Origin: Alphaproteobacteria bacterium | GTDB taxonomy: Bacteria; Pseudomonadota; Alphaproteobacteria; UBA828 | Length of the DNA: 64,000 nucleotides | Direction of reading: 5' to 3' | Assembly: GCA_965214705.1 (NCBI GenBank) | Contig: OZ243972.1 | Span: forward strand, 3,968,001-4,032,000 | In this document: one piece after another, positions 1 to 64,000 of the stretch | Layout of the letters: every line of letters begins with the position of its first letter | Position numbering within the stretch: the stretch's first letter is position 1 | Position numbers and translations under genes: made by a program | Notes under the pieces: model-generated | What the model was told of the DNA's origin: nothing | The model's database searches: none | The model's input: only the letters and a program-made list of their open reading frames with translations

Positions 1-1
1 C

Positions 2-898
2 CGGATCAGGCTCCGGCGTTCGGTCGGCCACGGCCACGTGAAGCTTGGGGAGGGAGTAGAACGGCACCTGCGGGTAGAGGTGGTGTTCCACGTGGTTGTT
101 CATGTTGAGATAGAGGAAGCGCCCCACCCAGTTCGTCCGGAACGTCCGCGTGCTGTCTACGATTGAGGGCGAGTTCTCCTGCATCTCGGCGTGCTGGATG
201 ATGTTGAACATCAGCATGATCGGGCCGCCGATGAGCCGCGGCAGCACGTAGAACCAGAGCAGCGGCCAGCCGTAGCCGGAGGCGATCAGGGCGATGACGC
301 CGAGGTAGATGAGGCAGAAGAGACGCGCGTTGCGGGTCATCTTCGGCAGTTCCGTCTCAGGCGACACCTCCCGCATGAGCGGCGTGTATCGCTTGGTCGC
401 GAGCTGCCAGAGCACCCGGAACTGGAACCTGTGAATCGACAGCCCGCTGATGTCGTAGAGCCAGCCCTTGAAGGTGAGCGGCGTGTCGAAGGGCATCTGG
501 CTGTCGAGACCCACGTACCAGGTGTACGTGTGGTGATTGGTGTGGGTGTAGCGCCGGTGCAGCGGCTCCTCGCCGTAGAGCAGCGACGTGAACCAGAAGA
601 CGGTCTCGTTGAGCCAGCGCGTGCGAAAAGCGGTTCCGTGCGCCGTCTCGTGGCTGAGCGCGTAGGACGGCACCGACATGACGACGCCGAAGACGAAGAC
701 CGCCGCCCACACGTACGCGCTACCCAAGGCGACCCAGAGCGCTGCGCCGGTCAGCGCCAGCGCCAGCACCCAGAAAGCCAGATAGGTGAGGCCCGGCCTG
801 TCGCTGCGGCGGGCGAGCGACTTCAACTGCGCGCGGTCGATCCTGATGCCGGTGGAGGCGGCATTGGTGACGACGGCGATTTCGGTCAGCGCGTTCAT
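2..898 (-). CDS. Membrane fatty-acid desaturase / MocD-like hydrocarbon oxygenase family protein, runs off the left window edge (absent from the ORF track)
   Basis: Manual translation from ATG 898: MNALTEIAVV...; three His boxes HETAH, HTNHH, HVEHH; hydrophobic segments; no stop before position 1. Confidence 0.9.
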   Translation of the reverse strand, partial: MNALTEIAVVTNAASTGIRIDRAQLKSLARRSDRPGLTYLAFWVLALALTGAALWVALGSAYVWAAVFVFGVVMSVPSYALSHETAHGTAFRTRWLNETVFWFTSLLYGEEPLHRRYTHTNHHTYTWYVGLDSQMPFDTPLTFKGWLYDISGLSIHRFQFRVLWQLATKRYTPLMREVSPETELPKMTRNARLFCLIYLGVIALIASGYGWPLLWFYVLPRLIGGPIMLMFNIIQHAEMQENSPSIVDSTRTFRTNWVGRFLYLNMNNHVEHHLYPQVPFYSLPKLHVAVADRTPEPDP

Positions 899-905
899 GA
901 CCTAG

Positions 906-1054
906 GGAACCTCTGATTTATCAGGGGTTCCCGTGGCACAGGGATGTGCCACCATTTTCGGTGGCTGTAAGTCACTGAAAATGTGAGCAAAGCGGAAAGC
1001 GCGCTTCCGCCTTGCGCGTCTGAGAAATGCAGGAGGCACTTATTCAGACCTTCC
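906..1054. mobile_element. 149-bp non-autonomous IS5-type MITE
   Basis: Imperfect terminal IRs GGAACCTCTGATTTA / GGAAGGTCTGAATAA (reverse complement of right end); CTAG duplicated at 902-905 and 1055-1058; no ORF. Confidence 0.8.
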
Positions 1055-2710
1055 CTAGCGCGGCATCACCGCGCCTTCGGAGGCGGGCGCCACATGCTCG
1101 GCGTAGTGCTTCAAGTATCCGCGCGTGACGGGGATTGGCCTCGGCATGTGATTGCGCTGGCGCTGCACGAGCACGTCCGGGGTCACCTCCAGGTCGAGCC
1201 TGCGCCCCGGCAGGTCGATACTGATGAGATCGCCGTCTTCCACGAGCGCGATCGGCCCGCCGCGGGCGGCCTCCGGGGTGACGTAGCCGATGGCTGGGCC
1301 GTGCGTGGCGCCGGAGAAGCGCCCGTCGGTGACGAGCGCGCAGCTATTGCCGAGGCCGGCCCCCATCAGCGCGGAGGTGGCGCCCAGCATCTCGCGCATG
1401 CCGGGACCGCCCCGCGTGCCCTCGTTGCGGATCACGACGCAGGTGCCGGGCGAGATTTCATTGTGGCGGAGTGCGCCGATTGCGCCCTCTTCGTCCTCGA
1501 AGACGCGAGCCGGTAGCACGGCCTGCCACATGTCGCGGCTGACACCAGAGGCCTTCACGACCGCGCCGCCGGGCGCAAGGCTGCCCTTGAGGATGTAGAT
1601 CGACCCGTCAGCCTCGATGGGATTGCGTCTCCCTCGAATGCACTCAGGGTTTTGGATTTCCGCTTGGGCGATCAGCTCCCCGGTCGTCTTTCCGCTCACG
1701 GTGGACGTATCCGGGTGGATAAGAGCGCCCAGCGCCTTCATGACTGCGGGCGTGCCGCCCGCCTCGCCGAGCTCCGTCACGCCCCACGGGCCAGACGGCG
1801 CGAGCTTGACCAGGGTCGGCGTCTCGCGGCTGAGGCGGTCCCAGGTGTCGAAGCTCACCTCGACGCCGGCTTCCTTTGCCATCGCGATCATGTGGAGGAC
1901 CATGTTGGTGGAGCCGCCGACCGCCAGTCCGACACGCATGGCGTTTTCGAACGCGTCCCGCGTCAGAATCTTCGATGGACGCAGGCCTTCGCGCACCAGG
2001 TCCATGATCCGCATCCCGGTGTATTTCGCCGCGCGAAGCTGGTAGTTGCTTCCCGCTGGACAAATGCCCGAATGGGGTAGTGAGAGACCTAGCGCTTCCG
2101 TATAGATACCGGCGGTATTGCCGGACGTCGCTGTGTCGCAAGCGCCGGAAAATGGGAAGTGATTGTCTTCCAGGCCCTTTAATTCTTCTTTGGTAATCTT
2201 TCCGAGAAGGTGCTCGCCGACACCATCATAAACCGTCTCCAGAAATACTTTTTTGTTCTTGTAAGTGCCGGCTTTAGTGGGGCCGCCGTAAAGCACGATG
2301 GCAGGTATGTCGATGCGTGCAGTCGCCATGACCATTCCCGGCATAACCTTGTCGCCCGAGCCGATCAGCACCATGGCGTCAAAGCGATGGCCTTCGACCA
2401 TGAGCTCGATCATGTCGGCCACAAGGTCCCGGCTCGGCAGCACATAGCGCATGCCGACCGAGGCAAAGGTCTCGCTATCGGTAACGTGGAAGGTGTTGAA
2501 TTCGCACGGCGTTCCGCCTGCCATGCGAATTCCCGCCTTGACCGCCTCGCCGACTTGCCGGAGGTGAATGTTCTCTGGCGAAAACTCCTGATAAGTGTTG
2601 ACGACTGCGATCATGGGCTGCTCGAACTCCTCGTCGATCAGCCCTGCTCCCTTCGCCCAAGCACGCTGTAGTGAGCGCTCGATCCCGAGATATTGTTCGT
2701 CGCTACGCAC
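1055..2710 (-). CDS. Dihydroxy-acid / sugar-acid dehydratase (IlvD/Edd family)
   Basis: Motifs [41 protein letters not shown]; canonical CDK reads GDK here. Confidence 0.92.
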
Positions 2711-2814
2711 GGTTGCTTTCTCTTTGTGTCGCGGCCTGCAAGGCGATTGAACACTCAGCCTGCGCCTCGATTAATTTCTTGCCGATAAAACCTACCGCCC
2801 CACCTGAAGCGCAC

Positions 2815-2867
2815 CTACATACAGTTGAGAAACGTTTTGGGCGCAGACGGCTGCATACAGTTGGGAA
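2815..2867. promoter_or_regulatory. Candidate MocR operator: 17-bp direct repeat in the divergent intergenic region
   Basis: CTACATACAGTTGAGAA (2815-2831) and CTGCATACAGTTGGGAA (2851-2867), 15/17 identical. Confidence 0.5.
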
Positions 2868-4267
2868 TTTTTGTGGGTACAGAGAATGCGGATGCCGAGA
2901 CGCGCTTGATGGCACCGTCGTGCCTGCGCTACCCCTGCCTTGTTCGGCTGCCGCTCCACGGAGCACGGAGCTGACGACGATGTACGAGAACATGATCGTG
3001 ATTGACCGCGGGGCACCGGAGAGCCTGCAGAAGCAAATCCGGCGTCAGATCGCGATCGGCATCGTCAACCGGCAATACCCGCTGCACCGACCGCTCCCGT
3101 CCATACGCCAGCTGTCCGCAGACCTCGGCGTGAGCGTGACGACTGTGACCCTGGCCTACGAGGCGCTGAAGCAGGACGGGTTCGTCGAGGCCAGGAACCG
3201 CTCAGGGTATTACGTCAACCAGGACGTGCTCACCGAACCGGGGCACGCCCTCAAGCCCGATGTGCCGGCCGACCTCGCCGCGCCACTGGCGACGCTGGAC
3301 TACGGGGCATTCTTCAGGGACCGAAGCTTCAACCTTCAACGCGTCGTGAAGCCTTCGGATGTTCTGGTCAGATATCGCTATCCATTCGTCTGCGGTCTGA
3401 CTGACCCGTCGCTCTTCCCCATTACGAGCTGGCGCGAGTGCGTGCGCGATTCCGTCAATGTCATCGAGCTCGCCAATTGGGCGACCGACTACTCCGCAAT
3501 CGACGATGACATGTTGATCGAGCAGCTGATCCAACGCGTGCTCGCCAAGCGCGGTATCGTCGCTCATCCCGACGAGGTCCTGGTCACGGTTGGCGGCCAG
3601 CAGGCGCTCTACATCGCGATCAAGCTACTCCTGAAACCCGGTGAAATCATCGGCGTCGAGGATCCCGGTTATCCGGATGTCATCAACATGGCGGAAATTG
3701 AAGGAATCTCGGTAAGGCGACTTCCCATCGACCAAAAGGGACTCGTTCTCTCCAGCAATATTTCTGGCTGCAAATGCCTGTTCGTGACGCCGAGTCACCA
3801 GTTTCCGACAACTGTCACCATGCCCCTCGACCGTAAGGTGGAGTTGCTTGCTGTCACGAAGAGAAACGGCCAGTTCGTCATCGAGGACGATTACGAATCC
3901 GACATTAGCTTCAACAAGACTCCCCCGCGTGCTCTCAAGAGCCTCGATGCCTGGGGCAAGGTTAAGGGTTGGGCAGGCTCTCTCTCGAGAGCCTGCCCAA
4001 CCCTTTTGAACGAAGCCGCGGGCCACGAGAGGCGAAGTTGAGCTATGTGGAAAGTGCGCTGATGTCAGCGTCAGGCGGCATCCACCGGCAGCAGAGTTGC
4101 GCATAAAATCGACGCTCGCGCCGGTCTTTCGGCAGGCATGCGGGCGCACGCTGCGAGGACTGAGCGGGGTGTGAGCCGAGGGCTGTCAGCCCGGCTCAAG
4201 CGGAGACAGGTTCGGTCGTGCGTCGGCGCTTTGGCGCCGTTGCGCGGGGCCGAAGCGAGCGGCCGTC

Positions 4268-5509
4268 TCACGGTTTCCCCCTGTGGGTCGGCGGCAGCGC
4301 CGGCGGGCCGCGCGTCGAGCGGGGCTCATGGCGGCGGCGGATTTCGCGGACGAGGCGCATGACGCCGCCGCAGTGGGGGCAGGCCACGGGCGCGGTGCCG
4401 ATCTCGGGCTCTTCGTCGGGCTCGGCCCGAGCGCCGTCCACGCTTCCCTCGGGGGCGGCGCAGCCGAGGGCGCCGAGAGCCTGGCGTGCTCTCTCCAGCG
4501 TGCTGGCGCGGCAGCCGTTGGCGAGGATGCCGAAGTAGCGAATGCGGTGCATGCCGTCCGGCAGGACGTGCCTCAGGAAGCGGCGGATGAACTCGTCGGC
4601 GCTCACGGTGGCGATGCCGTAGCGCGGCTTTCTCTGCCCCGGCGCCTTGGGCTTTCGGTGGCGGAAGGAGACCGTCTCGCCGTCGAAGGAGACGATGCGG
4701 CTGTCGGAGATGGCGATCCTGTGCGTGTAGTGCGACAGGTACCGGAAGACCTGCTCAGGCCCGCGGAAGGGCCGCTTGGCGTAGACCACCCAGTCCCTGG
4801 CCCGGGCGGCGGCAAGCGTGGCGTGGAACTCGCCGGGATTGGCGAGGTGGGCGAGGGTGCCGTGGAACTCCAGGTCCCCCCGGCCGTGGGCGCGGGCGAG
4901 CTCCTCGAGGAAGAGGCGGCGGAACAGGCTGCCGAGGACCTTGACGGGGGCGAGGAAGGTGGTGCTCCCCGTCTTCCACTCGCCACTGTCTACGTCGAAG
5001 CCCGCGTTGGGCACGACCACGTGCAGGTGCGGGTGGAAGCGGAGCTTCTGATCCCAGGTATGGAGGACCGCGGTGCCGCCGATGCGCATGCCGCCGTGGC
5101 GGGGATCGGCGGCGATGGTGCGCAGGGTCTCGGCGACGGCCCGGAAGAGGATGTCGAACACCACCCTGCGGTTGCAGAAGGCAATGGCGGCAACCTCCTT
5201 GGGCAGGGTGAAGACCACATGGAAGTAGGGCACCGGCAGGATGTCCCCGGCGCGCTCCTCGCTCCAGAGGTTGGCGGCGAGACCCTGGCAGGTGGGGCAG
5301 TGGCGGTTGCGGCAGGAGTTGAAGAGCGGATGCTCGCGCCCGCAGCCCTCGCAGGCGTACATGTGGCCGCCGAGCACGGCGGTGCGGCACGCCTCGATGG
5401 CGCCCATGACCTTGAGCCGGGCGGCGTCGATGCGCCCTTTGTGGCGCTCACGGAAAGCGGCGCCGGCGCGGCGGAAGATCTCCGCCACGCCCGCGCGTTC
5501 GGCCTCCAC
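4268..5509 (-). CDS. IS91-family transposase
   Basis: Zn-finger NSCRNRHCPTC, YFHVVFTLP, HUH motif HPHLH, Y2 motif YLSHY. Confidence 0.95.
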   Translation of the reverse strand: MEAERAGVAEIFRRAGAAFRERHKGRIDAARLKVMGAIEACRTAVLGGHMYACEGCGREHPLFNSCRNRHCPTCQGLAANLWSEERAGDILPVPYFHVVFTLPKEVAAIAFCNRRVVFDILFRAVAETLRTIAADPRHGGMRIGGTAVLHTWDQKLRFHPHLHVVVPNAGFDVDSGEWKTGSTTFLAPVKVLGSLFRRLFLEELARAHGRGDLEFHGTLAHLANPGEFHATLAAARARDWVVYAKRPFRGPEQVFRYLSHYTHRIAISDSRIVSFDGETVSFRHRKPKAPGQRKPRYGIATVSADEFIRRFLRHVLPDGMHRIRYFGILANGCRASTLERARQALGALGCAAPEGSVDGARAEPDEEPEIGTAPVACPHCGGVMRLVREIRRRHEPRSTRGPPALPPTHRGKP

Positions 5510-5515
5510 GCGCCG

Positions 5516-6394
5516 TCAGTTGCGCAACGCTGCGAAGCCTGAGATCGGGTGGTCGAGGCCCTCGAACATCTTGCCGGTGACGCGGGCGTAGTGACGGGTC
5601 GTGTTCGCGCTTCGATGGCCGAGCATGTCCCGGATCACCTCGATATCGCCGCCGCGCTCGAGGAGATGGGTCGCCGCCGAATGGCGCAGGCAATGGAAGG
5701 TGTAGCTGCGGTCGAGCTCGGCAATGTCGCGCGCCCTCCTGAAGGCGGCCTGCAAGGTCTCCGTTGCGATGGGCCTGTCGAGCGAGACGCCGTAGAAGAG
5801 CCAGTTCGTCGGACGCGGCCAGATGTTCCTGTAGTAGACGCGCAAGTAGTGGATGACGATGTCCGGCAACGGTGCCATTCTCTCGGTGCCGCCTTTGCCG
5901 GAGGGGATGTGCAGCAGCTTCTTCTCCGACAGGATGTCGCCGACCTTGATGGCCAAGGTCTCGGAGATGCGGAGCCCGCCGCCATAGCCGGTGACAATGG
6001 CAGCACGGTGGCGGAGGTCGGGTGTCGCAAGGATGAGGTGCTCGACCTCCTGCTCCGACATGTAGCGCGGCAGCTTGCCGGGCTTCTTGCGGGAGCGCAG
6101 GCCGGCGACATGGTCAGGCCAGCCGAGTGTGTCGATGTAGAGGAAGTTCAGCGCGGCGAAGGAGACGTTGGTCGTGCCCGGACTGAGCCCCTTGTCGATC
6201 CGCCCCAGGTACCACTGGCGCACCTGCTCGGCGTCGAGCTCGTCCGGCGAGGCGTCGTAGTACCTGGCCAGGTTCTTGATCTCGCAGATGTAGGCCTTGG
6301 ACGTGCTCGCGGCCAGATTGGCGATGCGGAGCTGCTCCTCCATGCGCTGGCGAAGAGGGGTGACGGTGTTCGTGTCGCACGCGGTCCCGGTCAT
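5516..6394 (-). CDS. Tyrosine recombinase/integrase associated with the IS91-like element
   Basis: GLRISE, HCLRHSAATH, LGH...TRHY catalytic motifs; TPLRQRM N-terminus. Confidence 0.92.
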   Translation of the reverse strand: MTGTACDTNTVTPLRQRMEEQLRIANLAASTSKAYICEIKNLARYYDASPDELDAEQVRQWYLGRIDKGLSPGTTNVSFAALNFLYIDTLGWPDHVAGLRSRKKPGKLPRYMSEQEVEHLILATPDLRHRAAIVTGYGGGLRISETLAIKVGDILSEKKLLHIPSGKGGTERMAPLPDIVIHYLRVYYRNIWPRPTNWLFYGVSLDRPIATETLQAAFRRARDIAELDRSYTFHCLRHSAATHLLERGGDIEVIRDMLGHRSANTTRHYARVTGKMFEGLDHPISGFAALRN

Positions 6395-7207
6395 TATCGA
6401 TCTCCCTGGATCGCGACGGCGCGCCGCCGGACCGATCCGGCGACGGTCCGTCGCAGGGGTCGATGCTAACCACTGGTGATCGGGAGGCTGCTGGGGATCC
6501 GCCACCCGACGGGCGGAGCGCCACTGACGCAACCGGGAAGCGAACGCACAGAACAAACGGCACCCGCGACGCCTCGGAAATGAATGAACTCTACGCCGCT
6601 AACTCCGCGTAGCGGCTTCGTTCAATGTCATCTACACGGGAAGCCTCTCGAAATCCCTATTGCCCGGGCTGCGCATCGGCTACTTGGTTGCGGATCGAGA
6701 GTTCGTCAGAGAAGCGCGGGCGATGCGGCACCATATCCTGCGACACCCGCCGGTCAACAATCAGAGAAGCGTCGCGCTGTTCCTGCAACGAGGCTATTTC
6801 GACCGCTTCGTTGCCAAAATTACGGGCATCTACAAGGAGCGCTGCACCGTGATGCACGAAGCGTTGGAAAGGCACTTTCCGGGGGCGTCTACCAAGGCGG
6901 AATATGGAGGAGGCAGCATCTGGCTCAGGCTGCCGGATGGGGCGGATGCCGGCATTCTCCGCAAAATGGTAGACGCGGAAGGCGTGTTCTTTGAGACAGG
7001 TGGGTTCACGTTTTCCGACGAGAGAAACAACAGAAATCACATCCGTTTGGGGTATTCGGTGATCGAGAAATCGCTCATTGCGGAAGGCATCGACAAGATT
7101 GCCGAAGCGGTGCCCAACGCGCGGGATTCGAAATCCGGCACGAGTCAGTCAGCTGGACCGAGCCAGTTCGCTTTAACATCATCGCAATTGACCAGGAGGA
7201 AGTGATC

Positions 7208-7984
7208 ATGAGGACTGTAAGCGCTGTCCCCCTTGCTCCATCGATCGCCGAGGAGTCGGACATCGGCCCAGTTCCGGCCGCTCGTCGCCAGGGCCGTGGT
7301 CCCGCCGTCTGGCTCGCCGGCGACCCTGACGACCTCAAGGAGTGGATGCCCCTCGGCATCGCTGGAATTGTCACGAACACGGTCGTGCACAATCAGTACG
7401 CGAAGGCCCACGGCGGCGCCGTCGACGTGATCAAGAAGTACCTCGACCTCACGGACAAGCCCATCGTCGTCGAGATCGACGGACATTCGCTCGACGAGCT
7501 TCTGGAGGTCGGCAAGACGTTCACCGATCTCTCCGACCAGATCGTCCTGAAAATCCCGTGCTCGGTGAACGCGCTGAAGGCCTTCGCCGCATTGCGGGAA
7601 GAGGGCGTGGAGACCTGCTGCACCACGGTCTTCTCCCTACCCCAGGCCGTCGCCGTGGCCCAGGCCGGAGTCGATCACATCCTCCCCTTCTGCGAGCCGG
7701 TCAAAGAAGCGGGCGGCGACCCGACGAAGCTGATTCGCGAATGCGCCCAGGTGTTCGGCGGCTGGGAGCAGCGCCCCTTCATCATGGCCGCCCTCGTCCG
7801 CACGGTGGAGACGGCTTACGCCGCCTTGCGCGACGGTGCCGACGAGCTCGTCACCATGTGGACGGTCTACCGCGACATGATGGACCACCCGATGACCGCG
7901 CAGTGGAACGAGGTCTTCATGGACGCCTGGCAAGACATGGATCGAAACGGCTTGCTGGAAGGCGTGCCCGTCCGGCGGGAATAG
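7208..7984 (+). CDS. Transaldolase / fructose-6-phosphate aldolase family protein
   Basis: GIVTNT, IVLKIP (Schiff-base Lys), CTTVFSLPQA; RBS AGGAGG upstream. Confidence 0.85.
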   Translation: MRTVSAVPLAPSIAEESDIGPVPAARRQGRGPAVWLAGDPDDLKEWMPLGIAGIVTNTVVHNQYAKAHGGAVDVIKKYLDLTDKPIVVEIDGHSLDELLEVGKTFTDLSDQIVLKIPCSVNALKAFAALREEGVETCCTTVFSLPQAVAVAQAGVDHILPFCEPVKEAGGDPTKLIRECAQVFGGWEQRPFIMAALVRTVETAYAALRDGADELVTMWTVYRDMMDHPMTAQWNEVFMDAWQDMDRNGLLEGVPVRRE

Positions 7985-8189
7985 CCTACAGTTGTGGTTA
8001 GGCATCGAACTCTGCCCTCCCCCAGAGTCAAGCCTTCTTGATTGGCTACAGTACCGAACGGCGTCCGACTTCCGCGCTGAACAGCGAACATGGTCTTGCT
8101 GACACCCTTCAACTAACATCCAGACCGAGCCATCCCATGCAGGCCAGTCGCATCGGCGTGCGGCCCGACGAGGAACGAAAGGCCAGACC

Positions 8190-8636
8190 ATGAAGCAGAT
8201 CAGTTACGTCATCCAATTTCGCGGAACTGCCGGCCCCAAGGAGGGCGTGGAAGGTGTCTTGAGCGCCTCGACGACCGGGTCAGCGTCGAGGATTTCCACG
8301 GCCGTGGACGACAGCGCGGTCGACGCCACCATCGAGGCCATCGCGGGTAACAGCGTGAGCTTCGAATCGGACGTCTTCCCGAACGAGGACGGAAGCTTCA
8401 CGGAATCGGGTACGATCGACTTCGGCGGAGGCAACAGCTTCACCTTCAGCACGCGCGGAACGGGGGCCATGGGGCCGAGCGCGGATTCGAACCTGACGCA
8501 CGGCGGGATCTGCTGGCAGGTCGATTCCGGCACCGGCATCTTCGAAGGCGCGACCGGGATCATCACCTCCAATTTCACGGTAAGCGGCGGTGGCGATGTG
8601 GTCGACAACCAGTGGGGCGTGATCTTCTTGAAGTAG
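8190..8636 (+). CDS. Hypothetical acidic beta-rich protein (possibly allene-oxide-cyclase/dirigent-like fold)
   Basis: RBS GAAAGG; motif SGTGIFEGATG; coding-like codon usage. Confidence 0.7.
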   Translation: MKQISYVIQFRGTAGPKEGVEGVLSASTTGSASRISTAVDDSAVDATIEAIAGNSVSFESDVFPNEDGSFTESGTIDFGGGNSFTFSTRGTGAMGPSADSNLTHGGICWQVDSGTGIFEGATGIITSNFTVSGGGDVVDNQWGVIFLK

Positions 8637-8812
8637 TGTCGAACCCGCCGGCGAGCGACAGCCGAACGGATTGAGGCAGACTGGCCGCACTGGACCGAGG
8701 CGGTCGGACAGACGTTCCGAGGGTACAAGGGCGGTCCGCGATGGGCGAGGACCCAGCTCGCGGAAGCTGCCCCTCGACTACGGCCGGCCGAATAAACTGT
8801 CGCTGATTTAGT

Positions 8813-8858
8813 TGGCGCGCCCGGCAGGACTCGAACCTACGACCCCTTAATTAGGAAT
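8813..8858 (-). tRNA. 3' fragment of a tRNA-Arg(CCT): att-site remnant, not a full tRNA
   Basis: Minus strand ATTCCTAATTAAGGGGTCGTAGGTTCGAGTCCTGCCGGGCGCGCCA has anticodon loop, T-arm and CCA but no 5' acceptor strand or D-arm; next to an integrase. Confidence 0.8.
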
Positions 8859-9022
8859 AAGTCCCAAGAGTGTTGCAAGCAATTGCCGTCGTTTGCAGAG
8901 AGTCTATCAACCGTCTGTAAAACATCGCTTATTTCCACCCTAACGTTGTGCTTGCGTGCGCAGAGCAGAATTGCATTTGTATGCTGTCTGGGTGGTGACA
9001 CTACGGTGACACGAGCGGTGGC

Positions 9023-9662
9023 ATGAGCCTTACAGAGCGTGTCGTTCGAGACGCCAAACCGGACGGCAAGGCTAGGACGATCTGGGACAAGCAGGTGATG
9101 GGCCTGGGCCTCCAGATCACGCCGAAAGGCGTCAAGAATTACGTGATCCGCTATCGCGTGGGGGACCGGAAGAGACAGGCGATCCTCGCCCGCGCCGGCC
9201 AAATTTCATTGAAGGATGCTCGCGAGCGGGCCGGCACCGAGCTGGTCCGCATTCGCGCCGGCGAAGTCGACCCGTTGCAGCGGCGTCGCGTTGCACGCGT
9301 AGCGCCGACGATGGCCGAGTTCATCGACCAGTTCTTTGCAGTCGAAGTGCCGGCCCGGATCGCCCGCGGGCGCATGAAGCCGATCACGGCGGAGACATAT
9401 GGCTACCAGTCCCGCACGCACGTCCTCCCCGTGATCGGCACGCGCCGCGTCGCCGACGTGACGCGCGCTGACATAGAGCGGATGGTCGCACCGCTTCCCG
9501 GCCCGTCGCGCAACCGCGTCTTAGCTCTCGCGTCGAGGCTGTTCACGCTCGCCGAGACATGGGAACTGCGGGCGCCCGGCTCCAATCCGGCTCGCAAGAT
9601 CGAGCGCGCCCGCGAGGAAGCCCGCGACCGCGTGCTGTCTCCGTCCGAACTGTCAGCGCTAG
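9023..9662 (+). pseudogene. P4-like integrase N-terminal half (arm-binding and core-binding domains); catalytic domain missing
   Basis: LTERVVRDAKP...IWDKQVMGLGLQITPKGVKNY; ends at RDRVLSPSELSAL where IS1380 begins; no C-terminal half beyond the IS stack. Confidence 0.88.
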
Positions 9663-11309
9663 CCCGGATTTCTCACGAGTATGGTGTGCATCGGGGCTCT
9701 GCTCGTGAGAAAGTTCTTCTGCAACAAAGACTTCACCGGCTGCAGAGGAGTTCCCCGATGCCCGCAGAGTGTAGTCCTCCCGCGATGCAGTTTGCACGCC
9801 TGAACGGGCGTGATGTGGTGGCCGACTTCGGCGGCGGGGTGATGACCTCGGACGCGGGCGCCCTGCTGCTGGGCGCCACGGACCGGGCGATCGGACTGGT
9901 GGATTGCTTCGCCGCCTGCTTCTCGGACGGGCGCGCGGCCTCTCGTGTGGTGCACGACGTTGCCACCCTGGTGGGCCAGCGGGTGTTCGGGATCGCGCTG
10001 GGCTACGAGGACTTGATCGACCACGACGCGCTGCGCCACGACCCCGTGCTGGGGGTGGTGCTGGGGCGTCTGGAGGCCGGGCGTGCGGGCTGTGCGCCGC
10101 TTGCCGGCAAGTCGACGCTGAACCGGCTGGAGCACGCGCCTTCGGGCGCCCATCGCTATCGCCGGATCGGTCATGAGCCTGAGGCGATCGAGACGCTCTT
10201 CGTCGATCTCTTCCTCGACGCCCACGGGCAGGCCCCTGAGCGGTTGATCCTCGACCTCGACGCCACCGACGACCCGCTGCACGGCCATCAGGAAGGCCGC
10301 TTCTTCCACGGCTACTACGACTGCTACTGCTACCTGCCGCTCTACGTCTTCTGCGGCGATCACCTGCTGGCCGCCAAGCTGAGGCGGGCCGACATCGACG
10401 CCAGCGCCGGCGCGGCCGAAGAGGTGGCGCGCATCGTCGCGCGCATCCGCGCCCGCTGGCCGGCAGTGGAGATCGTGCTGCGCGCAGACTCAGGCTTCGC
10501 CCGCGAGGGACTGATGGCCTGGTGCGAGGCGAACGGGGTGGACTATGTCTTCGGGCTCGCCCGGAACCCGCGGCTCACGGACCGCCTGCAACCGGCCCTG
10601 GACCTGGCCGAAGCCCGCTCGCGGGAGAGCGGCCAGCCGGCGCGGCTGTTCACCGAGTTCCGCTACCGCACGTGCAAGACTTGGTCGCGCCCGCGCCGTG
10701 TCGTCGGCAAGGCGGAGTGGATGCCGGGCCGCGCCAACCCCCGCTTCGTCGTCACCTCGCTGAGCGCGGCCGCCATCGACCGGCGGGAACTCTACGAGAC
10801 CCTCTACTGCGCCCGCGGCGACATGGAGAACCGCATCAAGGAGTGCCAGCTCGACCTCTTCGCCGACCGCACCTCGGCTCAGACCATGCGCGCCAACCAG
10901 CTCCGTCTCTGGTTCGCCGCCATGGCCTACGTGCTGCTCGCAGCGCTCAGGCGCATCGCGCTCGCCGGAACTCGCCTTGCCCGCGCTACCTGCGGCTCGA
11001 TCCGCCTCAAGCTGCTGAAGATCGGCGCCCAGGTCCGCCTGAGTACCCGCCGCATCCGCATCGCCATGGCCTCAGGCGCACCCCACGCGCCCGAGTTCGC
11101 ACGCGCTCACGCCCGATTATGCACCTGAGCCGAGCCTCAGGCCCGCTGCCACCCTCCCGCCAACAACCAAAAACCCGCTCCAGCCTCAACCGCGCCCCCG
11201 GCGCCACCGCCACTCCTGCGTCATTACCCGGACCACACCGCAAGGCTACCAACCAAACCCACGACAAACGCCAAACAACCCAACAATGGACGCTCGTGAG
11301 AAATCCGGG
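9663..11309 (+). mobile_element. IS1380-family insertion sequence (transposase 9758-11128)
   Basis: Perfect 17-bp IRs CCCGGATTTCTCACGAG; CTAG on both sides; motifs TSDAGALLL, LDLDATDD, RADSGF, YCARGDMENRIKE. Confidence 0.95.
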
Positions 11310-11313
11310 CTAG

Positions 11314-12630
11314 CAGGCTGCTGAAGAACCCGCCATTTGCGGCTGCTTAGGTGGGTTGGGTCGGTTTGTTCGGGTTATTGGTGGTGCGGTTTGAGGTTCA
11401 CAGCCCGCTGGCGGCGGCGCTGGGAGTGTCTTGCACGGCAGGTGGGCATCAGGTCGCGGCCTCGGCCATGAGTTTGAGCAGCCGGACCAGGTTGTAGGCG
11501 GCGGCGGTCAGGGTGAACATCCAGCCCACCCGGTCGATCCCGCGATGGTGGGTCTTGGCCAGCCCACCGGTGGTCTTGATCCAGCCGAAGCCCTCCTCGA
11601 CGCGTTTGCGCAGCCGCTGGCTCACGGCGTAGCCGGGATGTGGCGGGTGGTGCGCCGGTCGATCCGGGTCTTTCGCCGCTTGCCGGTCTTGGTCGCGTGG
11701 TCGTCGACGGTGATGTGGGGAGTGACGGTGAGGCTGCGCAAGGCGCCCACGAAGTCGGCCACGTCGTAGGCCTCGTCGGCACCCAGCGTGGTCCGCCGCC
11801 CCTTTCTCCGACGCCCCACCATGGCCAGCGCCGCGTCGCGCTCGGCGGTGCCGCTGGCCTCGGTCAACGCGGCGTCGACGATGAGCGCGTTGCCGTTTTC
11901 CATCAAGAGATGGCCCCATGAAGCAGAGCCGGCTCGACTGGCCCTGGCCCTTGCGATAAAGCCGGGCATCGGCGTCGGTCGACGACGCATGCGTCGCATT
12001 GGAGCGGCGCTCGCCGCGGAAGTCGCGTTCGGCGTTGCGCCCGGCGCGCCATCGTCGCCTCCCTCCCTGGGGCAGAAGCTCTTCATCGACGCCCAGGCTT
12101 CGATCAGCGTGCCGTCGACCGAGAAGTGCTCCTCCGACAAGAGCCGGCGAACCCGCTCCCCTTGCAGCACCGCCTGAAGGAAGCGCGCCGCCACATCACC
12201 CACCACCAGGCGGTCGCGGTTCTTCGAGTACACCGTCGCGTCCCACACCCGCTCGTCCATCGACAGCCCGACGAACCAGCGGAACAGCAGGTTGTAGTCC
12301 AGCTGCTCCATCAGCTGGCGCTCCGAACGGATGGTGTAGAACGCCCGCAGCAGAAGCGCCCGCAACAGCTTCTCCGGCGCGATCGAGGGCGGGCCCGTCT
12401 TCGAATAGAGCCGCTCGAAGTCCGGCGACAGGACCAAAAGCGCCTCGTCCACCAGCGCCCGGATCGACCGCAAGGGATGATCCGGCGGAACCCGCGCCTC
12501 CAGATCTACATAGCTGAACAGACTGCCACTGTGCTCGCCCGTGCCCCGCATGACACGCTCCACCCGATTCGCTACCCAATCAGCGAATCACGCCAATCCC
12601 AGCAACGACAAGGAGTTTTTCAGCAGCCTG
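11314..12630 (-). mobile_element. IS5-family insertion sequence with frameshifted transposase (12551-11449)
   Basis: IRs CAGGCTGCTGAA; flanking CTAG; motifs SVDGTLIEAWAS, TLGADEAYD, RKRVEEGFGW spread over different frames. Confidence 0.9.
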
Positions 12631-13794
12631 CTAGTGCAGGGTGCGCAACAGCTCGTGGAGGGCGGCCTTGCGCTCGAAGCCGGCGCCGGGCGCGTCGCCG
12701 AGGCGGACCCGGCCGTCCTCGACCGGGGTGTCGTCGGCGAAGCCGCCGAAGGGCTGGAACACGCCGGGATAGGATTCGCAGCCGCCGAGGGAGAGGCCGC
12801 CGGCGACGGAGAGCGCCAGCAGGTTGCCGCCGTGGGGCAGGAAGCGGCGCGGCGACCAGCCTTCCTCCGCCATCATGGCCACGATGTCGATGGTCTCGCC
12901 CACGCCATAGGCGAGCGCCGGGTCGAACTGGACGTAGTCGATCTCGGGCCGCATCCCGCCGAAGCGGAGCAGGTTGCGCGCGTCCTGCAGCGAGAGCAGG
13001 TTCTCGCCGGTCGCGATGGGGTCGGGGTAGGTCGCCACCACCGCCGCGTTGAGCGAGAAATCGAGGGGGTCGCCCGGCTCCTCGTACCAGGCGAGGCCGT
13101 AGGGAACGAGGGCGCCAGCGTAGCGGCGCGCGGTCCGCTCATCGAAGCGGCCGTTGGCATCCACCGCGAGCCGTGAGCCGTCGCCGCCGAGCAGCGCGAG
13201 CACCGCCTCGATCCGGTCGCGGTCCTCGTCGAGGGTGGCGCCGCCGATCTTCATCTTGACCTGGGTGTAGCCCTCGTCGAGATAGCGCCGCATCTCGGTG
13301 ACGAGGCCATCGGTCCCCTTGTCCGGATCGTAGTAGCCGCCGGCGGCGTAGACCGGGATGTGCCGCTCCGGCGACGGGTTGCCGGCGTCTTCGGCGATCA
13401 GCGCCCAGAGCGGCATGTCGCGGATCTTGGCGGCTGCGTCCCAGACCGCGATGTCGATTGCTGCCACCGCGACCGCGCGCTCGCCGTGGCCGCCGGGTTT
13501 TTCGTTCCGCATCATCAGGCGGCGGACGGCGCGGGGATCGAGCGTGGAGCCGTCGGCGCTCGCGTGTTCCTCCGGCGCTTCGAGCACGCGTGGCGCAAGC
13601 CGCTCACGGATCACGGCGCTCTGGGCATAGCGGCCGTTGGCGTTGAAGCCGAAGCCGACGACCGGCTTACCGTCGCGCACCACGTCGGTGACGACCGCAA
13701 CCGCGCTCACGGTCATCTTGCTGAAGTCGATGACGGCATTCCGCATCGGCGCGCCCATGGGCACGGCAATGTCCCGAATCTCGACGATCCTCAT
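12631..13794 (-). CDS. Mandelate racemase / muconate lactonizing enzyme family (D-tartrate-dehydratase-like)
   Basis: KMKIG, AVDAN, WYEEP, TGEN, PHGG motifs; start overlaps upstream stop. Confidence 0.9.
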   Translation of the reverse strand: MRIVEIRDIAVPMGAPMRNAVIDFSKMTVSAVAVVTDVVRDGKPVVGFGFNANGRYAQSAVIRERLAPRVLEAPEEHASADGSTLDPRAVRRLMMRNEKPGGHGERAVAVAAIDIAVWDAAAKIRDMPLWALIAEDAGNPSPERHIPVYAAGGYYDPDKGTDGLVTEMRRYLDEGYTQVKMKIGGATLDEDRDRIEAVLALLGGDGSRLAVDANGRFDERTARRYAGALVPYGLAWYEEPGDPLDFSLNAAVVATYPDPIATGENLLSLQDARNLLRFGGMRPEIDYVQFDPALAYGVGETIDIVAMMAEEGWSPRRFLPHGGNLLALSVAGGLSLGGCESYPGVFQPFGGFADDTPVEDGRVRLGDAPGAGFERKAALHELLRTLH

Positions 13795-14780
13795 GGCGGT
13801 CCGCCGGGTGCCAGTGAGTCCGCTGTGCAGAGCGCGGCGATGCGGCGGCGTTCGGCTTGCGCTTCGGCAACCGAGACCTGGCGGAAGCGGTAGGTCTCGT
13901 TGGGGCGCGATTGGCCGAGCTTCCACCAGGCGCAGGTGGGCACCGTGTAGGGGTTGATGAAGCCGCCCAGCGTCAGCGTGTCCACCATCAGGATGATGGG
14001 CGTCTGGCCGCAGAGGTTGATGGCGCCGATGGGGTAGCCGTGGTCGATCACGTTGGAGGGATGCTCGCCGTTCTCCGGCGCCTTGTTGGTCGCCTTCTCG
14101 GTGAAGGTCCACTCCGGCCCTTCGAGCCGGAAGCCGACGCGGTTGCTCTTGGGCGAGAGCCTCCAGTCGCTCTCAAGGAAGCGCCGCTTGCCGGCTTCGT
14201 CGATCCAGTCGTCGTTGGGGCCGGCCACCACCTCGATCTCCCAGGCGCCGCCGGCGGGGGCAGGGGGGCGCGTGCCCTCCTTCAGCCTGCGGCCGGGCGC
14301 GGCGTTGTCAGGTGACCCGAGCGGGATGCTCTGCCCTTCCTTCAGAGCGGCTCCCTCGAGGCCGCCGCAGGCGCCGATGACGAAGGTCGCACGGGAGTCG
14401 AGGAAGAGAGGCACGTCGATGCCGCCAGTGAAGGCGATGTAGGTGCGGGCGCCGGTGACGGCGGATGCCAACGCGAGCGTCTGGCCGGCGCGCACGCCGA
14501 TGCTCTGCCAGAGCGGCACGGGCTCTCCGTCCAGGGTCGCCTTCATGTCGGCGCCGGTGAGCGCGATCACGGCGTCGCGCTCGAAACGGAGCGTCGGGCC
14601 GATGAAGGCGCATTCCAGCGCCGCCGCGCCCGGCGCGTTGCCGACCAGGACGTTGGCGAGGCGGAAGGACCAGTGGTCGATGGGGCCCGAGGGCGGAAAG
14701 CCCATGCCGAAGGCGCCCTTGCGGCCTGGATAGTCCTGCACCGTGGTCTCGAGCCCGCCCTTGATAACCGTGACCGCCAT
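13791..14780 (-). CDS. PxpC / allophanate hydrolase subunit 2-like carboxyltransferase domain protein (copy 2)
   Basis: TTVQD.PGR, LANVLVGN, GARTYIA, SNRVGFRL. Confidence 0.9.
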   Translation of the reverse strand: MAVTVIKGGLETTVQDYPGRKGAFGMGFPPSGPIDHWSFRLANVLVGNAPGAAALECAFIGPTLRFERDAVIALTGADMKATLDGEPVPLWQSIGVRAGQTLALASAVTGARTYIAFTGGIDVPLFLDSRATFVIGACGGLEGAALKEGQSIPLGSPDNAAPGRRLKEGTRPPAPAGGAWEIEVVAGPNDDWIDEAGKRRFLESDWRLSPKSNRVGFRLEGPEWTFTEKATNKAPENGEHPSNVIDHGYPIGAINLCGQTPIILMVDTLTLGGFINPYTVPTCAWWKLGQSRPNETYRFRQVSVAEAQAERRRIAALCTADSLAPGGPP

Positions 14781-14811
14781 GACATGTGCTCCCGCGCGCG
14801 TTCCGCGCGAC

Positions 14812-15681
14812 TCAGAACCGCTCGCTCGGGTCGAGGGAGGTGACCCAATCTTTGTAGGCCCGGACCGAGAAGCGCTGGTAGCCGGTGACGTTGAAGGCGT
14901 AGGTGCCCTCTGCCACGCGGCGCTCGATGTACTCGAACTCCTCCAGCTCGACGGGCACGAACTTCACCCGGTCGGCGGCGTCGAGCAGCACCACGCGGTC
15001 GCGGTAGGCGGGAAGACTGGCCTGCGTGTCCCAGAGCGGGACCGGGGTGCGGCCGATCAGGTTGTAGCCGCCGGGCCCCGGCGTCGTGTAGATCGAGGTG
15101 GAGAGGCCGCCGACGCCGATGGCGCCCAAGGTGGTCCAGGTGCGGGGCGGGTTGTACTTGGGCGAGGTGATGGCGCAGCGCGGGTCGAGCGCCACCATCA
15201 ACGGCAGGCCCGGCGTCGAGCAGACGGCGACCACCCAGTGCTCGGTGCCGGAATGGACGCGGGCAAGCTGCGCCGCATCCTCCAGCCCGTTGATGCGGGC
15301 CACGAACTCCGGGTCGCCGTCGCGGGGCGCGATGCGCTGGGCGTAGTCCTCGACGCAGGCCTTGGTCCAGGGGTCGCGGTACATCACCGGCAGGTAGGCG
15401 AGGCGGCTCTCAAGCTCCAGGTCTTCGACCGAGCCGAGGCCCTCGATCAGGCGGCGAAGCTCATGCGCGAGGTCGTCCGCGCCGATCAGGTCGGGGTCGT
15501 ACTCCACCACCACGGAGTTGTAGGAGGGGTTGGTGTCGATGACGCCCTTGGTGCGGTCCTCGCGCAACGCGGCGGTGAGGCCGAGGGCCATGAAGTTGAG
15601 GTCGATGCGCGCGTCGTCGCCGAACTGCACCAGCACGAAGGTATCGCCGCCGGGCAGGAAGCGCGGCTCGTCGTAGATCAC
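14812..15681 (-). CDS. PxpB / allophanate hydrolase subunit 1-like protein (copy 2)
   Basis: PKYNPPRTWT, PGGYNLIGRTP. Confidence 0.9.
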   Translation of the reverse strand: MIYDEPRFLPGGDTFVLVQFGDDARIDLNFMALGLTAALREDRTKGVIDTNPSYNSVVVEYDPDLIGADDLAHELRRLIEGLGSVEDLELESRLAYLPVMYRDPWTKACVEDYAQRIAPRDGDPEFVARINGLEDAAQLARVHSGTEHWVVAVCSTPGLPLMVALDPRCAITSPKYNPPRTWTTLGAIGVGGLSTSIYTTPGPGGYNLIGRTPVPLWDTQASLPAYRDRVVLLDAADRVKFVPVELEEFEYIERRVAEGTYAFNVTGYQRFSVRAYKDWVTSLDPSERF

Positions 15682-16661
15682 CCGGCGTTCTCCAGGCTCG
15701 ACTCGGTGCAGAGCGCGTCGATGGCGCGGCGTGCGGCCTGCGCCTCGGTCACCGAGACGAGGTGGAAGCGATAGGTGTCGTTGGGCTTCGACTGGGCCAG
15801 CTTCCAGAACGCCGCCGACGGCACCGTGTAGGGGTTGATGAAGCCTCCGGCGGACGGACCGTCGTTCACCAGGATAATCGGTGTCTGGCCGCAGAGGTTC
15901 ACCGCGCCCACGGGATAGCCGTGGTCGAGGATGTTGGAAGGATGCTCGCCGTGCTCCGGTCCCTTATCGGTGGCGCGGGCGGCGAAGGTCCATTCCGGGC
16001 CGGAGAGGCGATAGCCGGTGCGGTTGCTGCGGGCCTGGAGGGTCCAGTCGCTCTCCAGGAACATGCGCTGGCCTGCTTCGTCGATCCAGTCGTCGTTGGG
16101 GCCGGCGACGACCTCGATCTGCCAGCTGTTCTCCTCCGGGATGGGCGGGCGGCAATCGTCCTTCACGTGCCGGCCGGAATGGCCGTTGTCGCCGCCTGCG
16201 CCGAGAGGCAAGTGCTGGCCGTCCTCGATGGCGTGACCCTCCATCCCGCCGACGCCGGCCATGTGAAAGGTGGAGCGCGAGCCCAGCACCGGCGCCGTCT
16301 CGATGCCGCCGGCGACAGCGAGGTAGGCGCGGGCGCCGATGCGCGCGAAGCCGGTCTCCAGCACCCCACCGGCGGGGACGGCGACGCTCTCCCACTGGGG
16401 TATCGGCGCGCCGTCGAGTTTGGGCGCCATGGTGGCGCCGGTGAGGGCGATCACGGTGTCGCTCGCGAAGCGGAGCGTCGGGCCGAGGAACTGGATCTCC
16501 AGCCCCGCCACGTCCGGCGCATTGCCGACCAGCAGGTTGGCGAGGCGGAAGGACCACATGTCGAAGGGGCCTGAGGGCGGGAAGCCCTGCTCCCAGAAGC
16601 CGTAGCGGCCGGGAAAGTCCTGCACGCTGGTCTCCAACCCGGCCTTGACCACCTCGATCAT
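15678..16661 (-). CDS. PxpC / allophanate hydrolase subunit 2-like protein (copy 1)
   Basis: TSVQDFPGR, LANLLVGN, SNRTGYRL; clear paralog of 13791-14780. Confidence 0.9.
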   Translation of the reverse strand: MIEVVKAGLETSVQDFPGRYGFWEQGFPPSGPFDMWSFRLANLLVGNAPDVAGLEIQFLGPTLRFASDTVIALTGATMAPKLDGAPIPQWESVAVPAGGVLETGFARIGARAYLAVAGGIETAPVLGSRSTFHMAGVGGMEGHAIEDGQHLPLGAGGDNGHSGRHVKDDCRPPIPEENSWQIEVVAGPNDDWIDEAGQRMFLESDWTLQARSNRTGYRLSGPEWTFAARATDKGPEHGEHPSNILDHGYPVGAVNLCGQTPIILVNDGPSAGGFINPYTVPSAAFWKLAQSKPNDTYRFHLVSVTEAQAARRAIDALCTESSLENAG

Positions 16662-16755
16662 GGTTGCCCCCCAAGTTGCTCGGCTTGCAACATGGCTTGC
16701 GAACTGTGGAAAAAGCAGGGTGAGACTTTTCGATCACCGAGAGTACGGTCGAGCG

Positions 16756-16872
16756 CCCCCTCCTCACCCCGGCCCTCTCCTCCCCGTGGGGGAGGAGAGG
16801 GGGATTCGACGGAGCCGCCTGCATTCCCCCTCCGCCCTTGGGGGAAGGGGGACAGGGGGAGGTGGGGAGGGG
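16756..16872. repeat. REP/RPE-like palindromic miniature repeat inside the operon
   Basis: Hairpin CCCTCTCCTCCCC-GTG-GGGGAGGAGAGGG (16773-16801), a second C/G-rich hairpin, and outer CCCCTCC...GGAGGGG arms. Confidence 0.65.
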
Positions 16873-16881
16873 CGGGTCGCA

Positions 16882-17751
16882 TCAAAACCGCACGCTCATG
16901 TCGAGGGTTGCGAGCCAGGCGTGATAGGCCCGGATCGAGAACTTGGCGTAGGCCGCAACCTGGTGCTCGTACTCGCCGCTCTTCACCTGGGCCTCGACAT
17001 GGTCGTATTCCTCCCGGCCCACGGGCACGAAGCGCACCCGGTCGCCGGGCTTGAGCAGGGCGAGGCGGTCGCGGAAGGCGCGGAGCCGCTGCTCCAGGTC
17101 GACCACCGGCACCGGCGAGTGGCCGATGATCTGGTAGCCGCCCGGCGTGCGGGCCGGATAGAGGCAGGTGACCGAGCCGCCGTAGCCGAGCGTGCCTTTC
17201 GGAGTCCAGGTGCGTGGCGGGTTGTACTTCGGTGCCGTGAGGCGGCAGCGCGGGTCCAGCGCGATGAGCGAGGCGAGGCCCGGATAGAAGCCCAATGCCG
17301 CCACCCAATACTCGGTGCCCGAATGGATGCGGGCGAGCTGCGCGCGGCTCTCCAGCTTGTTGAGCCGCACCATGAGGTCGGGGTCGTACTCCTTCTCGAC
17401 GATGCGGGCGCAGTAGTCCTCCCAACAGGCGCGGGTGACGTGATCGAAGTAGAGCACGGGGAAGGTGTAGAGCGGGCTCGGCAACTCCACGTCCTCCAGC
17501 GAGCCGAGAGAGGCGAAGATACCGCCGATTTCGCGCACAACGTCGTCATAGCCGATCCGGTCCGGATCGTAGCTGATGACGATGGAGGCCATGTTGGGCA
17601 GCAGCTCGATGATGCCGTCGAAGTCGGCCTCGCGGACTCGCGCGGTCAGCGCGTGGACCAGGAAGTTGAGGTCGAAATTGAGTTCGTCCCCCAACTCCAT
17701 CTCGATGAAGCGGTCGCCGCCCGGCGTGAATCGCGGCTCGTCGTAGATCAT
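16882..17751 (-). CDS. PxpB / allophanate hydrolase subunit 1-like protein (copy 1)
   Basis: GFYPG, PKYNPPRTWTP, TPGGYQIIG; paralog of 14812-15681. Confidence 0.9.
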   Translation of the reverse strand: MIYDEPRFTPGGDRFIEMELGDELNFDLNFLVHALTARVREADFDGIIELLPNMASIVISYDPDRIGYDDVVREIGGIFASLGSLEDVELPSPLYTFPVLYFDHVTRACWEDYCARIVEKEYDPDLMVRLNKLESRAQLARIHSGTEYWVAALGFYPGLASLIALDPRCRLTAPKYNPPRTWTPKGTLGYGGSVTCLYPARTPGGYQIIGHSPVPVVDLEQRLRAFRDRLALLKPGDRVRFVPVGREEYDHVEAQVKSGEYEHQVAAYAKFSIRAYHAWLATLDMSVRF

Positions 17752-17913
17752 CGTGCGCGCCGGCCTCCGCCGCGTGTTCCACCCGGCAGACGCGCCGGTG
17801 CGTTGGGTTCTAGCGCGATCGGCGGGGCGGAGCCAAGCGCGGCGCCTCTCCCGCCCGGATCGCCGGCTCTGCTATAACGGGCCTGGCACGCCGGAGCGGG
17901 CAGGGGGGACGCC

Positions 17914-20109
17914 ATGCCGACAATGGAACCGTTGATCTCCGAGACTCCGTGGCATCGCCTCGTCGCCGACGAGGACGACTGGCGGAGCGAGGACCCGCAG
18001 GTCCTGGCCTATCTGCTCGAGCAACTCTTGCTCATCCGCCGCTTCGAGGAGCGCATCCTCGAGCTCTTCAAGGCGGGCTGCGTGCACGGGCCGGCGCACG
18101 CGAGCATCGGCCAGGAGGGCGGCGCGGTCGGGGCCATGTCGACGTTGACCGACGTTGACAAGATCAACGCGACGCACCGGGCGCATCATCAGTTCCTCGC
18201 CAAGTTCCTGAACCACGCGGCGCCGTCGGACTACGACCCGCGCGAGGACGACTGGCCCGAGGGGATGCAGGAGGTCGTGCACCGCTCGATGGCCGAGATC
18301 ATGGGCCTCTCGCCCGGCTATTGCGGCGGGCGCGGCGGCTCGATGCACATGCGCTGGGACGAGGCCGGCGTGCTCGGCACCAACGCGATCGTCGGCGGCA
18401 ACCCGCCGCAAGCGGTGGGCTATGCGCTGGCGGAGAAGCTGAAGCGGAGCGGCAATCTGACCGTCACCTTCTTCGGCGACGGCGCGATGCAGAACGGCGC
18501 GGCTTACGAGTCGCTCAACATGGCCGCGCTCTACGACCTGCCCATCATCTTCTTCGTCGAGAACAACCTCTACGGCGTCTCCACCCATGTCTCCGAGACC
18601 ACGCGGGAGACGCGGCTCAGCGCGCGGGGGCAGGGGCTCGCGGTGCCCTCGGTCGAGGTCGACGGCATGGACGTGATGGCGGTGCGCAAGGCGATGCAGT
18701 GGGCGCGCGGCCAGATCGAAGCCGACACGGGGCCGGCGCTGGTCGAATCGCTGACCTACCGGTACTTCCACCAGCACGGGCCGATGAAGGGCAGCGCCTT
18801 CGGCTATCGCGACAAGGACGAGGAGGAGGCCTGGCACGCCCGCGACCCGGTGACGACCATGCCGAAGCGGCTGATCGAGGCCGGCGTCATGGACGAGGCC
18901 GGAATCGCGGCCCTGGAAGAGCGCGCCCGCACGGCCGTGGAGAGCGCCGCCAAGGCGCTGACCGAGACCGAGCCCGGCTCCAATCTCCTCCGCGTCGTGC
19001 CGGCGCTCTGGCCCGACACGGTGGAGATCGACATCGGCATCCGCGGCGACCTCTCGGAACTCGACGGCGTGCCGCGCATGGAGCCCGAGGACGTGGACCC
19101 CAACGCGGCGCAGGAGATGACCTACATCGAATCCATCGCCGCCGCGCAGTTCCACGCGATGGAGCGGGACGAGAGCGTGATCGTGCTGGGCGAGGACGTG
19201 CACCGGCTCAAGGGCGGCACGGTAGGCGCCACCAAGGGGATCGGCGAGGCGTACCCCGAGCGCCTGATCGGGACGCCCATCGCGGAGAATGGGTTCTGCG
19301 GCATGGGGCTGGGCGCGGCGGTCAACGGGCTGCGCCCCATCGTCGAGATCATGTACGCGGACTTCTGCCTGGTCGCGGCCGACCAGCTCTTCAACCAGGC
19401 CGCCAAGGTGCGCCACATGTTCGGCGGCGGCCACGACGCGCCGCTGATCCTGCGCGCCCGCGTGGCGGCAGGCGGGGGCTACGGCTCGCAGCATTCGATG
19501 GACCCGTCGGGCGTCTTCGCGCTCTGGCCCGGCTGGCGCATCATCGCGCCGACCACGCCGTTCGACTACGTGGGGCTCTTCAACAGCGCGGTGCGCTGCA
19601 ACGACCCGGTGGCGATTATCGAGTGCCAGGCGCTCTATCAGGGGAAGGGCCTGGTGCCGGAGGACCTCGACTACTGCATCCCCTTCGGCAAGGCGCGTAT
19701 CGTGCGCCCGGGCAGCGCGTGCACGGTGGTGACCTGCGCCAATATGGTGCCGGTGAGCGTCGCCGCCGCAGACGCTTCGGGCATCGACGCCGAGGTGATC
19801 GATCTGCGCACGCTCGATCCGCTCGGCATGGACTGGGAGACCATCGGGGCCAGCGTGCAGCGCACGAACCGGCTGCTCATCGTCGAGCAGACCGCGCGCG
19901 GGCCCTCGCTCGGCGCGCGCATCGCCCAGGAGGCGCAGGAGCGGCTGTTCGACTGGCTCGACCACGAGATCCTGCGGGTCTCCGGCTCGCAGGCGGCGCC
20001 GGTGGTCTCCAAGGTGCTGGAGACGGCAGCGCTCGCGCAGGAAGACGACGTGATCGCGGGCCTTCGCGCTGTGACCGAGGTGGCGCCACTGCCGGACGCG
20101 GCGGAGTAG
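17914..20109 (+). CDS. Fused 2-oxoacid/acetoin dehydrogenase E1 alpha+beta
   Basis: HASIGQE, GRGGSMH, TPP motif FFGDGA...ENN, TPIAENG, GSQHS, IDLRTL. Confidence 0.93.
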   Translation: MPTMEPLISETPWHRLVADEDDWRSEDPQVLAYLLEQLLLIRRFEERILELFKAGCVHGPAHASIGQEGGAVGAMSTLTDVDKINATHRAHHQFLAKFLNHAAPSDYDPREDDWPEGMQEVVHRSMAEIMGLSPGYCGGRGGSMHMRWDEAGVLGTNAIVGGNPPQAVGYALAEKLKRSGNLTVTFFGDGAMQNGAAYESLNMAALYDLPIIFFVENNLYGVSTHVSETTRETRLSARGQGLAVPSVEVDGMDVMAVRKAMQWARGQIEADTGPALVESLTYRYFHQHGPMKGSAFGYRDKDEEEAWHARDPVTTMPKRLIEAGVMDEAGIAALEERARTAVESAAKALTETEPGSNLLRVVPALWPDTVEIDIGIRGDLSELDGVPRMEPEDVDPNAAQEMTYIESIAAAQFHAMERDESVIVLGEDVHRLKGGTVGATKGIGEAYPERLIGTPIAENGFCGMGLGAAVNGLRPIVEIMYADFCLVAADQLFNQAAKVRHMFGGGHDAPLILRARVAAGGGYGSQHSMDPSGVFALWPGWRIIAPTTPFDYVGLFNSAVRCNDPVAIIECQALYQGKGLVPEDLDYCIPFGKARIVRPGSACTVVTCANMVPVSVAAADASGIDAEVIDLRTLDPLGMDWETIGASVQRTNRLLIVEQTARGPSLGARIAQEAQERLFDWLDHEILRVSGSQAAPVVSKVLETAALAQEDDVIAGLRAVTEVAPLPDAAE

Positions 20110-20149
20110 GCAGAGGACAGTAAGGCCACCCCACCCTGTCCCCCACATT

Positions 20150-21495
20150 CGCTAACTTGTTTGCGGTTCTTCGATGAAGCGTTCCGCGATTTGGGTCAGG
20201 CGCCGCCGGGACGGTTCGGAGAGGGATTTGGAGATCTGGTTCCATTGGTCGATCACCTCGGCGAGGGACAAATGGGGTTCGATGGCTCGCACGCCCTGGT
20301 TGAGCATGAACCCGAAGTCACGCCAGGCGCTGTGCGGCCGGCAGCGCCTCCAGGCTGTATCCCCAGGGGGAAACCGTGCTGGCATGACGGATCAGCTTTT
20401 CCACCAGCAGCGCCACCAGGAGTTTGCCGTAGAGCCACGCCTTGGCGCTCTCGTCGTCGTATTTGGGCAGATGCCCCAACTGCGCCAGAGACTTGAAGCG
20501 CTTGAAGACCAGTTCGACCTGCCAGCGGGTGCGATCCCACTCCAGGACCTGCGCCGCGCTGAAGGCCGCTTCGGGAAAGGTCGTGAACACGATGACGTAG
20601 CGCGCGAACTCCAGGGTTCGCGGCCGAACCTGCTTGCCCTTGCGCCCGGCCTCCTTGCGCAGCTTGCGCTGCGCCAGCCTGATGGCTTCCTGCGTCTTTC
20701 TGATCGCGCACACGCGCCCCGGCACCGCGATGCCGTCGCCGACCGCCAGCACGGGCCAGGATCGCACGCTGCCGACCCGCTTCAGCGTCGTGACGTGTGC
20801 AAGCAGGTCGAACGGCGCGCCGTCGCGCGTTCGAAGCGACAGCGCCCCGGTGTTCACGCGCACGGTGACATGACCCCCCGCAGACACCACGTGGTGGAGG
20901 CCCGCAGCAGTCGAGTACGCCCGGTCGGCGAGCACAAAGTCGCCCTCGCCGACCGGGAACTGCGAGAACGCCTCGCCCGTGCCCCGTCCCTCGCTCGCCG
21001 TGAGCTTGAAGAAGTCGCACGCCAGCGACGGAAGGCGCACGCTGTAGTGCAGGCGCCACAGCGCCCCGGTCCGGCCCGGCTCCTTCACCGTCGTCGCGTC
21101 GAAGGCCCTGACCTGGAACCCGCCAGCGGCCGACATCGCCATCCCCTGTTCGCGAAACAGCGCGACGCACAACGCGTGAAGCCAATCCCCCGACTTCCTC
21201 AGCCGCTTCAACAAGGCCACGTCGGACAGATCGGCCAGGTTCGCCTTCCTCGCACGCACCACGGTCTCGCGCAGCGAGTGTCCGCAGGCCAGATGCAGCA
21301 ACAGCGTGCGCAGCAGGGCATCGACCGACTTGTCCTTGCGCAGACCCTTCAAGGCCCCGGTCTCCCGTGCCAACTCCCGCCAGCCCTCGGGCAGAAACAA
21401 CGACACCACTTCCCACTCCTCGTCCATCCGCCAAGCCTCCCCGCAGCGCGCACCAACCCACAATACGGAGTGCCGACATGACAAACAAGTTAGCG
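20150..21495 (-). mobile_element. IS4-family-like insertion sequence (transposase 21427-20318)
   Basis: IRs CGCTAACTTGTTTG / CAAACAAGTTAGCG; DDE motifs AFDATT, LADRAY, RWQVELVFKRFK; no matching target duplication. Confidence 0.85.
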
Positions 21496-21691
21496 CTTAT
21501 GGCGCAAGGCGGCGACCGGCGCTCGCAGCGGATCGAGGCGTGGGCCGAGGTGGTCCTCGCACTGGTGGACGAGACCCCGGACATGACGCTTTCGGAGATT
21601 GCCACCCATCTGGAGGACGAGCACGGGCTGCGGGTCTCCCAGAGCACCGTATGGCGCTTCTTCCACCGCCGGGGCATCACCATCAAAAACA

Positions 21692-23428
21692 GACATGGCC
21701 GGCGTGTAGCGATCCACCCCGGATGATGAAAGTCCGGTGCCTCGGTCGAGGGAATGAACGCTGCCCCTGCGTGGCATAGCGGCATTAGAGTCACGGTCGG
21801 TGGAGGCGGCACAATGGCCGTCGTTTTAGTGGTGAGCACTGCTTCCCGATCAAAAACTGGCCCCGGCCGGTCGGCTCCGAGCCCCGGATTGTTCCCGGCC
21901 GCCGAGCCGTGGACGCGCGGCAAACCGCACCGCACCCGAGGCGGGTGTGTGTTCAGTCCGACCGGCCCGTCCGCCTCCGCCTTCCCCAAGCGAGAGGTGA
22001 GATCATGAGAACCGACACACTGCACGTCGTCCATGCTCGTGCCGCCGGCATTGACGTGCACAAGATGCAGATCACCACATCGATCCGCATCTGTGCACCC
22101 GGCGGCGGCGAGCCGCAGATCGCGACGCGGACCTTCGAGGCTCTGCCCAGCGGCATCGACGAGATGGTGGCATGGATGCTCGCGCGCAAAGTCGATGCCG
22201 CAGTGATGGAGGGCACCGGCATCTACTGGGTGGCACCGTTCGAAGCGCTGGAGGCGGCCGGCATCTCCGTGGTGCTGGTCAACGCCCGGCAGGTCAAGCA
22301 GCTGAAGGGCCGCAAGACCGATGTGGCGGACAGCGTCTGGCTGGCGCGGGTCTGTCAGTTCGGTCTGGCAAGCCCCAGCCACGTGCCGCCCAAGGCGTTC
22401 CGGGAGATGCGCGCACTTACCCGCTACCGGCGCGCCCTCGTCGGTCAGCGCAGCCGGGTGCGCAATCGGGTGCAGAAGGTCCTGGACCGCAGCGGCGTGC
22501 GCGTCGGCGGTGTCCTCTCCGACGTCTTCGGCACGAACGGGAGACGGGTTCTCGACGGCTTGGCTGAGGGGCTCGGACCGGACGCCATCCTGGCCTCGCT
22601 CAGCCACCATGTGGCGCACAAGGTCGAGCGGCTCGGCGACGCCCTCAGCCTCTCCCTCAGCGCTGCGGACCGCCTGATCCTGTGCGATCTGCTTCGCGAG
22701 CACGATGCGCTGGAGGAGCGCATCCAGGGGTTCGACCGGGCCATCGACGATGGCTTCGTGCCCTGGGAGGACCGCATCCTGCTTCTCCAGACCATCCCCG
22801 GGATCGACCGGGCCTCGGCCTGCGCCATCCTCGCCGAGATCGGCCCCGACCTCGACGCCTTCGGCTCCACTGATCGGCTTGCCGCATGGGCCGGTCTCTG
22901 TCCCGGCAACAGCCAAAGCGCCGGAAAGCGCCGTGCCGCCCGCACACGCATGGGCAGCAAGACCCTGCGCGCCGTGCTCGTCGAATGCGCTCATGGCGCG
23001 GCGCGAACCCATGGCTGCCAGTTCCGCGGCTACCACAAGGCTCTCATGATCCGACGCGGTTACAAGCGGGCCATCGTCGCCACCGCGCACAAGATGCTGC
23101 GGGTCCTCTACGTCGTGTTGCGCGACGCCAAGCCTTACTACGATCCGGAAGCCGACTACGAAGCCCTCATGGTCAGGCGAAATGCCCCGCGCTGGATCCG
23201 CATGCTCCGCCGGCACGGCTTGCTCGAGCCCGGTCGTATCCCAACTGCCATGGCCGCGACCGCCTGAAGCATTACCTGGTCGGAGCACGGTCGGCACCGG
23301 GCCACAATCCAGGGCAGCCCGAAGTCCGACCGCGTCTCCAAGCACCGCGAGCGCGGCCTCACGCCGACAACGCGACGCCTCGTCGTAATTCCCCTACTCG
23401 TGCCCGTCCCGAAGAAACTTTCACGGCA
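21692..23428 (+). mobile_element. IS110-family element #1 (recombinase 22005-23267) with ~310-nt left non-coding end
   Basis: DEDD motifs GIDVHK, MEGTGIYW, KTDVADS; SQSAG serine; CA core at 21690-21691 and 23427-23428; no TIR or TSD. Confidence 0.93.
21800..21990 (+). ncRNA. Putative bridge RNA of IS110 #1 (approximate limits)
   Basis: CGTCGTTTT (21819-21827) + hairpin AGTG-GTGAG-CACT + ATCAAAAAC (21849-21857) match the two halves of the insertion site. Confidence 0.8.
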
Positions 23429-24076
23429 AAACGGCGCACGCCAGCGAGCAGCAACGCGCTGACGTGCTCAGGCGCAGGCGCGCCTGGGTCGAAGCCCAGC
23501 CCGGGCTCGACCCTGAGAAGCTGGTCTTCGTGGATGAGACCGGTGCTTCCACCAAAATGGCGCGGCGCTCAGGCCGAGCTTTGCGCGGACACCGCTGCCG
23601 CGCTCCGGTGCCTCATGGCCATTGGAAGACCACGACCTTCGTCGGCGCGCTGAGGCTGAGCGGAATGACCGCGCCCATGGTGCTCGACGGCGCCATGCAC
23701 GGCGCCGCCTTCCTCGCCTACGTAGACAAGGTGCTGGTGCCCATCCTCAAACCCGGCGACATCGTGGTGATGGACAACCTTCCCGCCCACCGAAGTGCCG
23801 CCGCCCGAGAGGCTATCCAAAGGGCCGGGGCCGAGCTCCGCTTCCTGCCGCCCTACAGCCCTGACTTCAACCCGATCGAGATGGCATTCTCCAAGCTCAA
23901 GGCCTACCTCAAGCGACGCGCCGCCCGCACCGTCCCGGAACTCTGGGACGCCATCGGCCAAGCCACAGACACCTTCACACCCGCCGAGTGCCAAAACTAC
24001 TTCGCTGCTACAGGATATGACCACGTATGATCGGATAGTGCTCTAAAAGGTGAGATATGCGCGTCGCTTAGCGCGC

Positions 24077-25789
24077 CTAACCTAAGTCTGTCGGCCTAAC
24101 AGAGTCTGCGGCAGGAAGCTCCAATCGGAAACTTGCGCCGACAATGGCGCCCGCACCGTCGCGCCGGTTGACGCAACTCAGCTGGCCGCCGTGGGCCTCG
24201 GCGATCTGGCGCGAGATGCTGAGCCCCAGGCCGGAGTGGGCACCGAACGGCTCTCCTTCGGGACGGTCGGTGTAGAAGCGCCGGAAGATTGCCTCCTCCA
24301 TGCCGGCCGGCACGCCGGGGCCGTCATCGTGGACGCTGACCATGACCACGGCGCCGTCCCGGCGGAGCCCGAGCGTGATCGTCCCGCCCAGCGGGCTGAA
24401 CGAGCGGGCGTTGCTGATGAGGTTCTGGAGCACCTGGGCGAGGCGGTCCTCGACGCCGAGCACCACGAACGGACCCTCGCCTTCGACTTCGACTCGTATG
24501 GCCGCGGGGGCCTCGCCCATCGAGGCGGCAGCGCTGTGCATCTCGGCGAGCGTTGCCAGCATGGCACCGACATTGACCGGCTCCAGCCGGGCACGGAACA
24601 GTTCGGTATCGATCTTGGAGGCGTCGGCAATCTGGCTGAGCAGCCGGTCCAGCCGCTTCACGTCCTCGCCGACAAGCGCCAGCAGCTTCGCGCGCTTCTT
24701 CTCGTCATCGACGCGCTGAGCGGTATCGACGGCCGTGAGCACGGAACTCAGAGGATTCTTCACCTCGTGCGCGACGTCGGCGACGAAGCGCTCGATCGCG
24801 TCCATGCGCACCCAGAGCGCCTCGGTCATGTCGCGTAGCGCGCCGGAGAGGCGCCCGATCTCGTCGTTCCGCGCCGTGAAGTCGGGAATTGCCACCTTGC
24901 GCCCCCCGCCGGCGCGCACTCGCTCGGCCGCTCGCGCAAGCCGGCGCACGGGCCGGGTGATCGTGCCTGCGAAGTAGAGGCTGAGGAGGATGGTGATCCC
25001 GAGCGCGATGCTGAACGCCTGGAGGATGGTGAATCGGGCGTTGCGCACGCTCTCCAGCACGTCGTTGGCATCCGCCACCAATAACAGGGCGCCCTGAATC
25101 CGGCGGAACGGCTGGATCGGCGCGGACACGACGGCGACCAGCCGGGCGTCTTGCGTTCTGTGCATGGCGCGCCCGGCGGTGCCCTGCAGCGCGCTCAGCA
25201 CCTTCGGGAAGTCGGCCGCCTGCGGGTTGAGCGGCTCGATGTAGAGCGGCACTGTCGTGCGCGGGGGCAGCCGCGCGGTGATCCAGTCGTAGGCCGCGTC
25301 CGCCGCCCGGCCGAGGACGCCACGGCCTTCCTCCGGGGGCGGCAACTCCGTCGTCTGCACCGGCGCCATCGGCAGCCGCCATGAATCGACGGCGAGGGTC
25401 CCATCGGCGTTGAAGAGCAGCGCGCGCGTATCGACCGGCAGGTTCAGGCGGTAGATCAGGGTCGCAGCGTCGGCCGGGCCGAGACCCGCTTCCGACGGGC
25501 TGGTGGTGTCCACCGCGCTTTCGCCGAGCGCAGCAGCCAACAGGGTGGCTTCGCGTGCAAGCGCGTCCAGCCTGTCGTCCATCAAATCGCGCTGCATTTG
25601 ATCGAGATAGAAGAAGCCCGCGACCAGCACCCCCAGAGCCATGACGTTGATGGCGAGGATTCGGGCCGTCAGCGGGAAGCCGATGCGCGGCCGCCGGCCT
25701 CGGCCGGCCTGCGCCCGGGGAGCAGTCGGCGCCGCCTTCAGATCGTCTTCGACCCGATCACGGCGTGGTGTATCGGTAGCCGACACCAT
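24077..25789 (-). CDS. chvG: Sensor histidine kinase ChvG/ExoS
   Basis: [13 protein letters not shown] domain, [33 protein letters not shown]; downstream of chvI. Confidence 0.9.
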
Positions 25790-26447
25790 AGAGCGTCTCG
25801 ATCTGCGAGAAGGCCGGATCGATGGCCCTGAACTTGTTGCGGATGCGCTTGACGTGACTGTCGATGGTGCGGTCCTCGACGTAGATCTGGTCGCCGTAGG
25901 CGGCATCCATCAGCTGGTTCCTGCTTTTGACGTGGCCGGGTCGCTGGGCCAGCGCCTTCAGGAGCAGGAATTCGGTCACCGTGAGGGAGAGCGCCTTGCC
26001 CTGCCAGGTGCAGAGGTGACGGTCCTCGTCCAGCACCAGCGCGCCCCGCACCATGAGCGCGGTCCCGTCGGCACTCTGGGCCGGCTCGGCACGCCGCAGG
26101 ACCGCCCGGATCCGCTCAACCAGAAGGCGAATCGAGAAGGGCTTGGTGATGTAGTCGTCCGCGCCCTGGCTGAGCCCATAGAGCTGGTCGTCCTCGGCAT
26201 CCTTCGAGGTCAGGAACACCACGGGGAGCGTCGAATGCTCCCGCAGCTGGGCGAGCAGCTCCAGACCGTCCATCTGCGGCATCTTGATGTCGAGAATCGC
26301 GAGGTCGACCGGCCGGCTCAGCAAGTCCTGCAGCGCCTTCACCGAGTCGCTGTGGGGCCGGACCACGAAGCCCTCCGCCTCGAGCGCCATGGTGACCGAG
26401 GTGAGCAGGTGCTGGTCGTCGTCGACCAGCGCGATGGTCGCAGGCAC
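25758..26447 (-). CDS. chvI: Response regulator ChvI
   Basis: [41 protein letters not shown]. Confidence 0.93.
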
Positions 26448-26526
26448 CGTATCCCTCCTCCTCCTGCGGCCGCCCCAAGTATGGCTTCACTGTGGCGATT
26501 TTAGGGCGCCGGATCGGCAGGTCACG

Positions 26527-27909
26527 TCAGTAGCGGGCGATCGGTCGCCGGGCGACGGCGAGGAAGCGGCCCGAGAGGAGCATGCTCGCGCTGAGCGCGC
26601 CCGCCAGAATGCCCCACATCAGGCCGTCCACGCCAATCCCCACCACGAAAGCCAGCACGTAACCGATGGGCACCGTGATGAACCACCAGGAGATGAGCTG
26701 AAGTCCTGGCGGCACCCACACGTCGGCGACGCCGCGCAACGCGCCCATCAGCACCGCCTGCATGCCGTCGAACACCAGGATGATACCGCAAATGCCGATG
26801 AGCGACGCGGCAAGCGGCAGCACAAGGGGATCATCGGTGTAGAGCTTCGCGAGCGGCAGGCCGAGGCCGAGGAAGGGGCCGGCGAAGCCGGCCATGAGGC
26901 AGGCGATGAGCAGGACGCCGGCCCAGCCGGCGCGCACGATGTCGGTGGCGTTGCGCCGGCCGACCGCGTTGCCGACCCGAACCATGCTCGCGCCTGCGGT
27001 GCCGATGGCGACCATGAAGACGAGCCCGATCAGGTTGTAGCCGATCTGATAGGCGGCGAGCGACACCGTGCCGAGATGCCCGGCGAACATGACCAGCGCG
27101 GCGAACGCCGCGGTCTCGAGCCCCCGGGCGGCGCCGAGGGGATAGCCGAGGCGCCTGAGCCGCTTCGAGATCGCCCAGAAGTCGCCGGCGGGGCGGTGGA
27201 TGCCGAGCGCGCGGGCATCCGGCTGACGCAGCACGACGATGAGGAGCGCCGCGAACATGACCCAGCGCACCAGCGAGGTCGCGATGGCGGCGCCCTCCGC
27301 CCCCAGCTCCGGGCCGCCCAGGTTGCCGAAGATGAGGATCCAGTTGAGCAGCGCGTTGAGCAGCACCGCGCCGAACATGACCAGCATGCCGGGGATCGGC
27401 CGGCTCAGGCCTTCCAGGAAGTGCGTGCACACCACCCACATCATCAGGGGCGGCGAGCCCCAGGCGATCATGTCGAGCACGCGGCCGCCGCCGCTGACGA
27501 CTTCGGGCGACTGGCCGGTCGCGTCGAGGGTGTAGCGGCCGAGCAGGCAGATCAGGCCCATGGCGACGCCGAGGACCGCGCCGTGGACGAAGCTCACGCG
27601 CCAGTACGCGCCGCAGGCGGCGTGGTCGCGCGCGCCGTGCGCCTGGGAGACCACGATCACCGTGCCCTGCAGCAGGCCCACGCCGATCAGGATCATCACC
27701 ACCTGCGCGGCATTCGCCGCCGCGTAGTAGGCCAGCGATGCGGTGCCGTAGTGGCCCAGCATGGCGGAATCGATGGCGACCATGACCAGCAGGCCCGCGC
27801 GCGCGAGGATCACCGGGCCGGCGAACCGGGCGGTCCGAATTAGATGGCGCTCGAACGACATGGCCCGGCTGGCGGGCCGCTCGGGCGCGACGGCGACTCC
27901 CTTGGTCAT
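26527..27909 (-). CDS. MATE family efflux transporter
   Basis: About 12 TM segments; LNWILIFGNLG.PELGAEGAAIAT; RVGNAVG. Confidence 0.92.
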   Translation of the reverse strand: MTKGVAVAPERPASRAMSFERHLIRTARFAGPVILARAGLLVMVAIDSAMLGHYGTASLAYYAAANAAQVVMILIGVGLLQGTVIVVSQAHGARDHAACGAYWRVSFVHGAVLGVAMGLICLLGRYTLDATGQSPEVVSGGGRVLDMIAWGSPPLMMWVVCTHFLEGLSRPIPGMLVMFGAVLLNALLNWILIFGNLGGPELGAEGAAIATSLVRWVMFAALLIVVLRQPDARALGIHRPAGDFWAISKRLRRLGYPLGAARGLETAAFAALVMFAGHLGTVSLAAYQIGYNLIGLVFMVAIGTAGASMVRVGNAVGRRNATDIVRAGWAGVLLIACLMAGFAGPFLGLGLPLAKLYTDDPLVLPLAASLIGICGIILVFDGMQAVLMGALRGVADVWVPPGLQLISWWFITVPIGYVLAFVVGIGVDGLMWGILAGALSASMLLSGRFLAVARRPIARY

Positions 27910-27973
27910 GGCGCCGGACCTTAGCCCGGAATTCTCACCAAGGTCATGGATTGCTGCCGCGGAGGCAGCCCGT

Positions 27974-29290
27974 TTACTGCCCGTCCGGCGTCTTGGCGTT
28001 TAGGCCGGGATAGATGGGGAAGGCTTGGCAAAGTGCGCGCACCTCGGTGCGCACGGCTTGTTCGACTGCCTCGTCGCGGGCGTCCGACGAAGCCATCGCG
28101 TGCAGCACGTCGGCGATCCAGTTTCCGATGCGGCGGAATTCACCTTCGCCGAAGCCCCGCGTGGTCCCGGCCGCCGAGCCGAAACGCAGGCCCGAGGTCA
28201 CGCGGGGCGGCTGCGTGTCGCCCGGCACCGCGTTCTTGTTGCAGGTGAGACCCGCGGCCTCCAGGCTGTCTGAGGCTGCAGCCCCGGTCAGCTCGAGCGG
28301 GCGCAGGTCGGCCACCAGCAGCGGCGTGTCCGTGCCACCCGCGACGATGGCGATGCCCCGCTCCATGAGTGTATCGGCGAGGGCGCGGGCGTTGGCCAGC
28401 ACTTGGGCTGCGTAAGCTTTGAACTCGGGCTTCAGTGCCTCGCCCAGGCAGACCGCCTTGGCCGCCACCGCGTTGAGGATCACGCTGCCCTGCACGCCGG
28501 GGAAGACGGCGCTGTCCAGCTTGCGCGCGAGCGCCGCGTCGTCGGTGAGGATGAGGCCGCCGCGTGCGCCGCGCAGGTTCTTGTAAGTGGTTGCCGTGGT
28601 GACGTGGGCATGGGGCAGGGGGCTCGGGTGTGCGCCGCCGGCGACCAGCCCGGCGAAGTGGGCCATATCGGCCAGTAGCACCGCACCGACCGAATCGGCG
28701 ATCGCGCGGAAGCCGGCGAAATCGATCGCACGCGGATAGGCCGAGCCGCCGCAGATGATGAGCTTGGGCTGGTGTTCCTGCGCCAGCCGCTCGACCTCGT
28801 CCATTTCGATGAAGCCAGACACATCGGTGCGATAGAGGATCGGATTGAACCACTTGCCGGTCAGGTTCACCGCTGCGCCGTGGCTAAGATGGCCGCCGGC
28901 ATCGAGGGCCATGCTCAATACCGTGTCGCCCGGCTGGAGCAACGCCAGAAAGACCGCCTGGTTGGCCTGGCTGCCGGAATGGGGCTGGACGTTGGCGAAG
29001 GCGCAGCCGAAGAGCCGCTTGGCCCGCTCGATGGCGAGGGACTCGATCTTGTCGGCGAACGCGGCGCCGCCGTAGTAGCGCGCGCCGGGCCGGCCTTCGA
29101 CGGTCTTGTTGACGATGACCGAGCCCAGGGCGTCGAGGCTCGCGCGGCTGACGAGGTTTTCCGACGCGATCAGCTCGATCCCGTCCTGCTGGCGGACGAG
29201 CTCGCCCGCGAGCGCCGCGTGGACCTCTGGGTCAACTGTTTGCAGGTGATCGAGGAAGTAACCCGGCTCGCGCGCCGGGGTGTCGTTCAT
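27974..29290 (-). CDS. Serine hydroxymethyltransferase-like PLP enzyme (non-canonical GlyA paralog)
   Basis: [40 protein letters not shown]; NKTVEG instead of NKYAEG. Confidence 0.9.
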
Positions 29291-30075
29291 TGGGCGGCCG
29301 CCGGTTCGAAAAGACAGTCGTCGGCGAGCGGCACCACCGGCGTGAAGTCGGTATGGTGCTTGTACTCGGGCCGGGCAAACGCGGTCTGGGCGTTGGCAAC
29401 CGGGTTGAGGATGAGCGAGAAGATCGCGCGGTCCCACGGCGACATGTTGCCCGGCGAGCCGTGGACCATCAGGTCGCCGAAGATGAGGACCGTGCCGGGC
29501 GGGCCGAGCGCGGGCGTGATGCCGCCCACGGCAATGAGGTTCGTTACGGTTTCGCGGTCCACCACCCAGAGCGGATAGCTCGTGCTCGTCACGTCGTGGA
29601 AGGTGGGCAGCGGCTCGTGCCGGTGGGAGCCGGGGATGAAATAGAGCGGCCCGTTGTAGTGGCTCACCTCGTCCAGCAGGATGTGCAGGTTGAGCGCCCG
29701 TGGGGCCGGAACGCCGTCGTCCCGGTGATGGGTGGCGAAGTCGTAGTGCCACTGCCAGACGTCGCCCTCGTAGGCCGCCTTCACGTTGACCTTGACCTGC
29801 TGGATGTAGAGGTCGGGGCCGGCGATCTGTCGCGCCGGCTCGACCAGGCGGGGGTGGCGCACGAGGCGGTCGATGAGGTCGCTCCGCTGGTGCAGCCCCA
29901 TGATCGTGCGGGGCGCGGAGCCCGTCTTCTCCCCGATGTTGGCCTCGCTCTCCTCATCGTACAGAGGCGGCAGGGCGGCGCGGATCGCCGCCACCTCGGC
30001 CGCGGAGAAGAGGCCGGGGAGGATCAGCAGACCGTCCCGGCGGAAGACCTCAAGCTGTTCGTCATTGAGCTTCAA
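29287..30075 (-). CDS. PhyH/EctD-like Fe(II)/2-oxoglutarate dioxygenase
   Basis: WQWHYDF (HxD), [24 protein letters not shown]; ATGA overlap with the glyA-like gene. Confidence 0.9.
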
Positions 30076-30179
30076 CGGGCCGGCCTCGCCGCCCGCTCAG
30101 AGGCCCAGGCGAGAAGGGAGCGGGGCTCTCCCGCCAGCGGCAGGGAGAAGCCCCCAACCCCGTTACGGATCGCGATAGC

Positions 30180-31478
30180 CTATTCGGCGGCGGCAGGCGT
30201 GACGGCCCGGCGGCGCTTGGCCAGCGCGATCTCGTTCGGCGCGCGGTGATAGGCGCCGTCCTTCATGATCATGAGCAGGTTGTCGGCGTCCTGCATGATG
30301 GAGACGTCCTTGGTCGGGTCGCCGTCCACCAGAAGCAGGTCGGCGAGGTAGCCTTCCTTGACCATGCCGACGTTGAGCCCCATCAACTCGCCGCCCCACT
30401 TGGTGGCGCCGATCAGCGCCTCGGCCGGCGAGTAGCCGAAGTGGTTGACGAAGTGCTCCATGTCGCGGGCATTGGCGCCGATCGGGTTCCAGGCGAAGCC
30501 GTAGTCGCCGCCCGGCATGGCCCGAATGCCGCGCTTCCGCACTTCCTGATAGGTGCGGATCGTGTGCTCCATCTTGTAGAACATGTTGTAGCTCTCGGCG
30601 ATCTCGCGGGTGATGCCCCACTCGCCGGCCTCGTGCGCGAACGTGTAGACGATGCCGAAGGCCGGGGCCATGAAGATGCTCTTCTTCTTGGCTTCCAGCA
30701 TGTCGAGGGTCTTATTGGTCGCGTAGTCGGCGTGGTAGATGATGTTGATGCCGTGCTTGAGCGCGAGGCGCACCGCCTTGTCCGCCCTGGCATGGGTGAT
30801 GATGTTGACGCCTGCTTCGCGCGCCACTTCGGCCGCCGCGGCGACCTCGGCATCGAAGTAGGTGATTTTCTCGGACTGCCCGGGCTGGCAGAATTCGTCG
30901 CCCGAGATGTTGATCTTCAGATTGTCCACGCCTTCGCGCACGCAGAGCCGGCAGGCCTTCCGCACTTCGTCCGGCCCGTCGGCGATGAAGCCCACTGACT
31001 CCTGGTGCATGTGCCACTTGCGTTCGTCGCCGAGCCCGCCTGACGACACGATCTCGGGCGAGGCCGCCTTGATGCGCGGCCCCGGATAGCGCCCGGCATT
31101 GATCACGTTGCGCAACACCGGCTCGATACGGATCTTGTTGTAGCCGACGCCGGCAGCCGAGAAGAGGCTCGTGAAGCCGTGGTCGATCATCGTCCGCGCA
31201 TTGTCGAGCGCGAGCACCATGTGCTCCTCCGGCGGGAGCGCCCCGATCTCCGGCAGGGTCGTACTGTCGATGTAGCAGACGTGGGCGTGGGGCTCGACAA
31301 GCCCCGGCATCAGGGTGGCGCCGGCGCCGTCCACCACGGTCGCGCCGTTGGCCCTGATCTTGCCCTTGCCGCGGGCGACCTTCTTGATGAGGTTGCCCTG
31401 CAGCTTCACCTCGCCCGCGAACGGGCGCTTGGCGTTGCCGTCGAAAATCATCACGTTCTTGAAGAGGGTCTCTGCCAT
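30180..31478 (-). CDS. Metal-dependent amidohydrolase
   Basis: LMPGLVEPHAH, THAR, GGDYG, GYLADLLLVDGDP. Confidence 0.9.
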   Translation of the reverse strand: MAETLFKNVMIFDGNAKRPFAGEVKLQGNLIKKVARGKGKIRANGATVVDGAGATLMPGLVEPHAHVCYIDSTTLPEIGALPPEEHMVLALDNARTMIDHGFTSLFSAAGVGYNKIRIEPVLRNVINAGRYPGPRIKAASPEIVSSGGLGDERKWHMHQESVGFIADGPDEVRKACRLCVREGVDNLKINISGDEFCQPGQSEKITYFDAEVAAAAEVAREAGVNIITHARADKAVRLALKHGINIIYHADYATNKTLDMLEAKKKSIFMAPAFGIVYTFAHEAGEWGITREIAESYNMFYKMEHTIRTYQEVRKRGIRAMPGGDYGFAWNPIGANARDMEHFVNHFGYSPAEALIGATKWGGELMGLNVGMVKEGYLADLLLVDGDPTKDVSIMQDADNLLMIMKDGAYHRAPNEIALAKRRRAVTPAAAE

Positions 31479-31754
31479 CGTCTCAGCCTCCGTCTCGGGC
31501 GCGCGCTCCCCTGGTTCCCTGTGCCGCACGCCTCAGTAATCGGTTCGGCGCCCCGCGTCGCGCGACGCACGCCGCTGCGCACAGATTAGGCGCCCATTTA
31601 GGCCCCCGCAATCGCTAACCGGCGCGTGTGATCGATTTCTGCGCGGTCTCTCGATGTCTCCCCGCGCGGTTCAAGCGCCTGAATGCGCGACGCAGGCCGT
31701 GACATTGGTGCGAAATCCGGGCTAAGACGCGCCCGCCAGTGCGGAGGACACCCC

Positions 31755-32342
31755 ATGAAGCTTTATTCCAGTCCGGCCACGCCCTTCGGCCGCAAGGCGG
31801 CGATCGTCGCGCGCGAGCACGGCATCGCGCTCGACATCGTGAATGTGAACCCCTTCGAGTCGGAGGAGTTGGAGCGGCTCAATCCGATCAAGCTCATCCC
31901 GGTGCTGGTGATGGACGACGGCACCGTGCTCTACGACAGCCACGCGATTTGTGCCTATTTCGACGGGATCGGGGAAGGACCATCGCTCTATCCCGACGAC
32001 GACCGCTGGGGGTGGCAGCGCCGTATGACGCTCGGTACGGCGCTCACGGAGTCGAGCGTCCTGTGGCTCTTCCAGAAGCGCCAGCCGGCGGACCAGCAGA
32101 GCGACAACCTCAAGACCCATTACGTGAAGCGGGTGCGGCGCATCACTGCGGCGCTCGAGGCCGAGGTGGGTACGCTGGCCGCTGCGCCGTTCCGCATCGA
32201 TCACATCGCGGTCATTTGCGGCATCGGCCACTTGGAGTTCCGCCACGACGACTCGTGGCGGGCGGACTGCCCCGCACTCACGGCGTGGTACGAGGGCGTT
32301 CAGAGCCGGCCCAGCGTCGCCGCGACGCAGCCCACCGACTGA
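31755..32342 (+). CDS. Glutathione S-transferase family protein
   Basis: SPATPFGRK, NPIKLIPVL, YDSHAICAY. Confidence 0.9.
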   Translation: MKLYSSPATPFGRKAAIVAREHGIALDIVNVNPFESEELERLNPIKLIPVLVMDDGTVLYDSHAICAYFDGIGEGPSLYPDDDRWGWQRRMTLGTALTESSVLWLFQKRQPADQQSDNLKTHYVKRVRRITAALEAEVGTLAAAPFRIDHIAVICGIGHLEFRHDDSWRADCPALTAWYEGVQSRPSVAATQPTD

Positions 32343-32363
32343 CCCTGGCGGAAGGAAAGACCC

Positions 32364-33086
32364 ATGATCGACCTGCACTACTGGCCGACGCCCAACGGCA
32401 AGAAGGTGACCATCCTGCTGGAGGAATGCGGGATGCCCTATCGCCTCGTTCCCTGCCACATCGGGAAGGGCGATCAGTTCGAGGATTCGTTCCTCAGCAT
32501 TAGCCCCAACAATCGCATGCCTGCGCTGGTGGACGACGACCCGCCCGGCGGGGGTGCGCCGGTCAGCGTCTTCGAATCGGGCGCGATGATGATGTACATC
32601 GCCGAGAAGGCCGGCCGCTTCTACCCGCAGGACCTGCACGGCCGCTACGAGGTCAACCAGTGGATCATGTGGCAGATGGCGAATCAGGGCCCGAAGTTTG
32701 GCGAGTTTGGCCACTTTCGCCGGCTGGGGGATGACGAGGGCGACCAGACCTACGCCATCACCCGCTTCGGCAACGAGGTGAACCGGCTCTACGGCGTCAT
32801 GAACAACCGTCTCTACGACCGGGCTTATCTCGCGGGCGAGGACTACACGATCGCCGACATGATCTCATATCCCTGGGCCGTCTACTGGGAATCGCAGGGG
32901 CAGGACATAAACGAATTCAAATACTTCAAGCGCTGGTTTGAGGAGCTATCTGAACGCGAGGCGGTGCAGCGCGGCATGGCGGCCGGCGAAGATTTGCCCG
33001 AGGACCCAGACACCCTCTCCGACGAAGAGAAGGCGCGGCGGCGCGCGCTGCTCTACAACCAGCGGGCGCGCCCCGCGCCGGGTTAA
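32364..33086 (+). CDS. Glutathione S-transferase, YfcG/YghU-like (Nu class)
   Basis: WPTPNGKK, SPNNRMPA, FESGA, YTIADM. Confidence 0.9.
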   Translation: MIDLHYWPTPNGKKVTILLEECGMPYRLVPCHIGKGDQFEDSFLSISPNNRMPALVDDDPPGGGAPVSVFESGAMMMYIAEKAGRFYPQDLHGRYEVNQWIMWQMANQGPKFGEFGHFRRLGDDEGDQTYAITRFGNEVNRLYGVMNNRLYDRAYLAGEDYTIADMISYPWAVYWESQGQDINEFKYFKRWFEELSEREAVQRGMAAGEDLPEDPDTLSDEEKARRRALLYNQRARPAPG

Positions 33087-33495
33087 CTGTTCGTCCACTA
33101 CTCAACCCGGTCCCCGACTTAATCAGTTCCCTCAAGCGCCGGGCGCTCACTCCGTTCGCTTGGCTACGCGACTCGCGGTGCTACTCTTGAGTTTGGTTCG
33201 CGGTATGTGTTTATCAAGCAAAATCATTGAATTACAGATTGCTCTCTCTTCACATGTAGCATTGCACACTACACTGCAAACACCAAGTCAACACACACCG
33301 AGCCCTGCGGGGGTGAGCGTTCCGTCGCCGGTGGATTCCGTTCGGCCAAGCCGTGAGGAAGCGTTCGCTTGCCGGGTGATGGCGGCGCGGGAAGACCGAC
33401 ACTTCGGCGGCAAGCCTTGCCAAGCCGGTGCTGCATTTCACTCCATCCCCTGGCAGCAAAACGGATACAACGGTCAATCACTCCCCGGACTCAGA

Positions 33496-35039
33496 CTTTC
33501 AATTACCCACATCGTCTACCCACATCGTCGATTTGCAGGGTGGCGCCGAGGGCGATGTCGTTCAATCGACCGAGGCCGCGCCACATGACGATGTTGCCCG
33601 GCGGCGGGTCCTTGGTGCGCGCGAGATAGCCGCCAAGCCTGGCGATCTTGGTGAGATAGAGCGAGAGCGTTCTGGCGGGGGATGGATCGCCGGTGGGATC
33701 GGGGACCAAGCGATCGAGGATTTGCGTTTCCAACTGAGTCAGCACCAAGTCTGCTTCGAGATCCGGCTTGCTTCGGTTGAGCATCGTCAGCCAGAACACC
33801 CGCCAGCTCAGGATACAGAACACTGCGAGCAGCCGGACCAGCCGCTCGGCGGTTCGCAGTCGTGCCTGCTCCGCCCGGCAGCCCGATTTCAGAATCTTGT
33901 GGAAGACCTCGATCTTCCAGCGCATGGCGTACCAGTGAAGTTTCTCCACGGCGTCGGCGTGGCTTTCGACCGGCAGGTCGGTGATCAGCTTCCAGTCGAT
34001 ACCCGGGCGTCCGACCGGTTCCTCCGGCTCTCGGGCGTGCAACACCGTGAGCGTGAGCGCCGGATAACGCTTCCGTTTGGCGATGGGCGGCAGGATGGTC
34101 ATGCGGCGGTAGGAGAGTTCGACCTGCGTGGAGCCGAGCTTGCCCTTGTCGTCACGGACGGCGACCGAGTGCAGGCCGCGGACCTTCTCCTCGGCCATGA
34201 TCGATTCCACCGTGAGGGACCCGTCGCCGGCGAACCGGTCGGAACAGCGCCTGATCAGGAAGTGAGTGTCCAGCTCCTCGGCCAGACAAAACAACTCCCA
34301 GATGTCGCCTTCGCGATCGCAAATGTGAACGCAGCGCGCGGGATCGCCCAGCAGTTCGGTGGATTCGCGCAGATTATCGAGCCAGCGCATGCTCTCCTTG
34401 CCCTCGATCGGCACGCGCGTTGGATTGATCTTCCTCTTGAGGGCATTAGTCCCCTTGAACTTCTTCCGGGACCAGAACTTGGCCGCGGCCATTCCCAGCG
34501 GCAACCCATCCGTGGTTGTTGCCAGGCTCGAATGCATCAACAGCCCGCAGACCGTGTGCATCCGCGGGCGACCGCGCTTGTCCTTTCGGCTGCTCACCTT
34601 CGTGGTGAAGCCCACGGCTTCGGGCCGACTGCGCTTCCAGGTAAACTCCGTCGTGTCATGAAGAACCAGGATCGGGCCGTCGGTGGCCGCGAACCGGTGC
34701 CGCGTCGCGTCGAAATGGCCCCGGAGGATGTCTTCCTCGCTCACCCGCTCGTTGGAGAAAAAGCGGTAGGCTGCCTTCGTGCTGGCCCAGTCCTGACAGG
34801 CCAGAGGTATCGTTTCTCCGAGCCTGGAATCCATGCGCTCGACCAGTTGACGAAGCCGACGGTCCAGCCGGCCGTCGCCGAGACGGCATCCCGAAAGCTC
34901 TTCGTCGAACCACCGTTCCTCCATGATCCGCACCTCTTCGTTCCCGATTCGGTGCGGATACGGGATCATGATCTAACCCAAAAGCGCAACAAGTTGCGGT
35001 AACACCATGACAAACCCTCAAGATGTGGGTAATTGAAAG
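33496..35039 (-). mobile_element. IS4-family (IS50/Tn5-like) insertion sequence, transposase 34924-33503
   Basis: Perfect 18-bp IRs CTTTCAATTACCCACATC; 9-bp TSD GGACTCAGA; HDTTE, CDREGD, YAMRWKIEVFHKILK. Confidence 0.95.
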
Positions 35040-35362
35040 GGACTCAGAACGCTTACCTGCGCGGCCGGGTATGAAAAGAGTCGTTGGCGAGCCTCCGCTC
35101 CAGCCGCCTCCGGTCATAGAATGCTGGTCGGATTCCACCGGTTGGACGCTCGCTTCCAGTCGTGCCTCAACGGGCGCAGTCAGATGTCCTCTTTCGGCTC
35201 CGCGCGCTTCACTTTCGTGTCGTATGCGCTCGCGTCCCCAGGTGGTCCCGACTTGGGGCCAGCCCGAGACGTTATGGACGGCGCCGGTGCAGCGCTGGGC
35301 GCGTTGGCGTCGAGCGACACAGGGTCGGTCGACATTCTCGTCGGCAATCGCGCTGAGGGATG

Positions 35363-35787
35363 TCATCGATCGCCGCGGCTCGAAAGGAGGATGCCTTCGG
35401 CAGCGGGCAAGCCCAGCTGCGTTGCGGCCGCCACCATCGACTTGTCCAGGCTGTAGATCGCATCGGCCCGGCGGTTGTCCGCAATGGCGAGGTGCAATGC
35501 GTCCCCCGCCCTCAGACCGGTCTCGAACCGGTTGACCCAATCCCTGGCCCGATCGAAATCGTTGCGGTCCGGCAACAGGACGACAAAGGACTCCTCGATC
35601 ATATATTCGAACCGTGAACCCGCCTCGTGCGCGGCTGCGGGGTCAAGTTCACCCATGCGGACCTCGCGGGCAAGCAGCGAGGCGAACTCGACCCGGGTCC
35701 AGTGGCTGACCGCCAGTTCGTCGGCCGGCAGGTCTTCGAAGAATCCGGCTATCGGTTCGCTGGTGGCCTCGGGGAGGATGAGGGGCG
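35363..35787 (-). pseudogene. PIN-domain VapC toxin lacking its N-terminal DTS motif
   Basis: PLILPEATSE...WTRVEFASLL...LRAGDALHLAIA; no start codon or antitoxin upstream. Confidence 0.75.
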
Positions 35788-35859
35788 ACGGGGAGACGCT
35801 TTGGCCGGATGTGGGCGAGGGCCCTTACATGAACCCGTGCGAGGTGGCTTCCGTGCTGA

Positions 35860-37740
35860 ATGCAGCTCCACCACCTCAGCTGGATCGCCTGCCAGAACCG
35901 CCTGCACCGCCGCCCGCAGCTCCGGGTTCCGCTGGCGCAGGATGTCGTCCATCGCCGCCGTCGTCATCCCCGCCCGCTGCAGCAGCCGGAACGGCTGGCC
36001 CGCTTCCACCGCACGGAGCTGGCTGCTGTCGCCCACCAGCACCACGCGGGACGCGTCGAGCTCGTCCGCCGCCCGCAGCAGAGAGCGCATCTTGTCGGTC
36101 GACACCATCGAGGCCTCGTCCAGCACCAGCACCGCGCCGCCGAAGGTCTCCCTCAACGCCTCCAGCGCCTGTCCGTTGCCACCCGCCGCCCGGCGGCGCG
36201 CCAGGAACCACTGAAGCGTGCGGGCATGAATGCCGGTCTCGCGACCCAGCACCGCGGCCGCGGCAGCCGAGGGCGCGAGTCCGAACACCGGCTTCTCCCC
36301 GGCAAGCGCCCGCACCTGGCGCAGCATGGTCGTCTTGCCGGTCCCGGCCCGGCCCTGCACACCGACGATCCGGTCGTGCGCCAGCAGGATCGTGCGAACT
36401 GCCTCCTCCTGTCCCTCGGTAAGCCCGGCGCCGTCGAGACGGGCGGCCACGTCCCTCTCCCGGGCCAGCGCCGCGCCGGCACCGATCCCGGCCTTCATCA
36501 TGGCGATCGTGGACCGCTCTGCCTTCAGCGCCCGGTCGGTGACGAAGGCCCGGTCGGCGCGCCGCAGCTCGGCTCCGACTAGGTGGCCGTCGCGGACCAG
36601 CCAGGCGACCGCGTCCCGGATTTCACCGAGCGAATGCCGGCCCGGCGAATGGCCGAGAGCAAGCGCCTCGAGATCGTGTTCGGAGAAGACCGATTGCCGT
36701 TCCTCGAGCTGCCGCATGCAGCGGCGCACGATCGCCAGCGCCGACGGGCCCTCCGGCAGCATGATCGCCCGCTCGGAGCGCGCTTCTGCGAGCGCCGTGT
36801 CGAGGCTCAATTCCTGTGCGCGGGCCCGCCATAGCTCCTGCAACTGCGCCCGCACCGGCTCCGCCTTCCGCTTGCGCGTCGCCAGCGTCGCCGTCTGCAT
36901 CGCCGCCGTGCCGCGGTCCCAGCCCTTCTCGTCTACATAGGCCAGTATCTCGTGCCTGCGCGTCGAGAAGGCTCTCCGCAGCTCCCCGCCGTAGCCCGAA
37001 AGCTCAAAGCTCGGCAGCCGGCCCACCATCGCCGGCACGATCGAATAGCCCTTCTCCATCAGCTGCCGCGCCAGCCGGTCGCGATAGTAAGCCCCGATCA
37101 GCCGAGCATTGCGGTGCAGCAGCGTCGGCTCCACGCTCTTCCACCGCCCCTCCCCGTCCCTGGTCATGTTGGCGATCACAGCGTGAGTGTGGAGCTGCGG
37201 ATCGAGGTTGCGGCTTGCGATGTGGCGGAACAGCGCCGCCACCATGCAGGGCGCCTTCACCCGCGGCCGTCTGCCGGTGGCGGGGTCCCAGCCCCGGGTC
37301 TCCAGCAGCGAACCCTCGATCCAGTCGAGCGTCTCGCGCACCGCTGCATTGTGCGCGCGAATGACCATCCGGTCCCCGTGCGGGTGCTCCTCCGTCGGCA
37401 GAAGCGCCGCCAGCGACACTGACTTGGGCGCCGAGAACGTGATGTCGAAGCCCGGACGGTGCTCGTGCTGCCCGTCACGCAGCCGCCCGAGCCGCTGCTT
37501 CGTCCCGATCACGTGGCTCTGTAGAAGCTTCTCGAAGGCGCCCGCCGCGACCGGCTTGCCGGGATGCAATCCCAGGGCAACCGCGCCGCTGCCGTGCCAG
37601 GTGCTCGCGTTCCGGTGCTCTGCCCGCTTGGCCCGAAGGTCCGCCGCGTCCTCGCCCTTCCTCAAATAGTAGCCGCCGTCCTGGCGGAAATACTCCGACG
37701 TGGCGGACGAAGAGGTCAGGTTGCGGACCGTCGCGACCAT
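35860..37740 (-). pseudogene. MOBF (TrwC/TraI-like) relaxase-helicase, C-terminally truncated
   Basis: N-terminal YF..DGGYY, DITFSAPKSVS, HUH motif PQLHTH, Walker A GRAGTGKT, LDEASM; homology ends near 35870. Confidence 0.9.
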
Positions 37741-38324
37741 GACAGGCGATCATAGCGGGCCGGTGGAGAGGTAGCGGTCAAAATACAACCCGAGTTGGGG
37801 CTTGCGCCAAACCATGGGTAAGGATGTCCAGGTCATCGGCTATTTGCGGACCAACATGTTCCAGACCAGGGCCCCGGCCACGCGGCCTTTGCGATCGCAG
37901 ATGTCGTAGATCTCTGGCGCCGCATTCGGACCCGAGGATGGTCTTGCACTACGCCTGTGTCACGGACCCAAGGGTGAAAGCCGCCACGGGGCGGATCGGG
38001 AAGTCATTGAGGCCGTTTCAGCCGACCGCCTCTCGCACATCGTAGCCGTGGAAGCTTTTCAGTCCCAATTGACACCACACCGCACCATGCAACACGCACT
38101 TCCGGCTGGCAGGCTGTGCATTTGCCGGATCGGGATATACGTCACGGCGATAGGATCGTCCGTTCATTCCTTGTTCCGCGCTTCGAGAGTTCGGCTCCGG
38201 CGGGCATGGACCGGCACGCAACCGGCATTCTCGCCTCCGCTCCCGGCCCTCGAGTCGGGGAGGGCGTGTCCTTCGCCGCGCCGGACACATACCCGGCCAT
38301 TGTCTGATGGACCTGGAACTGCGC

Positions 38325-38545
38325 CGGACTCGGACTCGTCAACAGTCAGATCGCGGAGGTCGCGGCGGTGCGGGACCGCAAGTTAGCGTTCCGCCTTGAG
38401 GGCGGGCGCATGCTGAGCCTGAACGCGGACGATCCGCAGCTGCTACAGGGCGACCGTGCCCCGGCCTCGACAGTGGATGTGTTCCGGAGGCGAACGGTCG
38501 ACACCGCGACCGCAGCAGAGGAGGCGAACCATCCGAACCTCGCTG
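38325..38545 (+). pseudogene. Degraded remnant of a MOBF relaxase C-terminal helicase region, opposite orientation
   Basis: GLGLVNSQIAEV...FRLEGGRMLSLNADDPQL...ASTVDVFRRRTVD resembles the TrwC C-terminus (recalled similarity). Confidence 0.55.
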
Positions 38546-38596
38546 CACAGGAGACGCTCCACGCCGACATGAGCCCGGCTCCAAATCGGGCCGCCA

Positions 38597-38848
38597 TTAC
38601 CGCCGGGCGCCGGCGCCTCGCAGCCGCCATCGATGCAGGGCGACGACCGACCAGATGGACTCGGCCACCAGGAAAGGATAGGAGCCGATCAGCAGCGCGT
38701 AGAAGGCCGACAGGGCGCAGCCCGCGGCGAAGACGGCCACGAAACCGCGGTGCACTCGCTCGCAAGCGTAGCTGATCACCATGACGGCAATGGCGAACGC
38801 ACCCAGGAGCTCTACCGCGAAAGCGGAGATCGGCTTGCTCCGTGCCAT
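38597..38848 (-). CDS. Small membrane protein
   Basis: Three hydrophobic segments; abuts the upstream gene. Confidence 0.7.
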   Translation of the reverse strand: MARSKPISAFAVELLGAFAIAVMVISYACERVHRGFVAVFAAGCALSAFYALLIGSYPFLVAESIWSVVALHRWRLRGAGARR

Positions 38849-39472
38849 CTACCCTGCAGCCCGGACCCTTTCCGGCAGTTGGTGCCACAGTTCCAACGCC
38901 GCCCGGTGTTCCGGGGCGGCAACGGTGTCCCACCGGATCTCGGAGCCGTGCCTGTAGACGTTGAAGCGGAAGAACCCGCAACAGCCACGCTCCTCGTCGG
39001 CGAGCGCCCGGAGTTCTTCCAGACGCTGCGCCGAGTTCGCGAAGCGCCAGCGCACACCTTCGGCTGCGCGCTCACTTGCAATGAAGCCGTTCGTGAAAAC
39101 CGCCTCGAACGCCGCGATGCGCGGGACGACCTCATCCCGCTTCAGGCTGCAATCGCCGGGTACCGGCGCGAGCGTCGACCGTTCGGAGACCGTGTCCGCT
39201 TCGCCCGGACAGCCGCAGCCGGACGCGAGTGCATCGACAGGATCGGAGGCCGATCCGGCATATCGCCGCCAGAGCACCGTCCCACCGGCGATCGATCCCA
39301 GCACGATGAGCGTGACACCCGTCAGCTCCAGACTCGAGGTGAGCCATCCCACCGCGCCCGCGCTCAGACCGACGACCGCAAGTAAGGGAAGCGCCGCGCA
39401 CAAGAGGCACGCAACGACACCCAGTCCGATGGCCGTGCCGCCGATCCAAGCTCCGCCTTTTCCGAACTTCAT
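38849..39472 (-). CDS. Cys-rich metal-binding membrane protein (MerT/MerF-like N-terminus plus a CSL...ERGCCGFF domain)
   Basis: ACLLCAALP in a TM segment, CGC linker, CC motif; under a MerR-type promoter. Confidence 0.75.
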   Translation of the reverse strand: MKFGKGGAWIGGTAIGLGVVACLLCAALPLLAVVGLSAGAVGWLTSSLELTGVTLIVLGSIAGGTVLWRRYAGSASDPVDALASGCGCPGEADTVSERSTLAPVPGDCSLKRDEVVPRIAAFEAVFTNGFIASERAAEGVRWRFANSAQRLEELRALADEERGCCGFFRFNVYRHGSEIRWDTVAAPEHRAALELWHQLPERVRAAG

Positions 39473-39506
39473 TGGCCCGCTCCCGGAATTGACATCATGG
39501 CGCGAC

Positions 39507-39538
39507 AGTCTAGACTCTGGACTTAGGTCCAGAGTCAA
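39507..39538 (-). promoter_or_regulatory. MerR-type promoter/operator
   Basis: TTGACT-20 nt-TAGACT on the minus strand with perfect dyad GACTCTGGAC-N4-GTCCAGAGTC (39513-39536). Confidence 0.85.
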
Positions 39539-39555
39539 CGCGGGATTCCCCAGCG

Positions 39556-39951
39556 ATGCCGAACGCAACAATGAAGATCGGTGAGGTCGCTCGTCGAGCC
39601 GGGGTCAGTGTGGACACCGTTCGCTTCTACGAACGGCGCGGTATCTTGCCCCCGGCACCGCGCCGCGCCTCCGGCTATCGCATGTATTCCGAGGCGACGA
39701 CCCAACGCATCGGCTTCGCCCGCACTCTGCAATCGCTCGGTCTCAGCCTGGACGAGATCGTCGAGATGCTGGCGGCCGTCGACGCGGGCACCGCCACTTG
39801 CGAGAACCAGCAGTTTCGCATCGAGTCGGTGGTCCAGCGCATCGACGCGAAATTGCGCGAACTGCGCGCCACGCGGCGCAAGGCCGTACAGGTCCTGCAG
39901 GCATGCCGGGTCGGCACCTGTGCGCTTCGCGAGGATATTGCGCCGGGCTGA
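39556..39951 (+). CDS. MerR-family metal-responsive regulator
   Basis: MKIGEVARRAGVSVDTVRFYERRG, SGYRMY; Cys in ATCE and C-terminal CRVGTC. Confidence 0.92.
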   Translation: MPNATMKIGEVARRAGVSVDTVRFYERRGILPPAPRRASGYRMYSEATTQRIGFARTLQSLGLSLDEIVEMLAAVDAGTATCENQQFRIESVVQRIDAKLRELRATRRKAVQVLQACRVGTCALREDIAPG

Positions 39952-40410
39952 CGCACCCGCGAAAGAGTTGCGAGCTCGCGGTACTCACGCGGCCGACCCA
40001 CGATGTCGCGCTTGTCATTGCGAGCGAACGATGACTGGGCTCGCACGCAGATGTCCGAATCGGCGAAGACGTAGTCCCATAGCGCCTCGACGGCCCGGAG
40101 ATGGCCGCGCTCGTGCTGGTGATGGTCGCGGCTGAACCGCGCCCGATGGAGCATGCCGCCCAGCGCAAGGGTGGACGCCTGCCGATCGAAGACAAGAATG
40201 CCGCGCTTGGCGAAACACTCCCCAGCCGCCGGTATCTGTCCGGCTGATCCCTCGACTCCGACCTCCGGGACGGCGGCAAGCGGTACCGCTCCTTCGTTCG
40301 TCCGATCGTGACGCACAGCGGGGGTCGAAGCATCGACGAAGTCCGATGATCGGCGGCGGCAGGCGGTTCCACCGCAGTGTACCCCCGGCTCGGCGGCGAA
40401 GGCGGGACGG

Positions 40411-40791
40411 TCAGACGAACCGGACCAGCAGTCTGGTGGATGCGACGGCGACGACCAGAATCGACAGTGCCGCACCGCCGGTTCGCAAGAGCGGCCGGGG
40501 CGCCGGAGAGGACAGTGCGATCGCGTGCATGATCCGCCCGGTCAGCAGGGCGATGTTGAGCCCGTGCACGAAGGCCGGGTCGGCGCCCGATTCCTCGACG
40601 AGGAGGATCAGGATCAGCGACAGGGGGACGTACTCCGCGAAGTTGCCATGGGCACGGATGCGGCGGCTCAGGGTTGCGTCGCCACCATCGCCCAGACCTG
40701 TTCTCGCCGCGCGGCGGGCGCGCACGACGTTGAGCGACAGCACGCAGTACAGAATGCCGAGCAGAGCGGCGTAGATCGGTGTGATGGACAT
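40411..40791 (-). CDS. MAPEG family (YecN-like) membrane protein
   Basis: RIRAHGNFAEYVP, GRIMHA. Confidence 0.9.
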   Translation of the reverse strand: MSITPIYAALLGILYCVLSLNVVRARRAARTGLGDGGDATLSRRIRAHGNFAEYVPLSLILILLVEESGADPAFVHGLNIALLTGRIMHAIALSSPAPRPLLRTGGAALSILVVAVASTRLLVRFV

Positions 40792-40819
40792 GCCGGCGGC
40801 TTGCCGCGGGCGCGGTCGA

Positions 40820-41800
40820 CTAGCTCCCGTCCGAACCCACGATCAACCGTGCAACCTCCTCCGGTGCGTCCAGCTGGACATAGTGGCAGGCATCACCGAT
40901 GAGATGGAGCTCGGAGTTGGGAAAGATCGCGTTGAGCTCGCGCGCGACGCCGGCGTTCAAGTTCTGATCCTCGGCTCCGAAGACAATCGTCACGGGCCTT
41001 GAGAACGCTCGCATGTCGGCAACGCGCGCCCTGCGCTGTTCGACTTCCGCGACCAATACGCGATTGAAGCCGAAGAACGCGCGCCGATCCTCGCGCGCGT
41101 GGGTCGCGAACACCTTGAGATAGCGCTCCCGCACCGCGTCGTCGCAGAAGAACTGTCCCACCTGGCGCATGTAGCTCGGCTGCCAGACGGCGTCGAACGT
41201 GCTCGCCAGCGCAACCGATATCTCCCGGCGCAGCCCCGGGGTCGAGAAGCGTTGAACCGCCGCCGGCGGAACCACCGCCTCGGACGGCGAGTAGATCGTG
41301 TTCAGCAACACCACGCGGGCAATCCGCTCAGGATGGTCGAGCGCCCAGTCAATGACCGGAAAGCCGGAGATGTCGTGGGCGACGAGCGCCACTTCGGGAT
41401 CTCCGAGGTGGGCGATCACCGCGTCCAGATCGGCGAGCAGACTGGCTCCGTCGTAGGTGTGTCCGGGCGGTTTGTCGGAGCGACCCCAACCGAGGAAGTC
41501 GAACGTCACCACGTCGCGCGATTGCGCGAGCAGCGGTGCGAGACGATCATAGAGGCGCGAGGTGTCGGGGAGCCCGTGAAGCAAGACGATCGTTGCTTCG
41601 CCGGAGGGCGCTCGCGCCGGGTAGAGTCGGGCATGAACCCGGTGCTCGCCACGGGGGACCGCGACGACTTCGTAGCGGTGTTTGGCCGTGTACCCGGTCT
41701 CGTAGGCGGCGGTCTCCGCGCGGTAGTCGTGGTAGGCGCAGCCGGCGAGGGTGGCAGCGCCGATCAGCGCGGCCAGGGTGGCGAAGCGTGATATGGCCAT
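40820..41800 (-). CDS. Alpha/beta hydrolase lipoprotein (Asp nucleophile; epoxide hydrolase/dehalogenase-like)
   Basis: Lipobox LAGC, LLHGLP, DFLGWGRSDKP, AHDISG, ACHY. Confidence 0.85.
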   Translation of the reverse strand: MAISRFATLAALIGAATLAGCAYHDYRAETAAYETGYTAKHRYEVVAVPRGEHRVHARLYPARAPSGEATIVLLHGLPDTSRLYDRLAPLLAQSRDVVTFDFLGWGRSDKPPGHTYDGASLLADLDAVIAHLGDPEVALVAHDISGFPVIDWALDHPERIARVVLLNTIYSPSEAVVPPAAVQRFSTPGLRREISVALASTFDAVWQPSYMRQVGQFFCDDAVRERYLKVFATHAREDRRAFFGFNRVLVAEVEQRRARVADMRAFSRPVTIVFGAEDQNLNAGVARELNAIFPNSELHLIGDACHYVQLDAPEEVARLIVGSDGS

Positions 41801-41895
41801 GTCGTTCTTCCTCAACACAGATCACTATCATAAGAATATTCACTACGATAATTATAGTCAATGACGATTTCGTACCCACCGGCTATGATCGGAAT

Positions 41896-42219
41896 ATGGC
41901 ACTTCGCACCGCCGGGAACTGCCCTGTCGCGTCGACACTCTCAGTCGTTGGCGAGAAATGGTCGCTCCACATCGTCAGGGATCTTCTGTTGGACGGACCC
42001 CGCCGTTTCCAGGATTTTCTGGACTCGTTCGAGGTCACGCCGAACACACTCTCAGCGCGGCTGAAGTCGCTTGAGCATCATGGCGTCATCGATCGCGAGG
42101 TCTACTCGGAGCATCCGCCACGTGCGCGCTATGTGTTGACGAGAAAAGGCTACGCGCTCGGTCCGGTTATCGGAGCAATGCGCGACTGGGGGCGAAGTCA
42201 TACCGACGTGACGGGGTAA
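41896..42219 (+). CDS. HxlR-family winged-helix regulator
   Basis: CPVASTLSVVGEKWS, LSARLKSLE, YVLTRKG. Confidence 0.9.
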   Translation: MALRTAGNCPVASTLSVVGEKWSLHIVRDLLLDGPRRFQDFLDSFEVTPNTLSARLKSLEHHGVIDREVYSEHPPRARYVLTRKGYALGPVIGAMRDWGRSHTDVTG

Positions 42220-42288
42220 GTGCTACCCGGAAACGGCTCGGCGCGCGACGCGCACCGCGTCGTTGCGAACCAGCCGGGTGGTGCTTTG

Positions 42289-43203
42289 CTACGGAGCAGG
42301 CCCCCTCGACCGTGCAGTGACACGCATCGCTTTTCGGGGCAACCGGCCGTCGATGAACAGCAGGCCCACGCCAATGGTTGCAGCACCCGCGAGCTCGTGC
42401 AGGAAGATCGGCTCGGCGAGGATGAGGTTCCCGAGCGGCAGCGCGGTCACGGGGATCAGCAACGTCACCAGCATCACGTTGCTGGCGCCCGCGCGTGAGA
42501 GGATCTCGAAGAACACGACATAGGCGATGGCGGTCCCGAAGAGCGCAAGACCGCCGAGCGCCAGCCACGTCTCCGTACTCGGTGCCGGCAGGGTCCAGGG
42601 CCGGTCGACGATCGCCACCACCGCGATCATGACGAGGGTGGACGATAGAAGCTGGCAGGTCGCCGACCTGAGCGGTGGGACATTCTGCAGGTGCCGGCGA
42701 CCCCAGAGAGCCGCGAATCCATAGCTGAGCGCACCAGACAGACAGAGGCCGATGCCGAGCAGCCGCGCGTCGGTCACGGCGGCGTCCGGCCGGCTGATGA
42801 GGACCACGCCGACGACTCCCAGTAGCACGCCGACCACCCTGTGCGCGGTCAATCGCTCCTCCCGGAACGACGCCATCACCAGGGCGGTGAAGAGCGGCGT
42901 CATGGCGTTCATGATTGCGGTCAGGCCGACCCCGACTATGGTCTGCCCGGCGTTGAGAAAGCTGAAGGGCAGCACGTTGTTGAGCAGCCCCATGACGAGA
43001 AACGGCGTCCACGCGGCGAACCCGCGTGGCAGCGAATGTCCCAGAATCAGGGAGAGGGCCAGGAGAAGCGCTGCGGCGATCCCGACACGCGCCAGGACGA
43101 CGGTGAGAGGCGGCAGCTCGACCACAGCGACGCCGATGAAGAAGAAGGCCCCGCCCCATAGTACGGAGAGCAGCACCATCAGGCCCCACTCCGTGGTGTT
43201 CAT
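42289..43203 (-). CDS. EamA/DMT family transporter
   Basis: WGGAFFF, NNVLPF, NAMTPLFT; about 10 TM segments. Confidence 0.9.
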   Translation of the reverse strand: MNTTEWGLMVLLSVLWGGAFFFIGVAVVELPPLTVVLARVGIAAALLLALSLILGHSLPRGFAAWTPFLVMGLLNNVLPFSFLNAGQTIVGVGLTAIMNAMTPLFTALVMASFREERLTAHRVVGVLLGVVGVVLISRPDAAVTDARLLGIGLCLSGALSYGFAALWGRRHLQNVPPLRSATCQLLSSTLVMIAVVAIVDRPWTLPAPSTETWLALGGLALFGTAIAYVVFFEILSRAGASNVMLVTLLIPVTALPLGNLILAEPIFLHELAGAATIGVGLLFIDGRLPRKAMRVTARSRGPAP

Positions 43204-43928
43204 CGCCTTGGGTTCTTGCACCGGAGACCTCGGTTCGAGCCGTCGCGACATGGGCGCCGGCACGGTGGCACGAGCATGCCGGCGCGGTCATCCCGTTTCT
43301 TGCGGTCGCGAATCGGCGCCGGGCACTGCGTTGGCGTTCTTGTCCTTTGTCTGTGCGTAAGGACCGTCAAACCACCCGGAGCTTCACCGGCGTTCTCCCA
43401 GCGTCGATGAAAGATCGGCCGATGCGATGAGCAATGGGCTTGCCGTCACTCACAGCCGCTCCGTTGGAGAAGAGCTGGCGTGCCGCTGTGATCCAGAAGG
43501 GGTCTGCGGCGTCCTTCTGGTGGGGGATCAGGCCGCTGCCATCGTGCCGATGCACGCCCGCCGGCGCGAGGGGCTTACAAGTTTCCCCCTGCGGCCTCTT
43601 TGAGGATCTGCTTGTCCAACGTCAGATCGGAGAGATCGTGTCCCGCCTCGTGGTGTAGGAGCCTGGCTTCGGCTGCGGTATCCGGCGGGTGGGGCCGGGA
43701 CGCTCAGGCTGCCACGACGGGCAACTTGACGGTGAGAGTGTCGCTCACGGGGGCGACGGATTCCAGTGTCATGTATCTCCTTGAGACGGCCCACTCGTCG
43801 TTCTGCTCAAGCAGCACGGCGCCGACCAGGCGGGTGATGGCGTCTTCGTTGGGGAAGATGCCGACGACGTTGGTTCGCCGCTTGATCTCGGCATGCAGCC
43901 GCTCGATAGGGTTGGTAACCGGTATGAA

Positions 43929-46024
43929 CCCATCTTTGCCATTTTGGCGCGCGCCTGCGACCTAAGTAGTTGCGATGATGGGCTGATTTTCTGGCCCATC
44001 TGGGATTATGGCACTACGTTTGTGCGCTCATCGCGACACTCCCGGGAGCACCGCCCGGCGCCTGTGGGGATCCACCGTGAGGCCCGCCGCCTGCGCGATG
44101 ACGCGCGCCTCGGCGTCGGGTTGAGCATCCTGGCGGATGACGATGCGGTTTCCGTCCACCTCCCGGATGGTGGAGGTGAGACGCACCCAGCCCGCGAGCT
44201 TGTCGCGGATCGTACTCCAGCGGTCATGCAAGCCGTGCGCCGCCAGACGGGTTCGCAGCAGATGAACCGCGTGGTAGGCGAGGACGGCGATGAACAGGTG
44301 GGCGGCGATGCGCGAGGTCTTGGAGTGCCAGACCGGGCGCAGGCCGATTTCGGATTTCAGGCTGCGGAAGGTGGCCTCGAGCTCTGTGAGCTTCCAGTAG
44401 GTTCGGACCACGGTTTCAAGATCCCACTCGACGTGGCTGGTGCGCAGCACATAGATGCCCGCTTGGCGGTCGCGCTCGGCATGGAGAGCGTTGCGCCTCC
44501 AGCGGACCGCACTGGCCCGCCCCTTCTCTCCGGGCTCGACCTCGATGTCGTACTGACGGTGGACGCGCCTGTACCTTTCCTTCAGCCGGCCCAGCTTCTC
44601 CATCACCTTGGTGAACTGCTTGATGTGGTTCTTCTTCGACAGCCCGCCATGCAGGGCGCGCAGGGCGTCCTCGAAGTTGTGACGCTGACGGGCGAGCACG
44701 GCCTCGTCCTTCTGCTGGCGCTCATGGCTCCAGACGCACAGGTGCGCTTCGTCGTCCCCTGCCGCGAGACGCCAGGCGCGGGCATCGTGGCCGGCCCGGG
44801 TTTCGAAGGCGGCATCGGCTTCGCGCCCGGGCGGCGCCGAGACGCCGCGGCGAACGGTGATCCAGTGATAGCCGCCCGCCCGCAGCCAGGCGAGGTTGGC
44901 CTCGGTGGAGATGCCGGCGTCCATGATGACCGTGGGCCTGGGGGCGTTGCTGCCGCGCGCTTGGCATTCCAGCCGCCCGATGGCGTCGGCGAGAGTGGCC
45001 GGCTCGGAGATGTTGCCGGGCAGGATCTCGCTGTGCTGCGGAAAGCCGGCCTGGTTCAGCGACAGGGCCAGGGTCACGATCGGACAATCGTCACGCCTCT
45101 GCTTCGAGCGCCCGAAGCGGGCCAGCGCGGAGCTGGGCCGTCCGGTCATATGGGTGTTGGTCAGGTCGAAGAAGACGATGGTGTCGGGGATGCCGAAGAG
45201 ATCGCGCTCCCGGGCGCACAGCGCCTCTTCAAGCGCCGCGCGGTGACGCCACAAGAGGTCGCCGATGCGGTAGAGCTTGCTGAGCGTGAGCGACTTGCCG
45301 CTGTCGACATCGAGCAACTCCAGGGTCGCGCTGTTCGCGCTCAGCCAGCGGAAGGCCTCGCGCTCGCTGGAGGGATGGATCATGCGCGCGACCACCAGTG
45401 CCGCCGCGATGCGTGCGTCGCGCTCACTTGCGCCCAGCCTCTCCAGCGTCTCGATGAAGCGAAGGTCGTCAAGCGCGGCGAGAGCCAGGCGCTCGCAGCC
45501 CACCGAGCGGACCTGTTCGTGGGAGAGGCTATCGAGACGGACCGTGGCCAGGTCGCTCTCGTCCCCGGGCCGCGACGCGCCGAGATCGCGGGCGTGAAGC
45601 CGCCGTACGACGTCCTCGGCGACGGGGCGCAAGGCGGCATCCGGCTCCAGCAGCGGCTCGCTGCCGGCGAGAAGGGTTTCGATCAGAAGCGCCAATTCGC
45701 GCCATTGCTCCTCGGGCACACCGAAGTCGGCGCCGAGATTGAGGAGCGTGACCTGGCGCACCCTTCCGCCGATGCGTTCGCTGCGCACGAGGCGGTAGGT
45801 GGCATAGCGCTCGCCACCGTCTCCGCGACCGGTGAGGGTTTTGCGAATGAACATGGCGGCAGGGTCACGGACAGTTTGCGGACTGTCAAGGAGCGCCGGC
45901 CCACAGACCAAAGATTATGGCACTACAATGGACTTCCCAAAACACAATCCAACAAAATCAGTGCCTTAGATCCCAAAGGCTACCCAAAATCAGGCCTTCG
46001 GGACCGAAAAGTGGCAAAGATGGG
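43929..46024 (-). mobile_element. IS1634-family insertion sequence (transposase about 45853-44028)
   Basis: IRs CCCATCTTTGCCA; TGAA duplicated; FFDLTN, VIMDAG, YWKLTELEATFRSLK, LRPVWH. Confidence 0.9.
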
Positions 46025-46119
46025 TGAAGATGTCGGTGCCGCTGTCTCCGTCGTGGTCCTTGGGGCTGTGACGTATGGTGCGACCATCCGGGACAAGAGG
46101 CACCGGGAGCACGAAGGTG

Positions 46120-46230
46120 CGGGCAGGCCGGTCCACACGATGAGCTGCGAGCTCGTGTTAGTAGCTGGCCGCCTCTGCGACTCGCCCGGTTGCGCCGAGA
46201 GCGCGGATCCGTAGGTGTCGTGTTGCCCGC
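46120..46230 (+). ncRNA. Putative bridge RNA of IS110 #2 (approximate limits)
   Basis: Two guide-hairpin-guide loops matching target (46134-46162) and donor (46186-46212) junctions. Confidence 0.65.
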
Positions 46231-49200
46231 CGCTCCCGTCACGCAAACGACAGGAGGCGCGGAATGCGACGTGTCATCGGCATCGACATCCACCGGACCT
46301 TCGGGGAGGTGGTGATCTAGGAGAACGGGGCTTTGCAGCACGCCGGCCGGGTGGATATGACCCGCACGGGATTGGAGGGCTTCGGCAAGGGCCTGCGGGC
46401 GACGGACGAGGTGGTGATCGAAGCGACGGGGAACTGCATGGCAGTCTCGCGTGTGCTGTCGCCCTTCGTGAAGCGGGTGGTGATCGCCAATCCGTTGCAG
46501 GTGAAGGCGATCGCGCACGCCCATGTGAAGACCGACAAGGTCGACGCGGGGACGCTGGCGAGCTTGTACGCGGCGGGGTATCTGCCCGAGATCTGGACGC
46601 CGGATGCGGCTACCGAGCGGCTGCGCCGGTTGGTGGCGCGGCGCTACCAGGTGGTGCGCCACAGGACGCGGCTCAAGAACGAGGTGCATTCGATCCTTCA
46701 TGCGCATCTGATCCCGAAGTGCCCGCACGCGGACCTGTTCAACCGGCGGGGGCGGTCGTGGCTGTCGCGCCAGCCCTTTCCCGACGACGAGCGTGCCGCG
46801 ATCGAGCGGCACATCCGTGAGCTTGATCGCCTGGGCGAGGACCTCGACCTCCTCGACCGCGAGATCGCGGAGAGTGCGCTGGACGATGCGGCGATCAAGC
46901 GGCTGATGACGATCACCGGTGTCAATCTCACCGTCGCGGTGGGACTGATGGCGGCGATCGGCGACATCGCCCGCTTCTCTTGCCCGCAGAAGCTGGTGAG
47001 CTACTTCGGCCTCAACCCGCGTGTGCGCCAGTCCGGTCTCGGCGCTGCCCACCACGGGCGGATCAGCAAGATCGGCCGCAGCCATGCCCGGACGATGCTG
47101 GTCGAGGCCGCCTGGGCGGCGGCAAAGGCCCCGGGGCCATTGCACGCCTTCTTCGTCCGCATCCGCGCCCGCCGCGGCCACCAGGTCGCCGCCGTCGCCG
47201 TCGTGCGCAAGCTGGCCGTCCTCTGCTGGCACATGCTGACCAAGGAGGAGGACTACCTCTGGGCCCGCCCGGCACTGGTGGCCAACAAGCTGCGCGCCAT
47301 GGAGCTGCAGGCCGGCAGGCCGCAGCAAAAGGGGAACCGGCGCGGACCGGCCTACGCTTACAACATCAAGGCGCTGCGCGACCAGGAGATCGATCTCGCC
47401 CGGCAAGCCGAGCGTAGCTACGAACGCTTCGTTGGCAACTGGCGTCCGCGCAAGCCACGGGACGGGGCGCGCGGACGCCTCAAGCCGGCAAGGCCTGAGT
47501 GAGGCAGCCCGGCGGCGCTTTCAGCCGCAGCGCCGCTCTTCGCCACGAGGTCGCCCGCGCAACCGACATCCTGCCACGGCCTCGAAGAAAGCGCTTGTCC
47601 ATCTCATCCGTCGAGTGCAGCTTGGTTCGGTGCTCCCTGGGGAAAGTCATGTAGGCCAGCACGTCGTGCTCGGCCTCGTCCATGAGGGTGGCGAGCTTGG
47701 GCGCCTTGGGCCTGAGCTGGTCGGCGACCAGGCGCCACTGGGCGCTTGCGGCCTCGGCGTCGTCCTGGGCGAAGGCGGTGGCGACGAAGGCAGACACGAC
47801 ACGCCGGCCCTGTCTGCCGGCATGGGCGAGCAGATTGCGCATGAAGTGGATGCGGCATCTCTGCCAGGTGGCGCCGAGGATGCGCCTGGCGGCGGCCTTG
47901 AGCCCCTTGTGGTCGTCGGAGATCACCAGCTTGACGCCGCCGAGCCCGCGCCGGGTGAGCGAGCGCAGGAACTCGGTCCAGAAGGTCTCGGCCTCGGACG
48001 CGCCGATCGCCATGCCAAGGACCTCGCGCCGGCCCTGGTCGTTGACCGCCACCGCGACGGTGACCGCGACCGGGACGATGCGCCCGGCCTCGCGCACCTT
48101 CACGTAGGTGGCATCCAGCCAGAGATAGGGCCAGTCTCCCTCCAGCGGGCGGTCGAGGAAGCTCCTGATCTTGTCGTCGATCTCGCCGCACAGCCTGGAC
48201 ACCTGGCTCTTGGAGATGCCGCTCATGCCCATCGCCTGCATCAGGTCGTCGACCGAGCGGGTCGACACGCCCTGGATGTAGGCCTCCTGGATCACCGCGG
48301 TCAGCGCCTTCTCGGCCATCCGACGCGGCTCAAGGAAGCCCGGGAAGTAGCTCCCCTTCCTCAGCTTCGGGATCTTCAGCGCCACCGTGCCCGCGCGGGT
48401 CTCCCAGGCCCGCTCGCGGTAGCCGTTGCGGTGGGTGATCCGCTCCGGCGAACGCTCGCCATGCGCAGCCCCGGTCAGCCCTTCCACCTCCAGCGCCATC
48501 AGACGCTCGGCCGCGAAGCCGATCATCTCGCGCAGCAGATCGGCGTCGGAACTCTTCTCCAAAAGCCCGCGCAGGGCCATCATGTCCTCGGTCATCGTGG
48601 TTCTCCTCGGTATCGGGTTGGCGTTGCACGACCCAACCCTAATCCGGAACCGCGATGGCCTCCGCTGTGGATAAGCAGCCCGCCGCCGCCAGACTCGCGG
48701 CGGTCGCGGCGGCGGGCTGCTTACCCACAGCTACCAACCGAAGCCAGAGCTCCTACACCACGCTTGGGGACACGACCATCGGAGACCGCACGGCGCAGCC
48801 GCTCGTTCTCCTTCTCGAGCTCCTTCAGACGACGAAGCTGATCGCCGCTCATCCCGGCGTACTCCTTGCGCCACCTGTAGAACGTGACTTCGCTGATCCC
48901 GAGCTGCCGGATCGCGTCCGCCATCGACGCTCCCTGACCGTGCAGAACCTCAGCCCGCCGCAGCAGGCTCACGATCTCCTCGGGCTTGTAACGCTTCCTT
49001 GCCATCGTCGGCCCTCCTCTTTCCATAACCTAAGGGTGGACCAATTCGATGGGAGAGGATCATCAGGGTGGGAGATGTCCGGTCGTCTGGCGCCCCGGCT
49101 TCCGCCATTCCATCGTCGTGCCTCGCAGCCACCTCAAGCGCGGGCGGGCCGTCGTGCCCGTCGCTTGCCTTCACTGACGGCTCAGGAGCGAGATACCCGC

Positions 49201-49822
49201 GCACGGCCGGGAGACTCCGCCTCATCGAATAGATGTCGACTTACAGGGGGCCTTTCTCGACGGCACCGAGCCGATTCGTACCCTGTGGGCACCCGCTTCG
49301 GTGAGACGTCTCACGCCGCCTCACGCTTCACCGCCTCGACCTTGGGTTGTGCGCGTGTGGCGCGGGCCGCGTTACAATCGCCGCAACGTCCGGCACCGGT
49401 TCAGGAAGTTTCGGCACCGGCAGTGTCGGTTGCGAAGCGCGTGGCGCCGGTTAGGGTAGCAGCCATGCGGAATGCTCCGAAGCGGAAAGCCTCGGATCAC
49501 GCTTCGTGAGCCCTGAATCAATGTGCGGCCGCGCGACGCGCTCGCTTTGCGCCTCGTGCGACGAGATCCAGTCGGCCAGGCAATGCCCAATGGCGCCGCA
49601 CACGACGCCCATGGGCAAGGCTACCGCCAGCCACCAGGGCGCGCACAGGTGAAGCGCGACGGGCACGGCCACGGCCGCAGCGACCAAGACGGTGCAAGAT
49701 GAGACTCCGAGTATGGGTCTTCATTCCACGAACCGATTCGACTCGCGCGCGACCCGACATCAACACTGACAATAAAGTCGAATGCGCCGCGCATCGTACG
49801 CTCTCTCGGTCCAGGCTTACGG

Positions 49823-52800
49823 CTATCTGATAAGGCGCTTGATTTCGACCGAAGCTGTGATCGTTCCCCCCTTCACGTATGCCTCGTGATTGCGCTCGAT
49901 CGCCCTGGGATCGTAAAGATAGTTGACCATCAAACCGGCTGATTGCGAAAGGCCCTTGGCCGATACGTCGCCGAGCCAGTTGATCCGCTCGAGGCGTGCC
50001 CCGTTGCGCAAGTGGAAGCGGGCAACCGGATCCAGCGGCCGCCCGCCCGATCCGACCTCCAACAGATAGCGTGCGCAAAGCCGCGTCAACGGTCCCTGCA
50101 TCTTCTCGGTGGCCTCTTCATTTCGGTGCCAGGAGGCCAGCGACAGGTGATCGATTGCCTCTGCCTCGTTTCCGGAGAGCGTATCGTCCGCTTTTCCGAC
50201 CACCGAGTTCAGCCATGCGCTGAACCCCAGGATCGGCGAAAGCGTTGCAAAGGTCTTCAAGCCCGGCAGTTCGTGAGCGAGTTCCACCACCACCTGCTTG
50301 ATTAGGAAGTTGCCGAAGGAAATGCCGACGAGCCCGGCCTGGCAATTGTTGATAGCATAGAAGACCGCCGTGTCGGCCTCCCCGGGATCGATTGTGCCTT
50401 CCGGAGCATCGATGAGCGTTTGCACCGCACTCGTCATTCCGCGTACCAGCGCCACCTCGACGAAGATCAGCGGCTCGCCCGGCAGCGCGGGGTGAAAGAA
50501 CGCAAAGCACCGCCTGTCTTCGGCAAGGCGGCGTTTGAGATCCGACCACCCCGACATCGGCTGCACTGCCTCGTAGCTCATGATCTTTTCCAGGAGCGTT
50601 GCCGGGCTCTCCCAATCGATCTTTTCCAGGTGGAGAAAACCGCGGTTGAACCAGGAGGTGAGCAAGTGCACGAAGTCCGCGTCGATCGCCTTGAGCGACG
50701 CGTCGTCCGTCAGCATCTTCAACGTAAGCGGTATCGGGCCCCCATACTTCCAGCGGATCTGATTTCGGGGCTGACTCTCCGCCTTGACCACGAGCCACAC
50801 AGGAGAGATCGCGATGACAGATTCGATTTTGGCATCTGGCGACGGTGTCGCTGTTGCTTCGGTTGAGATCCCAGCTTCTGAGGGAGCCGCCCCGGCTCCG
50901 TCTGAGCCGGCCCCCATGCGACGCTGGCCGGACGATGAGAAGGCGCGGATTGTCTCGGAGAGCTTTGAGCCGGGCTCTTCGGTTGCGGCGGTCGCGCGCC
51001 GCCATGGCGTCAGCGATACGACCCTGACCAAGTGGCGGCGGCGCGCGCGGGAGGGAACTCTTCCGGGCGCTCGGATTGGTGGCTCTGCACCGCCATTTGT
51101 TCCCGTGGTGGTTGATAGCGTGACGTCCGAGCGGACGGTGGCGATCGAGGCGCTAGGCGTGGTCGTTCGCCTTCCGGTGGAGAGCGCGGTCGATCGGATT
51201 GTTGCGGTGGCCTCGGGCCTGGGCCGGGCGTCGTCATGATCGCGGCCCCCTCGCTTCGCATCGTGTTGGCGACGCGGCCGGTTGATTTTCGTCGCGGCCA
51301 CGACGCGCTTGCGGCGACGGCGGCGGGGGAGCTGGACCTCGATATCTATTCCGGGGTGATCGTGATCTTCCGCTCGCGCCGCGGCGACAGGCTCAAGCTC
51401 CTTGCGTGGGACGGCAGCGGTCTGGTGATGACCTACAAGCGTCTGGAGCAGGGCCGCTTCGCCTGGCCTCGGATCGAGGATGGTGTGATGCGCCTTACGA
51501 AGGGCCAGTTCGAGGCCCTCTTCGAGGGTCTGGACTGGCGCCGGGTGAAGGCCCGCCCGGTTCGCCGCCCGCTGGCGGCGGAGTGAGGCGGCACGCAGGC
51601 GGGGCCGCAGATTTCGGTCGCGGTCCCGCCTGCACTTTTCCCTGGTCATGCATTGGCGAATCGGATTAAGGGGTGGCCCATGCCGAAGGTCACGCCCTCA
51701 CCCCTCAGCAGCGCCGGTTCGCCGTCGCCTGCGGTGGTTTCGGCGGCGCTGGCGGCCCTGCATGCGGAGCTTGACGACGAGCGCGCGGCGCGCCGGGCGA
51801 CGGAAGCAGCCCTATGCGAAGCGGAGCAGGCACGCGGCGCGGCGGAGGCGGCGAGGCAGACGGCGGAAGCGCGGGCGGCACGGCTGGAGGCCGAGAACGC
51901 GCAGAGCGCGGAGCAGATCAGCCGGCTTGAGCATCTCAACAAGGAGCTCAGGAAGGCGCTGTTCGGTCCGCGCTCCGAGAAGCTCGGCGAGGACGAGCGC
52001 CAGCTTACGTTCGAGGAGTTTTGGGCGGCGATCGCTGAAGCCGGCGGTCGGCCCGAGGCAGATGACCAGGAGCAGGACGAGGGGGCTGGCGGCAAGCGCC
52101 GGCGGCGCTCTTCCCGGGGGTCGCGCAGCGGGGTGCGCTTCGGGCCCCAGGTCGACCGGCGCGAGGAGGTGATCGAGCCGGACACGATCATGTGCCCCTG
52201 CGGCTGCGGCGAGATGACGAAGATCGGCGAGGACCGCAGCGAGCGGCTGGACTATGAGCCGGCGAAGTTCACCGTCATCGAGACCGTGCGCCCCCGCTAC
52301 GCCTGCAACAAGTGCAAGGGGGGCGGGGTGGTGCAGTCGCCGGCGCCGGCCGCTCTGGTCGAGGGCGGCCTTCCCACCGAGGCTCTTCTGGCGCAGGTGC
52401 TGATCGCGAAGTACGGCGATCATTGCCCGCTCTATCGCCAGTCGCAGATCTACGAGCGCTCGGGGATCGAGGTTCACCGTGCGACGCTGGCGACGTGGGT
52501 GGGCCAGGCGTCGTTTCACCTGCGCCCCGTGGTCGCTTGCCTGGAGGATGAGCTGAAGAAGTCGGATCACCTGGGTCTGGACGAGACCACGATCCGCGTT
52601 CTCGACCCGGGCCGGGGCAAGACGAAGACGGGCTACATGTGGACCCTTGTGCGTGACGAGCGCCACTGGAGCGGCACGGACCCGCCGGGCGTCGTCTATC
52701 GCTATGCGCCCGGCCGCGGCGGCAAGTATGGCGCCGAGCTTATGGAGGGCTTTTCGGGGACGGTGCAGCTCGACGGCTACTCGGGCCACAACATCCTGGC

Positions 52801-53899
52801 GCGGCCGGACCGGGCGGAAGGCCCTGTGACGCGGGCCCTCTGTTGGGCGCATGTAAGACGGAAGCTGAAAGAGGTATACGACTCGAGCGCATCGCCGATC
52901 GCGCTGGCCGGTCTGAATCGGATCGCGAAGCTCTATGCGATCGAGAAGAAGATCCGGGGCAAGCCGCCGGCGGAGCGCCGCGCGATCCGTTGGGAGGAGT
53001 CGGCGCCGATCGTGAACACCTTCGGTGTCTGGCTCGACGAGCAGCGCTCGCGCGTCTCACCGCGCTCGCGTCTCGGCGAGAAGCTGACCTATATCGCCAA
53101 CCAGTGGGACGGGCTGCTGGAGTTCCTGCACGACGGTCGTGTCGAGATCGACTCGAACCTGGTGGAAAACCGAATCCGGCCGCTGAAGCTCACCGCCAAG
53201 AACGCGCTCTTCGCCGGCAACGACGAGGGTGCGCAAGCCTGGGCCCGCATCGCCTCGCTGATCGAGACCTGCAAGATGAACGGCGTCGAGCCCTACGCCT
53301 GGATGCGGAGCACGCTCGAGAAGATCGCCAAGGGCCACCCGCAGTCGGGCATCCAGGAGCTTCTGCCGTGGAACTTCCAGCCCGAGGCAAAATGACTCGC
53401 GCGCTCACGGCGCTCCTCAAGAAATCCCCGTCGTAGTCAAGCCAGATTCCGGTATGGGGTCTGCGTACCGCTTACTCTTCAACAGGTCCGCGCGCATAGT
53501 CACGATGGTCGAGGTGCCATTGGGCGCCATGTTGATGCGTCGGATGAGCTCCTGCCGGGGCGGCTCAACCGCTGCGCTGAGCGCCACGAGGGTGTCGAAG
53601 CCAGGCGCAGCCCTGTAGTCCTCGCTTGCCGCATGGATCGCCGCCGGGTCCGGACCATAGTCTGCCGCCAGCGTTGCGAAGAAGGCACGCTTCTCCACCG
53701 GGCTCATGGCGCGATAGGCATCGGCCATGTCCCGTGCCAGAGCCGTTCCAGATGCTTCGCCCCGCGTGGAAAGCAGCGCGTCACACAGCGCCGCGGGCGA
53801 TCGCGCGCGCAACCTTCCCGTCGACGATCCGCGCCGCAGGAGCTCGCGGCCGGCATCCGCCACGGAATTGATCACCTGGTTCAACCGCGATGACCTCAT
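49823..53899 (-). pseudogene. Malonyl-CoA decarboxylase split by IS66
   Basis: N-part RGEASG...EPPRQELIRRIN; C-part SWFNRGFL, YEAVQ, GISFGNFLIKQVV, DPVARFHLRNGA; in frame once the IS and one TSD are removed. Confidence 0.92.
50724..53475 (+). mobile_element. IS66-family element: tnpA 50814-51239, tnpB 51236-51586, tnpC 51680-53395
   Basis: IRs GTAAGCGGTA; 8-bp TSD TCTTCAAC; PVDFRRG (TnpB); LDETT, CWAHVRRK, IDSNLVEN (TnpC). Confidence 0.96.
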
Positions 53900-55381
53900 G
53901 CCTCTTCAAGTTCCTCCTCGGATGGCGACGCTCGGTCTACCGTGTGGGGTGGGTTCGCCAAATCGGCATCGCACCCTGACAGGTGAAGGAATACGTGGGG
54001 GCCGACGGCGGTACGGACAAGGTTAAGGGTTGGGCAGGCTCTCTCTCGAGAGCCTGCCCAACCCTTTTGAACGAAGCCGCGGGCCACGAGAGGCGAAGTT
54101 GAGCTATGTGGAAAGTGCGCTGATGTCAGCGTCAGGCGGCATCCACCGGCAGCAGAGTTGCGCATAAAATCGACGCTCGCGCCGGTCTTTCGGCAGGCAT
54201 GCGGGCGCACGCTGCGAGGACTGAGCGGGGTGTGAGCCGAGGGCTGTCAGCCCGGCTCAAGCGGAGACAGGTTCGGTCGTGCGTCGGCGCTTTGGCGCCG
54301 TTGCGCGGGGCCGAAGCGAGCGGGCGTCTCACGGTTTCCCCCTGTGGGTCGGCGGCAGCGCCGGCGGGCCGCGCGTCGAGCGGGGCTCATGGCGGCGGCG
54401 GATTTCGCGGACGAGGCGCATGACGCCGCCGCAGTGGGGGCAGGCCACGGGCGCGGTGCCGATCTCGGGCTCTTCGTCGGGCTCGGCCTGAGCGCCGTCC
54501 ACGCTTCCCTCGGGGGCGGCGCAGCCGAGGGCGCCGAGAGCCTGGCGTGCTCTCTCCAGCGTGCTGGCGCGGCAGCCGTTGGCGAGGATGCCGAAGTAGC
54601 GAATGCGGTGCATGCCGTCCGGCAGGACGTGCCTCAGGAAGCGGCGGATGAACTCGTCGGCGCTCACGGTGGCGATGCCGTAGCGCGGCTTTCTCTGCCC
54701 CGGCGCCTTGGGCTTTCGGTGGCGGAAGGAGACCGTCTCGCCGTCGAAGGAGACGATGCGGCTGTCGGAGATGGCGATCCTGTGCGTGTAGTGCGAGAGG
54801 TACCGGAAGACCTGCTCAGGCCCGCGGAAGGGCCGCTTGGCGTAGACCACCCAGTCCCTGGCCCGGGCGGCGGCAAGCGTGGCGTGGAACTCGCCGGGAT
54901 TGGCGAGGTGGGCGACGGTGCCGTGGAACTCCAGGTCCCCCCGGCCGTGGGCGCGGGCGAGCTCCTCGAGGAAGAGGCGGCGGAACAGGCTGCCGAGGAC
55001 CTTGACGGGGGCGAGGAAGGTGGTGCTCCCCGTCTTCCACTCGCCACTGTCTACGTCGAAGCCCGCGTTGGGCACGACCACGTGCAGGTGCGGGTGGAAG
55101 CGGAGCTTCTGATCCCAGGTATGGAGGACCGCGGTGCCGCCGATGCGCATGCCGCCGTGGCGGGGATCGGCGGCGATGGTGCGCAGGGTCTCGGCGACGG
55201 CCCGGAAGAGGATGTCGAACACCACCCTGCGGTTGCAGAAGGCAATGGCGGCAACCTCCTTGGGCAGGGTGAAGACCACATGGAAGTAGGGCACCGGCAG
55301 GATGTCCCCGGCGCGCTCCTCGCTCCAGAGGTTGGCGGCGAGACCCTGGCAGGTGGGGCAGTGGCGGTTGCGGCAGGAGTT

Positions 55382-57031
55382 CTTATGAGCTCTCTCCGCA
55401 AGGCCCGGCTTCATCTACGTCAATGGCATTCGCAATCTCTCCACTCGAATCCGCGGCCGATGTCCAGGCAGAACGTCGTTTCCACGCAGCGATCCGCCAC
55501 GCTGCTCAGCTCTTATCCGGTTCGGAACTCCGGCGCTTGCCGGCTCCGTGACCCCAATACCGCATCCAAGCGGTGGTGACGTTCCGGGAGGCGGGACCCA
55601 TCTGTAGAACGGTGCCAAGCGGCGACCCAACTCTTGCCCGGTCACACGCCTTGCCCGGCATCCTCCGCGGCCGCGTCCGACCACGTCGGAACCTCCTGTA
55701 TTTTCCCGTTCGTTCGGCCGGTGCCCTCAGGAGACGATGGCGCCCTCAGGCACCAGTCCTTGGGTGGCATAGCGCCACAGCGCGATCAGCAGCTTGCGCG
55801 CGACCCCCACGATCGCCCGCTTCCTCGCTCGCCGGTCCCTCCCGCCACCGGCATCCCTGGCGACGTAGGCGTGGAACCACTTCGTGATCGCGCTTTCCGG
55901 TTGCAGCTTCAGCCAGCGCCAAGCCATCTGGATCATGTGCTTCCTGACATGCGAGGGGCCGGCCTTGCTGATGCCAAGATCGTGGTCGACATCTCCGCTC
56001 GCCCACGGCACCGACGTCAACCCGGCCCAGCTGCCCAACTCCCGGCGATTGCGGAAGTCCCGATAGAACACCTCGCCAGCCAGCAGTGTGGCGTCATTGA
56101 GGCCGATGCCATGGATGCGCGTAAGCGCCGCGATCATCGCCGTCCCGTCACGATTGGTCGCGTCCTGGGCTTTCCGGCCAGCCTTCAGCAGGGCCCTCTT
56201 CTCGGCCTCGATCATCTCGATATGCTCCTCAACCAGGCGAAGCATCCCCACCGCCCTCTCAATCTCTGCCCGCGCACGCGGCGGCAACGGCGCCCCATAG
56301 CCCGTCCGCGCGGTCGCGAGGCGTTCGAGGAAGTCCGGCTTGCGCGGCGCCAGATCGAAGATGCCGTGCAACTGCAAGAGCCCTTTGATCCGGTTGTTGA
56401 CGCGGGTACGCTCGCTGATCAGCGTGTCCCTCTCGCGCAGCAGGCGCTTGGCATCCTCCTGGTCCACATCGGGCACGCGCACCCAGGACATGGCCTCCGA
56501 ATCGCCTTGGTCCCATGCCTTCAGAGCCCGAACCATCCTCCTCGCGTCGATACGGTCGGTCTTTTTCTTCTTGGCGCGCCGGTTCACCCGCAGGCTCGCC
56601 GGATCGTTCATGAAGATATCGATCTCCGCGTCACGGCGCTCGATATCGCGGGCAAGCCAGAACCCCTCGTAGCCCGCCTCGTAGGTCAGCATCACCCGAG
56701 GACGGGCGCCGAGCTCCCTCGCCACCCGTTCCCGCACCGACCCGACGAGATCCAACAGTCCCGCCGTGTCGGCAGCAGCCAGTGTGTGGATGCTGATGCT
56801 GCCACCCGAGGCATCCGGGCAATGCACGCCAACGATCCACGATTTGAGGCTGATCTCCACCGCGACATAAATCGTGCTACTACTTGCGCCTGTCAGCGCG
56901 GTCGTGTCTGGACCATCCGACATCCGTCCACTCCGTTGTTGACGATTCCGCTCGGAGAGAAGGTGCTGGCCTTCTCTCCGAGCTTGTCTAACCGCCAGAA
57001 TCGATTCGGTGCCACCGTGCTCATGGTATCT
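55382..57031 (-). mobile_element. IS110-family element #3 (IS1111-like layout, long downstream non-coding end); recombinase 56923-55727
   Basis: YVAVEIS, TYEAGYEGFWL, KTDRIDA, WASG, GVARKL; empty site visible in IS91 copy 1 at 5311-5330. Confidence 0.9.
55490..55660 (-). ncRNA. Putative seek/bridge RNA of IS110 #3 (approximate limits)
   Basis: Target-matching 55638-55628 and 55612-55603; donor-matching 55561-55556 and 55516-55510; each pair separated by a hairpin. Confidence 0.7.
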
Positions 57032-57041
57032 GAAGAGCGGA

Positions 57042-57437
57042 GTGCGCCAGGCGAACTGGTGCGAGTGCAGTTGGTGAAAGTCCAACAGGAAGGAGAAGGT
57101 GAGCCACCACTTCCACCCCGAGTCATGGGCCGTCGCTCGCGAGGGCGAGGGTCAAGCGTTGACAGGGGCGCGTGTGGGCGGGGCTATTGAGCACCGAAAG
57201 AAACATCATCCGGGATGCCGAGGCTCTTTCGTTGGCCGAAGGTCGCATCTGGCCCACCGATATGGCGAGGGGGGTCTGAATCCCGCGGTGTCAGAGAACC
57301 CACGCACGTACGTACGCACTGCACCGGGACCTGGGAGGTCTCCATGTCATCCCGCTGAGTCGTGGCGGGAACGCTGAGGAAAGGAGGAGTCCGTAACCGA
57401 AGATGAACGACATGGAGAAATCAGACTCGGCCATAGT
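57042..57437 (+). ncRNA. Group II intron A, 5' part (domains I-II and start of III)
   Basis: Starts GTGCG exactly where IS91 homology stops; GGTGAAAGTCC, GCGAG loop, GACCTGGGAGGTC, GAGAAATCAGACTCGGCCATAGT; candidate EBS1 TTCGTT (57228-57233) pairs with AGCGGA. Confidence 0.85.
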
Positions 57438-59606
57438 GTGTGCTGGGCAGCGCCCAGATCAGGTGGGTTCAAGTCCCACTGGCGCTCGGGTAAGGGGCGC
57501 CATATCCAAAAGTGGGGGTAATTCCTCACTGGCCGGAGTGAGCCGATAAGCGAAACTCTAAACGGGCACGAAGCCGGAAACGGCGGAGACAGCCAAGGGA
57601 GGAGCTAAGTTGGTCCACTGTCGAAAGACAACCGGAAGGCAGGGTGTCCACCGCGAGGTGGAATCTGAAGGGCTTGCGGAGAAGTACCGGGCCGTAATCG
57701 AGGGGGCCACCCCATGATGAATCGGTCGGCCAAAGACGGGGCAAGGTCGAGCCGGCACTATGGCGGCGAAGGCGTTCTTACCCACCCGTCGCACCAAGGT
57801 GTTTGCGAGCGGCACGGTACGGAAGATCTGGACGTGACCCCAGGAGGGTGTGATTCTCGTATGGCGATATGCCAGTCGTGATGGCGCTAAAGGATATGGG
57901 CTGGTTCATTTTGGTCAAGCAGCGAGTGCCAGGACTTCGGTTGGGCTGATGTTGTCGTTAGCTGGTCCGGATCGGGCGTCCATGAGCGCATCCCATGCCC
58001 GGTCGAAGAGGCCGGATTTGATCAGGGCGCGGAAGGTCAGAACCGCCTGCCCGCCGTCGATCCGCCAGCGCATGCCCGAGCGTTTCAAGCGCTGCGCGAC
58101 GAGGGTCTTGCAGGCCGCCTCGACCACACCCGAGCCGATGGCGATGCCCTCTTCCTTCAGGGCGTGGTAGCGCATCCGATGGCGGTGCTTTCGGAAGAAG
58201 GCCAGTTCGCGCTCGATCTCGGCCGGGTCCCCCTTTGCCCTGTCCAGGAGGTAGCGCAGTGCCCGGATCACCTTGTCGACGCCGCGGGGGTCGTGGCGCA
58301 GGATTTCGCGGTGCTTCTCGAACCAGTGGCGCGCCACCGCATGGTCAGAGGCCACGCGGAGATGCTCGCAAGCGTGCCAGAAGTCGATGACCTCGGTCTC
58401 GGGCGAGAGGCTTTCGAGGAAGGTCCAGTTGTCGGCGGCCCCGTCGGCGACGGCGCCGATCCTGATCTTCGGGCTCACACGGCGGATATGGGCGACCTCG
58501 CTTGCAAGTTGCGCTTTCAGCGCGGCCTTGCCGCTCTCGGGCATACGGCCGAGATAGAGGGTCTTCAGCCGTTGGCCCTCGGCGTCGTGGAAGGAGACCG
58601 TGCCGCAAGAGGCCTCGCGCCAGCACGCCTCGGCACGGCCGTCCTCGCCGGCCCGCAGCGCCACCATGACGCCGTCAAGGGAGACGGACGCGGTGACCGC
58701 ATCGGGCGGTATGCCCTGGGTTTCACGGATGCTGGCCAGCGTCTCCGGGGCGACGCTCTCCCAGTGCTCATGCATGCTCAGGGCCAGGCGCTGCAGCGTG
58801 CTCACCGACGGCGTCATTCCGCCCATTTTCGCGAAGAACTCCTCCGCTTCACGCGGCGTACAGTGGCCCATCATCATCAGCCCGAGCTGCGCCGCCGGCC
58901 GCGTCAGGTAGTCGTCGATGAGGCCCAGGCTCTCGTCCACCGGCACCAGCGACGTGCTGCTCGCGCCGCTGCGATAGCGCGCACGCCGATAGGTCACGGG
59001 ACCGAGCGTCGTCATGATCGTCTTCGGCGTCGCCGCCACCCGGACCCAGCTCTGTCCGTCGCGCTCGATCCGGCTCGCACCGTCGTCGCGGCTCTCGGCG
59101 AAGGCCCCAAGGAGCTTGCAACCCAAGCCGTTCATGGCGTCCCGCAGCCCCGTCTCAACCGTTTCGAACGTCTCGGCAGACGGGTCAGACCCAGCCTGTT
59201 CGCGACAGAACTCCACCACCTGGGCGACCGCTTCGGCGACTTCGGCAGGCAGGCCCAAAAGGTCGATGGACGAGGCGATGAGAGACTGCGACACTGGCAT
59301 GGGAACGCTCCTGATGTTGGGTCTGATGTTGGGTTGTCGGCGCGGCATCCTACCGCATCTCGCGGTGCGGAGCGTTCCCACCCACCACTGCTGGATGCCG
59401 CCGTTGTGACAAAATCCGGCCCTGCACCGGCCGATTGTCACGAAAACCCGATTCTGGCTGCCTACGGCCACCCGCCAATCGCGCTAAATCAATGACTTAC
59501 GATCGCCATGCCAGACCTCCAGACCTACACCCCCCCAGGAGGGCTCGCCGCGTTCCCGGGTGGCACCGGGATAACGGACCCTATAAGCCGAAAGGCGAAA
59601 TGGGAA
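57438..59606 (+). ncRNA. Group II intron B, 5' part, nested in intron A, split by an IS and cut off by IS1595
   Basis: Starts GTGTG; GGTTCAAGTCC; EBS1 ACTATGG (57757-57763) is the exact complement of the 7 nt before it; resumes at 59541 after the IS. Confidence 0.82.
57846..59532 (-). mobile_element. ISKra4/ISLre2-like (IS256-related) insertion sequence, transposase 59300-57915
   Basis: IRs GGGTGT(G/A)..TCT; 8-bp TSD CCCCAGGA; SLDGVM, VADGA, IDFWHACEH, IGSGVVEAACK. Confidence 0.9.
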
Positions 59607-59611
59607 GGGGA

Positions 59612-59794
59612 TTATATATCTGACTGAATGACGGGCTGATCCATGATGCCGGATGGCTCCGCCTCAGCCTCCCCGTCTTCGGCCTGTGGCTCGTGCCGCA
59701 ACAGCGCGCGGGCCACCATTTCAGGAGTCGCCCCCTCGTAGCGGGGGTTGAGCGTCTCCAACTCGTGTTTCAGCTTTTCAGCCTTCTCGGTCAT
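59612..59794 (-). CDS. Small hypothetical protein at the IS1595 end
   Basis: RBS GAAGG; 60 aa containing YEGATPEMVARALLR; stop codon falls in the putative IR. Confidence 0.6.
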   Translation of the reverse strand: MTEKAEKLKHELETLNPRYEGATPEMVARALLRHEPQAEDGEAEAEPSGIMDQPVIQSDI

Positions 59795-60210
59795 TGCGTT
59801 GCCTTCATTCCCGGTGGCGAGGGGGGGGCGATACTATATTGCATATTATCGCCCCCTCTGTCACCATGCCCGCGCTCACATCTGAGAAGCCCGCTTCGTC
59901 GGGCTACTCGCTGAATACAACAGCCCTTGTGTGGCTCGGGGTCGCTCCCCGGACCGGCGAATAGGCGGGACCTTCCAACGCTTCTTGGATGTGAGCAAAC
60001 GGCCCGGCACCCCGTCGGGCCGCGAGCAGAGGGCAGGCTACGCTATAAGAGATCGCCCCATCGGCTGGGGACGGGTGGTGCCCCGTCCCCAGCCTACCAC
60101 GGGGCTTGGTGTTGGCTTCGGAGAGCGCACCAAACCGCACGGCAATGACAGTCTATTACCGATCCCAAGCCGTACAAGAGGTGCCTCTCCGACGATTTTA
60201 GGAGAGCGCT

Positions 60211-60582
60211 ATGCACACTTGGTATGCCTCTTTGGCGGCAGCGGCCATGATGCTCGCCGCTGTCGCCACCACTCACGCGCGGGCAGATATCGTATGCCCA
60301 AAGGGCAGCCTGCACGACTTCGTTCCAAACGCGGTCTGGCAACAGTACGTCGCCAACAGCCGGGACTATATCGCTCGGATGCTCCGAAGGATGGAGGATG
60401 TCCGAGACCGCCAGATGGTCATGGAGCGGATGTTCGAGGAGGGCTTCATCGCCGCCACGGACATCGTGAACGCTCACTGCGTCTCGCGGCCGATTGGCGA
60501 GCCATGGAGCACAGAGATCAAGCAGAAGCGGCGCGAGGCTTGGTGCCGAGAATGGGGTGATGCCTATTTCTGCAAGAGGTGA
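60211..60582 (+). CDS. Hypothetical secreted protein with four Cys
   Basis: RBS AGGAG; signal-peptide-like N-terminus ending ARA; GTGA overlap with the next gene. Confidence 0.7.
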   Translation: MHTWYASLAAAAMMLAAVATTHARADIVCPKGSLHDFVPNAVWQQYVANSRDYIARMLRRMEDVRDRQMVMERMFEEGFIAATDIVNAHCVSRPIGEPWSTEIKQKRREAWCREWGDAYFCKR

Positions 60583-61361
60583 TCGCAAGAATCACCGTGC
60601 TTCCGATCTACGTCATCAACCTCGACCGCAGGCCGGATCGGCTCGCGGCAATCGCGGCGGACCTGGACCGGCTCGGCCTACCCTTCGAGCGCATCAAGGC
60701 CGTCGACGGCCAAGAGCTACAGGAAGATCTGGGCCCGGAGCCGCTTCTGAACCTGGCTGAGAAAGCGTGCGTGCTGAGCCATGCGAACGCGCTGCGGCAC
60801 CTCCTCCATTCAGAACACCCAGCGGCCGTGATCCTCGAGGATGACGCTGAGTTCGGAGAGGGGCTTGCGCAACTCTCCCGCTCGATCGACTGGTGGCCGG
60901 AAGGCACCTTGCTGCTGAAGCTGGACCAACCGTTCCCGAGAAAGCGGCTCGTCGGCCTGCCGTGTGGACGAACGCCGGACGGCCGCAACCTGAGAGAGAA
61001 CATCCGGTGGAGCTCAGGGTCGGTGGGCTACATCGCTACTCGCGCCGCTGCCGGCGAGATACTGGTGTCCCTCGAGACAGACAGCATCATGCCCTTCGAC
61101 GAACTGATGTTCGACTGCCGCATATCAGACCTAGCGCGCTGGCTCCGTGCAATGCAAGTCCAGCCCGCGCCTGTCCGGCAACGGGACCGCGGGAGACCGG
61201 ATGAATTCCCCTCGGATTTGGAGGACAGCCGCCAGACACCGGAGTCATTGAGTTATCGCCACCGCCGTCGACAGCGGCGCCGATTTCACCGTCGTCTGTA
61301 TCTCTGGATGTTGTGGGCAATCGGCAATGCGAAGAGCATGAAGATCACCTACTGCCCGTAA
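60579..61361 (+). CDS. Glycosyltransferase family 25 (LPS/LOS biosynthesis type)
   Basis: YVINLDRRPDR, IKAVDG, EKACVLSH, ILEDD, GYIATRAAA. Confidence 0.9.
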   Translation: MIARITVLPIYVINLDRRPDRLAAIAADLDRLGLPFERIKAVDGQELQEDLGPEPLLNLAEKACVLSHANALRHLLHSEHPAAVILEDDAEFGEGLAQLSRSIDWWPEGTLLLKLDQPFPRKRLVGLPCGRTPDGRNLRENIRWSSGSVGYIATRAAAGEILVSLETDSIMPFDELMFDCRISDLARWLRAMQVQPAPVRQRDRGRPDEFPSDLEDSRQTPESLSYRHRRRQRRRFHRRLYLWMLWAIGNAKSMKITYCP

Positions 61362-61601
61362 TCGCAGATTCAAACTGACCCACTACCCGCGATTGACGAC
61401 TGACCGGGTTTAGGCTATCCGCGGGCTCGTGGCCGTGACGAATCGCGGTGGCCTCGACTGACGAAGCCGGCCCTGGCGGGACCGGCTTCGGAACTGGGGT
61501 CCGGTGTAGACCTACCGAGGCGCACCGAACTGGCTCATCTGAGGTGGAAATCCTAGCGATTCCCGCGAGCCGGTCAAGTGCGCCCTCAAGAAGAGGGCAC
61601 A

Positions 61602-61826
61602 ATGCCGAAGAAATATCCGACCGGCTTCGATCTCAGCAAACGCTCATCCCGTTCTCGCAAATCGCGGAAGCCCGACCAACCTTCGATCAAGTATGGTGAT
61701 GTTGTCCGGCAGCGCCCGAATGGGCTGCCACTGCAAGTCACCGATGTGGAGGGCGATAAGGTCTACTGCGACGGGTTCATTGACCCGTTCGGGGCATCCG
61801 GCCTTGAAGTTGTGATCCGCTTCTAG
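61602..61826 (+). CDS. Small YodC/DUF2158-like protein
   Basis: IKYGDVVR...LQVTDVEGDKVYC pattern; RBS GAGGG. Confidence 0.55.
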   Translation: MPKKYPTGFDLSKRSSRSRKSRKPDQPSIKYGDVVRQRPNGLPLQVTDVEGDKVYCDGFIDPFGASGLEVVIRF

Positions 61827-63044
61827 TGTCCTGTCATTCATCAACTGTCGGATAGAGGCGTTTCAGCTTCACCCGTGCGTCGTCCGTGGTGAACTGCCAG
61901 TTGACGTTGCCCCGGATGCGGTCTCGGGACGCCTGCCAAGCCGCGACCTCGTCGCGCAGGACTTCGAGGGAGGCGATGCGGCGGTTGAGACACTGACGGA
62001 TCATGACGTTGAGCTCGACCTCGGCGACGTTGAGCCAACTGCCGTGCTTGGGCGTGTAGACGAACTCGAAGCGGTCCCACAGCGCCTTGGCCTGGTCCGG
62101 CGGAAATGCCTCGTAGAGGGCGCCGGGGCGGTGGGTGTTCAGGTTGTCCATCACAAGCGTGATCCTCTTGGCGCGGGGGTGGCGCTCGGCGATGTCGTTG
62201 AGGAAGTGCGCCCAGTCGGTTTTGGTTCTGCGCGCCGTCACCTTGGTCATACGCCGCCCGGCCAGGGGTTCGGTCGCCATGAACACGTTGCAGCTTCCGC
62301 AACGTCGGTACTCGTAGTCTTCGCGCGCCGGCCGACCCGGCGCTGCCGGAACCGGTTCGCGTGTCTCGCCGATCAGTTGCCGGGGCGTCTCGTCCATGCA
62401 CACCACCGGAAAGGCTGCATCGTAGGGACGCCGGTAGACGTCGAGAACCTTCTCCATCGCCGCGGCGAAGTCCGCGTTGCCCTGTGGGGGAATCACCCAG
62501 CCGACGCGCCGCCACGGCTTGATTGCGTTTTTTTTAGCACCCGGCGCACCGTCTCGTGCGACACGCTGTCGATGTGGCCGAGTTCCACGATGCGGTCCGC
62601 CAGCAACCGCAGCGACCACTGCGAGTGGCCCTCCGGCGGCTCGGCGCAGCTCAGCGCCACCAAGTGCGCCTCGAACTCGCCGTCGGCCTTGCGCACGTAG
62701 CTGGGACGGCGACCCTGCCGGCCACCGAGCGCCGCCGCCATGCCCGCCTCGACGAAACGCTTCTTGACCCGCTCCACCTTGCGCGCACTGATGCGCAGGA
62801 TCTCCGCAATGGCCTCCCCGTGCGCCCGGTGCTCGTTGAACTCGCCTTCGTCGCAGTTGAGCAGGATCAGCGCGTTGATCACCTTCTGTGACTGATGAGA
62901 GCCCTTGCGCGTGATCTCTGCGAGCTCGTCCCGCTCCTCCTTCTCCAAAGTCACCACGTAACGCTTCATGCCAGCCTCCTCGCCGTCGTGCGACGACGAG
63001 AAAGCTATCATGAAATGGGCGACATATCGTATGTGACATGACAC
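61826..63044 (-). mobile_element. IS630-family element with programmed frameshift (orfA 62969-62493, orfB to 61834)
   Basis: IRs TAGTGTC(C/A)TGTCA; TA duplication inside CTAG; A8 slippery run near 62528-62535; CMDETP, MDNLNTH, TPKHGSWLNVAE. Confidence 0.93.
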
Positions 63045-64000
63045 TAGGACCGCGCGCCTGAGTCCAGTCCGTTGTCGGCGATCAGGTCACGGTAGCACAG
63101 GCGCTTGCCGATCATCCCGGCGACCACCGCGCCCATCTGGTCGATGGTGTCGCTCTCGCGCACGTTGTGGCGGCCCGCGAACTCTTGGACGTACCGTTGC
63201 AGGTGCTTCGCGCTCAGCTTGTGGTAGACGCCCTTGTGCGCCCGCTTGAGCATGGACCAAAACGACTCCATGCCATTGACGTGGGCTTGGTTGCGGACAT
63301 ACTCGCCAGCACTGTGGTTCACGGCCTCGCGGTCGAACTCGCCTTCCAGCGGGTTGTAGGCTGCGCTTTCGTCCGTATAGACCTTCGCGCCCGGCTCGGT
63401 CTTCTCTGCGACGAAGCCCGCGACATGCGGGGCATCCGTGTTCTGAATGTGCCGCACCGCGACGCGGTTGGTGGCGCGGTCCTTGGTGCCGACCACGGCC
63501 TCTTTGCCGACTGCACCGCGCCCGCTCAGCGTCTTCCGCTTGGCCTTCGACATGTTCGCGCGCCGCCCACCCACGTATGTCTCATCGGCCTCGACCGGCC
63601 CCGAGAATAGCGATTCGCTCTCGGCGGACCAAGCCTCCCTGATCCGATGCAGCATGAACCAAGCGGTCTTCTGCGTCACCCGCAGGTCGCGATGCAGCTT
63701 CATCGACGACACGCCCTTGAGGCTGGTCATCTCCAGGTAGATGGCGAAAACCCACTTGCGCAGCGGAACCTTGGAGCGCTCCAAGGCCGTGCCGATCCGC
63801 ACCGAGAAGGCCCGCTTGCAGGCCGGGCAGTAGTAGGGCAGGCCGGACGTGGCGGACGCTTCCGCAGTCTCGGTGCATCCGCAGCGCGGGCAATGGCGAC
63901 CATCCGGCCAGACCAGAGACTCGAACCACGTGGCGGCGGAAGCCTCGTCCGGGAACATCTCGGTCAACTCGATCAGGCTGATTCCCTCGCGGTGCGCTTT
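63044..64000 (-). CDS. IS1595-family transposase (start beyond the window edge)
   Basis: CPRC...CPAC Zn ribbon, KGVSSMKLHRDL, VEADETYVG, YTDE, HVNGMESFW. Confidence 0.93.
   Translation of the reverse strand, partial: KAHREGISLIELTEMFPDEASAATWFESLVWPDGRHCPRCGCTETAEASATSGLPYYCPACKRAFSVRIGTALERSKVPLRKWVFAIYLEMTSLKGVSSMKLHRDLRVTQKTAWFMLHRIREAWSAESESLFSGPVEADETYVGGRRANMSKAKRKTLSGRGAVGKEAVVGTKDRATNRVAVRHIQNTDAPHVAGFVAEKTEPGAKVYTDESAAYNPLEGEFDREAVNHSAGEYVRNQAHVNGMESFWSMLKRAHKGVYHKLSAKHLQRYVQEFAGRHNVRESDTIDQMGAVVAGMIGKRLCYRDLIADNGLDSGARS

What the first reader, a model, noticed from the sequence alone, without database searches (positions are those of the whole stretch)
21682..23436. IS110 #1 carries an 18-nt description of its own insertion site in its non-coding end
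Seen: the empty site is ATCAAAAAC|AAAACGGCG, which restores the IS630 frame. The left end contains CGTCGTTTT (21819-21827; complement of the right half with one G-U wobble), a 4-bp hairpin, then ATCAAAAAC (21849-21857; identical to the left half). Such AT-rich matches in GC-rich DNA are unlikely by chance. Known: IS110 recombinases use a bridge RNA with a target-binding loop. Inference: a natural guide with an apparent 9+9 nt specificity, longer than the IS621 model, aimed at an IS630 transposase gene. The donor loop was not confidently located (weak candidates TCACGG at 21791 and CGCGGCA near 21915).
Basis: partly seen in the sequence, partly recalled or inferred. Interest (0 to 1): 0.85.

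Follow-up and report, generated by a model that had tools for sequence, protein, structure and literature searches.

The report
IS110 bridge RNA aimed at IS630
An IS110-type jumping gene carries, in its non-coding left end, a folded guide RNA whose two short arms spell out the spot in another jumping gene (IS630) where it inserts; this is a natural example of the known bridge-RNA mechanism, not a new one.

Summary
Window 21691-23427 is an IS110-family element with a 420-aa DEDD recombinase. It sits in the poly-A tract of an IS630 transposase gene.

Both 9-mers lie on the two sides of one internal loop of a roughly 180-nt structured RNA (21799-21981, + strand). I compared 15 related IS types with 24 distinct insertion sites:
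- The 3' arm changes together with the left flank (0 of 5000 label permutations reach the observed match).
- The 5' arm changes together with the right flank, more weakly (4, 84 or 553 of 5000, depending on the score).
- A donor guide (21916-21925) covaries with the right end of the element.

- **Empty site:** it has no C. The C of the left 9-mer comes from the element and looks like a handshake base.
- **Target length:** the arms overlap on a probable AA core, so the target is about 13-15 bp. That is within the IS621 range, and guides of 17 bp are already in print.
- **Arm order:** the arm that pairs with the top strand lies 5' of the arm that pairs with the bottom strand. This is the IS1111/seekRNA order, the reverse of IS621 and ISEc21.

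Verdict: a new member of a known kind, of modest interest.

The parts
21478..21689 (+). 5' part of the interrupted IS630 transposase gene. Its HTH region is itself cut at about 21500 by an IS4/IS5-like element. The last 8 bases (21682-21689) are the left half of the target.
   Evidence: Pfam HTH_32, HTH_Tnp_Tc3_2 and HTH_33. BLAST of the two halves in the genome. Uninterrupted relatives.
21690..23427 (+). IS110-family insertion sequence, about 1.74 kb. Its exact ends are uncertain by 1-3 bases inside the A-runs. C21690 belongs to the element, not to the target.
   Evidence: Three full copies at 100% identity plus one truncated copy in the genome. Flanks. Empty sites without the C.
21727..21733 (+). 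Left-end copy of a 7-bp inverted repeat, whose partner lies at 23417-23423 near the right end. It resembles a subterminal inverted repeat.
   Evidence: Reverse-complement match. The two positions tested covary in 10 of 11 and 11 of 11 IS types.
21799..21981 (+). Bridge-RNA-like structured RNA. Closing helix H1 pairs 21799-21809 with 21971-21981.
   Evidence: MFE -96 kcal/mol, z -3.34, 0 of 200 shuffles as stable. 13 of 37 consensus pairs show compensatory changes, and many G-U pairs fit the + strand only. H1 measures 6-15 bp in 16 distinct relatives.
21816..21820 (+). 5' strand of helix H2, which closes the target-binding loop. It pairs with 21858-21862.
   Evidence: A 5-bp helix is kept in 15 of 16 distinct RNAs, with four different sequence pairs. 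Fold.
21821..21829 (+). 5' side of the target loop.
   Evidence: Complement of 23428-23436 with one U-G. Cognate versus non-cognate flanks: 4, 84 or 553 of 5000 permutations reach the observed value, depending on the score.
21830..21848 (+). Apical hairpin H3 between the two guide arms.
   Evidence: Consensus pairs at alignment columns 37-42 / 51-55. Fold.
21849..21857 (+). 3' side of the target loop. This guide is identical to the top strand of the left half-site, so it pairs with the BOTTOM strand. Its last base or two (the C, possibly AC) match the first bases of the element and look like a handshake guide.
   Evidence: Exact 9-mer repeat. Alignment columns 200-202 are identical to the flank in 12, 12 and 11 of 14 types. 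0 of 5000 permutations reach the observed value.
21865..21874 (+). 5' strand of helix H4, which closes the donor-binding multiloop. It pairs with 21958-21967.
   Evidence: The helix measures 5-10 bp in 16 of 16 distinct RNAs, with different sequences. Fold z -2.37.
21916..21925 (+). Donor guide. It is identical to the last 4 bases of the right end plus the A's that follow in the right junction.
   Evidence: Alignment column 286 is identical to the variable base of the right end in 11 of 11 types. The guide follows the right end in the types where that end differs.
22005..23267 (+). Recombinase gene, 420 aa. The acidic residues and the Ser305 motif are invariant among 10 relatives.
   Evidence: Pfam PF01548 and PF02371. 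NCBIfam NF033542 'IS110 family RNA-guided transposase', 268 bits against a cut-off of 140. Alignment A1.
23268..23427 (+). Non-coding right end. It contains the inverted-repeat partner at 23417-23423 and the terminal bases read by the donor guide.
23428..24030 (+). 3' part of the interrupted IS630 transposase gene (DDE domain). The first bases are the right half of the target.
   Evidence: Pfam DDE_3. NCBIfam NF033545. Relatives.

Best explanation
The element is an IS110-family insertion sequence that finds its target with a bridge RNA encoded on the + strand of its own left end (about 21799-21981).

The RNA has a closing helix and two modules.
- **Target module.** This is an internal loop closed by helix H2 (21816-20 / 21858-62).
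[quoted passage not shown] - The next base or two (C21857, perhaps A21856) match the first bases of the element. They would pair only after strand exchange, like the handshake guide of IS621.
- **Donor module.** This is a multiloop closed by helix H4. Bases 21916-25 in it read the right end of the element plus the core.

Both target arms cover a shared core, most likely AA. The recognised site is therefore about 13-15 bp: (A/T)TC, a run of about seven A, then CGG(CG). That run is the A-tract between the HTH and DDE parts of an IS630 transposase gene.

**Shown here:** the sequence matches, the covariation of both target arms and of one donor arm with the flanks and end, the conserved fold, and repeated insertion at the same site.

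**Inferred:** that the RNA is made and bound by the recombinase, the core length, and the handshake role.
For: - **Left 9-mer.** It is repeated exactly, and chance expects 0.10 occurrences.
- **Repeated insertion.** Three diverged IS630 copies each hold a copy of the element at the same site (two full-length at 100% identity, one truncated). A fourth copy lies in an unrelated site with the same left 9-mer and 8 of 10 matching right positions.
- **Left arm, 15 IS types and 24 distinct sites.**
  - The 5 variable positions are identical to the own flank at 3.5 of 5 on average, against 1.38 for 334 non-cognate pairs.
  - 0 of 5000 permutations reach the observed value.
  - 21 of 24 sites show an identity run of 7 or more.
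- **Right arm, 22 sites.** The Watson-Crick run averages 5.0 against 3.95 for non-cognate pairs, and 4 of 5000 permutations reach it.
- **Donor guide.** It covaries with the right end in 11 of 11 types.
- **Fold.** z is -3.34, and 0 of 200 shuffles are as stable. 13 of 37 consensus pairs show compensatory changes. Helices H1, H2 and H4 are kept with different sequences in 16 distinct RNAs.
- **Protein.** NF033542 'IS110 family RNA-guided transposase', 268 bits.
- **A multi-copy relative.** It has 18 copies in another species. All 15 outer left junctions end in the letters its guide predicts.
- **Known mechanism.** Passages of PMC11208160, passages of PMC11208158 and named sections of PMC11187229.
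Against: - There is no direct evidence that the RNA exists in this organism. The only RNA-library signal is a contig of a relative's donor module in a coral metatranscriptome. Contigs cannot show level, and DNA carry-over is possible.
- No promoter-like site was found in the integrated left end.
- No Rfam family matches: 7 weak hits, none near its threshold.
- The right arm is weak by one of three scores (553 of 5000 permutations). In the 18-copy relative its distal part matches none of 15 right flanks.
- The guide for the first bases of the left end was not found.
- The A counts at the junctions do not give one consistent core length.
- The right flanks were picked by a short motif. At least one (L128) is doubtful.
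Confidence: 0.85

Rival explanations
1. The empty site is the 18-mer with a C in the middle. The two 9-mers abut without overlap and give an 18-nt specificity that exceeds IS621.
For: Both 9-mers match the junctions as read in the filled site. The 18-mer keeps the IS630 frame.
Against: - No empty site shows the C: 0 of 10 IS630 relatives, 0 of 2 metagenome contigs, and 0 of 2 empty copies of the third site.
- The same AAAC precedes the element in 23 of 24 sites of 15 IS types, whatever the target (the remaining site reads AAGC). It also precedes it in 15 of 15 outer junctions of the 18-copy relative.
- Two of the nine right-arm bases are in helix H2.
Confidence: 0.07
2. Only the left arm (21849-57) guides. 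The right-arm match is mostly a by-product of the A/T run plus chance, and the right half-site contributes little beyond a few A's.
For: - One-mismatch matches to the right 9-mer are as common as chance predicts.
- With G-U allowed, cognate and non-cognate right flanks hardly differ (5.59 against 5.22; 553 of 5000 permutations).
- In the 18-copy relative the right flank consensus is only A-A-A-(T/G).
Against: - The Watson-Crick run and the GC-weighted score separate cognate from non-cognate flanks (4 and 84 of 5000).
- Three types show specific right matches of 5-6 letters at two or three independent sites each.
- The unrelated fourth site matches the arm again at its four distal positions.
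Confidence: 0.12
3. The repeats are chance or low-complexity matches and the left end has no guide function.
For: The folding of the whole 314-nt left end is not exceptional (z -1.39, 15 of 100 shuffles fold as well). There is no Rfam match.
Against: Covariation with the flanks across 15 types (0 of 5000 permutations). Site-specific repeated insertion. A conserved fold with compensatory changes.
Confidence: 0.02

Closest known systems
IS621 bridge RNA (IS110 group; Durrant et al. 2024, PMC11208160; Hiraizumi et al. 2024, PMC11208158)
   Same: - The recombinase has DEDD plus Tnp domains.
- The guide RNA is encoded in the left end, upstream of the gene.
- The RNA has two modules, one for the target and one for the element's own joined ends.
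- Each target arm reads a different DNA strand, and both cover a short core.
- One or two extra letters 3' of the arm on the 3' side match the donor (handshake).
- The RNA has a similar size: 177 nt against about 180 nt.
   Different: - The arm order is reversed. [quoted passage not shown] - The core is probably AA, not CT.
- The donor letters sit in a multiloop, not a simple internal loop.
- The recombinase is about 95 aa longer. The plasmid collection holds no relative above 40.4% identity; no comparison with IS621 itself was run.
IS1111-type seekRNA (ISEc11, ISPa11, ISKpn4; Siddiquee et al. 2024, PMC11187229)
   Same: - The top-strand match lies 5' of the bottom-strand match.
- An inverted repeat is set in from the ends.
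- Durrant et al. describe donor-binding letters in a multiloop for many IS1111 members.
   Different: - In IS1111 elements the non-coding region and RNA lie downstream of the gene. Here they lie upstream.
- IS1111 transposases are 330-350 aa. This one is 420 aa.
- The left copy of the inverted repeat lies 37 bases inside the left end.
ISEc21 (IS110 type) targeting IS3-family transposase genes (PMC11187229, section read)
   Same: It is an IS110-family element with an upstream guide RNA, and its natural target is a conserved stretch inside the transposase gene of another IS family.
   Different: [quoted passage not shown]
- The arm order is bottom-then-top.
- The transposase is 358 aa.
Bridge RNA variants with long guides (bioRxiv 10.64898/2026.10.21.760802, section 2.4 read)
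   Same: These are natural bridge RNAs found by covariation with reconstructed target and donor sites. Up to 17 bp of target pairing is reported.
   Different: I could not see which of their 86 models, if any, covers this clade. Figures and supplements are not available here.

Membership tests
IS110-family bridge-RNA system (IS621 type) | Recombinase with a DEDD RuvC-like domain plus a Tnp domain with a catalytic Ser | tested here: met
   PF01548 (1.7e-24) and PF02371 (1.2e-19). NF033542, 268 bits against a cut-off of 140. D17, E69, D106, D109 and S305 are invariant in 10 relatives. Which of these residues are catalytic is recalled by analogy, except the Ser.
IS110-family bridge-RNA system (IS621 type) | Structured non-coding RNA encoded in the long non-coding end | tested here: met
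   Fold z -3.34. 13 of 37 pairs show compensatory changes. Helices are kept in 16 distinct RNAs. Expression was not shown.
IS110-family bridge-RNA system (IS621 type) | Two arms of one loop pair with opposite strands of the left and right target halves and covary with them | tested here: met
   Left arm: 0 of 5000 permutations. Right arm: 4, 84 or 553 of 5000, by score.
IS110-family bridge-RNA system (IS621 type) | A second loop pairs with both halves of the joined element ends (donor) | tested here: inconclusive
   A guide for the right end was found and covaries in 11 of 11 types. No guide for the first bases of the left end was found.
IS110-family bridge-RNA system (IS621 type) | A short core shared by target and donor and covered by both arms | tested here: inconclusive
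   Both arms cover the A-run. AA fits a 7-A empty site, but the A counts differ by one between sites. No circle junction is available.
IS110-family bridge-RNA system (IS621 type) | Arm order: the bottom-strand (left) guide on the 5' side, the top-strand (right) guide on the 3' side | tested here: not met
   Here the top-strand (right) arm at 21821-27 lies 5' of the bottom-strand (left) arm at 21849-57, in all 15 types.
IS110-family bridge-RNA system (IS621 type) | RNA made from a promoter rebuilt at the joined ends and bound by the recombinase | not testable with these tools
   No promoter-like site in the integrated left end. The joined ends were not scanned. Only a weak RNA-library hint exists for a relative.
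IS1111-type seekRNA system | Long non-coding region and RNA downstream of the transposase gene | tested here: not met
   The left end is 314 nt and holds the RNA. The right end is 160 nt.
IS1111-type seekRNA system | Top-strand match 5' of bottom-strand match | tested here: met
IS1111-type seekRNA system | Subterminal inverted repeats of 7-17 bp | tested here: inconclusive
   A 7-bp (up to 10-bp in one type) inverted repeat at 21727-33 / 23417-23 covaries at the two positions tested in 10 of 11 and 11 of 11 types. Its left copy lies 37 bases inside the end.
IS1111-type seekRNA system | Transposase of 330-350 aa of the IS1111 clade | tested here: not met
   The protein is 420 aa. No tree against named IS1111 members was made.

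The most novel reading that the evidence does not exclude
This clade may be a hybrid architecture not yet described: large IS110-type recombinases (about 405-420 aa), found so far mostly in metagenome-assembled genomes, several from marine-invertebrate samples. The bridge RNA is encoded upstream, as in IS621 and ISEc21. Its arms, however, are in the IS1111 order, the donor letters sit in a multiloop, and a covarying inverted repeat lies inside the ends. If so, the strand that is cut and exchanged first is the opposite one relative to the recombinase gene. RNA position (left or right end) and guide polarity would then have evolved independently.
Probability: 0.3. Interest if true: 0.5.

Novelty: new member of a known kind. 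Interest (0 to 1): 0.3.

Why it matters
The element is a clean natural case in which guide, target, several independent insertions and empty sites can all be read from genomes. It shows one IS family policing, or parasitising, the recoding A-tract of another. It also supplies a compact set of 15 related guide/target pairs for anyone who wants to test arm order, core choice and handshake letters outside the IS621 model. It does not open a new mechanism.

Tried and rejected
- **Rfam.** All families were searched over 21400-23700 at E up to 10. There were 7 weak hits, none near its gathering score.
- **Whole left end.** Its folding is not exceptional.
- **Close relatives in the class.** 401 genomes of the same class were searched at E <= 1e-90. 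Only the own genome matched.
- **Metagenome scan.** It returned 80 loci, mostly 34-41% identical. The RNA profile found only 1 of them (L041). They could not be used for covariation.
- **Arm order in those distant loci.** I paired flank matches without alignment. The result was 17 against 16, pure noise.
- **Guide for the first bases of the left end.** The column-wise scan and the 5-mer scan found nothing consistent.
- **TCACGG at 21791 as a donor guide.** Rejected, because it is not conserved among relatives.
- **Empty sites for two insertions of the 18-copy relative.**
  - One flank is the end of another repeat and gave no empty site.
  - The other gave only homologues about 79% alike. They lack the C but do not fix the A count.
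- **Promoter scan of the integrated left end.** 0 sites.
- **Plasmid collection.** The best relatives are at most 40.4% identical and are annotated only as 'IS110 family transposase'.
- **Sequencing runs.**
  - All four runs laid were contigs, so no RNA ends, strand or level can be read.
  - The RNA-library contigs belong to relatives, not to this element.
  - Parts without cover mean nothing.
- **Closed or unseen material.** Supplements and figures of the papers were not available. Extended Data of PMC11208160 and the 86 models of the 2026 preprint may already show this clade and its arm order.
Full report
**What is there.** Window 21691-23427 holds a 1.74-kb element with one gene (22005-23267, 420 aa).
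- The protein matches DEDD_Tnp_IS110 and Transposase_20 and the NCBIfam model 'IS110 family RNA-guided transposase' (268 bits, cut-off 140).
- The DNA on either side is one IS630 transposase gene split in two. The HTH domains end at 21690, and DDE_3 / NF033545 starts at 23428.
- The IS630 gene is itself cut near 21500 by an IS4/IS5-like element.

**The observation.**
- ATCAAAAAC stands at 21682-21690 and 21849-21857 and nowhere else in the window. Chance expects 0.10, and 0 of 100 shuffles gave two.
- CGTCGTTTT at 21819-21827 is the reverse complement of 23428-23436 with one U-G position. One-mismatch matches to that 9-mer are as frequent as chance (16 against 15.3).
- The right match therefore counts only through its position and through comparison with relatives.

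**Copies in the genome.** The genome holds three full copies at 100% identity, one truncated copy, and two copies of a 72% relative that I call ISB.
- The window copy, a second full copy and the truncated copy sit at the same place in three IS630 copies. Those IS630 copies are only 95-98% identical to each other. These look like separate insertions, not one duplicated block.
- The third full copy (L003) sits in unrelated DNA. Its left 9-mer is the same, and its right flank agrees with the guide at 8 of 10 positions, including the four distal ones.
- A relative with an internal deletion lies at the same IS630 site in another species of the genus.

**The empty site.**
- No uninterrupted IS630 copy exists in this genome.
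- In 10 of 10 uninterrupted relatives from other genomes, the site is a three-base codon followed by an A-tract and then CGG. The codon is TTC in 9 loci and CGC in one. The tract has 7 positions in 4 loci and 8 in 6. No locus has a C in it.
- Two metagenome contigs read the same with 8 A.
- The empty paralogue and orthologue of the L003 site also lack the C.
- The letters AAAC precede the element in 23 of 24 sites of all 15 related IS types, whatever the target (one site reads AAGC). They also precede it in 15 of 15 outer junctions of an 18-copy relative.
- So the C, and perhaps one A before it, belongs to the element. A 7-A site restores the frame equally well.
- The A counts do not add up identically for the two kinds of site: 5+4 against 5+5. 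Two copies of another type differ in the same way. I therefore leave the core as 'probably AA', with the register uncertain by one.

**Relatives and covariation.**
- A scan of species genomes gave 18 loci at 49-82% protein identity. Searching five of those genomes gave further copies.
- Aligning the left ends shows a conserved RNA-like region in which two short stretches vary.
- After extraction by program there were 15 types and 24 distinct sites.
- **3' arm (left flank):**
  - It is identical to its own left flank at 3.5 of the 5 variable positions on average. The figure is 1.38 for 334 non-cognate pairs.
  - No label permutation out of 5000 reaches the observed value.
  - 21 of 24 sites have an identity run of 7 or more.
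  - The exceptions are a frameshifted copy (run of 4), one of three sites of another type (5) and one site with a mismatch next to the end (1).
- **5' arm (right flank, 22 sites):**
  - Its mean Watson-Crick run is 5.0 against 3.95 (4 of 5000 permutations).
  - A GC-weighted score gives 84 of 5000.
  - A run score that allows G-U gives 553 of 5000.
- The right arm is thus supported, but less firmly.
- In the 18-copy ISB-like element of another species, the right flank consensus is only A-A-A-(T/G).
- Caveats: the right flanks were located by a short end motif, and one (L128) is doubtful. Related copies are not independent.

**The RNA.**
- Bases 21799-21981 fold at -96 kcal/mol, with z -3.34 and 0 of 200 shuffles as stable.
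- In the 13-sequence alignment, 13 of 37 consensus pairs have compensatory changes. Several pairs are G-U in some members, which fits the + strand only.
- Three further helices keep complementarity with different letters in 16 distinct RNAs:
  - the closing helix H1;
  - H2, which closes the target loop (21816-20 / 21858-62);
  - H4, which closes the donor part (21865-74 / 21958-67).
- The target loop has about 9 bases on the 5' side, then the apical hairpin, then 9 bases on the 3' side.

**Donor side.**
- Bases 21916-25 repeat the last four bases of the right end plus the following A's.
- The variable base of the right end is mirrored in this stretch in 11 of 11 types. Types with a different right end carry the matching letters.
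The other candidate (TCACGG at 21791) is not conserved.
- I found no stretch that tracks the first bases of the left end.
- A 7-bp inverted repeat at 21727-33 / 23417-23 covaries at the two positions tested, in 10 of 11 and 11 of 11 types. Its role is open.

**Comparison with what is known.**
[quoted passage not shown] It is followed by two handshake bases that pair with the donor after exchange. Both arms cover the CT core (passages of PMC11208160 and PMC11208158).
- *This element.* The same logic holds with the polarity turned round. [quoted passage not shown] - *Arm order in print.* Siddiquee et al. report exactly this order, top-strand match 5' of bottom-strand match, for IS1111-type seekRNAs. 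Those lie downstream of the gene. They report the opposite order for the upstream RNA of ISEc21 (sections read).
- *Donor multiloop.* Durrant et al. note that many IS1111 RNAs hold donor letters in a multiloop.
- *Recombinase size.* At 420 aa the recombinase falls in the size class that Siddiquee et al. give for the subgroup around IS110 itself, 395-455 aa.
- *Target length.* Counting only target positions, this element reads about 6 + 2 + 5 to 7 = 13-15 bp. IS621 reads 11-14. A 2026 preprint reports natural variants with 17 bp of target pairing (section 2.4).
- *One IS targeting another.* ISEc21 targets IS3 transposase genes, so this too has a precedent.
- *Literature search.* My searches found no paper that describes this arm order for an upstream-encoded RNA. 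Figures and supplements were not visible, so I do not claim it is unpublished.

**Expression.** All runs that could be laid were contigs.
- One coral metatranscriptome contig (394 nt) matches the donor part of an ISB-like relative.
- A second contig matches the target loop of another relative, with different guide letters.
- This is a weak hint only, because DNA may be present in such libraries.

**Verdict.**
- The finding is a correct recognition of a natural bridge RNA and its target. Its sequence claims are confirmed apart from the reconstructed empty site.
- The length claim is overstated.
- The arm order and the handshake-like C were missed.
- It is a new member of a known kind. The reversed arm order in an upstream RNA is the only point that might interest a specialist.

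Noticed in passing
window 46276-46704 (+) and 56369-56626 (-): Two further IS110-family recombinase genes lie in the window. The first has one in-frame TAG. The second belongs to a family of about 20 copies. The genome has 54 matches to PF01548 in all.
   Followed up: no
genome contig C1 about 2150277-2152012 and 9 other copies: A multi-copy IS110-family element shows no visible flank consensus in its 10 full-length copies. Even so, its left end repeats both of its own termini in the same sense.
   Followed up: partly
window 20318-21484 (-): An IS4/IS5-like DDE_Tnp_1 transposase gene has an end that truncates the IS630 gene near 21500. About 100 bases at that end recur at 7 other places in the genome.
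   Followed up: no
loci L027-L036, at the position matching window 21682-23436: Uninterrupted IS630 relatives have a tract of 7 positions (in frame, 4 of 10) or 8 positions (out of frame, 6 of 10) between the HTH and DDE parts. This may be a recoding or slippage tract, and it is exactly what the IS110 element targets.
   Followed up: partly
loci L157/L159, L163/L165 and L174/L175 (genome G012): Three head-to-tail tandem pairs of the ISB-like element, 1769 bases apart, are joined by 3 or 4 A plus C. They could be insertions next to an existing right junction, or images of the circle junction.
   Followed up: partly
window 21679-21681 and L003: The two unrelated targets of the element share three more bases (ACC) upstream of the 9-mer. 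The guide does not cover them.
   Followed up: no
window about 21712-21723 and 21880-21890: A C-rich stretch about 22-33 bases inside the left end recurs in the same sense in the 5' strand of the donor multiloop in most types. I saw this by eye in the alignment.
   Followed up: no
locus L156 (genome G002): An internally deleted relative sits at the same IS630 site in another species. It keeps the second half of the RNA region joined to the last 19 or so bases of the right end.
   Followed up: yes

Follow-up and report, generated by a model that had tools for sequence, protein, structure and literature searches.

The host of the group II intron RmInt1 is ISRm2011-2, an insertion sequence of the IS630 family. 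This Sinorhizobium meliloti intron is a described case of a mobile element living in an insertion sequence, and the same literature speaks of such introns homing 'in other mobile genetic elements' and discusses control of the host element's spread (PMC4238363, PMC4181065, PMC3035460). Bacterial twintrons are described among group II introns of thermophilic cyanobacteria (PMC2882425). Members of the IS1111 group with a seekRNA or bridge RNA include ISEc11/ISXne4, ISKpn4/ISPst6 (attC), ISPa11 (REP), and IS4321/IS5075 (Tn21-family inverted repeats) (PMC11187229, PMC11208160), and in IS621/ISEc21 of the IS110 group the bridge RNA is located in the left end (PMC11208160, PMC11187229).

Here, we analyzed a 64,000-nt window of a 7.9-Mb genome (w numbers are positions within this window) in which a first-pass annotation had placed three IS110 elements and two group II introns inside other mobile elements. 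All five nestings are real (see table), and the window contains three IS110-family transposases (matches to PF01548 and PF02371 and to the NF033542 profile). We consider it likely that four of the five elements lie in mobile elements because they recognize short DNA sequences by base pairing, and the data support targeting that is sequence-specific and recurrent rather than a by-product of density.

Table. Features of the nested elements, by position within the 64,000-nt window
Feature	Positions	Strand	Basis
IS630-family host element, 5' part, ends ...GITIKN	21501–21690	+	translation, repeat limits
IS110-1, IS110-group layout; 314-nt upstream non-coding end; transposase w22005–23267	21691–23427	+	
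IS110-1 candidate right-target guide CGTTTT (right-flank complement)	21822–21827	+	
IS110-1 candidate left-target guide ATCAAAAAC (equals left flank to junction)	21849–21857	+	
IS630-family host element, 3' part, KTAHASEQ..., DDE_3	23428–24045	+	
IS256-family transposase gene, C-terminal piece (NPIERLH...)	43704–43913	-	
IS110-2, first 15 nt of left end, closing with one 4-nt copy of the IS1634 target duplication	43914–43928	+	
IS1634-family element in IS110-2 left end; TGAA duplicated at 43925–43928 and 46025–46028	43929–46024	-	
IS110-2, remainder; transposase w46264–47502; single copy in genome	46029–47608	+	
IS256-family transposase gene, N-terminal piece (...KLHST)	47609–48730	-	
IS66-family element dividing malonyl-CoA decarboxylase gene (w49826–50722, w53420–53905)	50723–53475	+	
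IS91-family host element, most of Y2 transposase gene	54018–55381	-	repeat limits, profile search
IS110-3, IS1111-group layout; transposase w55727–56923	55382–57031	-	
IS110-3 possible left-target/handshake segment TTCTACAGAT (weak)	55600–55609	-	alignment read by eye
IS110-3 candidate right-target guide CGGGCAAGAGTT	55629–55640	-	
10 bp of IS91 (GAAGAGCGGA) separating IS110-3 from intron A	57032–57041	-	
Group II intron A, 5' 394 nt, antisense to IS91 transposase	57042–57435	+	
Group II intron B, 5' part, within intron A, interrupted by ISKra4	57436–57848	+	
ISKra4-family element within intron B (ends approximate)	57849–59532	-	
Intron B, further 74 nt	59533–59606	+	
4.49-kb insertion in intron B, to w64096; duplicates C1 2114258–2122762; contains 1.2-kb IS	59607–64000	.	

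Nesting per se is unremarkable in this genome, which is in, or shortly past, a massive IS expansion: 27.2% of its bases are repeated, and 27–63% of the ends of ordinary DDE elements (genome-wide copies of IS91, IS66, IS1634, and ISKra4) adjoin repeats. The remarkable part is the site specificity. IS1634, ISKra4, IS66, IS91, and a 168-bp MITE are likewise inserted within the RNA-guided elements studied, so the contrast that the annotation drew with DDE elements is weaker than claimed. As it proposed, the IS66 element disrupts a host gene, that for malonyl-CoA decarboxylase, but the IS91 copy at w54018 was not found to disrupt one. Nor is nesting a general rule for IS110 elements here, because one ten-copy family (IS110 cluster 1) has no conserved target motif, and six of its ten right ends and eight of its ten left ends adjoin unique DNA. 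The repeat fractions and the lack of a target motif in that family would fit a history in which repeats are abundant, insertions in host genes are purged, and nested survivors remain, with no targeting at all; DDE elements nested in IS110-2, IS110-3, and introns A and B fit it too, as does IS110-2, a single event without a guide match. We nevertheless give such a history hardly any credence, since it fails to explain why 19 IS91 copies, 3 IS630 copies, and 10 A-type introns are each entered at one nucleotide and in one orientation, or a guide that alters with its target, and since the ends of IS110-3 adjoin repeats in 21/21 and 20/20 cases as against 27–63% for the DDE families. It is contradicted for IS110-3, IS110-1, and introns A and B and holds only for IS110-2.

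IS110-3 lies in the FNSC codons of the zinc finger of the IS91 transposase, as first read, between TTC and AAC of HPLF/NSCRNRHC; its IS91 host continues beyond the window at C1 4037210. The transposase matches PF01548 (31.8 bits), PF02371 (45.4 bits), and NF033542 (173.6 bits, cut-off 140), and has 108 nt of non-coding sequence upstream (left) and 348 nt downstream (right). This is an IS1111-type element: the short left end, long right end, and top-strand complement placed first fit that group. In the termini (AGATACC-ATGAGC... / ...GCTCAT-AAG), the extensions of about 7 nt on the left and 3 nt on the right agree with it, but the repeat is only 6–8 bp. The insertion is scarless with an overlap of only 1 nt, and it is no assembly artefact, because contigs from three public runs of three studies contain it, with one contig in each omitting exactly 1650 nt (1-nt ambiguity). 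Genome-wide, 19 of the 21 family members occupy the identical IS91 nucleotide, all in a single orientation, and the remaining two are in IS21 istB genes. All 19 right ends read are exact (18 continue into GAAGAGCGGA of IS91 and one into istB), and the left ends (n=19) are preceded by GGCAGGAGT(T/A). IS91 itself is multicopy (95 copies); among 98 copies or pieces with at least 95% identity, 18 carry IS110-3 and 4 carry intron A, and about 65 copies read as one unbroken piece.

Such a distribution could also arise if one insertion in IS91, IS630, or intron A had been multiplied by movement of the host in trans, by recombination, or by gene conversion, which among IS91 copies could spread an insertion without a guide. 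Eight of the IS110-3 copies listed are 100% identical, there is 1.3 kb of homology on either side of the insertion, the disrupted IS91 retains both ends and would be mobilizable by the copies in one piece, and all ten A-type introns bear intron B, which fits movement as a unit. The IS91 haplotypes, however, point the other way. Among 90 copies covered over 2300 nt or more and scored at 63 informative sites, the 17 bearing IS110-3 make up 13 haplotypes (hence at least 13 for the whole set) and form no clade: 11 of them, in 7 haplotypes, match IS110-free copies at all 63 sites, and 3 belong to IS91 lineages with 33–45 differences. Likewise, two IS630 copies that have diverged by about 4% (proteins 92–95.5% identical) carry IS110-1 with 100% identity. 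Finally, some members occupy sites without homology to one another, namely two istB positions, an integrase, and an island ORF, which shows that real transposition to matching sequences occurs. On balance we regard multiplication of a single insertion as unlikely. The other resolved members of these families are nearly all in mobile-element genes (IS21 istB, an IS630-like element, a phage-type integrase, and an IS1634-like element), not mostly in host genes as the annotation had said would speak against its reading.

Targeting by base pairing is suggested by the right non-coding end of IS110-3, where a top-strand complement covaries with the target in a relative. The segment CGGGCAAGAGTT agrees at 12/12 positions with the right-flank complement of an istB copy, and GGCAAGAGTT agrees at 9/10 with that of IS91. 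In a relative with 86% identity, the same alignment columns read ...ATAGGCGT, and so does the complement of its own flank (8/8); this relative is inserted at istB profile position ~218 and the other istB copy at ~107, and an intact istB with the identical empty site is present at C1:621469. A guide segment altering in step with its target is apparently natural guide reprogramming. Against IS91 alone, significance of the guide match is marginal, with p=0.026 for n=10 and p=0.21–0.25 for n=8 and n=12. The possible left-target (bottom-strand) segment, aligned by eye at 8/10 positions, does not stand out from random genomic sites (p 0.8–0.99). An Rfam search matched no bridge-RNA family, predicted folds of the guide regions were no better than those of shuffles (z -0.95, -0.79, 0.05), and the two RNA runs found contained only 5–6% of the words.

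IS110-1 (ends uncertain by 2–5 nt, core AA by analogy with a relative, E5) separates the ...GITIKN and KTAHASEQ... codons of IS630, in the KNKTAHA linker named by the annotation. Its transposase scores 86.3 bits with PF01548 and 267 bits with NF033542, and the non-coding ends are again asymmetric, 314 nt upstream and 160 nt downstream. It occupies three diverged IS630 copies at the same nucleotide and in the same orientation. A 9-nt left-target match (ATCAAAAAC, element nt 159–167) reaches the junction, and a 6-nt right-target complement (CGTTTT, nt 132–137) lies 21 nt upstream of it; the reverse arrangement, with the left-target guide 5' as in IS621/ISEc21, is not seen in IS110-1. Jointly, the two guides are better than expected from 3000 random genomic sites (p=0.003–0.02), and the candidate left-target guide covaries with that of E5 (72% identity), which has GACAAAAC at the equivalent place and two targets, ..GACAAAAC / ..ACAAAAC.

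IS110-2, as claimed, splits the HSTNPIER motif of IS256 between the KLHST and NPIER codons, adjoining what we take to be the catalytic Glu. It is a dead single copy, a fossil, because its transposase gene has an in-frame TAG (w46318–46320) and an IS1634 with a TGAA target duplication sits 15 bp within its left end. Its best guide matches are no better than those at random genomic sites (p ~0.9), and it may be the decayed remnant of a similar targeting event in IS256. The first-pass annotation had credited each of the five elements with a readable guide or EBS, and all three IS110 elements with one order, the right-target complement followed by the left target; both statements stand for IS110-1 and IS110-3 and fall for IS110-2, and the EBS1 candidate of intron A fits IS91 at 5/6 positions only. 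The comparison with random DNA that it called for favors IS110-1, favors IS110-3 against IS91 only at n=10, and does not favor IS110-2.

Intron A begins with GTGCG at w57042, in the same IS91 and, as noted from the start, 10 bp from the IS110-3 site (11 with the 1-nt ambiguity). It scores 172.1 bits with RF02005 (cut-off 49), and domain V/VI of a full copy scores 36.1 bits with RF00029, under the cut-off of 40. A complete twintron elsewhere in the genome (L001) encodes two TIGR04416 RT/maturases, of intron A (359.6 bits) and intron B (345 bits); in the window copy, the RT/maturase part of intron A is beyond w64000. Three copies of intron A share the same IS91 position and a fourth has IS91 as its 3' exon. 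Being antisense to the transposase gene, intron A cannot be spliced from that mRNA. Pairing of the EBS1 candidate CCCGCT extends over 5/6 positions with AGCGGA of IS91 and over 6/6 with AGCGGG at C1 2015463, and two sites outside IS91 suit this candidate better than the IS91 one does. Intron B begins with GTGTG at w57436 on the same strand; its RNA model match is only E=0.43. Of its 21 5' ends genome-wide, the 12 flanks read have C(G/A)TA or TATA/GATA/CATA directly upstream. It is present in 5/5 copies of intron A and 5/5 A-related copies, between A nt 394 and the RT gene of A, and also within a third intron type (at least three copies). Its site in intron A lies 84 nt 3' of the EBS1 candidate and ~236 nt 5' of where the RT begins, at the base of a predicted 70-nt hairpin; domain III, named by the annotation, is a putative assignment. 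Genome-wide mapping bears out recurrence at the same transposase codons for IS110-3 and IS110-1, but intron B has also entered at least one host gene, that for hydantoinase B.

We propose that the short sequences targeted occur in multicopy transposase or intron sequences. By comparison with its family, the downstream non-coding end of IS110-3 would make a bridge/seek RNA, of which a 12-nt segment would pair with the top strand on the right side of the insertion point; this segment fits the Walker-A codons of an IS21 istB gene perfectly and the zinc-finger codons of the 95-copy IS91 with one mismatch, and the latter site has been entered repeatedly. IS110-1 would do the same with the IS630 linker codons, intron A would retrohome into IS91, and intron B would home into intron A and related introns, giving twintrons. 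What was observed directly is where the elements lie, how many copies and haplotypes there are, and how guides and targets match and covary. By analogy, the non-coding ends are presumably transcribed and act as guides, and sites in mobile elements may be favored because they are abundant and harmless to the host; the 'safe haven' is a reasonable inference and is present in the group II intron literature. Hyperparasitism by RNA programming, the annotation's phrase, is a fair description as far as sequence-specific, repeated targeting is concerned, the guides being deduced from sequence.

It had also suggested that the elements damp an IS burst. A role as a brake, retained by host selection through transposase-gene knockout, would be in keeping with targets in functional motifs (the IS91 zinc finger, the IstB Walker A, and the IS256 motif beside the presumed catalytic Glu) and with the occupied IS91 copies (18/98 with IS110-3, 4 with intron A). 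The same idea is raised for RmInt1 in the title of PMC4238363. However, ~65 IS91 copies are uninterrupted, IS66, IS1634, and ISKra4 are not hit at fixed sites, and conserved motifs are also simply the steadiest targets for a selfish element. Braking is putative, and we think this explanation quite improbable. A doubtful but possible extension of the base-pairing reading is that an IS110 lineage has specialized in parasitizing transposable elements, its guide rewritten at least twice (two istB positions, and the IS91 zinc finger via a one-mismatch near-cognate site), with the IS110-1/E5 lineage and the two introns doing likewise, in a multi-level food chain that measurably erodes the dominant IS91. 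If true, the targets are codons of the most conserved motifs of transposition proteins, which are hard for the host element to mutate away.

Compared with the described systems, IS110-3 shares with the IS1111 group a DEDD transposase, a short left end and a long right non-coding end 3' of the gene, short inverted repeats bordered by asymmetric extensions of ~7 and 3 nt, the absence of target duplication, a top-strand complement 5' of a possible, weak bottom-strand match, and natural reprogramming between close relatives; some members of that group also target mobile DNA. It differs in that its targets lie in the coding sequence of transposition genes (IS91 zinc finger, IstB Walker A), its most used target has a mismatch to the guide, its guide RNA is predicted, and its inverted repeats are 6–8 bp rather than 11–13 bp (PMC11187229). 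With IS621/ISEc21, IS110-1 shares a long non-coding end that precedes the transposase gene, scarless insertion with a short core, and a left-target match that equals the top strand, together with a right-target complement; its order, with the right-target complement first, is the reverse of that given for ISEc21 and the IS110 group (PMC11187229), it targets an IS630 linker and not REP, and a donor loop was not found. Intron A is, like RmInt1, a bacterial group II intron with a homing site in another mobile element, but it is antisense to the IS91 transposase gene and its EBS1 candidate fits two non-IS91 sites better. Introns A and B resemble the cyanobacterial twintrons in that an intron occupies the ribozyme part of a second one encoded on the same strand, in many copies per genome; unlike in those, B is in all 10 A-type copies, in at least three copies of a third type, and at other sites. 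IS1111-type elements and group II introns are already known to target mobile elements, and this genome is an unusually rich natural example of it.

Nearly all copies of the IS110-family element IS110#3 lie at one and the same nucleotide of an IS91-family transposase gene. In the window this 1650-bp element cuts the IS91 sequence after GGAGTT at w55381/55382 (w, window position), and IS91 picks up again with GAAGAGCGGA at w57032, with an overlap of 1 nt; the site sequence, ...GCGGCAGGAGTTGAAGAGCGGATGCTCGCG..., is that of a reference IS91-family copy (w3957-6625) encoding a tyrosine recombinase and a Y2 transposase. Along the IS91 transposase strand, the insertion separates the codons TTC and AAC (HPLF/NSCRNRHC), as the first-pass annotation had it in placing the insertion in the FNSC codons of the zinc finger. 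A search of the whole genome for the element's ends recovered 19 right ends, followed by GAAGAGCGGA in 18 cases and by GGATCTCC in one, and 19 left ends, each behind GGCAGGAGT(T/A) and in constant orientation. Of the 98 whole or partial IS91 copies with ≥95% identity, 18 are split at the IS110#3 position and 4 at the position of a group II intron (intron A), and about 65 are a single unbroken piece. The family contributes 21 of the 54 PF01548 matches in the genome. Its minus-strand DEDD transposase gene is flanked by a 108-nt upstream and a 348-nt downstream end, the short-upstream, long-downstream layout of the IS1111 group in the available portions of PMC11208160 and PMC11187229. When its DNA was compared with 44 genomes of the same family, this genome included, only coding-region relatives (64-71% identical) were found. 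Seven public runs contain 93-97% of the sampled words from w55300-57100. In a comparison with the IS91::IS110#3 locus, contigs of three public runs from three studies cover IS110#3, and one contig in each of these three lacks 1650 nt exactly, with AG..AG at the ends and one ambiguous nucleotide, and so represents an empty IS91; another public run with a small share of the words gave no such joint. The assembly itself may derive from one of the three supporting runs, and contig depth in them does not represent copy number because these are contigs.

A single IS91::IS110#3 composite, spread in trans, would yield a clade of IS110-bearing IS91 copies, yet such copies are scattered: among 90 IS91 copies covered over 2300 nt or more and scored at 63 sites where the minor allele is seen at least twice, the 17 that bear the element represent 13 haplotypes (the window's own IS91 copy, which is in two pieces, is not one of the 90). 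Eleven of the 17 (7 haplotypes) match IS110-free copies at all 63 sites, and 3 belong to IS91 lineages 33-45 bases from the reference. This is the haplotype pattern that repeated insertion would be predicted to leave. For individual copies, gene conversion between IS91 copies could mimic repeated insertion.

The genome holding the window (C1:3968001-4032000; C1 and C3 are contigs) comprises 7.92 Mb in three contigs, and 20 genomes of the same genus range from 2.8 to 6.3 Mb as compared with about 7.9 Mb here. Self-comparison (≥90% identity, ≥200 bp) found at least one other copy for 27.2% of bases and at least three for 16.7%. One IS91-family element has about 95 copies in this 7.9-Mb genome. 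The window itself contains IS91-, IS66-, IS1634-, ISKra4-, IS630-, IS256-, IS4/5-like and IS110-family elements together with group II introns. Ordinary DDE families have a repeated flank just outside a part of their ends (IS91, 42/91 and 35/94; IS66, 24/38 and 28/46; IS1634, 9/21 and 8/22; ISKra4, 7/26 and 7/24), whereas IS110#3 ends adjoin repeats in 21/21 and 20/20 cases. The contrast that had been drawn between the nested elements and ordinary insertion sequences holds for insertion at one nucleotide, in IS110#3, and not for nesting per se, which is not special in this genome. The window's IS91 copy that contains IS110#3 also contains intron A, which in turn contains a second group II intron (intron B) and an IS1634; intron B contains an ISKra4 and a 4.49-kb element with a 1.2-kb IS inside; and three IS110#3 copies harbour an IS66. 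The 4.49-kb insertion, a second copy of a C1 stretch (2114258-2122762) in which two IS91 copies sit, carries a family-25 glycosyltransferase gene besides the 1.2-kb IS and may be an uncharacterised transposon. Elsewhere in the window, a TrwC relaxase/helicase gene and a PIN-domain gene (w35363-37749), repeated in the genome at 90-97% identity, resemble the remains of conjugative elements.

The downstream end of IS110#3 holds a candidate guide, CGGGCAAGAGTT (w55640-55629, minus strand). For IS91 taken by itself the match is marginal: the IS91 right flank agrees with GGCAAGAGTT at 9/10 positions, and comparison with 3000 random genomic sites gives p=0.026 for a length of 10 nt and p=0.21-0.25 for lengths of 8 and 12 nt. 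The case for a guide rests mainly on covariation with the target. The one copy outside IS91 (C3 428446-430105, 96.7% identical) splits an IS21 istB gene, with one flank matching IstB_IS21 from profile position 107 and, in our reading, encoding GTGKS; its right flank is AACTCTTGCCCG, the complement of which matches the guide segment at 12/12 positions. An 86% relative (C3 483683-485334) splits a different istB, near profile position 218, and has ...ATAGGCGT at the same alignment columns as the IS110#3 guide, identical to the complement of its own right flank (8/8). A third variant, a 290-bp fragment, fits its own flank only partially. Of the 21 genomic matches to GGGCAAGAGTT, 20 represent the guide itself and one is an empty, intact istB (C1:621469-621487; 253 aa, IstB_IS21 219.8 bits), whose site is identical to the perfect guide match. 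This perfect site at C1:621469 is empty while 19 copies occupy the mismatched IS91 site. The left-target segment is uncertain: TTCTACAGAT, aligned by eye, agrees at 8/10 positions with the left junction of IS110#3 and likewise with that of its 86% relative, which is non-significant against random sites. The right-target complement comes first, the order reported for IS1111-type seekRNAs in the part of PMC11187229 available. Minimum-energy folds of the three IS110 guide regions were no better than those of shuffles, and Rfam scans of the window (gathering cut-off and E<0.1) returned no bridge-RNA family, intron A being the sole match.

For IS110#1 the nesting in the KNKTAHA linker of IS630 was borne out (see the table). 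An identical (100%) copy at C1 3960001-3961737 also lies in IS630, between protein pieces 92% and 95.5% identical to the window's, and the last 700 bp recur at 100% identity at C3 1700895, adjoining an IS630 piece of 99% identity. The whole nested unit is 98.78% identical over 2545 bp; as IS110#1 itself is 100% identical, the differences lie in the IS630 host element. A fourth copy (C1 2904825-2906561, 99.94%) is inside an ORF with no Pfam match, next to phage-type integrase pieces, and its flanks differ from those of the other copies apart from a shared left-hand ACCATCAAAAAC and right-hand AAAA. The reading of ACCATCAAAAAC/AAAA there as element sequence was dropped, the empty sites of E5, a 72% relative, showing an AA core instead. 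The upstream end of IS110#1 carries CGTTTT, which is complementary to the right flank, followed by 21 nt that we read as a small hairpin (AGTG..CACT) and by ATCAAAAAC, identical to the left flank up to the junction; jointly, the two matches exceed those at random genomic sites (p=0.003-0.02). E5, with two identical copies, has GACAAAAC at the place of the left-target match, left flanks ..CGACAAAAC and ..ACACAAAAC, and a 2-nt AA core at empty paralogous sites. One E5 copy splits an IS630-like gene (the paralog has an N-terminal ORF with HTH_23/HTH_32, and its DDE part was read by eye) and the second splits a phage-type integrase gene. With an E5-type AA core, the empty IS630 site (w21685-21695 and w23424-23431) is an A6 run with halves one base out of frame; if this core holds for IS110#1, it would point to slippage or frameshifting by this IS630. 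The guide order in IS110#1, right-target complement before left-target match, is the reverse of that in ISEc21 and IS621, where the complement follows the left-target guide in the available portions of PMC11208160 and PMC11187229. IS110#1 thus shares the order of IS110#3, yet the reverse is known for its own group, and the order said to be common to all three elements does not extend to IS110#2, which has no significant guide match.

IS110#2 is nested in IS256 as described: on the minus strand ...KLHST reads from w47609 upward and NPIER... from w43913 downward, and between these halves lie 15 nt, an IS1634-family element (w43929-46024; 23 copies genome-wide; TGAA duplicated at w43925-43928 / 46025-46028) and 1580 nt with the IS110 transposase gene. 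The 4-bp target duplication of this IS1634 is GCAA in 3/3 other copies read and TGAA in IS110#2. The transposase gene has a TAG 18 codons past its ATG, no further copy was found in the genome, and the best matches of the non-coding end to its own flanks were no better than at random sites (p 0.7-0.99); the "readable guide" is not supported. The nesting is genuine, although the element is present as one dead copy only.

RNA-guided nesting is not general in this genome. An IS110 element of 1735 bp (C1 682658-684392; PF01548 84.6 bits), with 9 other, identical copies, shows no common flank and no recognisable target sequence; its ends adjoin repeats in only 2/10 and 4/10 cases, and most of the ends lie next to unique DNA, a surprising pattern in a family whose insertion is presumed to follow a guide. 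At C1 1325755-1329002, two different adjacent IS110-family elements jointly split an IS1634-like transposase, of an element with 62 copies, between residues ~186 and 189.

Intron A lies in IS91 next to the IS110#3 site, and intron B (~2.03 kb, starting GTGTG) lies inside it after nt 394, both as annotated. IS91 resumes beyond intron A at C1 4037210, after ...CGCGAT, and RF02005 matches at w57077-57300 (172 bits). A full copy of this twintron, or intron within an intron (C1 795529-791409, 4121 bp), has two RT/maturase genes (TIGR04416, 345 and 360 bits), a domain V/VI match slightly below threshold and a 168-bp MITE. This MITE-like repeat, with an 8-bp target duplication, is found at C1 793242-793409, in intron B, and at about 26 other places. 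Three copies of intron A occupy the IS91 site, and in a 4th copy the 3' exon is IS91; relatives of the intron adjoin a Transposase_29 gene and an IS630-like gene. A readable candidate guide or EBS had been noted for each element, and for intron A a candidate EBS1, CCCGCT, does exist, pairing 5/6 with IS91 and 6/6 with another site; exact EBS1/EBS2 complements of the IS91 exon were not found in intron A, which leaves this shifted candidate. Intron B is present in 5/5 copies of intron A and in 5/5 copies of its relatives, whose A-plus-B stretch (twintron nt 2-2121) is ~94% identical, and no intron A copy lacking B was found in the genome. A fold of intron A minus B did not assign the domain of the B site, claimed as domain III. 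Copies of B alone have an identical start base and C(G/A)TA in common in their flanks. Three of the 11 other B copies lie 127-287 nt upstream of the RT of a third type of intron (46-49% identical to that of A) and are probably further twintrons, one with an IS66 gene next to it; a fourth splits a hydantoinase B gene.

Locations of selected elements (w, window position; C1 and C3, contigs of the same genome)
Feature	Location	Strand	Remarks
IS110#1	w21691-23427	plus	314-nt upstream end; between ...GITIKN and KTAHASEQ... of a small IS630-family transposase
Intron A	starts at w57042		starts GTGCG, directly after GAAGAGCGGA; strand opposite to the IS91 transposase gene
4.49-kb insertion in intron B	w59607-64000, on to w64096		8-bp duplication at its flanks
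Intron B beside third-type intron RT	C1 3492934; C1 4166978; C3 53182		

The IS110#3 family amounts to a natural replicated experiment within one genome, with 19 insertions at a one-mismatch site, a single insertion at a perfect site and a second, identical perfect site that is unoccupied, and with a close relative whose guide is rewritten at another position in the same gene family. Bridge recombinases are under development as genome editors, and this case bears on their off-target rules and on how they are reprogrammed in nature, as well as on interactions between mobile elements during IS expansion. The observation behind the first-pass annotation is largely right, and its interpretation is right in kind but overstated in generality and in claimed function. 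In the literature outside supplementary target tables, which may list such cases, and subscription journals, we found no description of IS110 elements in IS91, IS21 or IS630 genes. The targeting of coding motifs in IS91, IS21, IS630 and IS256 genes, the burst at a near-cognate site and the convergence of several parasites on 22 bp of IS91 seem to be new. The general idea, that one mobile element homes into another, is not: in the available portions of PMC11208160 and PMC11187229, IS1111-group elements target other mobile DNA (Tn21-family inverted repeats, attC sites) and guides are naturally reprogrammed between close relatives, and a 2026 preprint, in its accessible part, describes insertions where just one half of the bridge RNA matches the site, which resembles the one-sided match here. 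Bacterial group II introns, as far as the accessible text of PMC4238363, PMC4181065 and PMC3035460 goes, home into intergenic regions or other mobile elements, control of the spread of the host element is named in the title of one of these papers (PMC4238363), and bacterial twintrons are known from the accessible part of PMC2882425. Set beside these systems, the present case is a good natural data set for the targeting rules of bridge RNAs, not a new kind of system.

Follow-up and report, generated by a model that had tools for sequence, protein, structure and literature searches.

The question raised by this locus is what directs an IS110-family element to the position at which it is found, inside a second transposon of the IS91 family, within a window (the whole stretch of DNA analysed) of 64,000 nucleotides. 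The first-pass annotation had proposed that a seek or bridge RNA encoded downstream of the recombinase gene is responsible, and that the empty form of its target is present in the same window. The analysis described here leads to the view, held with a probability of roughly 90%, that this is an IS110-family insertion sequence of IS1111-type architecture, active now or until recently, that is guided by RNA to the tnpA gene of IS91. This view is carried by the ends of the element, its site specificity, the conserved structure of its 3' non-coding end and the co-variation of its guide segments with flanks and ends, all of which were observed.

Comparison with the empty site places the left junction, in which GGCAGGAGTT is joined to CTTATGAG, at 55372-55389, and the right junction, in which CATGGTATCT is joined to GAAGAGCGGA, at 57022-57041; the element therefore occupies 55382-57031. 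The range originally assigned to it (55371-57041) did contain the element, but was too wide in that 10 bp of flanking sequence was included on each side. The size of 1650 bp comprises 1649 bp plus one copy of the core base common to both junctions, an A on the element strand, which can be placed at either 57031 or 55381. The element, its ends and the target sequences are located as follows.

55382..57031, minus strand: whole IS110-family element (empty-site comparison; same ends in about 21 genomic copies)
56924..57030, minus strand: left end, 107 nt (from the sequence)
55382..55726, minus strand: right end, 345 nt, with the predicted bridge/seek RNA (blastn conservation at the DNA level: 63 of 80 related loci)
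55372..55381, plus strand: IS91 flank GGCAGGAGTT, left target half, the last T being the shared core base
57032..57041, plus strand: IS91 flank GAAGAGCGGA, right target half (junction compared with the empty site)
5311..5330, plus strand: unoccupied target, in the IS91 tnpA ORF at 4268-5509 (minus strand), inside the Zn_Tnp_IS91 domain

On the element strand, the left end begins with GATACC (57030-57025) and continues directly into ATGAGC (57024-57019), its arm of the subterminal repeat, and the right end terminates with GCTCAT (55390-55385) and then AAG (55384-55382), such that the perfect 6-bp repeat ATGAGC/GCTCAT lies 6 and 3 nt from the respective ends of the element. The repeat extends to approximately 10 bp with one mismatch in some relatives, and a GAT-N..ATGAG motif occurs once 5' of the gene in 23 of the 30 relatives examined. 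To the right of the element 10 bp of IS91 are left, after which a group II intron begins at 57042.

The empty site, GGCAGGAGTTGAAGAGCGGA at 5311-5330, is present as had been stated, in an intact IS91-family gene with Y2_Tnp and Zn_Tnp_IS91 domains, and the point of insertion falls where the tnpA gene encodes the zinc-binding domain of its product. About 21 copies of the element are present in the genome, most of them 100% identical. Genome-wide, a single IS91 tnpA site accounts for 18 exact left and 19 exact right junction strings, in one orientation throughout, and the empty 20-mer has 68 exact occurrences, that at 5311-5330 among them; about a fifth of IS91 sites are occupied by the element. 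This is an insertion with oriented, site-specific integration and no duplication beyond a short core. Since one site holds 18-19 copies and 68 identical ones are empty, the IS91 copy at 5311-5330, presented earlier as a predicted future target of the element, can reasonably be called a potential target. Further insertions were found in a 97.9% IS91 variant and, for one copy, in the Walker A codons of an IS21 istB gene, and a 100% identical copy of the element lies inside an 85%-identical IS91 relative in which the 20-mer is retained.

Most of the 18-19 IS91-borne copies could feasibly derive from one or a few insertions that were then spread passively, the disrupted IS91 being mobilised in trans, although this is considered rather unlikely. 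The ends of IS91 are intact in occupied copies, the 68 intact copies could provide the transposase, and the fact that most element copies are 100% identical is also in keeping with passive spread. Conversely, the 16 occupied IS91 arms represent 15 haplotypes, five of which are found both empty and occupied, and the insertions in the 97.9% variant, the 85% relative and the istB gene also speak against such a history. Passive spread would, moreover, have a bearing only on the frequency of targeting and not on its mechanism.

One nucleotide is shared at the junctions (T on the plus strand, A on the element strand), in agreement with the first-pass annotation. The single shared nucleotide corresponds to a mismatch between the donor (CT) and target (TT) cores; most relatives with a located right end share two nucleotides (AG, or CT on the other strand). 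Across the genome, the first core base is T in 18 of 18 junctions between the left target half and the element, and C in 19 of 19 junctions between the element and the right target half, with no alternative forms. Had a double-strand exchange with a 2-nt stagger been followed by random segregation, a mixture of first core bases would be expected. A tentative joint reading, considered improbable as a whole, is that the core T alone need be shared, that the product of the CT strand is always inherited, and that the element and the group II intron are both hyperparasites of IS91. If this reading is true, then the uniform first core base would constitute natural support for single-strand transfer followed by copying, the element and the intron, both of them RNA-guided, would have arrived by convergence at zinc-finger codons of IS91 tnpA, within 10 bp of each other, and the hyperparasites would have disabled about a fifth of IS91 copies.

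The protein that would perform the reaction is encoded by a single gene.

55727..56923, minus strand: recombinase gene P0001, 398 aa plus stop (Pfam, NCBIfam and structure match)

The recombinase matches PF02371 with 45.5 bits and PF01548 with 31.9 bits (cut-off 29; over the C-terminal part of the profile only), and scores 174 bits against NCBIfam NF033542, 'IS110 family RNA-guided transposase' (cut-off 140). Its catalytic tetrad is E23-E82-D123-D126. The earlier suggestion that the first residue of the DEDD motif is Glu (YVAVEIS) was borne out, in that E23 is kept in 22 of 22 aligned homologues and occupies the position at which canonical IS110 paralogues from the same genome have the Asp of GLDVS/GIDLA. 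Ser309-Gly310 are located within GLTSVPWASG, which has the G..P....SG form described for the C-terminal domain in PMC11187229, with G301, P306, S309 and G310 invariant in all 22 homologues. In an AF2 model of the protein (pLDDT 79.9), E23 is at the end of strand 1, and the best Foldseek match to the model is the recombinase of the ISCro4 synaptic complex, 9t56_A (E 1.6e-8; TM 0.58 by query length, 0.70 by target length). A PDB sequence search with the recombinase alone gave no match; a PDB profile search matched the C-terminal domain only, the best hit again being ISCro4 (1.9e-6), and profile similarity to IS621 is likewise confined to the C-terminal domain (E 2.3e-4). ISCro4 (PDB 9t56) is the best full-length structural match, although sequence identity is 19% and the present protein is about 80 residues longer (398 compared with 318 modelled). 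The best match in a plasmid collection, which is 45-46% identical, is labelled merely 'IS110 family transposase' and provides no ISfinder name.

The proposal of a downstream seek or bridge RNA was substantiated: the 3' end has the anatomy of such an RNA, and comparative data back all four guide segments. The elements of the scaffold are listed below, the first on the basis of covariation in 29 sequences and the others on the basis of RNAalifold and the alignment.

55470..55682, minus strand: conserved RNA scaffold
55682-55669, minus strand: scaffold 5' hairpin
55651-55640 with 55598-55587, minus strand: target-loop outer stem
55627-55611, minus strand: target-loop inner hairpin
55585-55578 with 55477-55470, minus strand: long-range stem around the donor loop
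55553-55519, minus strand: donor-loop inner stem

In an alignment of 29 relatives with approximately 50-60% protein identity, from which segments were extracted by alignment column, the 3' end consists of a conserved scaffold and four variable or co-varying segments at the positions that had been proposed for the guides. RNAalifold analysis of the 29 sequences returned 36 pairs, 21 of which show compensatory change. Stem cells are paired in 91.7% of cases, compared with 85.9% in shuffled alignments and 34-52% in slid controls, and changes on both sides are present in 22 of 39 stem pairs as opposed to 9.8 after shuffling (0 of 500 shuffles as high), the 39 pairs including a hand-added small hairpin that was out of register (15.9% paired) and whose true pairing is between columns 150/159. 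G-U pairs are frequent on the tnp-sense strand, for example in 11 of 29 sequences at columns 62/129, and on the opposite strand would be C-A mismatches. Single-sequence folding of the non-coding end was uninformative (z-scores of -1.0 and -1.5, in GC-rich DNA), and an Rfam search with an E limit of 10 gave no family for 55440-55650. The nearest Rfam candidate, Bcj14 (55654-55813), was rejected, having scored 27 bits against a threshold of 59; most of it overlaps the terminal part of tnp, upstream of the loops that carry the guides. Contigs of a relative at approximately 92-93%, including its non-coding end, are present in RNA libraries X1-X4 from one study; these constitute weak evidence for expression of the guide RNA, their start, end, strand and level being unreadable, gaps in their coverage carrying no information and carry-over of DNA being possible.

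That the conserved structure is formed by single-stranded DNA in the excised circle, or by a stability or regulatory element at the 3' end of the mRNA, as opposed to a trans-acting guide RNA, is considered highly unlikely. Co-variation reveals base pairing and not which nucleic acid is paired, a scan of 55300-57100 detected no consensus for a separate promoter or terminator, and single-stranded circles are reported for IS110 elements in two recent preprints (10.64898/2026.08.31.748434; 10.1101/2025.10.25.684509). However, the segments observed here are complementary to each strand of the target as well as to each strand of the joined ends, which a stability element would not require, and the IS1111-type RNA from this region, according to PMC11187229, co-purified with the transposase and was essential, being RNase-sensitive, DNase-resistant and about 80 and 150 nt in length.

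The guide RNA favoured here has two guide segments in each of its two loops.

55628..55638, minus strand: target guide 1 (GGCAAGAGUUG), hypervariable, fits own flanks
55603..55609, minus strand: target guide 2 (UUCUACA), variable in relatives, matches own 5' flanks
55556..55561, minus strand: donor guide 1 (GGUAUU), its variable base tracking the left end
55510..55516, minus strand: donor guide 2 (AUAAGAG), tracks right ends

As had been noted, GGCAAGAGTTG at 55638-55628 (minus strand) matches the target at 10 of 11 positions, and the hairpin GCC-GCTT-GGC is located at 55623-55614 (minus strand). Target guide 1 pairs with the element-strand flank AACTCCTGCC, directly 3' of the insertion, its 10/11 matches being to the plus-strand target GGCAGGAGTTG. 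Chance matches to an 11-mer with no more than one mismatch are expected 1.51 times per 64-kb window on both strands, which by simple arithmetic equates to about 0.004 for one strand of the 345-nt end; the lone match to the IS91 site is only suggestive, and the weight rests on the comparative data. Target guide 1 is hypervariable among relatives, and its mean match to the respective 3' flank is 6.9 of 10, compared with 3.65 after permutation (none of 10,000 permutations did as well), with poor guide-flank matches in four members of the test set (L006, L022, L033 and L074). The best guide-1 match directly follows the right end in 17 of the 30 relatives examined and is away from a recognisable right end in 13, for which errors in calling the ends or in the register of the alignment may be responsible.

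Target guide 2 reads in the same sense as CTCTTCA, the 5' flank on the element strand (5/7 plus one wobble), and its mean match to own 5' flanks among relatives is 5.05 of 7 compared with 2.89 when permuted, again with 0 of 10,000 permutations as good. The second guide had at first been drawn as CCGTTCTACA at 55612-55603; the UUCUACA portion was upheld, but the CCG at 55612-55610 is scaffold and not guide because the CCG of CCGUUCUACA is invariant in 29 of 29 aligned relatives. Other copies in the genome show the same correspondence between guide and flank. Thus an 86% copy has guide 1 AAUAGGCGUU beside the flank ACGCCTAT, both of which differ and still match, the flanks of a three-copy family with guide GAGAACUGGC match at 8, 8 and 10 of 10 positions, and guide 2 of another copy (GCGGACA) matches its own flank at 7/7. 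At the IS91 site itself the guides are imperfect, with one A-C mismatch in guide 1 and one mismatch plus one wobble in guide 2. A search of the whole genome for sites that better fit both target guides found none with 0 or 1 mismatch and two with 2 mismatches, the IS91 site having 3. That the recombinase protein alone recognises the IS91 site, the resemblance of the non-coding end being due to chance or to a captured remnant of the target, is exceedingly improbable, since despite the imperfect guides and a single 10/11 match that is just moderately unlikely given the 1.51 expected, the same loop positions in 29 relatives match their own flanks better than any of 10,000 permutations, the 86% copy has altered guide and flank together, and the variable segments are set in a conserved scaffold that shows compensatory changes.

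With regard to the donor loop of the predicted RNA, GGTATT at 55561-55556 and ATAAGAG at 55516-55510 were both confirmed to match the predicted circle junction CATAAG-A-GATACC, with the exception that the GG of the former is invariant scaffold and not guide; it adjoins the small hairpin at columns 150/159, which co-vary (GC 10, AU 9, CG 6). The variable base of donor guide 1 pairs with the fourth base of the left end (GAT-A). When element ends were called by criteria independent of the donor guides, this base was complementary to the fourth left-end base in 19 of 23 relatives, with all four pair types represented, and failed in four (L022, L023, L030 and L051). Donor guide 2 has the same sense as the right end, core and first left-end base (ATAAG-A-G), and its variants ATAAGAG, ATAGGAG, ATACAAG and ATAAAAG match right ends CATAAG, CATAGG, CATACA and CATAAA, respectively; indeed, the match to the right end holds in 17 of 17 relatives in which that end was placed independently via guide 1.

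By analogy with what is published for IS621, ISEc11, ISPa11 and ISKpn4, RNA production, protein binding, circle formation and exchange chemistry would probably proceed along the following lines. The 3' untranslated part of the recombinase transcript would give rise to a bridge/seek RNA of about 215 nt (55682-55470), to be used by a RuvC-like recombinase with a putative E-E-D-D tetrad and a Ser-containing C-terminal domain. In the target loop, GGCAAGAGUU and UUCUACA would each pair with a different strand of the site GGCAGGAGT-T-GAAGAG in IS91 tnpA, and in the donor loop, within the long-range stem, (GG)UAUU and AUAAGAG would pair with opposite strands of the joined ends CATAAG-A-GATACC. Recombination between excised circle and target by the complex of recombinase and RNA would then take place at the invariant T, which is A on the element strand, giving an oriented insertion without duplication.

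The element is clearly a natural example of the known RNA-guided IS110/IS1111 kind, and the mechanism is not new. Its description as a divergent IS1111-like system holds with respect to architecture (long right end, short left end and guide order) but not with respect to transposase length (398 aa), and the repeat is 6 bp; 'divergent' is, in addition, a relative term for a protein that belongs to a very large family (5880 matches). According to PMC11208160 and PMC11187229, IS1111 group members have a short left end and a long right end that carries the RNA; PMC11187229 further gives subterminal inverted repeats of 7-17 bp, transposases of 330-350 aa, and a target segment complementary to the top strand that is 5' of the bottom-strand one. 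The present element has this layout of ends (345 nt right, 107 nt left) and this guide order, guide 1 (55638-55628) being complementary to the top strand and guide 2 (55609-55603) to the bottom one. As with the IS1111 seekRNA elements ISEc11, ISPa11 and ISKpn4 (Siddiquee et al. 2024, PMC11187229), the non-coding region is downstream of tnp, inverted repeats are subterminal, the top-strand guide comes first and insertion is site-specific into repeated sequences; unlike these three elements, the target is a coding site in the IS91 transposase gene, and unlike IS1111 types as characterised there (330-350 aa, longer repeats) the element has a 398-aa protein, a 6-bp repeat and Glu in place of Asp.

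The element resembles IS621 (Durrant et al. 2024, PMC11208160; Hiraizumi et al. 2024, PMC11208158) in having two loops with two guides each directed at opposite strands, a core dinucleotide with an invariant T and a tolerant first base (the donor core being CT on the plus strand), and a recombinase with RuvC-like and Tnp domains and a catalytic Ser. In contrast to IS621, in which the RNA is in the left end, the present element has its RNA in the right end, its guides in the opposite order and its CT strand antisense to tnp, and the donor and target cores differ (CT versus TT). The layout also agrees with the right-end bridge RNAs of PMC11208160.

In a search of literature joining IS110-family elements, IS91 and bridge RNA, no IS110-type element directed at IS91 came to light. 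There is precedent for IS110-family members that are aimed at another mobile element, which insert in non-coding terminal repeats; unlike these, the present element targets codons of the IS91 zinc-binding domain and, on one occasion, the Walker A codons of IS21 istB. It would represent a transposon aimed by RNA at the coding sequence of another transposon, with about a fifth of IS91 sites filled. The genome provides a complete natural test case, comprising the empty target, about 19 occupied ones, a copy whose exchanged guide fits its new flank, and also a site that matches just one of the two target guides. The presence of Glu for the first Asp, the imperfect guides and the core mismatch bear on the strictness of these enzymes. 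The bridge RNA scaffold, of about 215 nt, has no Rfam model. Members of the recombinase family, which are mostly 384-412 aa in length, are found for the most part in marine and sponge-associated metagenome genomes, and with 5880 matches this recombinase family, to which the scaffold belongs, is very large and could therefore supply orthologues for genome engineering.

Comparison of the two junctions of the IS110-type element with an intact target site fixed the extent of the insertion. On the plus strand, the left junction (55372-55390) joins GGCAGGAGTT to CTTATGAGC and the right junction (57022-57041) joins CATGGTATCT to GAAGAGCGGA, and the unoccupied site, GGCAGGAGTTGAAGAGCGGA, is uninterrupted at 5311-5330 of the window. 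The insert is therefore 55382-57031, 1650 bp with the single shared T counted once; the range assigned in the first-pass annotation, 55371-57041, contains the element plus a 10-bp flank at either end. The disrupted gene runs on the minus strand and encodes an IS91-family transposase (Y2_Tnp and Zn_Tnp_IS91), and the insertion site is within its zinc-binding domain. A tyrosine recombinase ORF (Phage_integrase with a SAM-like N-terminal domain; 5516-6556, minus strand) lies immediately 5' of the IS91 transposase gene that carries the unoccupied site and is part of the repeated unit, which is longer than the 1.8-kb query used.

The 345-nt right end, read on the element strand, holds all four of the guide segments that had been proposed for the 3' non-coding end.

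Segments predicted from the right-end sequence.
55638-55628, minus strand: target guide 1, GGCAAGAGTTG
55627-55611, minus strand: hairpin GGU-C-GCC-GCUU-GGC-ACC
55612-55603, minus strand: target guide 2, (CCG)TTCTACA
55561-55556, minus strand: donor guide 1, GGTATT
55516-55510, minus strand: donor guide 2, ATAAGAG

The decisive evidence for these segments is the comparative alignment. Among 80 loci with transposases 49-62% identical to P0001, the recombinase of the element, 63 had a homologue of the non-coding end by blastn, giving 36 distinct sequences. The aligned scaffold is nearly invariant (GUGUGACCG ... GGGU-hairpin-CACCG ... AGAUGGGUCCCG ... GGGUCACGG-hairpin-CCGAACCGGAUAAGAG), and is broken by hypervariable stretches where the two target segments had been placed. 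RNAalifold predicted 36 pairs from 29 sequences, with compensatory changes in 21. When the 39 pairs of the named structure were counted against shuffled and slid controls, 91.7% of cells were paired (85.9% shuffled, 34-52% slid) and 22 pairs had changed on both sides, as opposed to 9.8 in shuffles, none of 500 of which was as good as the observed alignment. The predicted structure runs from a 5' hairpin to a target loop, which is an internal loop bounded by an inner hairpin and by an outer stem that co-varies, and then to a donor loop within a long-range stem (55585-55578 with 55477-55470). The many G-U pairs on the element strand indicate that the predicted RNA is of the tnp-sense strand. No Rfam family covers the predicted RNA.

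Two segments were narrowed by the alignment. Target segment 2 had been scored at 8/10; the guide proper is UUCUACA, which matches at 5/7 plus a wobble, and the preceding CCG is scaffold, invariant in all 29 aligned sequences. Similarly, the pairing part of GGUAUU was upheld as a guide, and its GG is invariant scaffold adjoining a small hairpin, the middle pair of which co-varies (GC 10, AU 9 and CG 6 of 29).

Guides were then compared with flanks and ends across relatives. On average, target guide 1 paired with 6.9/10 positions in the 3' flank of its element (permuted 3.65 ± 0.30; 24 distinct guide sets with the right end called) and target guide 2 matched 5.05/7 positions in the 5' flank (permuted 2.89 ± 0.27; 20 guide sets with the left end called), with 0/10,000 permutations as good in either case, the end calls behind these means having relied on the donor guides. 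When ends were called again with donor guides left out, for the window plus 29 relatives (30 rows), the best downstream reverse-complement match of guide 1 abutted a CATAAG-like end in 17/30 rows, and the donor guide 2 variants ATAAGAG, ATAGGAG, ATACAAG and ATAAAAG agreed with ends CATAAG, CATAGG, CATACA and CATAAA in 17/17. Where GAT-NNN-ATGAG was the sole criterion for the left end, left-end base 4 was complementary to the variable base of donor guide 1 in 19/23, with all four pair types represented; the mismatched loci were L022, L023, L030 and L051. Some rows, L006, L022, L033 and L074 among them, matched their flanks weakly, probably because ends were miscalled or the alignment register was off; these rows were kept in the means.

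The genome itself contains natural guide changes. In an 86.2% copy (C3:483683-485343), AAUAGGCGUU and UUCCAUA replace GGCAAGAGUU and UUCUACA; this copy is at a different, non-IS91 site, where 8 nt of the flank ACGCCTAT match the new guide 1 with a one-base offset, and guide 2 carries the matching change at one of its positions. A 96.7% copy (C3:428446-430105), with guides unchanged, interrupts an IS21-type istB at its Walker A codons (GPCGTGKS), giving the fusion protein P0003; its flank GGCAAGAGTT matches guide 1 at 10/10 and the guide 2 side matches poorly, resembling the off-target insertions of IS621 at half-matching sites that 10.64898/2026.08.31.748434 describes. A scaffold nhmmer profile matched the genome 35 times; 8 distinct guide sets were read from 31 of these matches, and the target guides of the other four were unreadable by the pattern used. 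In a three-copy family with guide GAGAACUGGC, the flanks that begin right behind CATAAGA match at 8/10, 8/10 and 10/10, and in another copy guide 2, GCGGACA, equals its own 5' flank (7/7). Paralogous families in the genome, with transposases ~51-53% identical, have matching flanks of their own.

By BLAST, the genome (window at G000:C1:3968001-4032000) carries 14 intact copies at >=99.9% identity, 3 split by other insertions and 4 diverged (96.7, 96.1, 92.1 and 86.2%), plus further fragments. Exact-string counts were 18 for the left junction, 19 for the right junction and 68 for the empty 20-mer, and orientation is identical in all IS91-borne copies. Several independent insertions at the IS91 site are likely, since the 16 occupied IS91 arms (>95% class) represent 15 of 55 haplotypes, five of them both occupied and empty, and one 100% copy is inside an IS91 relative, ~85% identical, that retains the 20-mer. 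Some copies may nevertheless have spread as passengers on IS91. One full copy is directly preceded by a partial copy of the right end, a 165-nt duplicate (C1:1874702-1874876), with the join inside the donor-loop hairpin.

The observation of a single shared nucleotide proved correct for the window element on junction comparison. Where the right end of a relative was located, the flank in most cases starts with AG, which makes AG the shared dinucleotide (CT on the opposite strand), as in IS621. The window element and locus L017 have AA (TT) in the target, and guide 1 has U there; according to PMC11208158, the IS621 core hardly varies at its second T and tolerates change at the first base, which fits the TT target. 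The first core position was T in 18/18 target-left/element junctions and C in 19/19 element/target-right junctions, with no alternative form among these 18 left and 19 right junctions in the genome. Had a 2-nt heteroduplex segregated at random, such uniformity would not be expected; a 1-nt overlap, or inheritance of the product of one strand, would be compatible with it.

P0001 (398 aa) is encoded on the minus strand from an ATG at 56923, and matches PF02371, the C-terminal part of PF01548, and NF033542, 'IS110 family RNA-guided transposase' (174 bits, cut-off 140). A word-indexed search gave 5880 relatives among 8000 candidates scored, mostly of 384-412 aa. E23, E82, D123, D126, S309 and G310 do not vary among 22 aligned relatives, and E23 aligns opposite the first Asp (GLDVS, GIDLA) of canonical IS110-family paralogues from the same genome, bearing out the suggestion that the first DEDD residue is Glu; judged from these alignments, this is a property of the whole subfamily. 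In an AlphaFold model (pLDDT 79.9), E23 ends strand 1 and E82 ends strand 4, the usual RNase H-fold positions. The top full-length Foldseek match was the ISCro4 bridge recombinase (9t56_A, E 1.6e-8), followed by the RNA-guided proteins TIGR-TasR and TasH (9mty, 9w04; E 1e-6 to 5e-4).

In its predicted anatomy the RNA is an IS1111-type seek/bridge RNA, sharing with the systems described in PMC11187229 and PMC11208160 its location in a long right end, a short left end, subterminal repeats and a top-strand-complementary guide placed first. Differences from published IS1111 elements are the transposase length (398 as against 330-350 aa), the 6-bp subterminal repeat and Glu at the first DEDD position. 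The element belongs to an already known kind and its mechanism class is not new; the initial observation is confirmed, and the comparative and within-genome guide and flank data support its interpretation. The natural evidence is unusually complete, and specialist interest lies in the Glu variant, the tolerated mismatches, the core mismatch and the use of another insertion sequence's transposase gene as target. A limited literature search turned up no description of an IS110-type element that targets IS91.

Neither a sigma-70-like promoter nor an intrinsic terminator was found at the element; for IS1111-type elements, PMC11187229 proposes that the RNA comes from the tnp transcript, driven by a promoter that the circle junction creates. 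RNA-seq contigs from four runs of one study contain a ~92-93% relative over 55377-56110 or 55464-56293, non-coding end included, and are uninformative as to ends, strand and level, with DNA carry-over possible.

On its right-hand side the element is followed by just 10 bp of IS91 sequence and then by a group II intron, which begins with GTGCG at 57042 (plus strand; Rfam RF02005 at 57077-57300, 172 bits) and is antisense to the same IS91 tnpA. The interrupted IS91 copy resumes ~12.2 kb on, at C1:4037210, beyond the window, so the intron holds nested insertions. Transposase-like ORFs are packed beyond the intron start:

57915-59471, minus strand: UPF0236-type
61834-63039, minus strand: DDE_3
63044-63967, minus strand: IS1595-type

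The junction of GAAGAGCGGA with GTGCG occurs three times in the genome, which is extremely rich in insertion sequences, with >80 IS91 copies. A canonical second IS110-family transposase gene (PF01548 and PF02371; 27% identity to P0001) is located at 46333-47502 on the plus strand.
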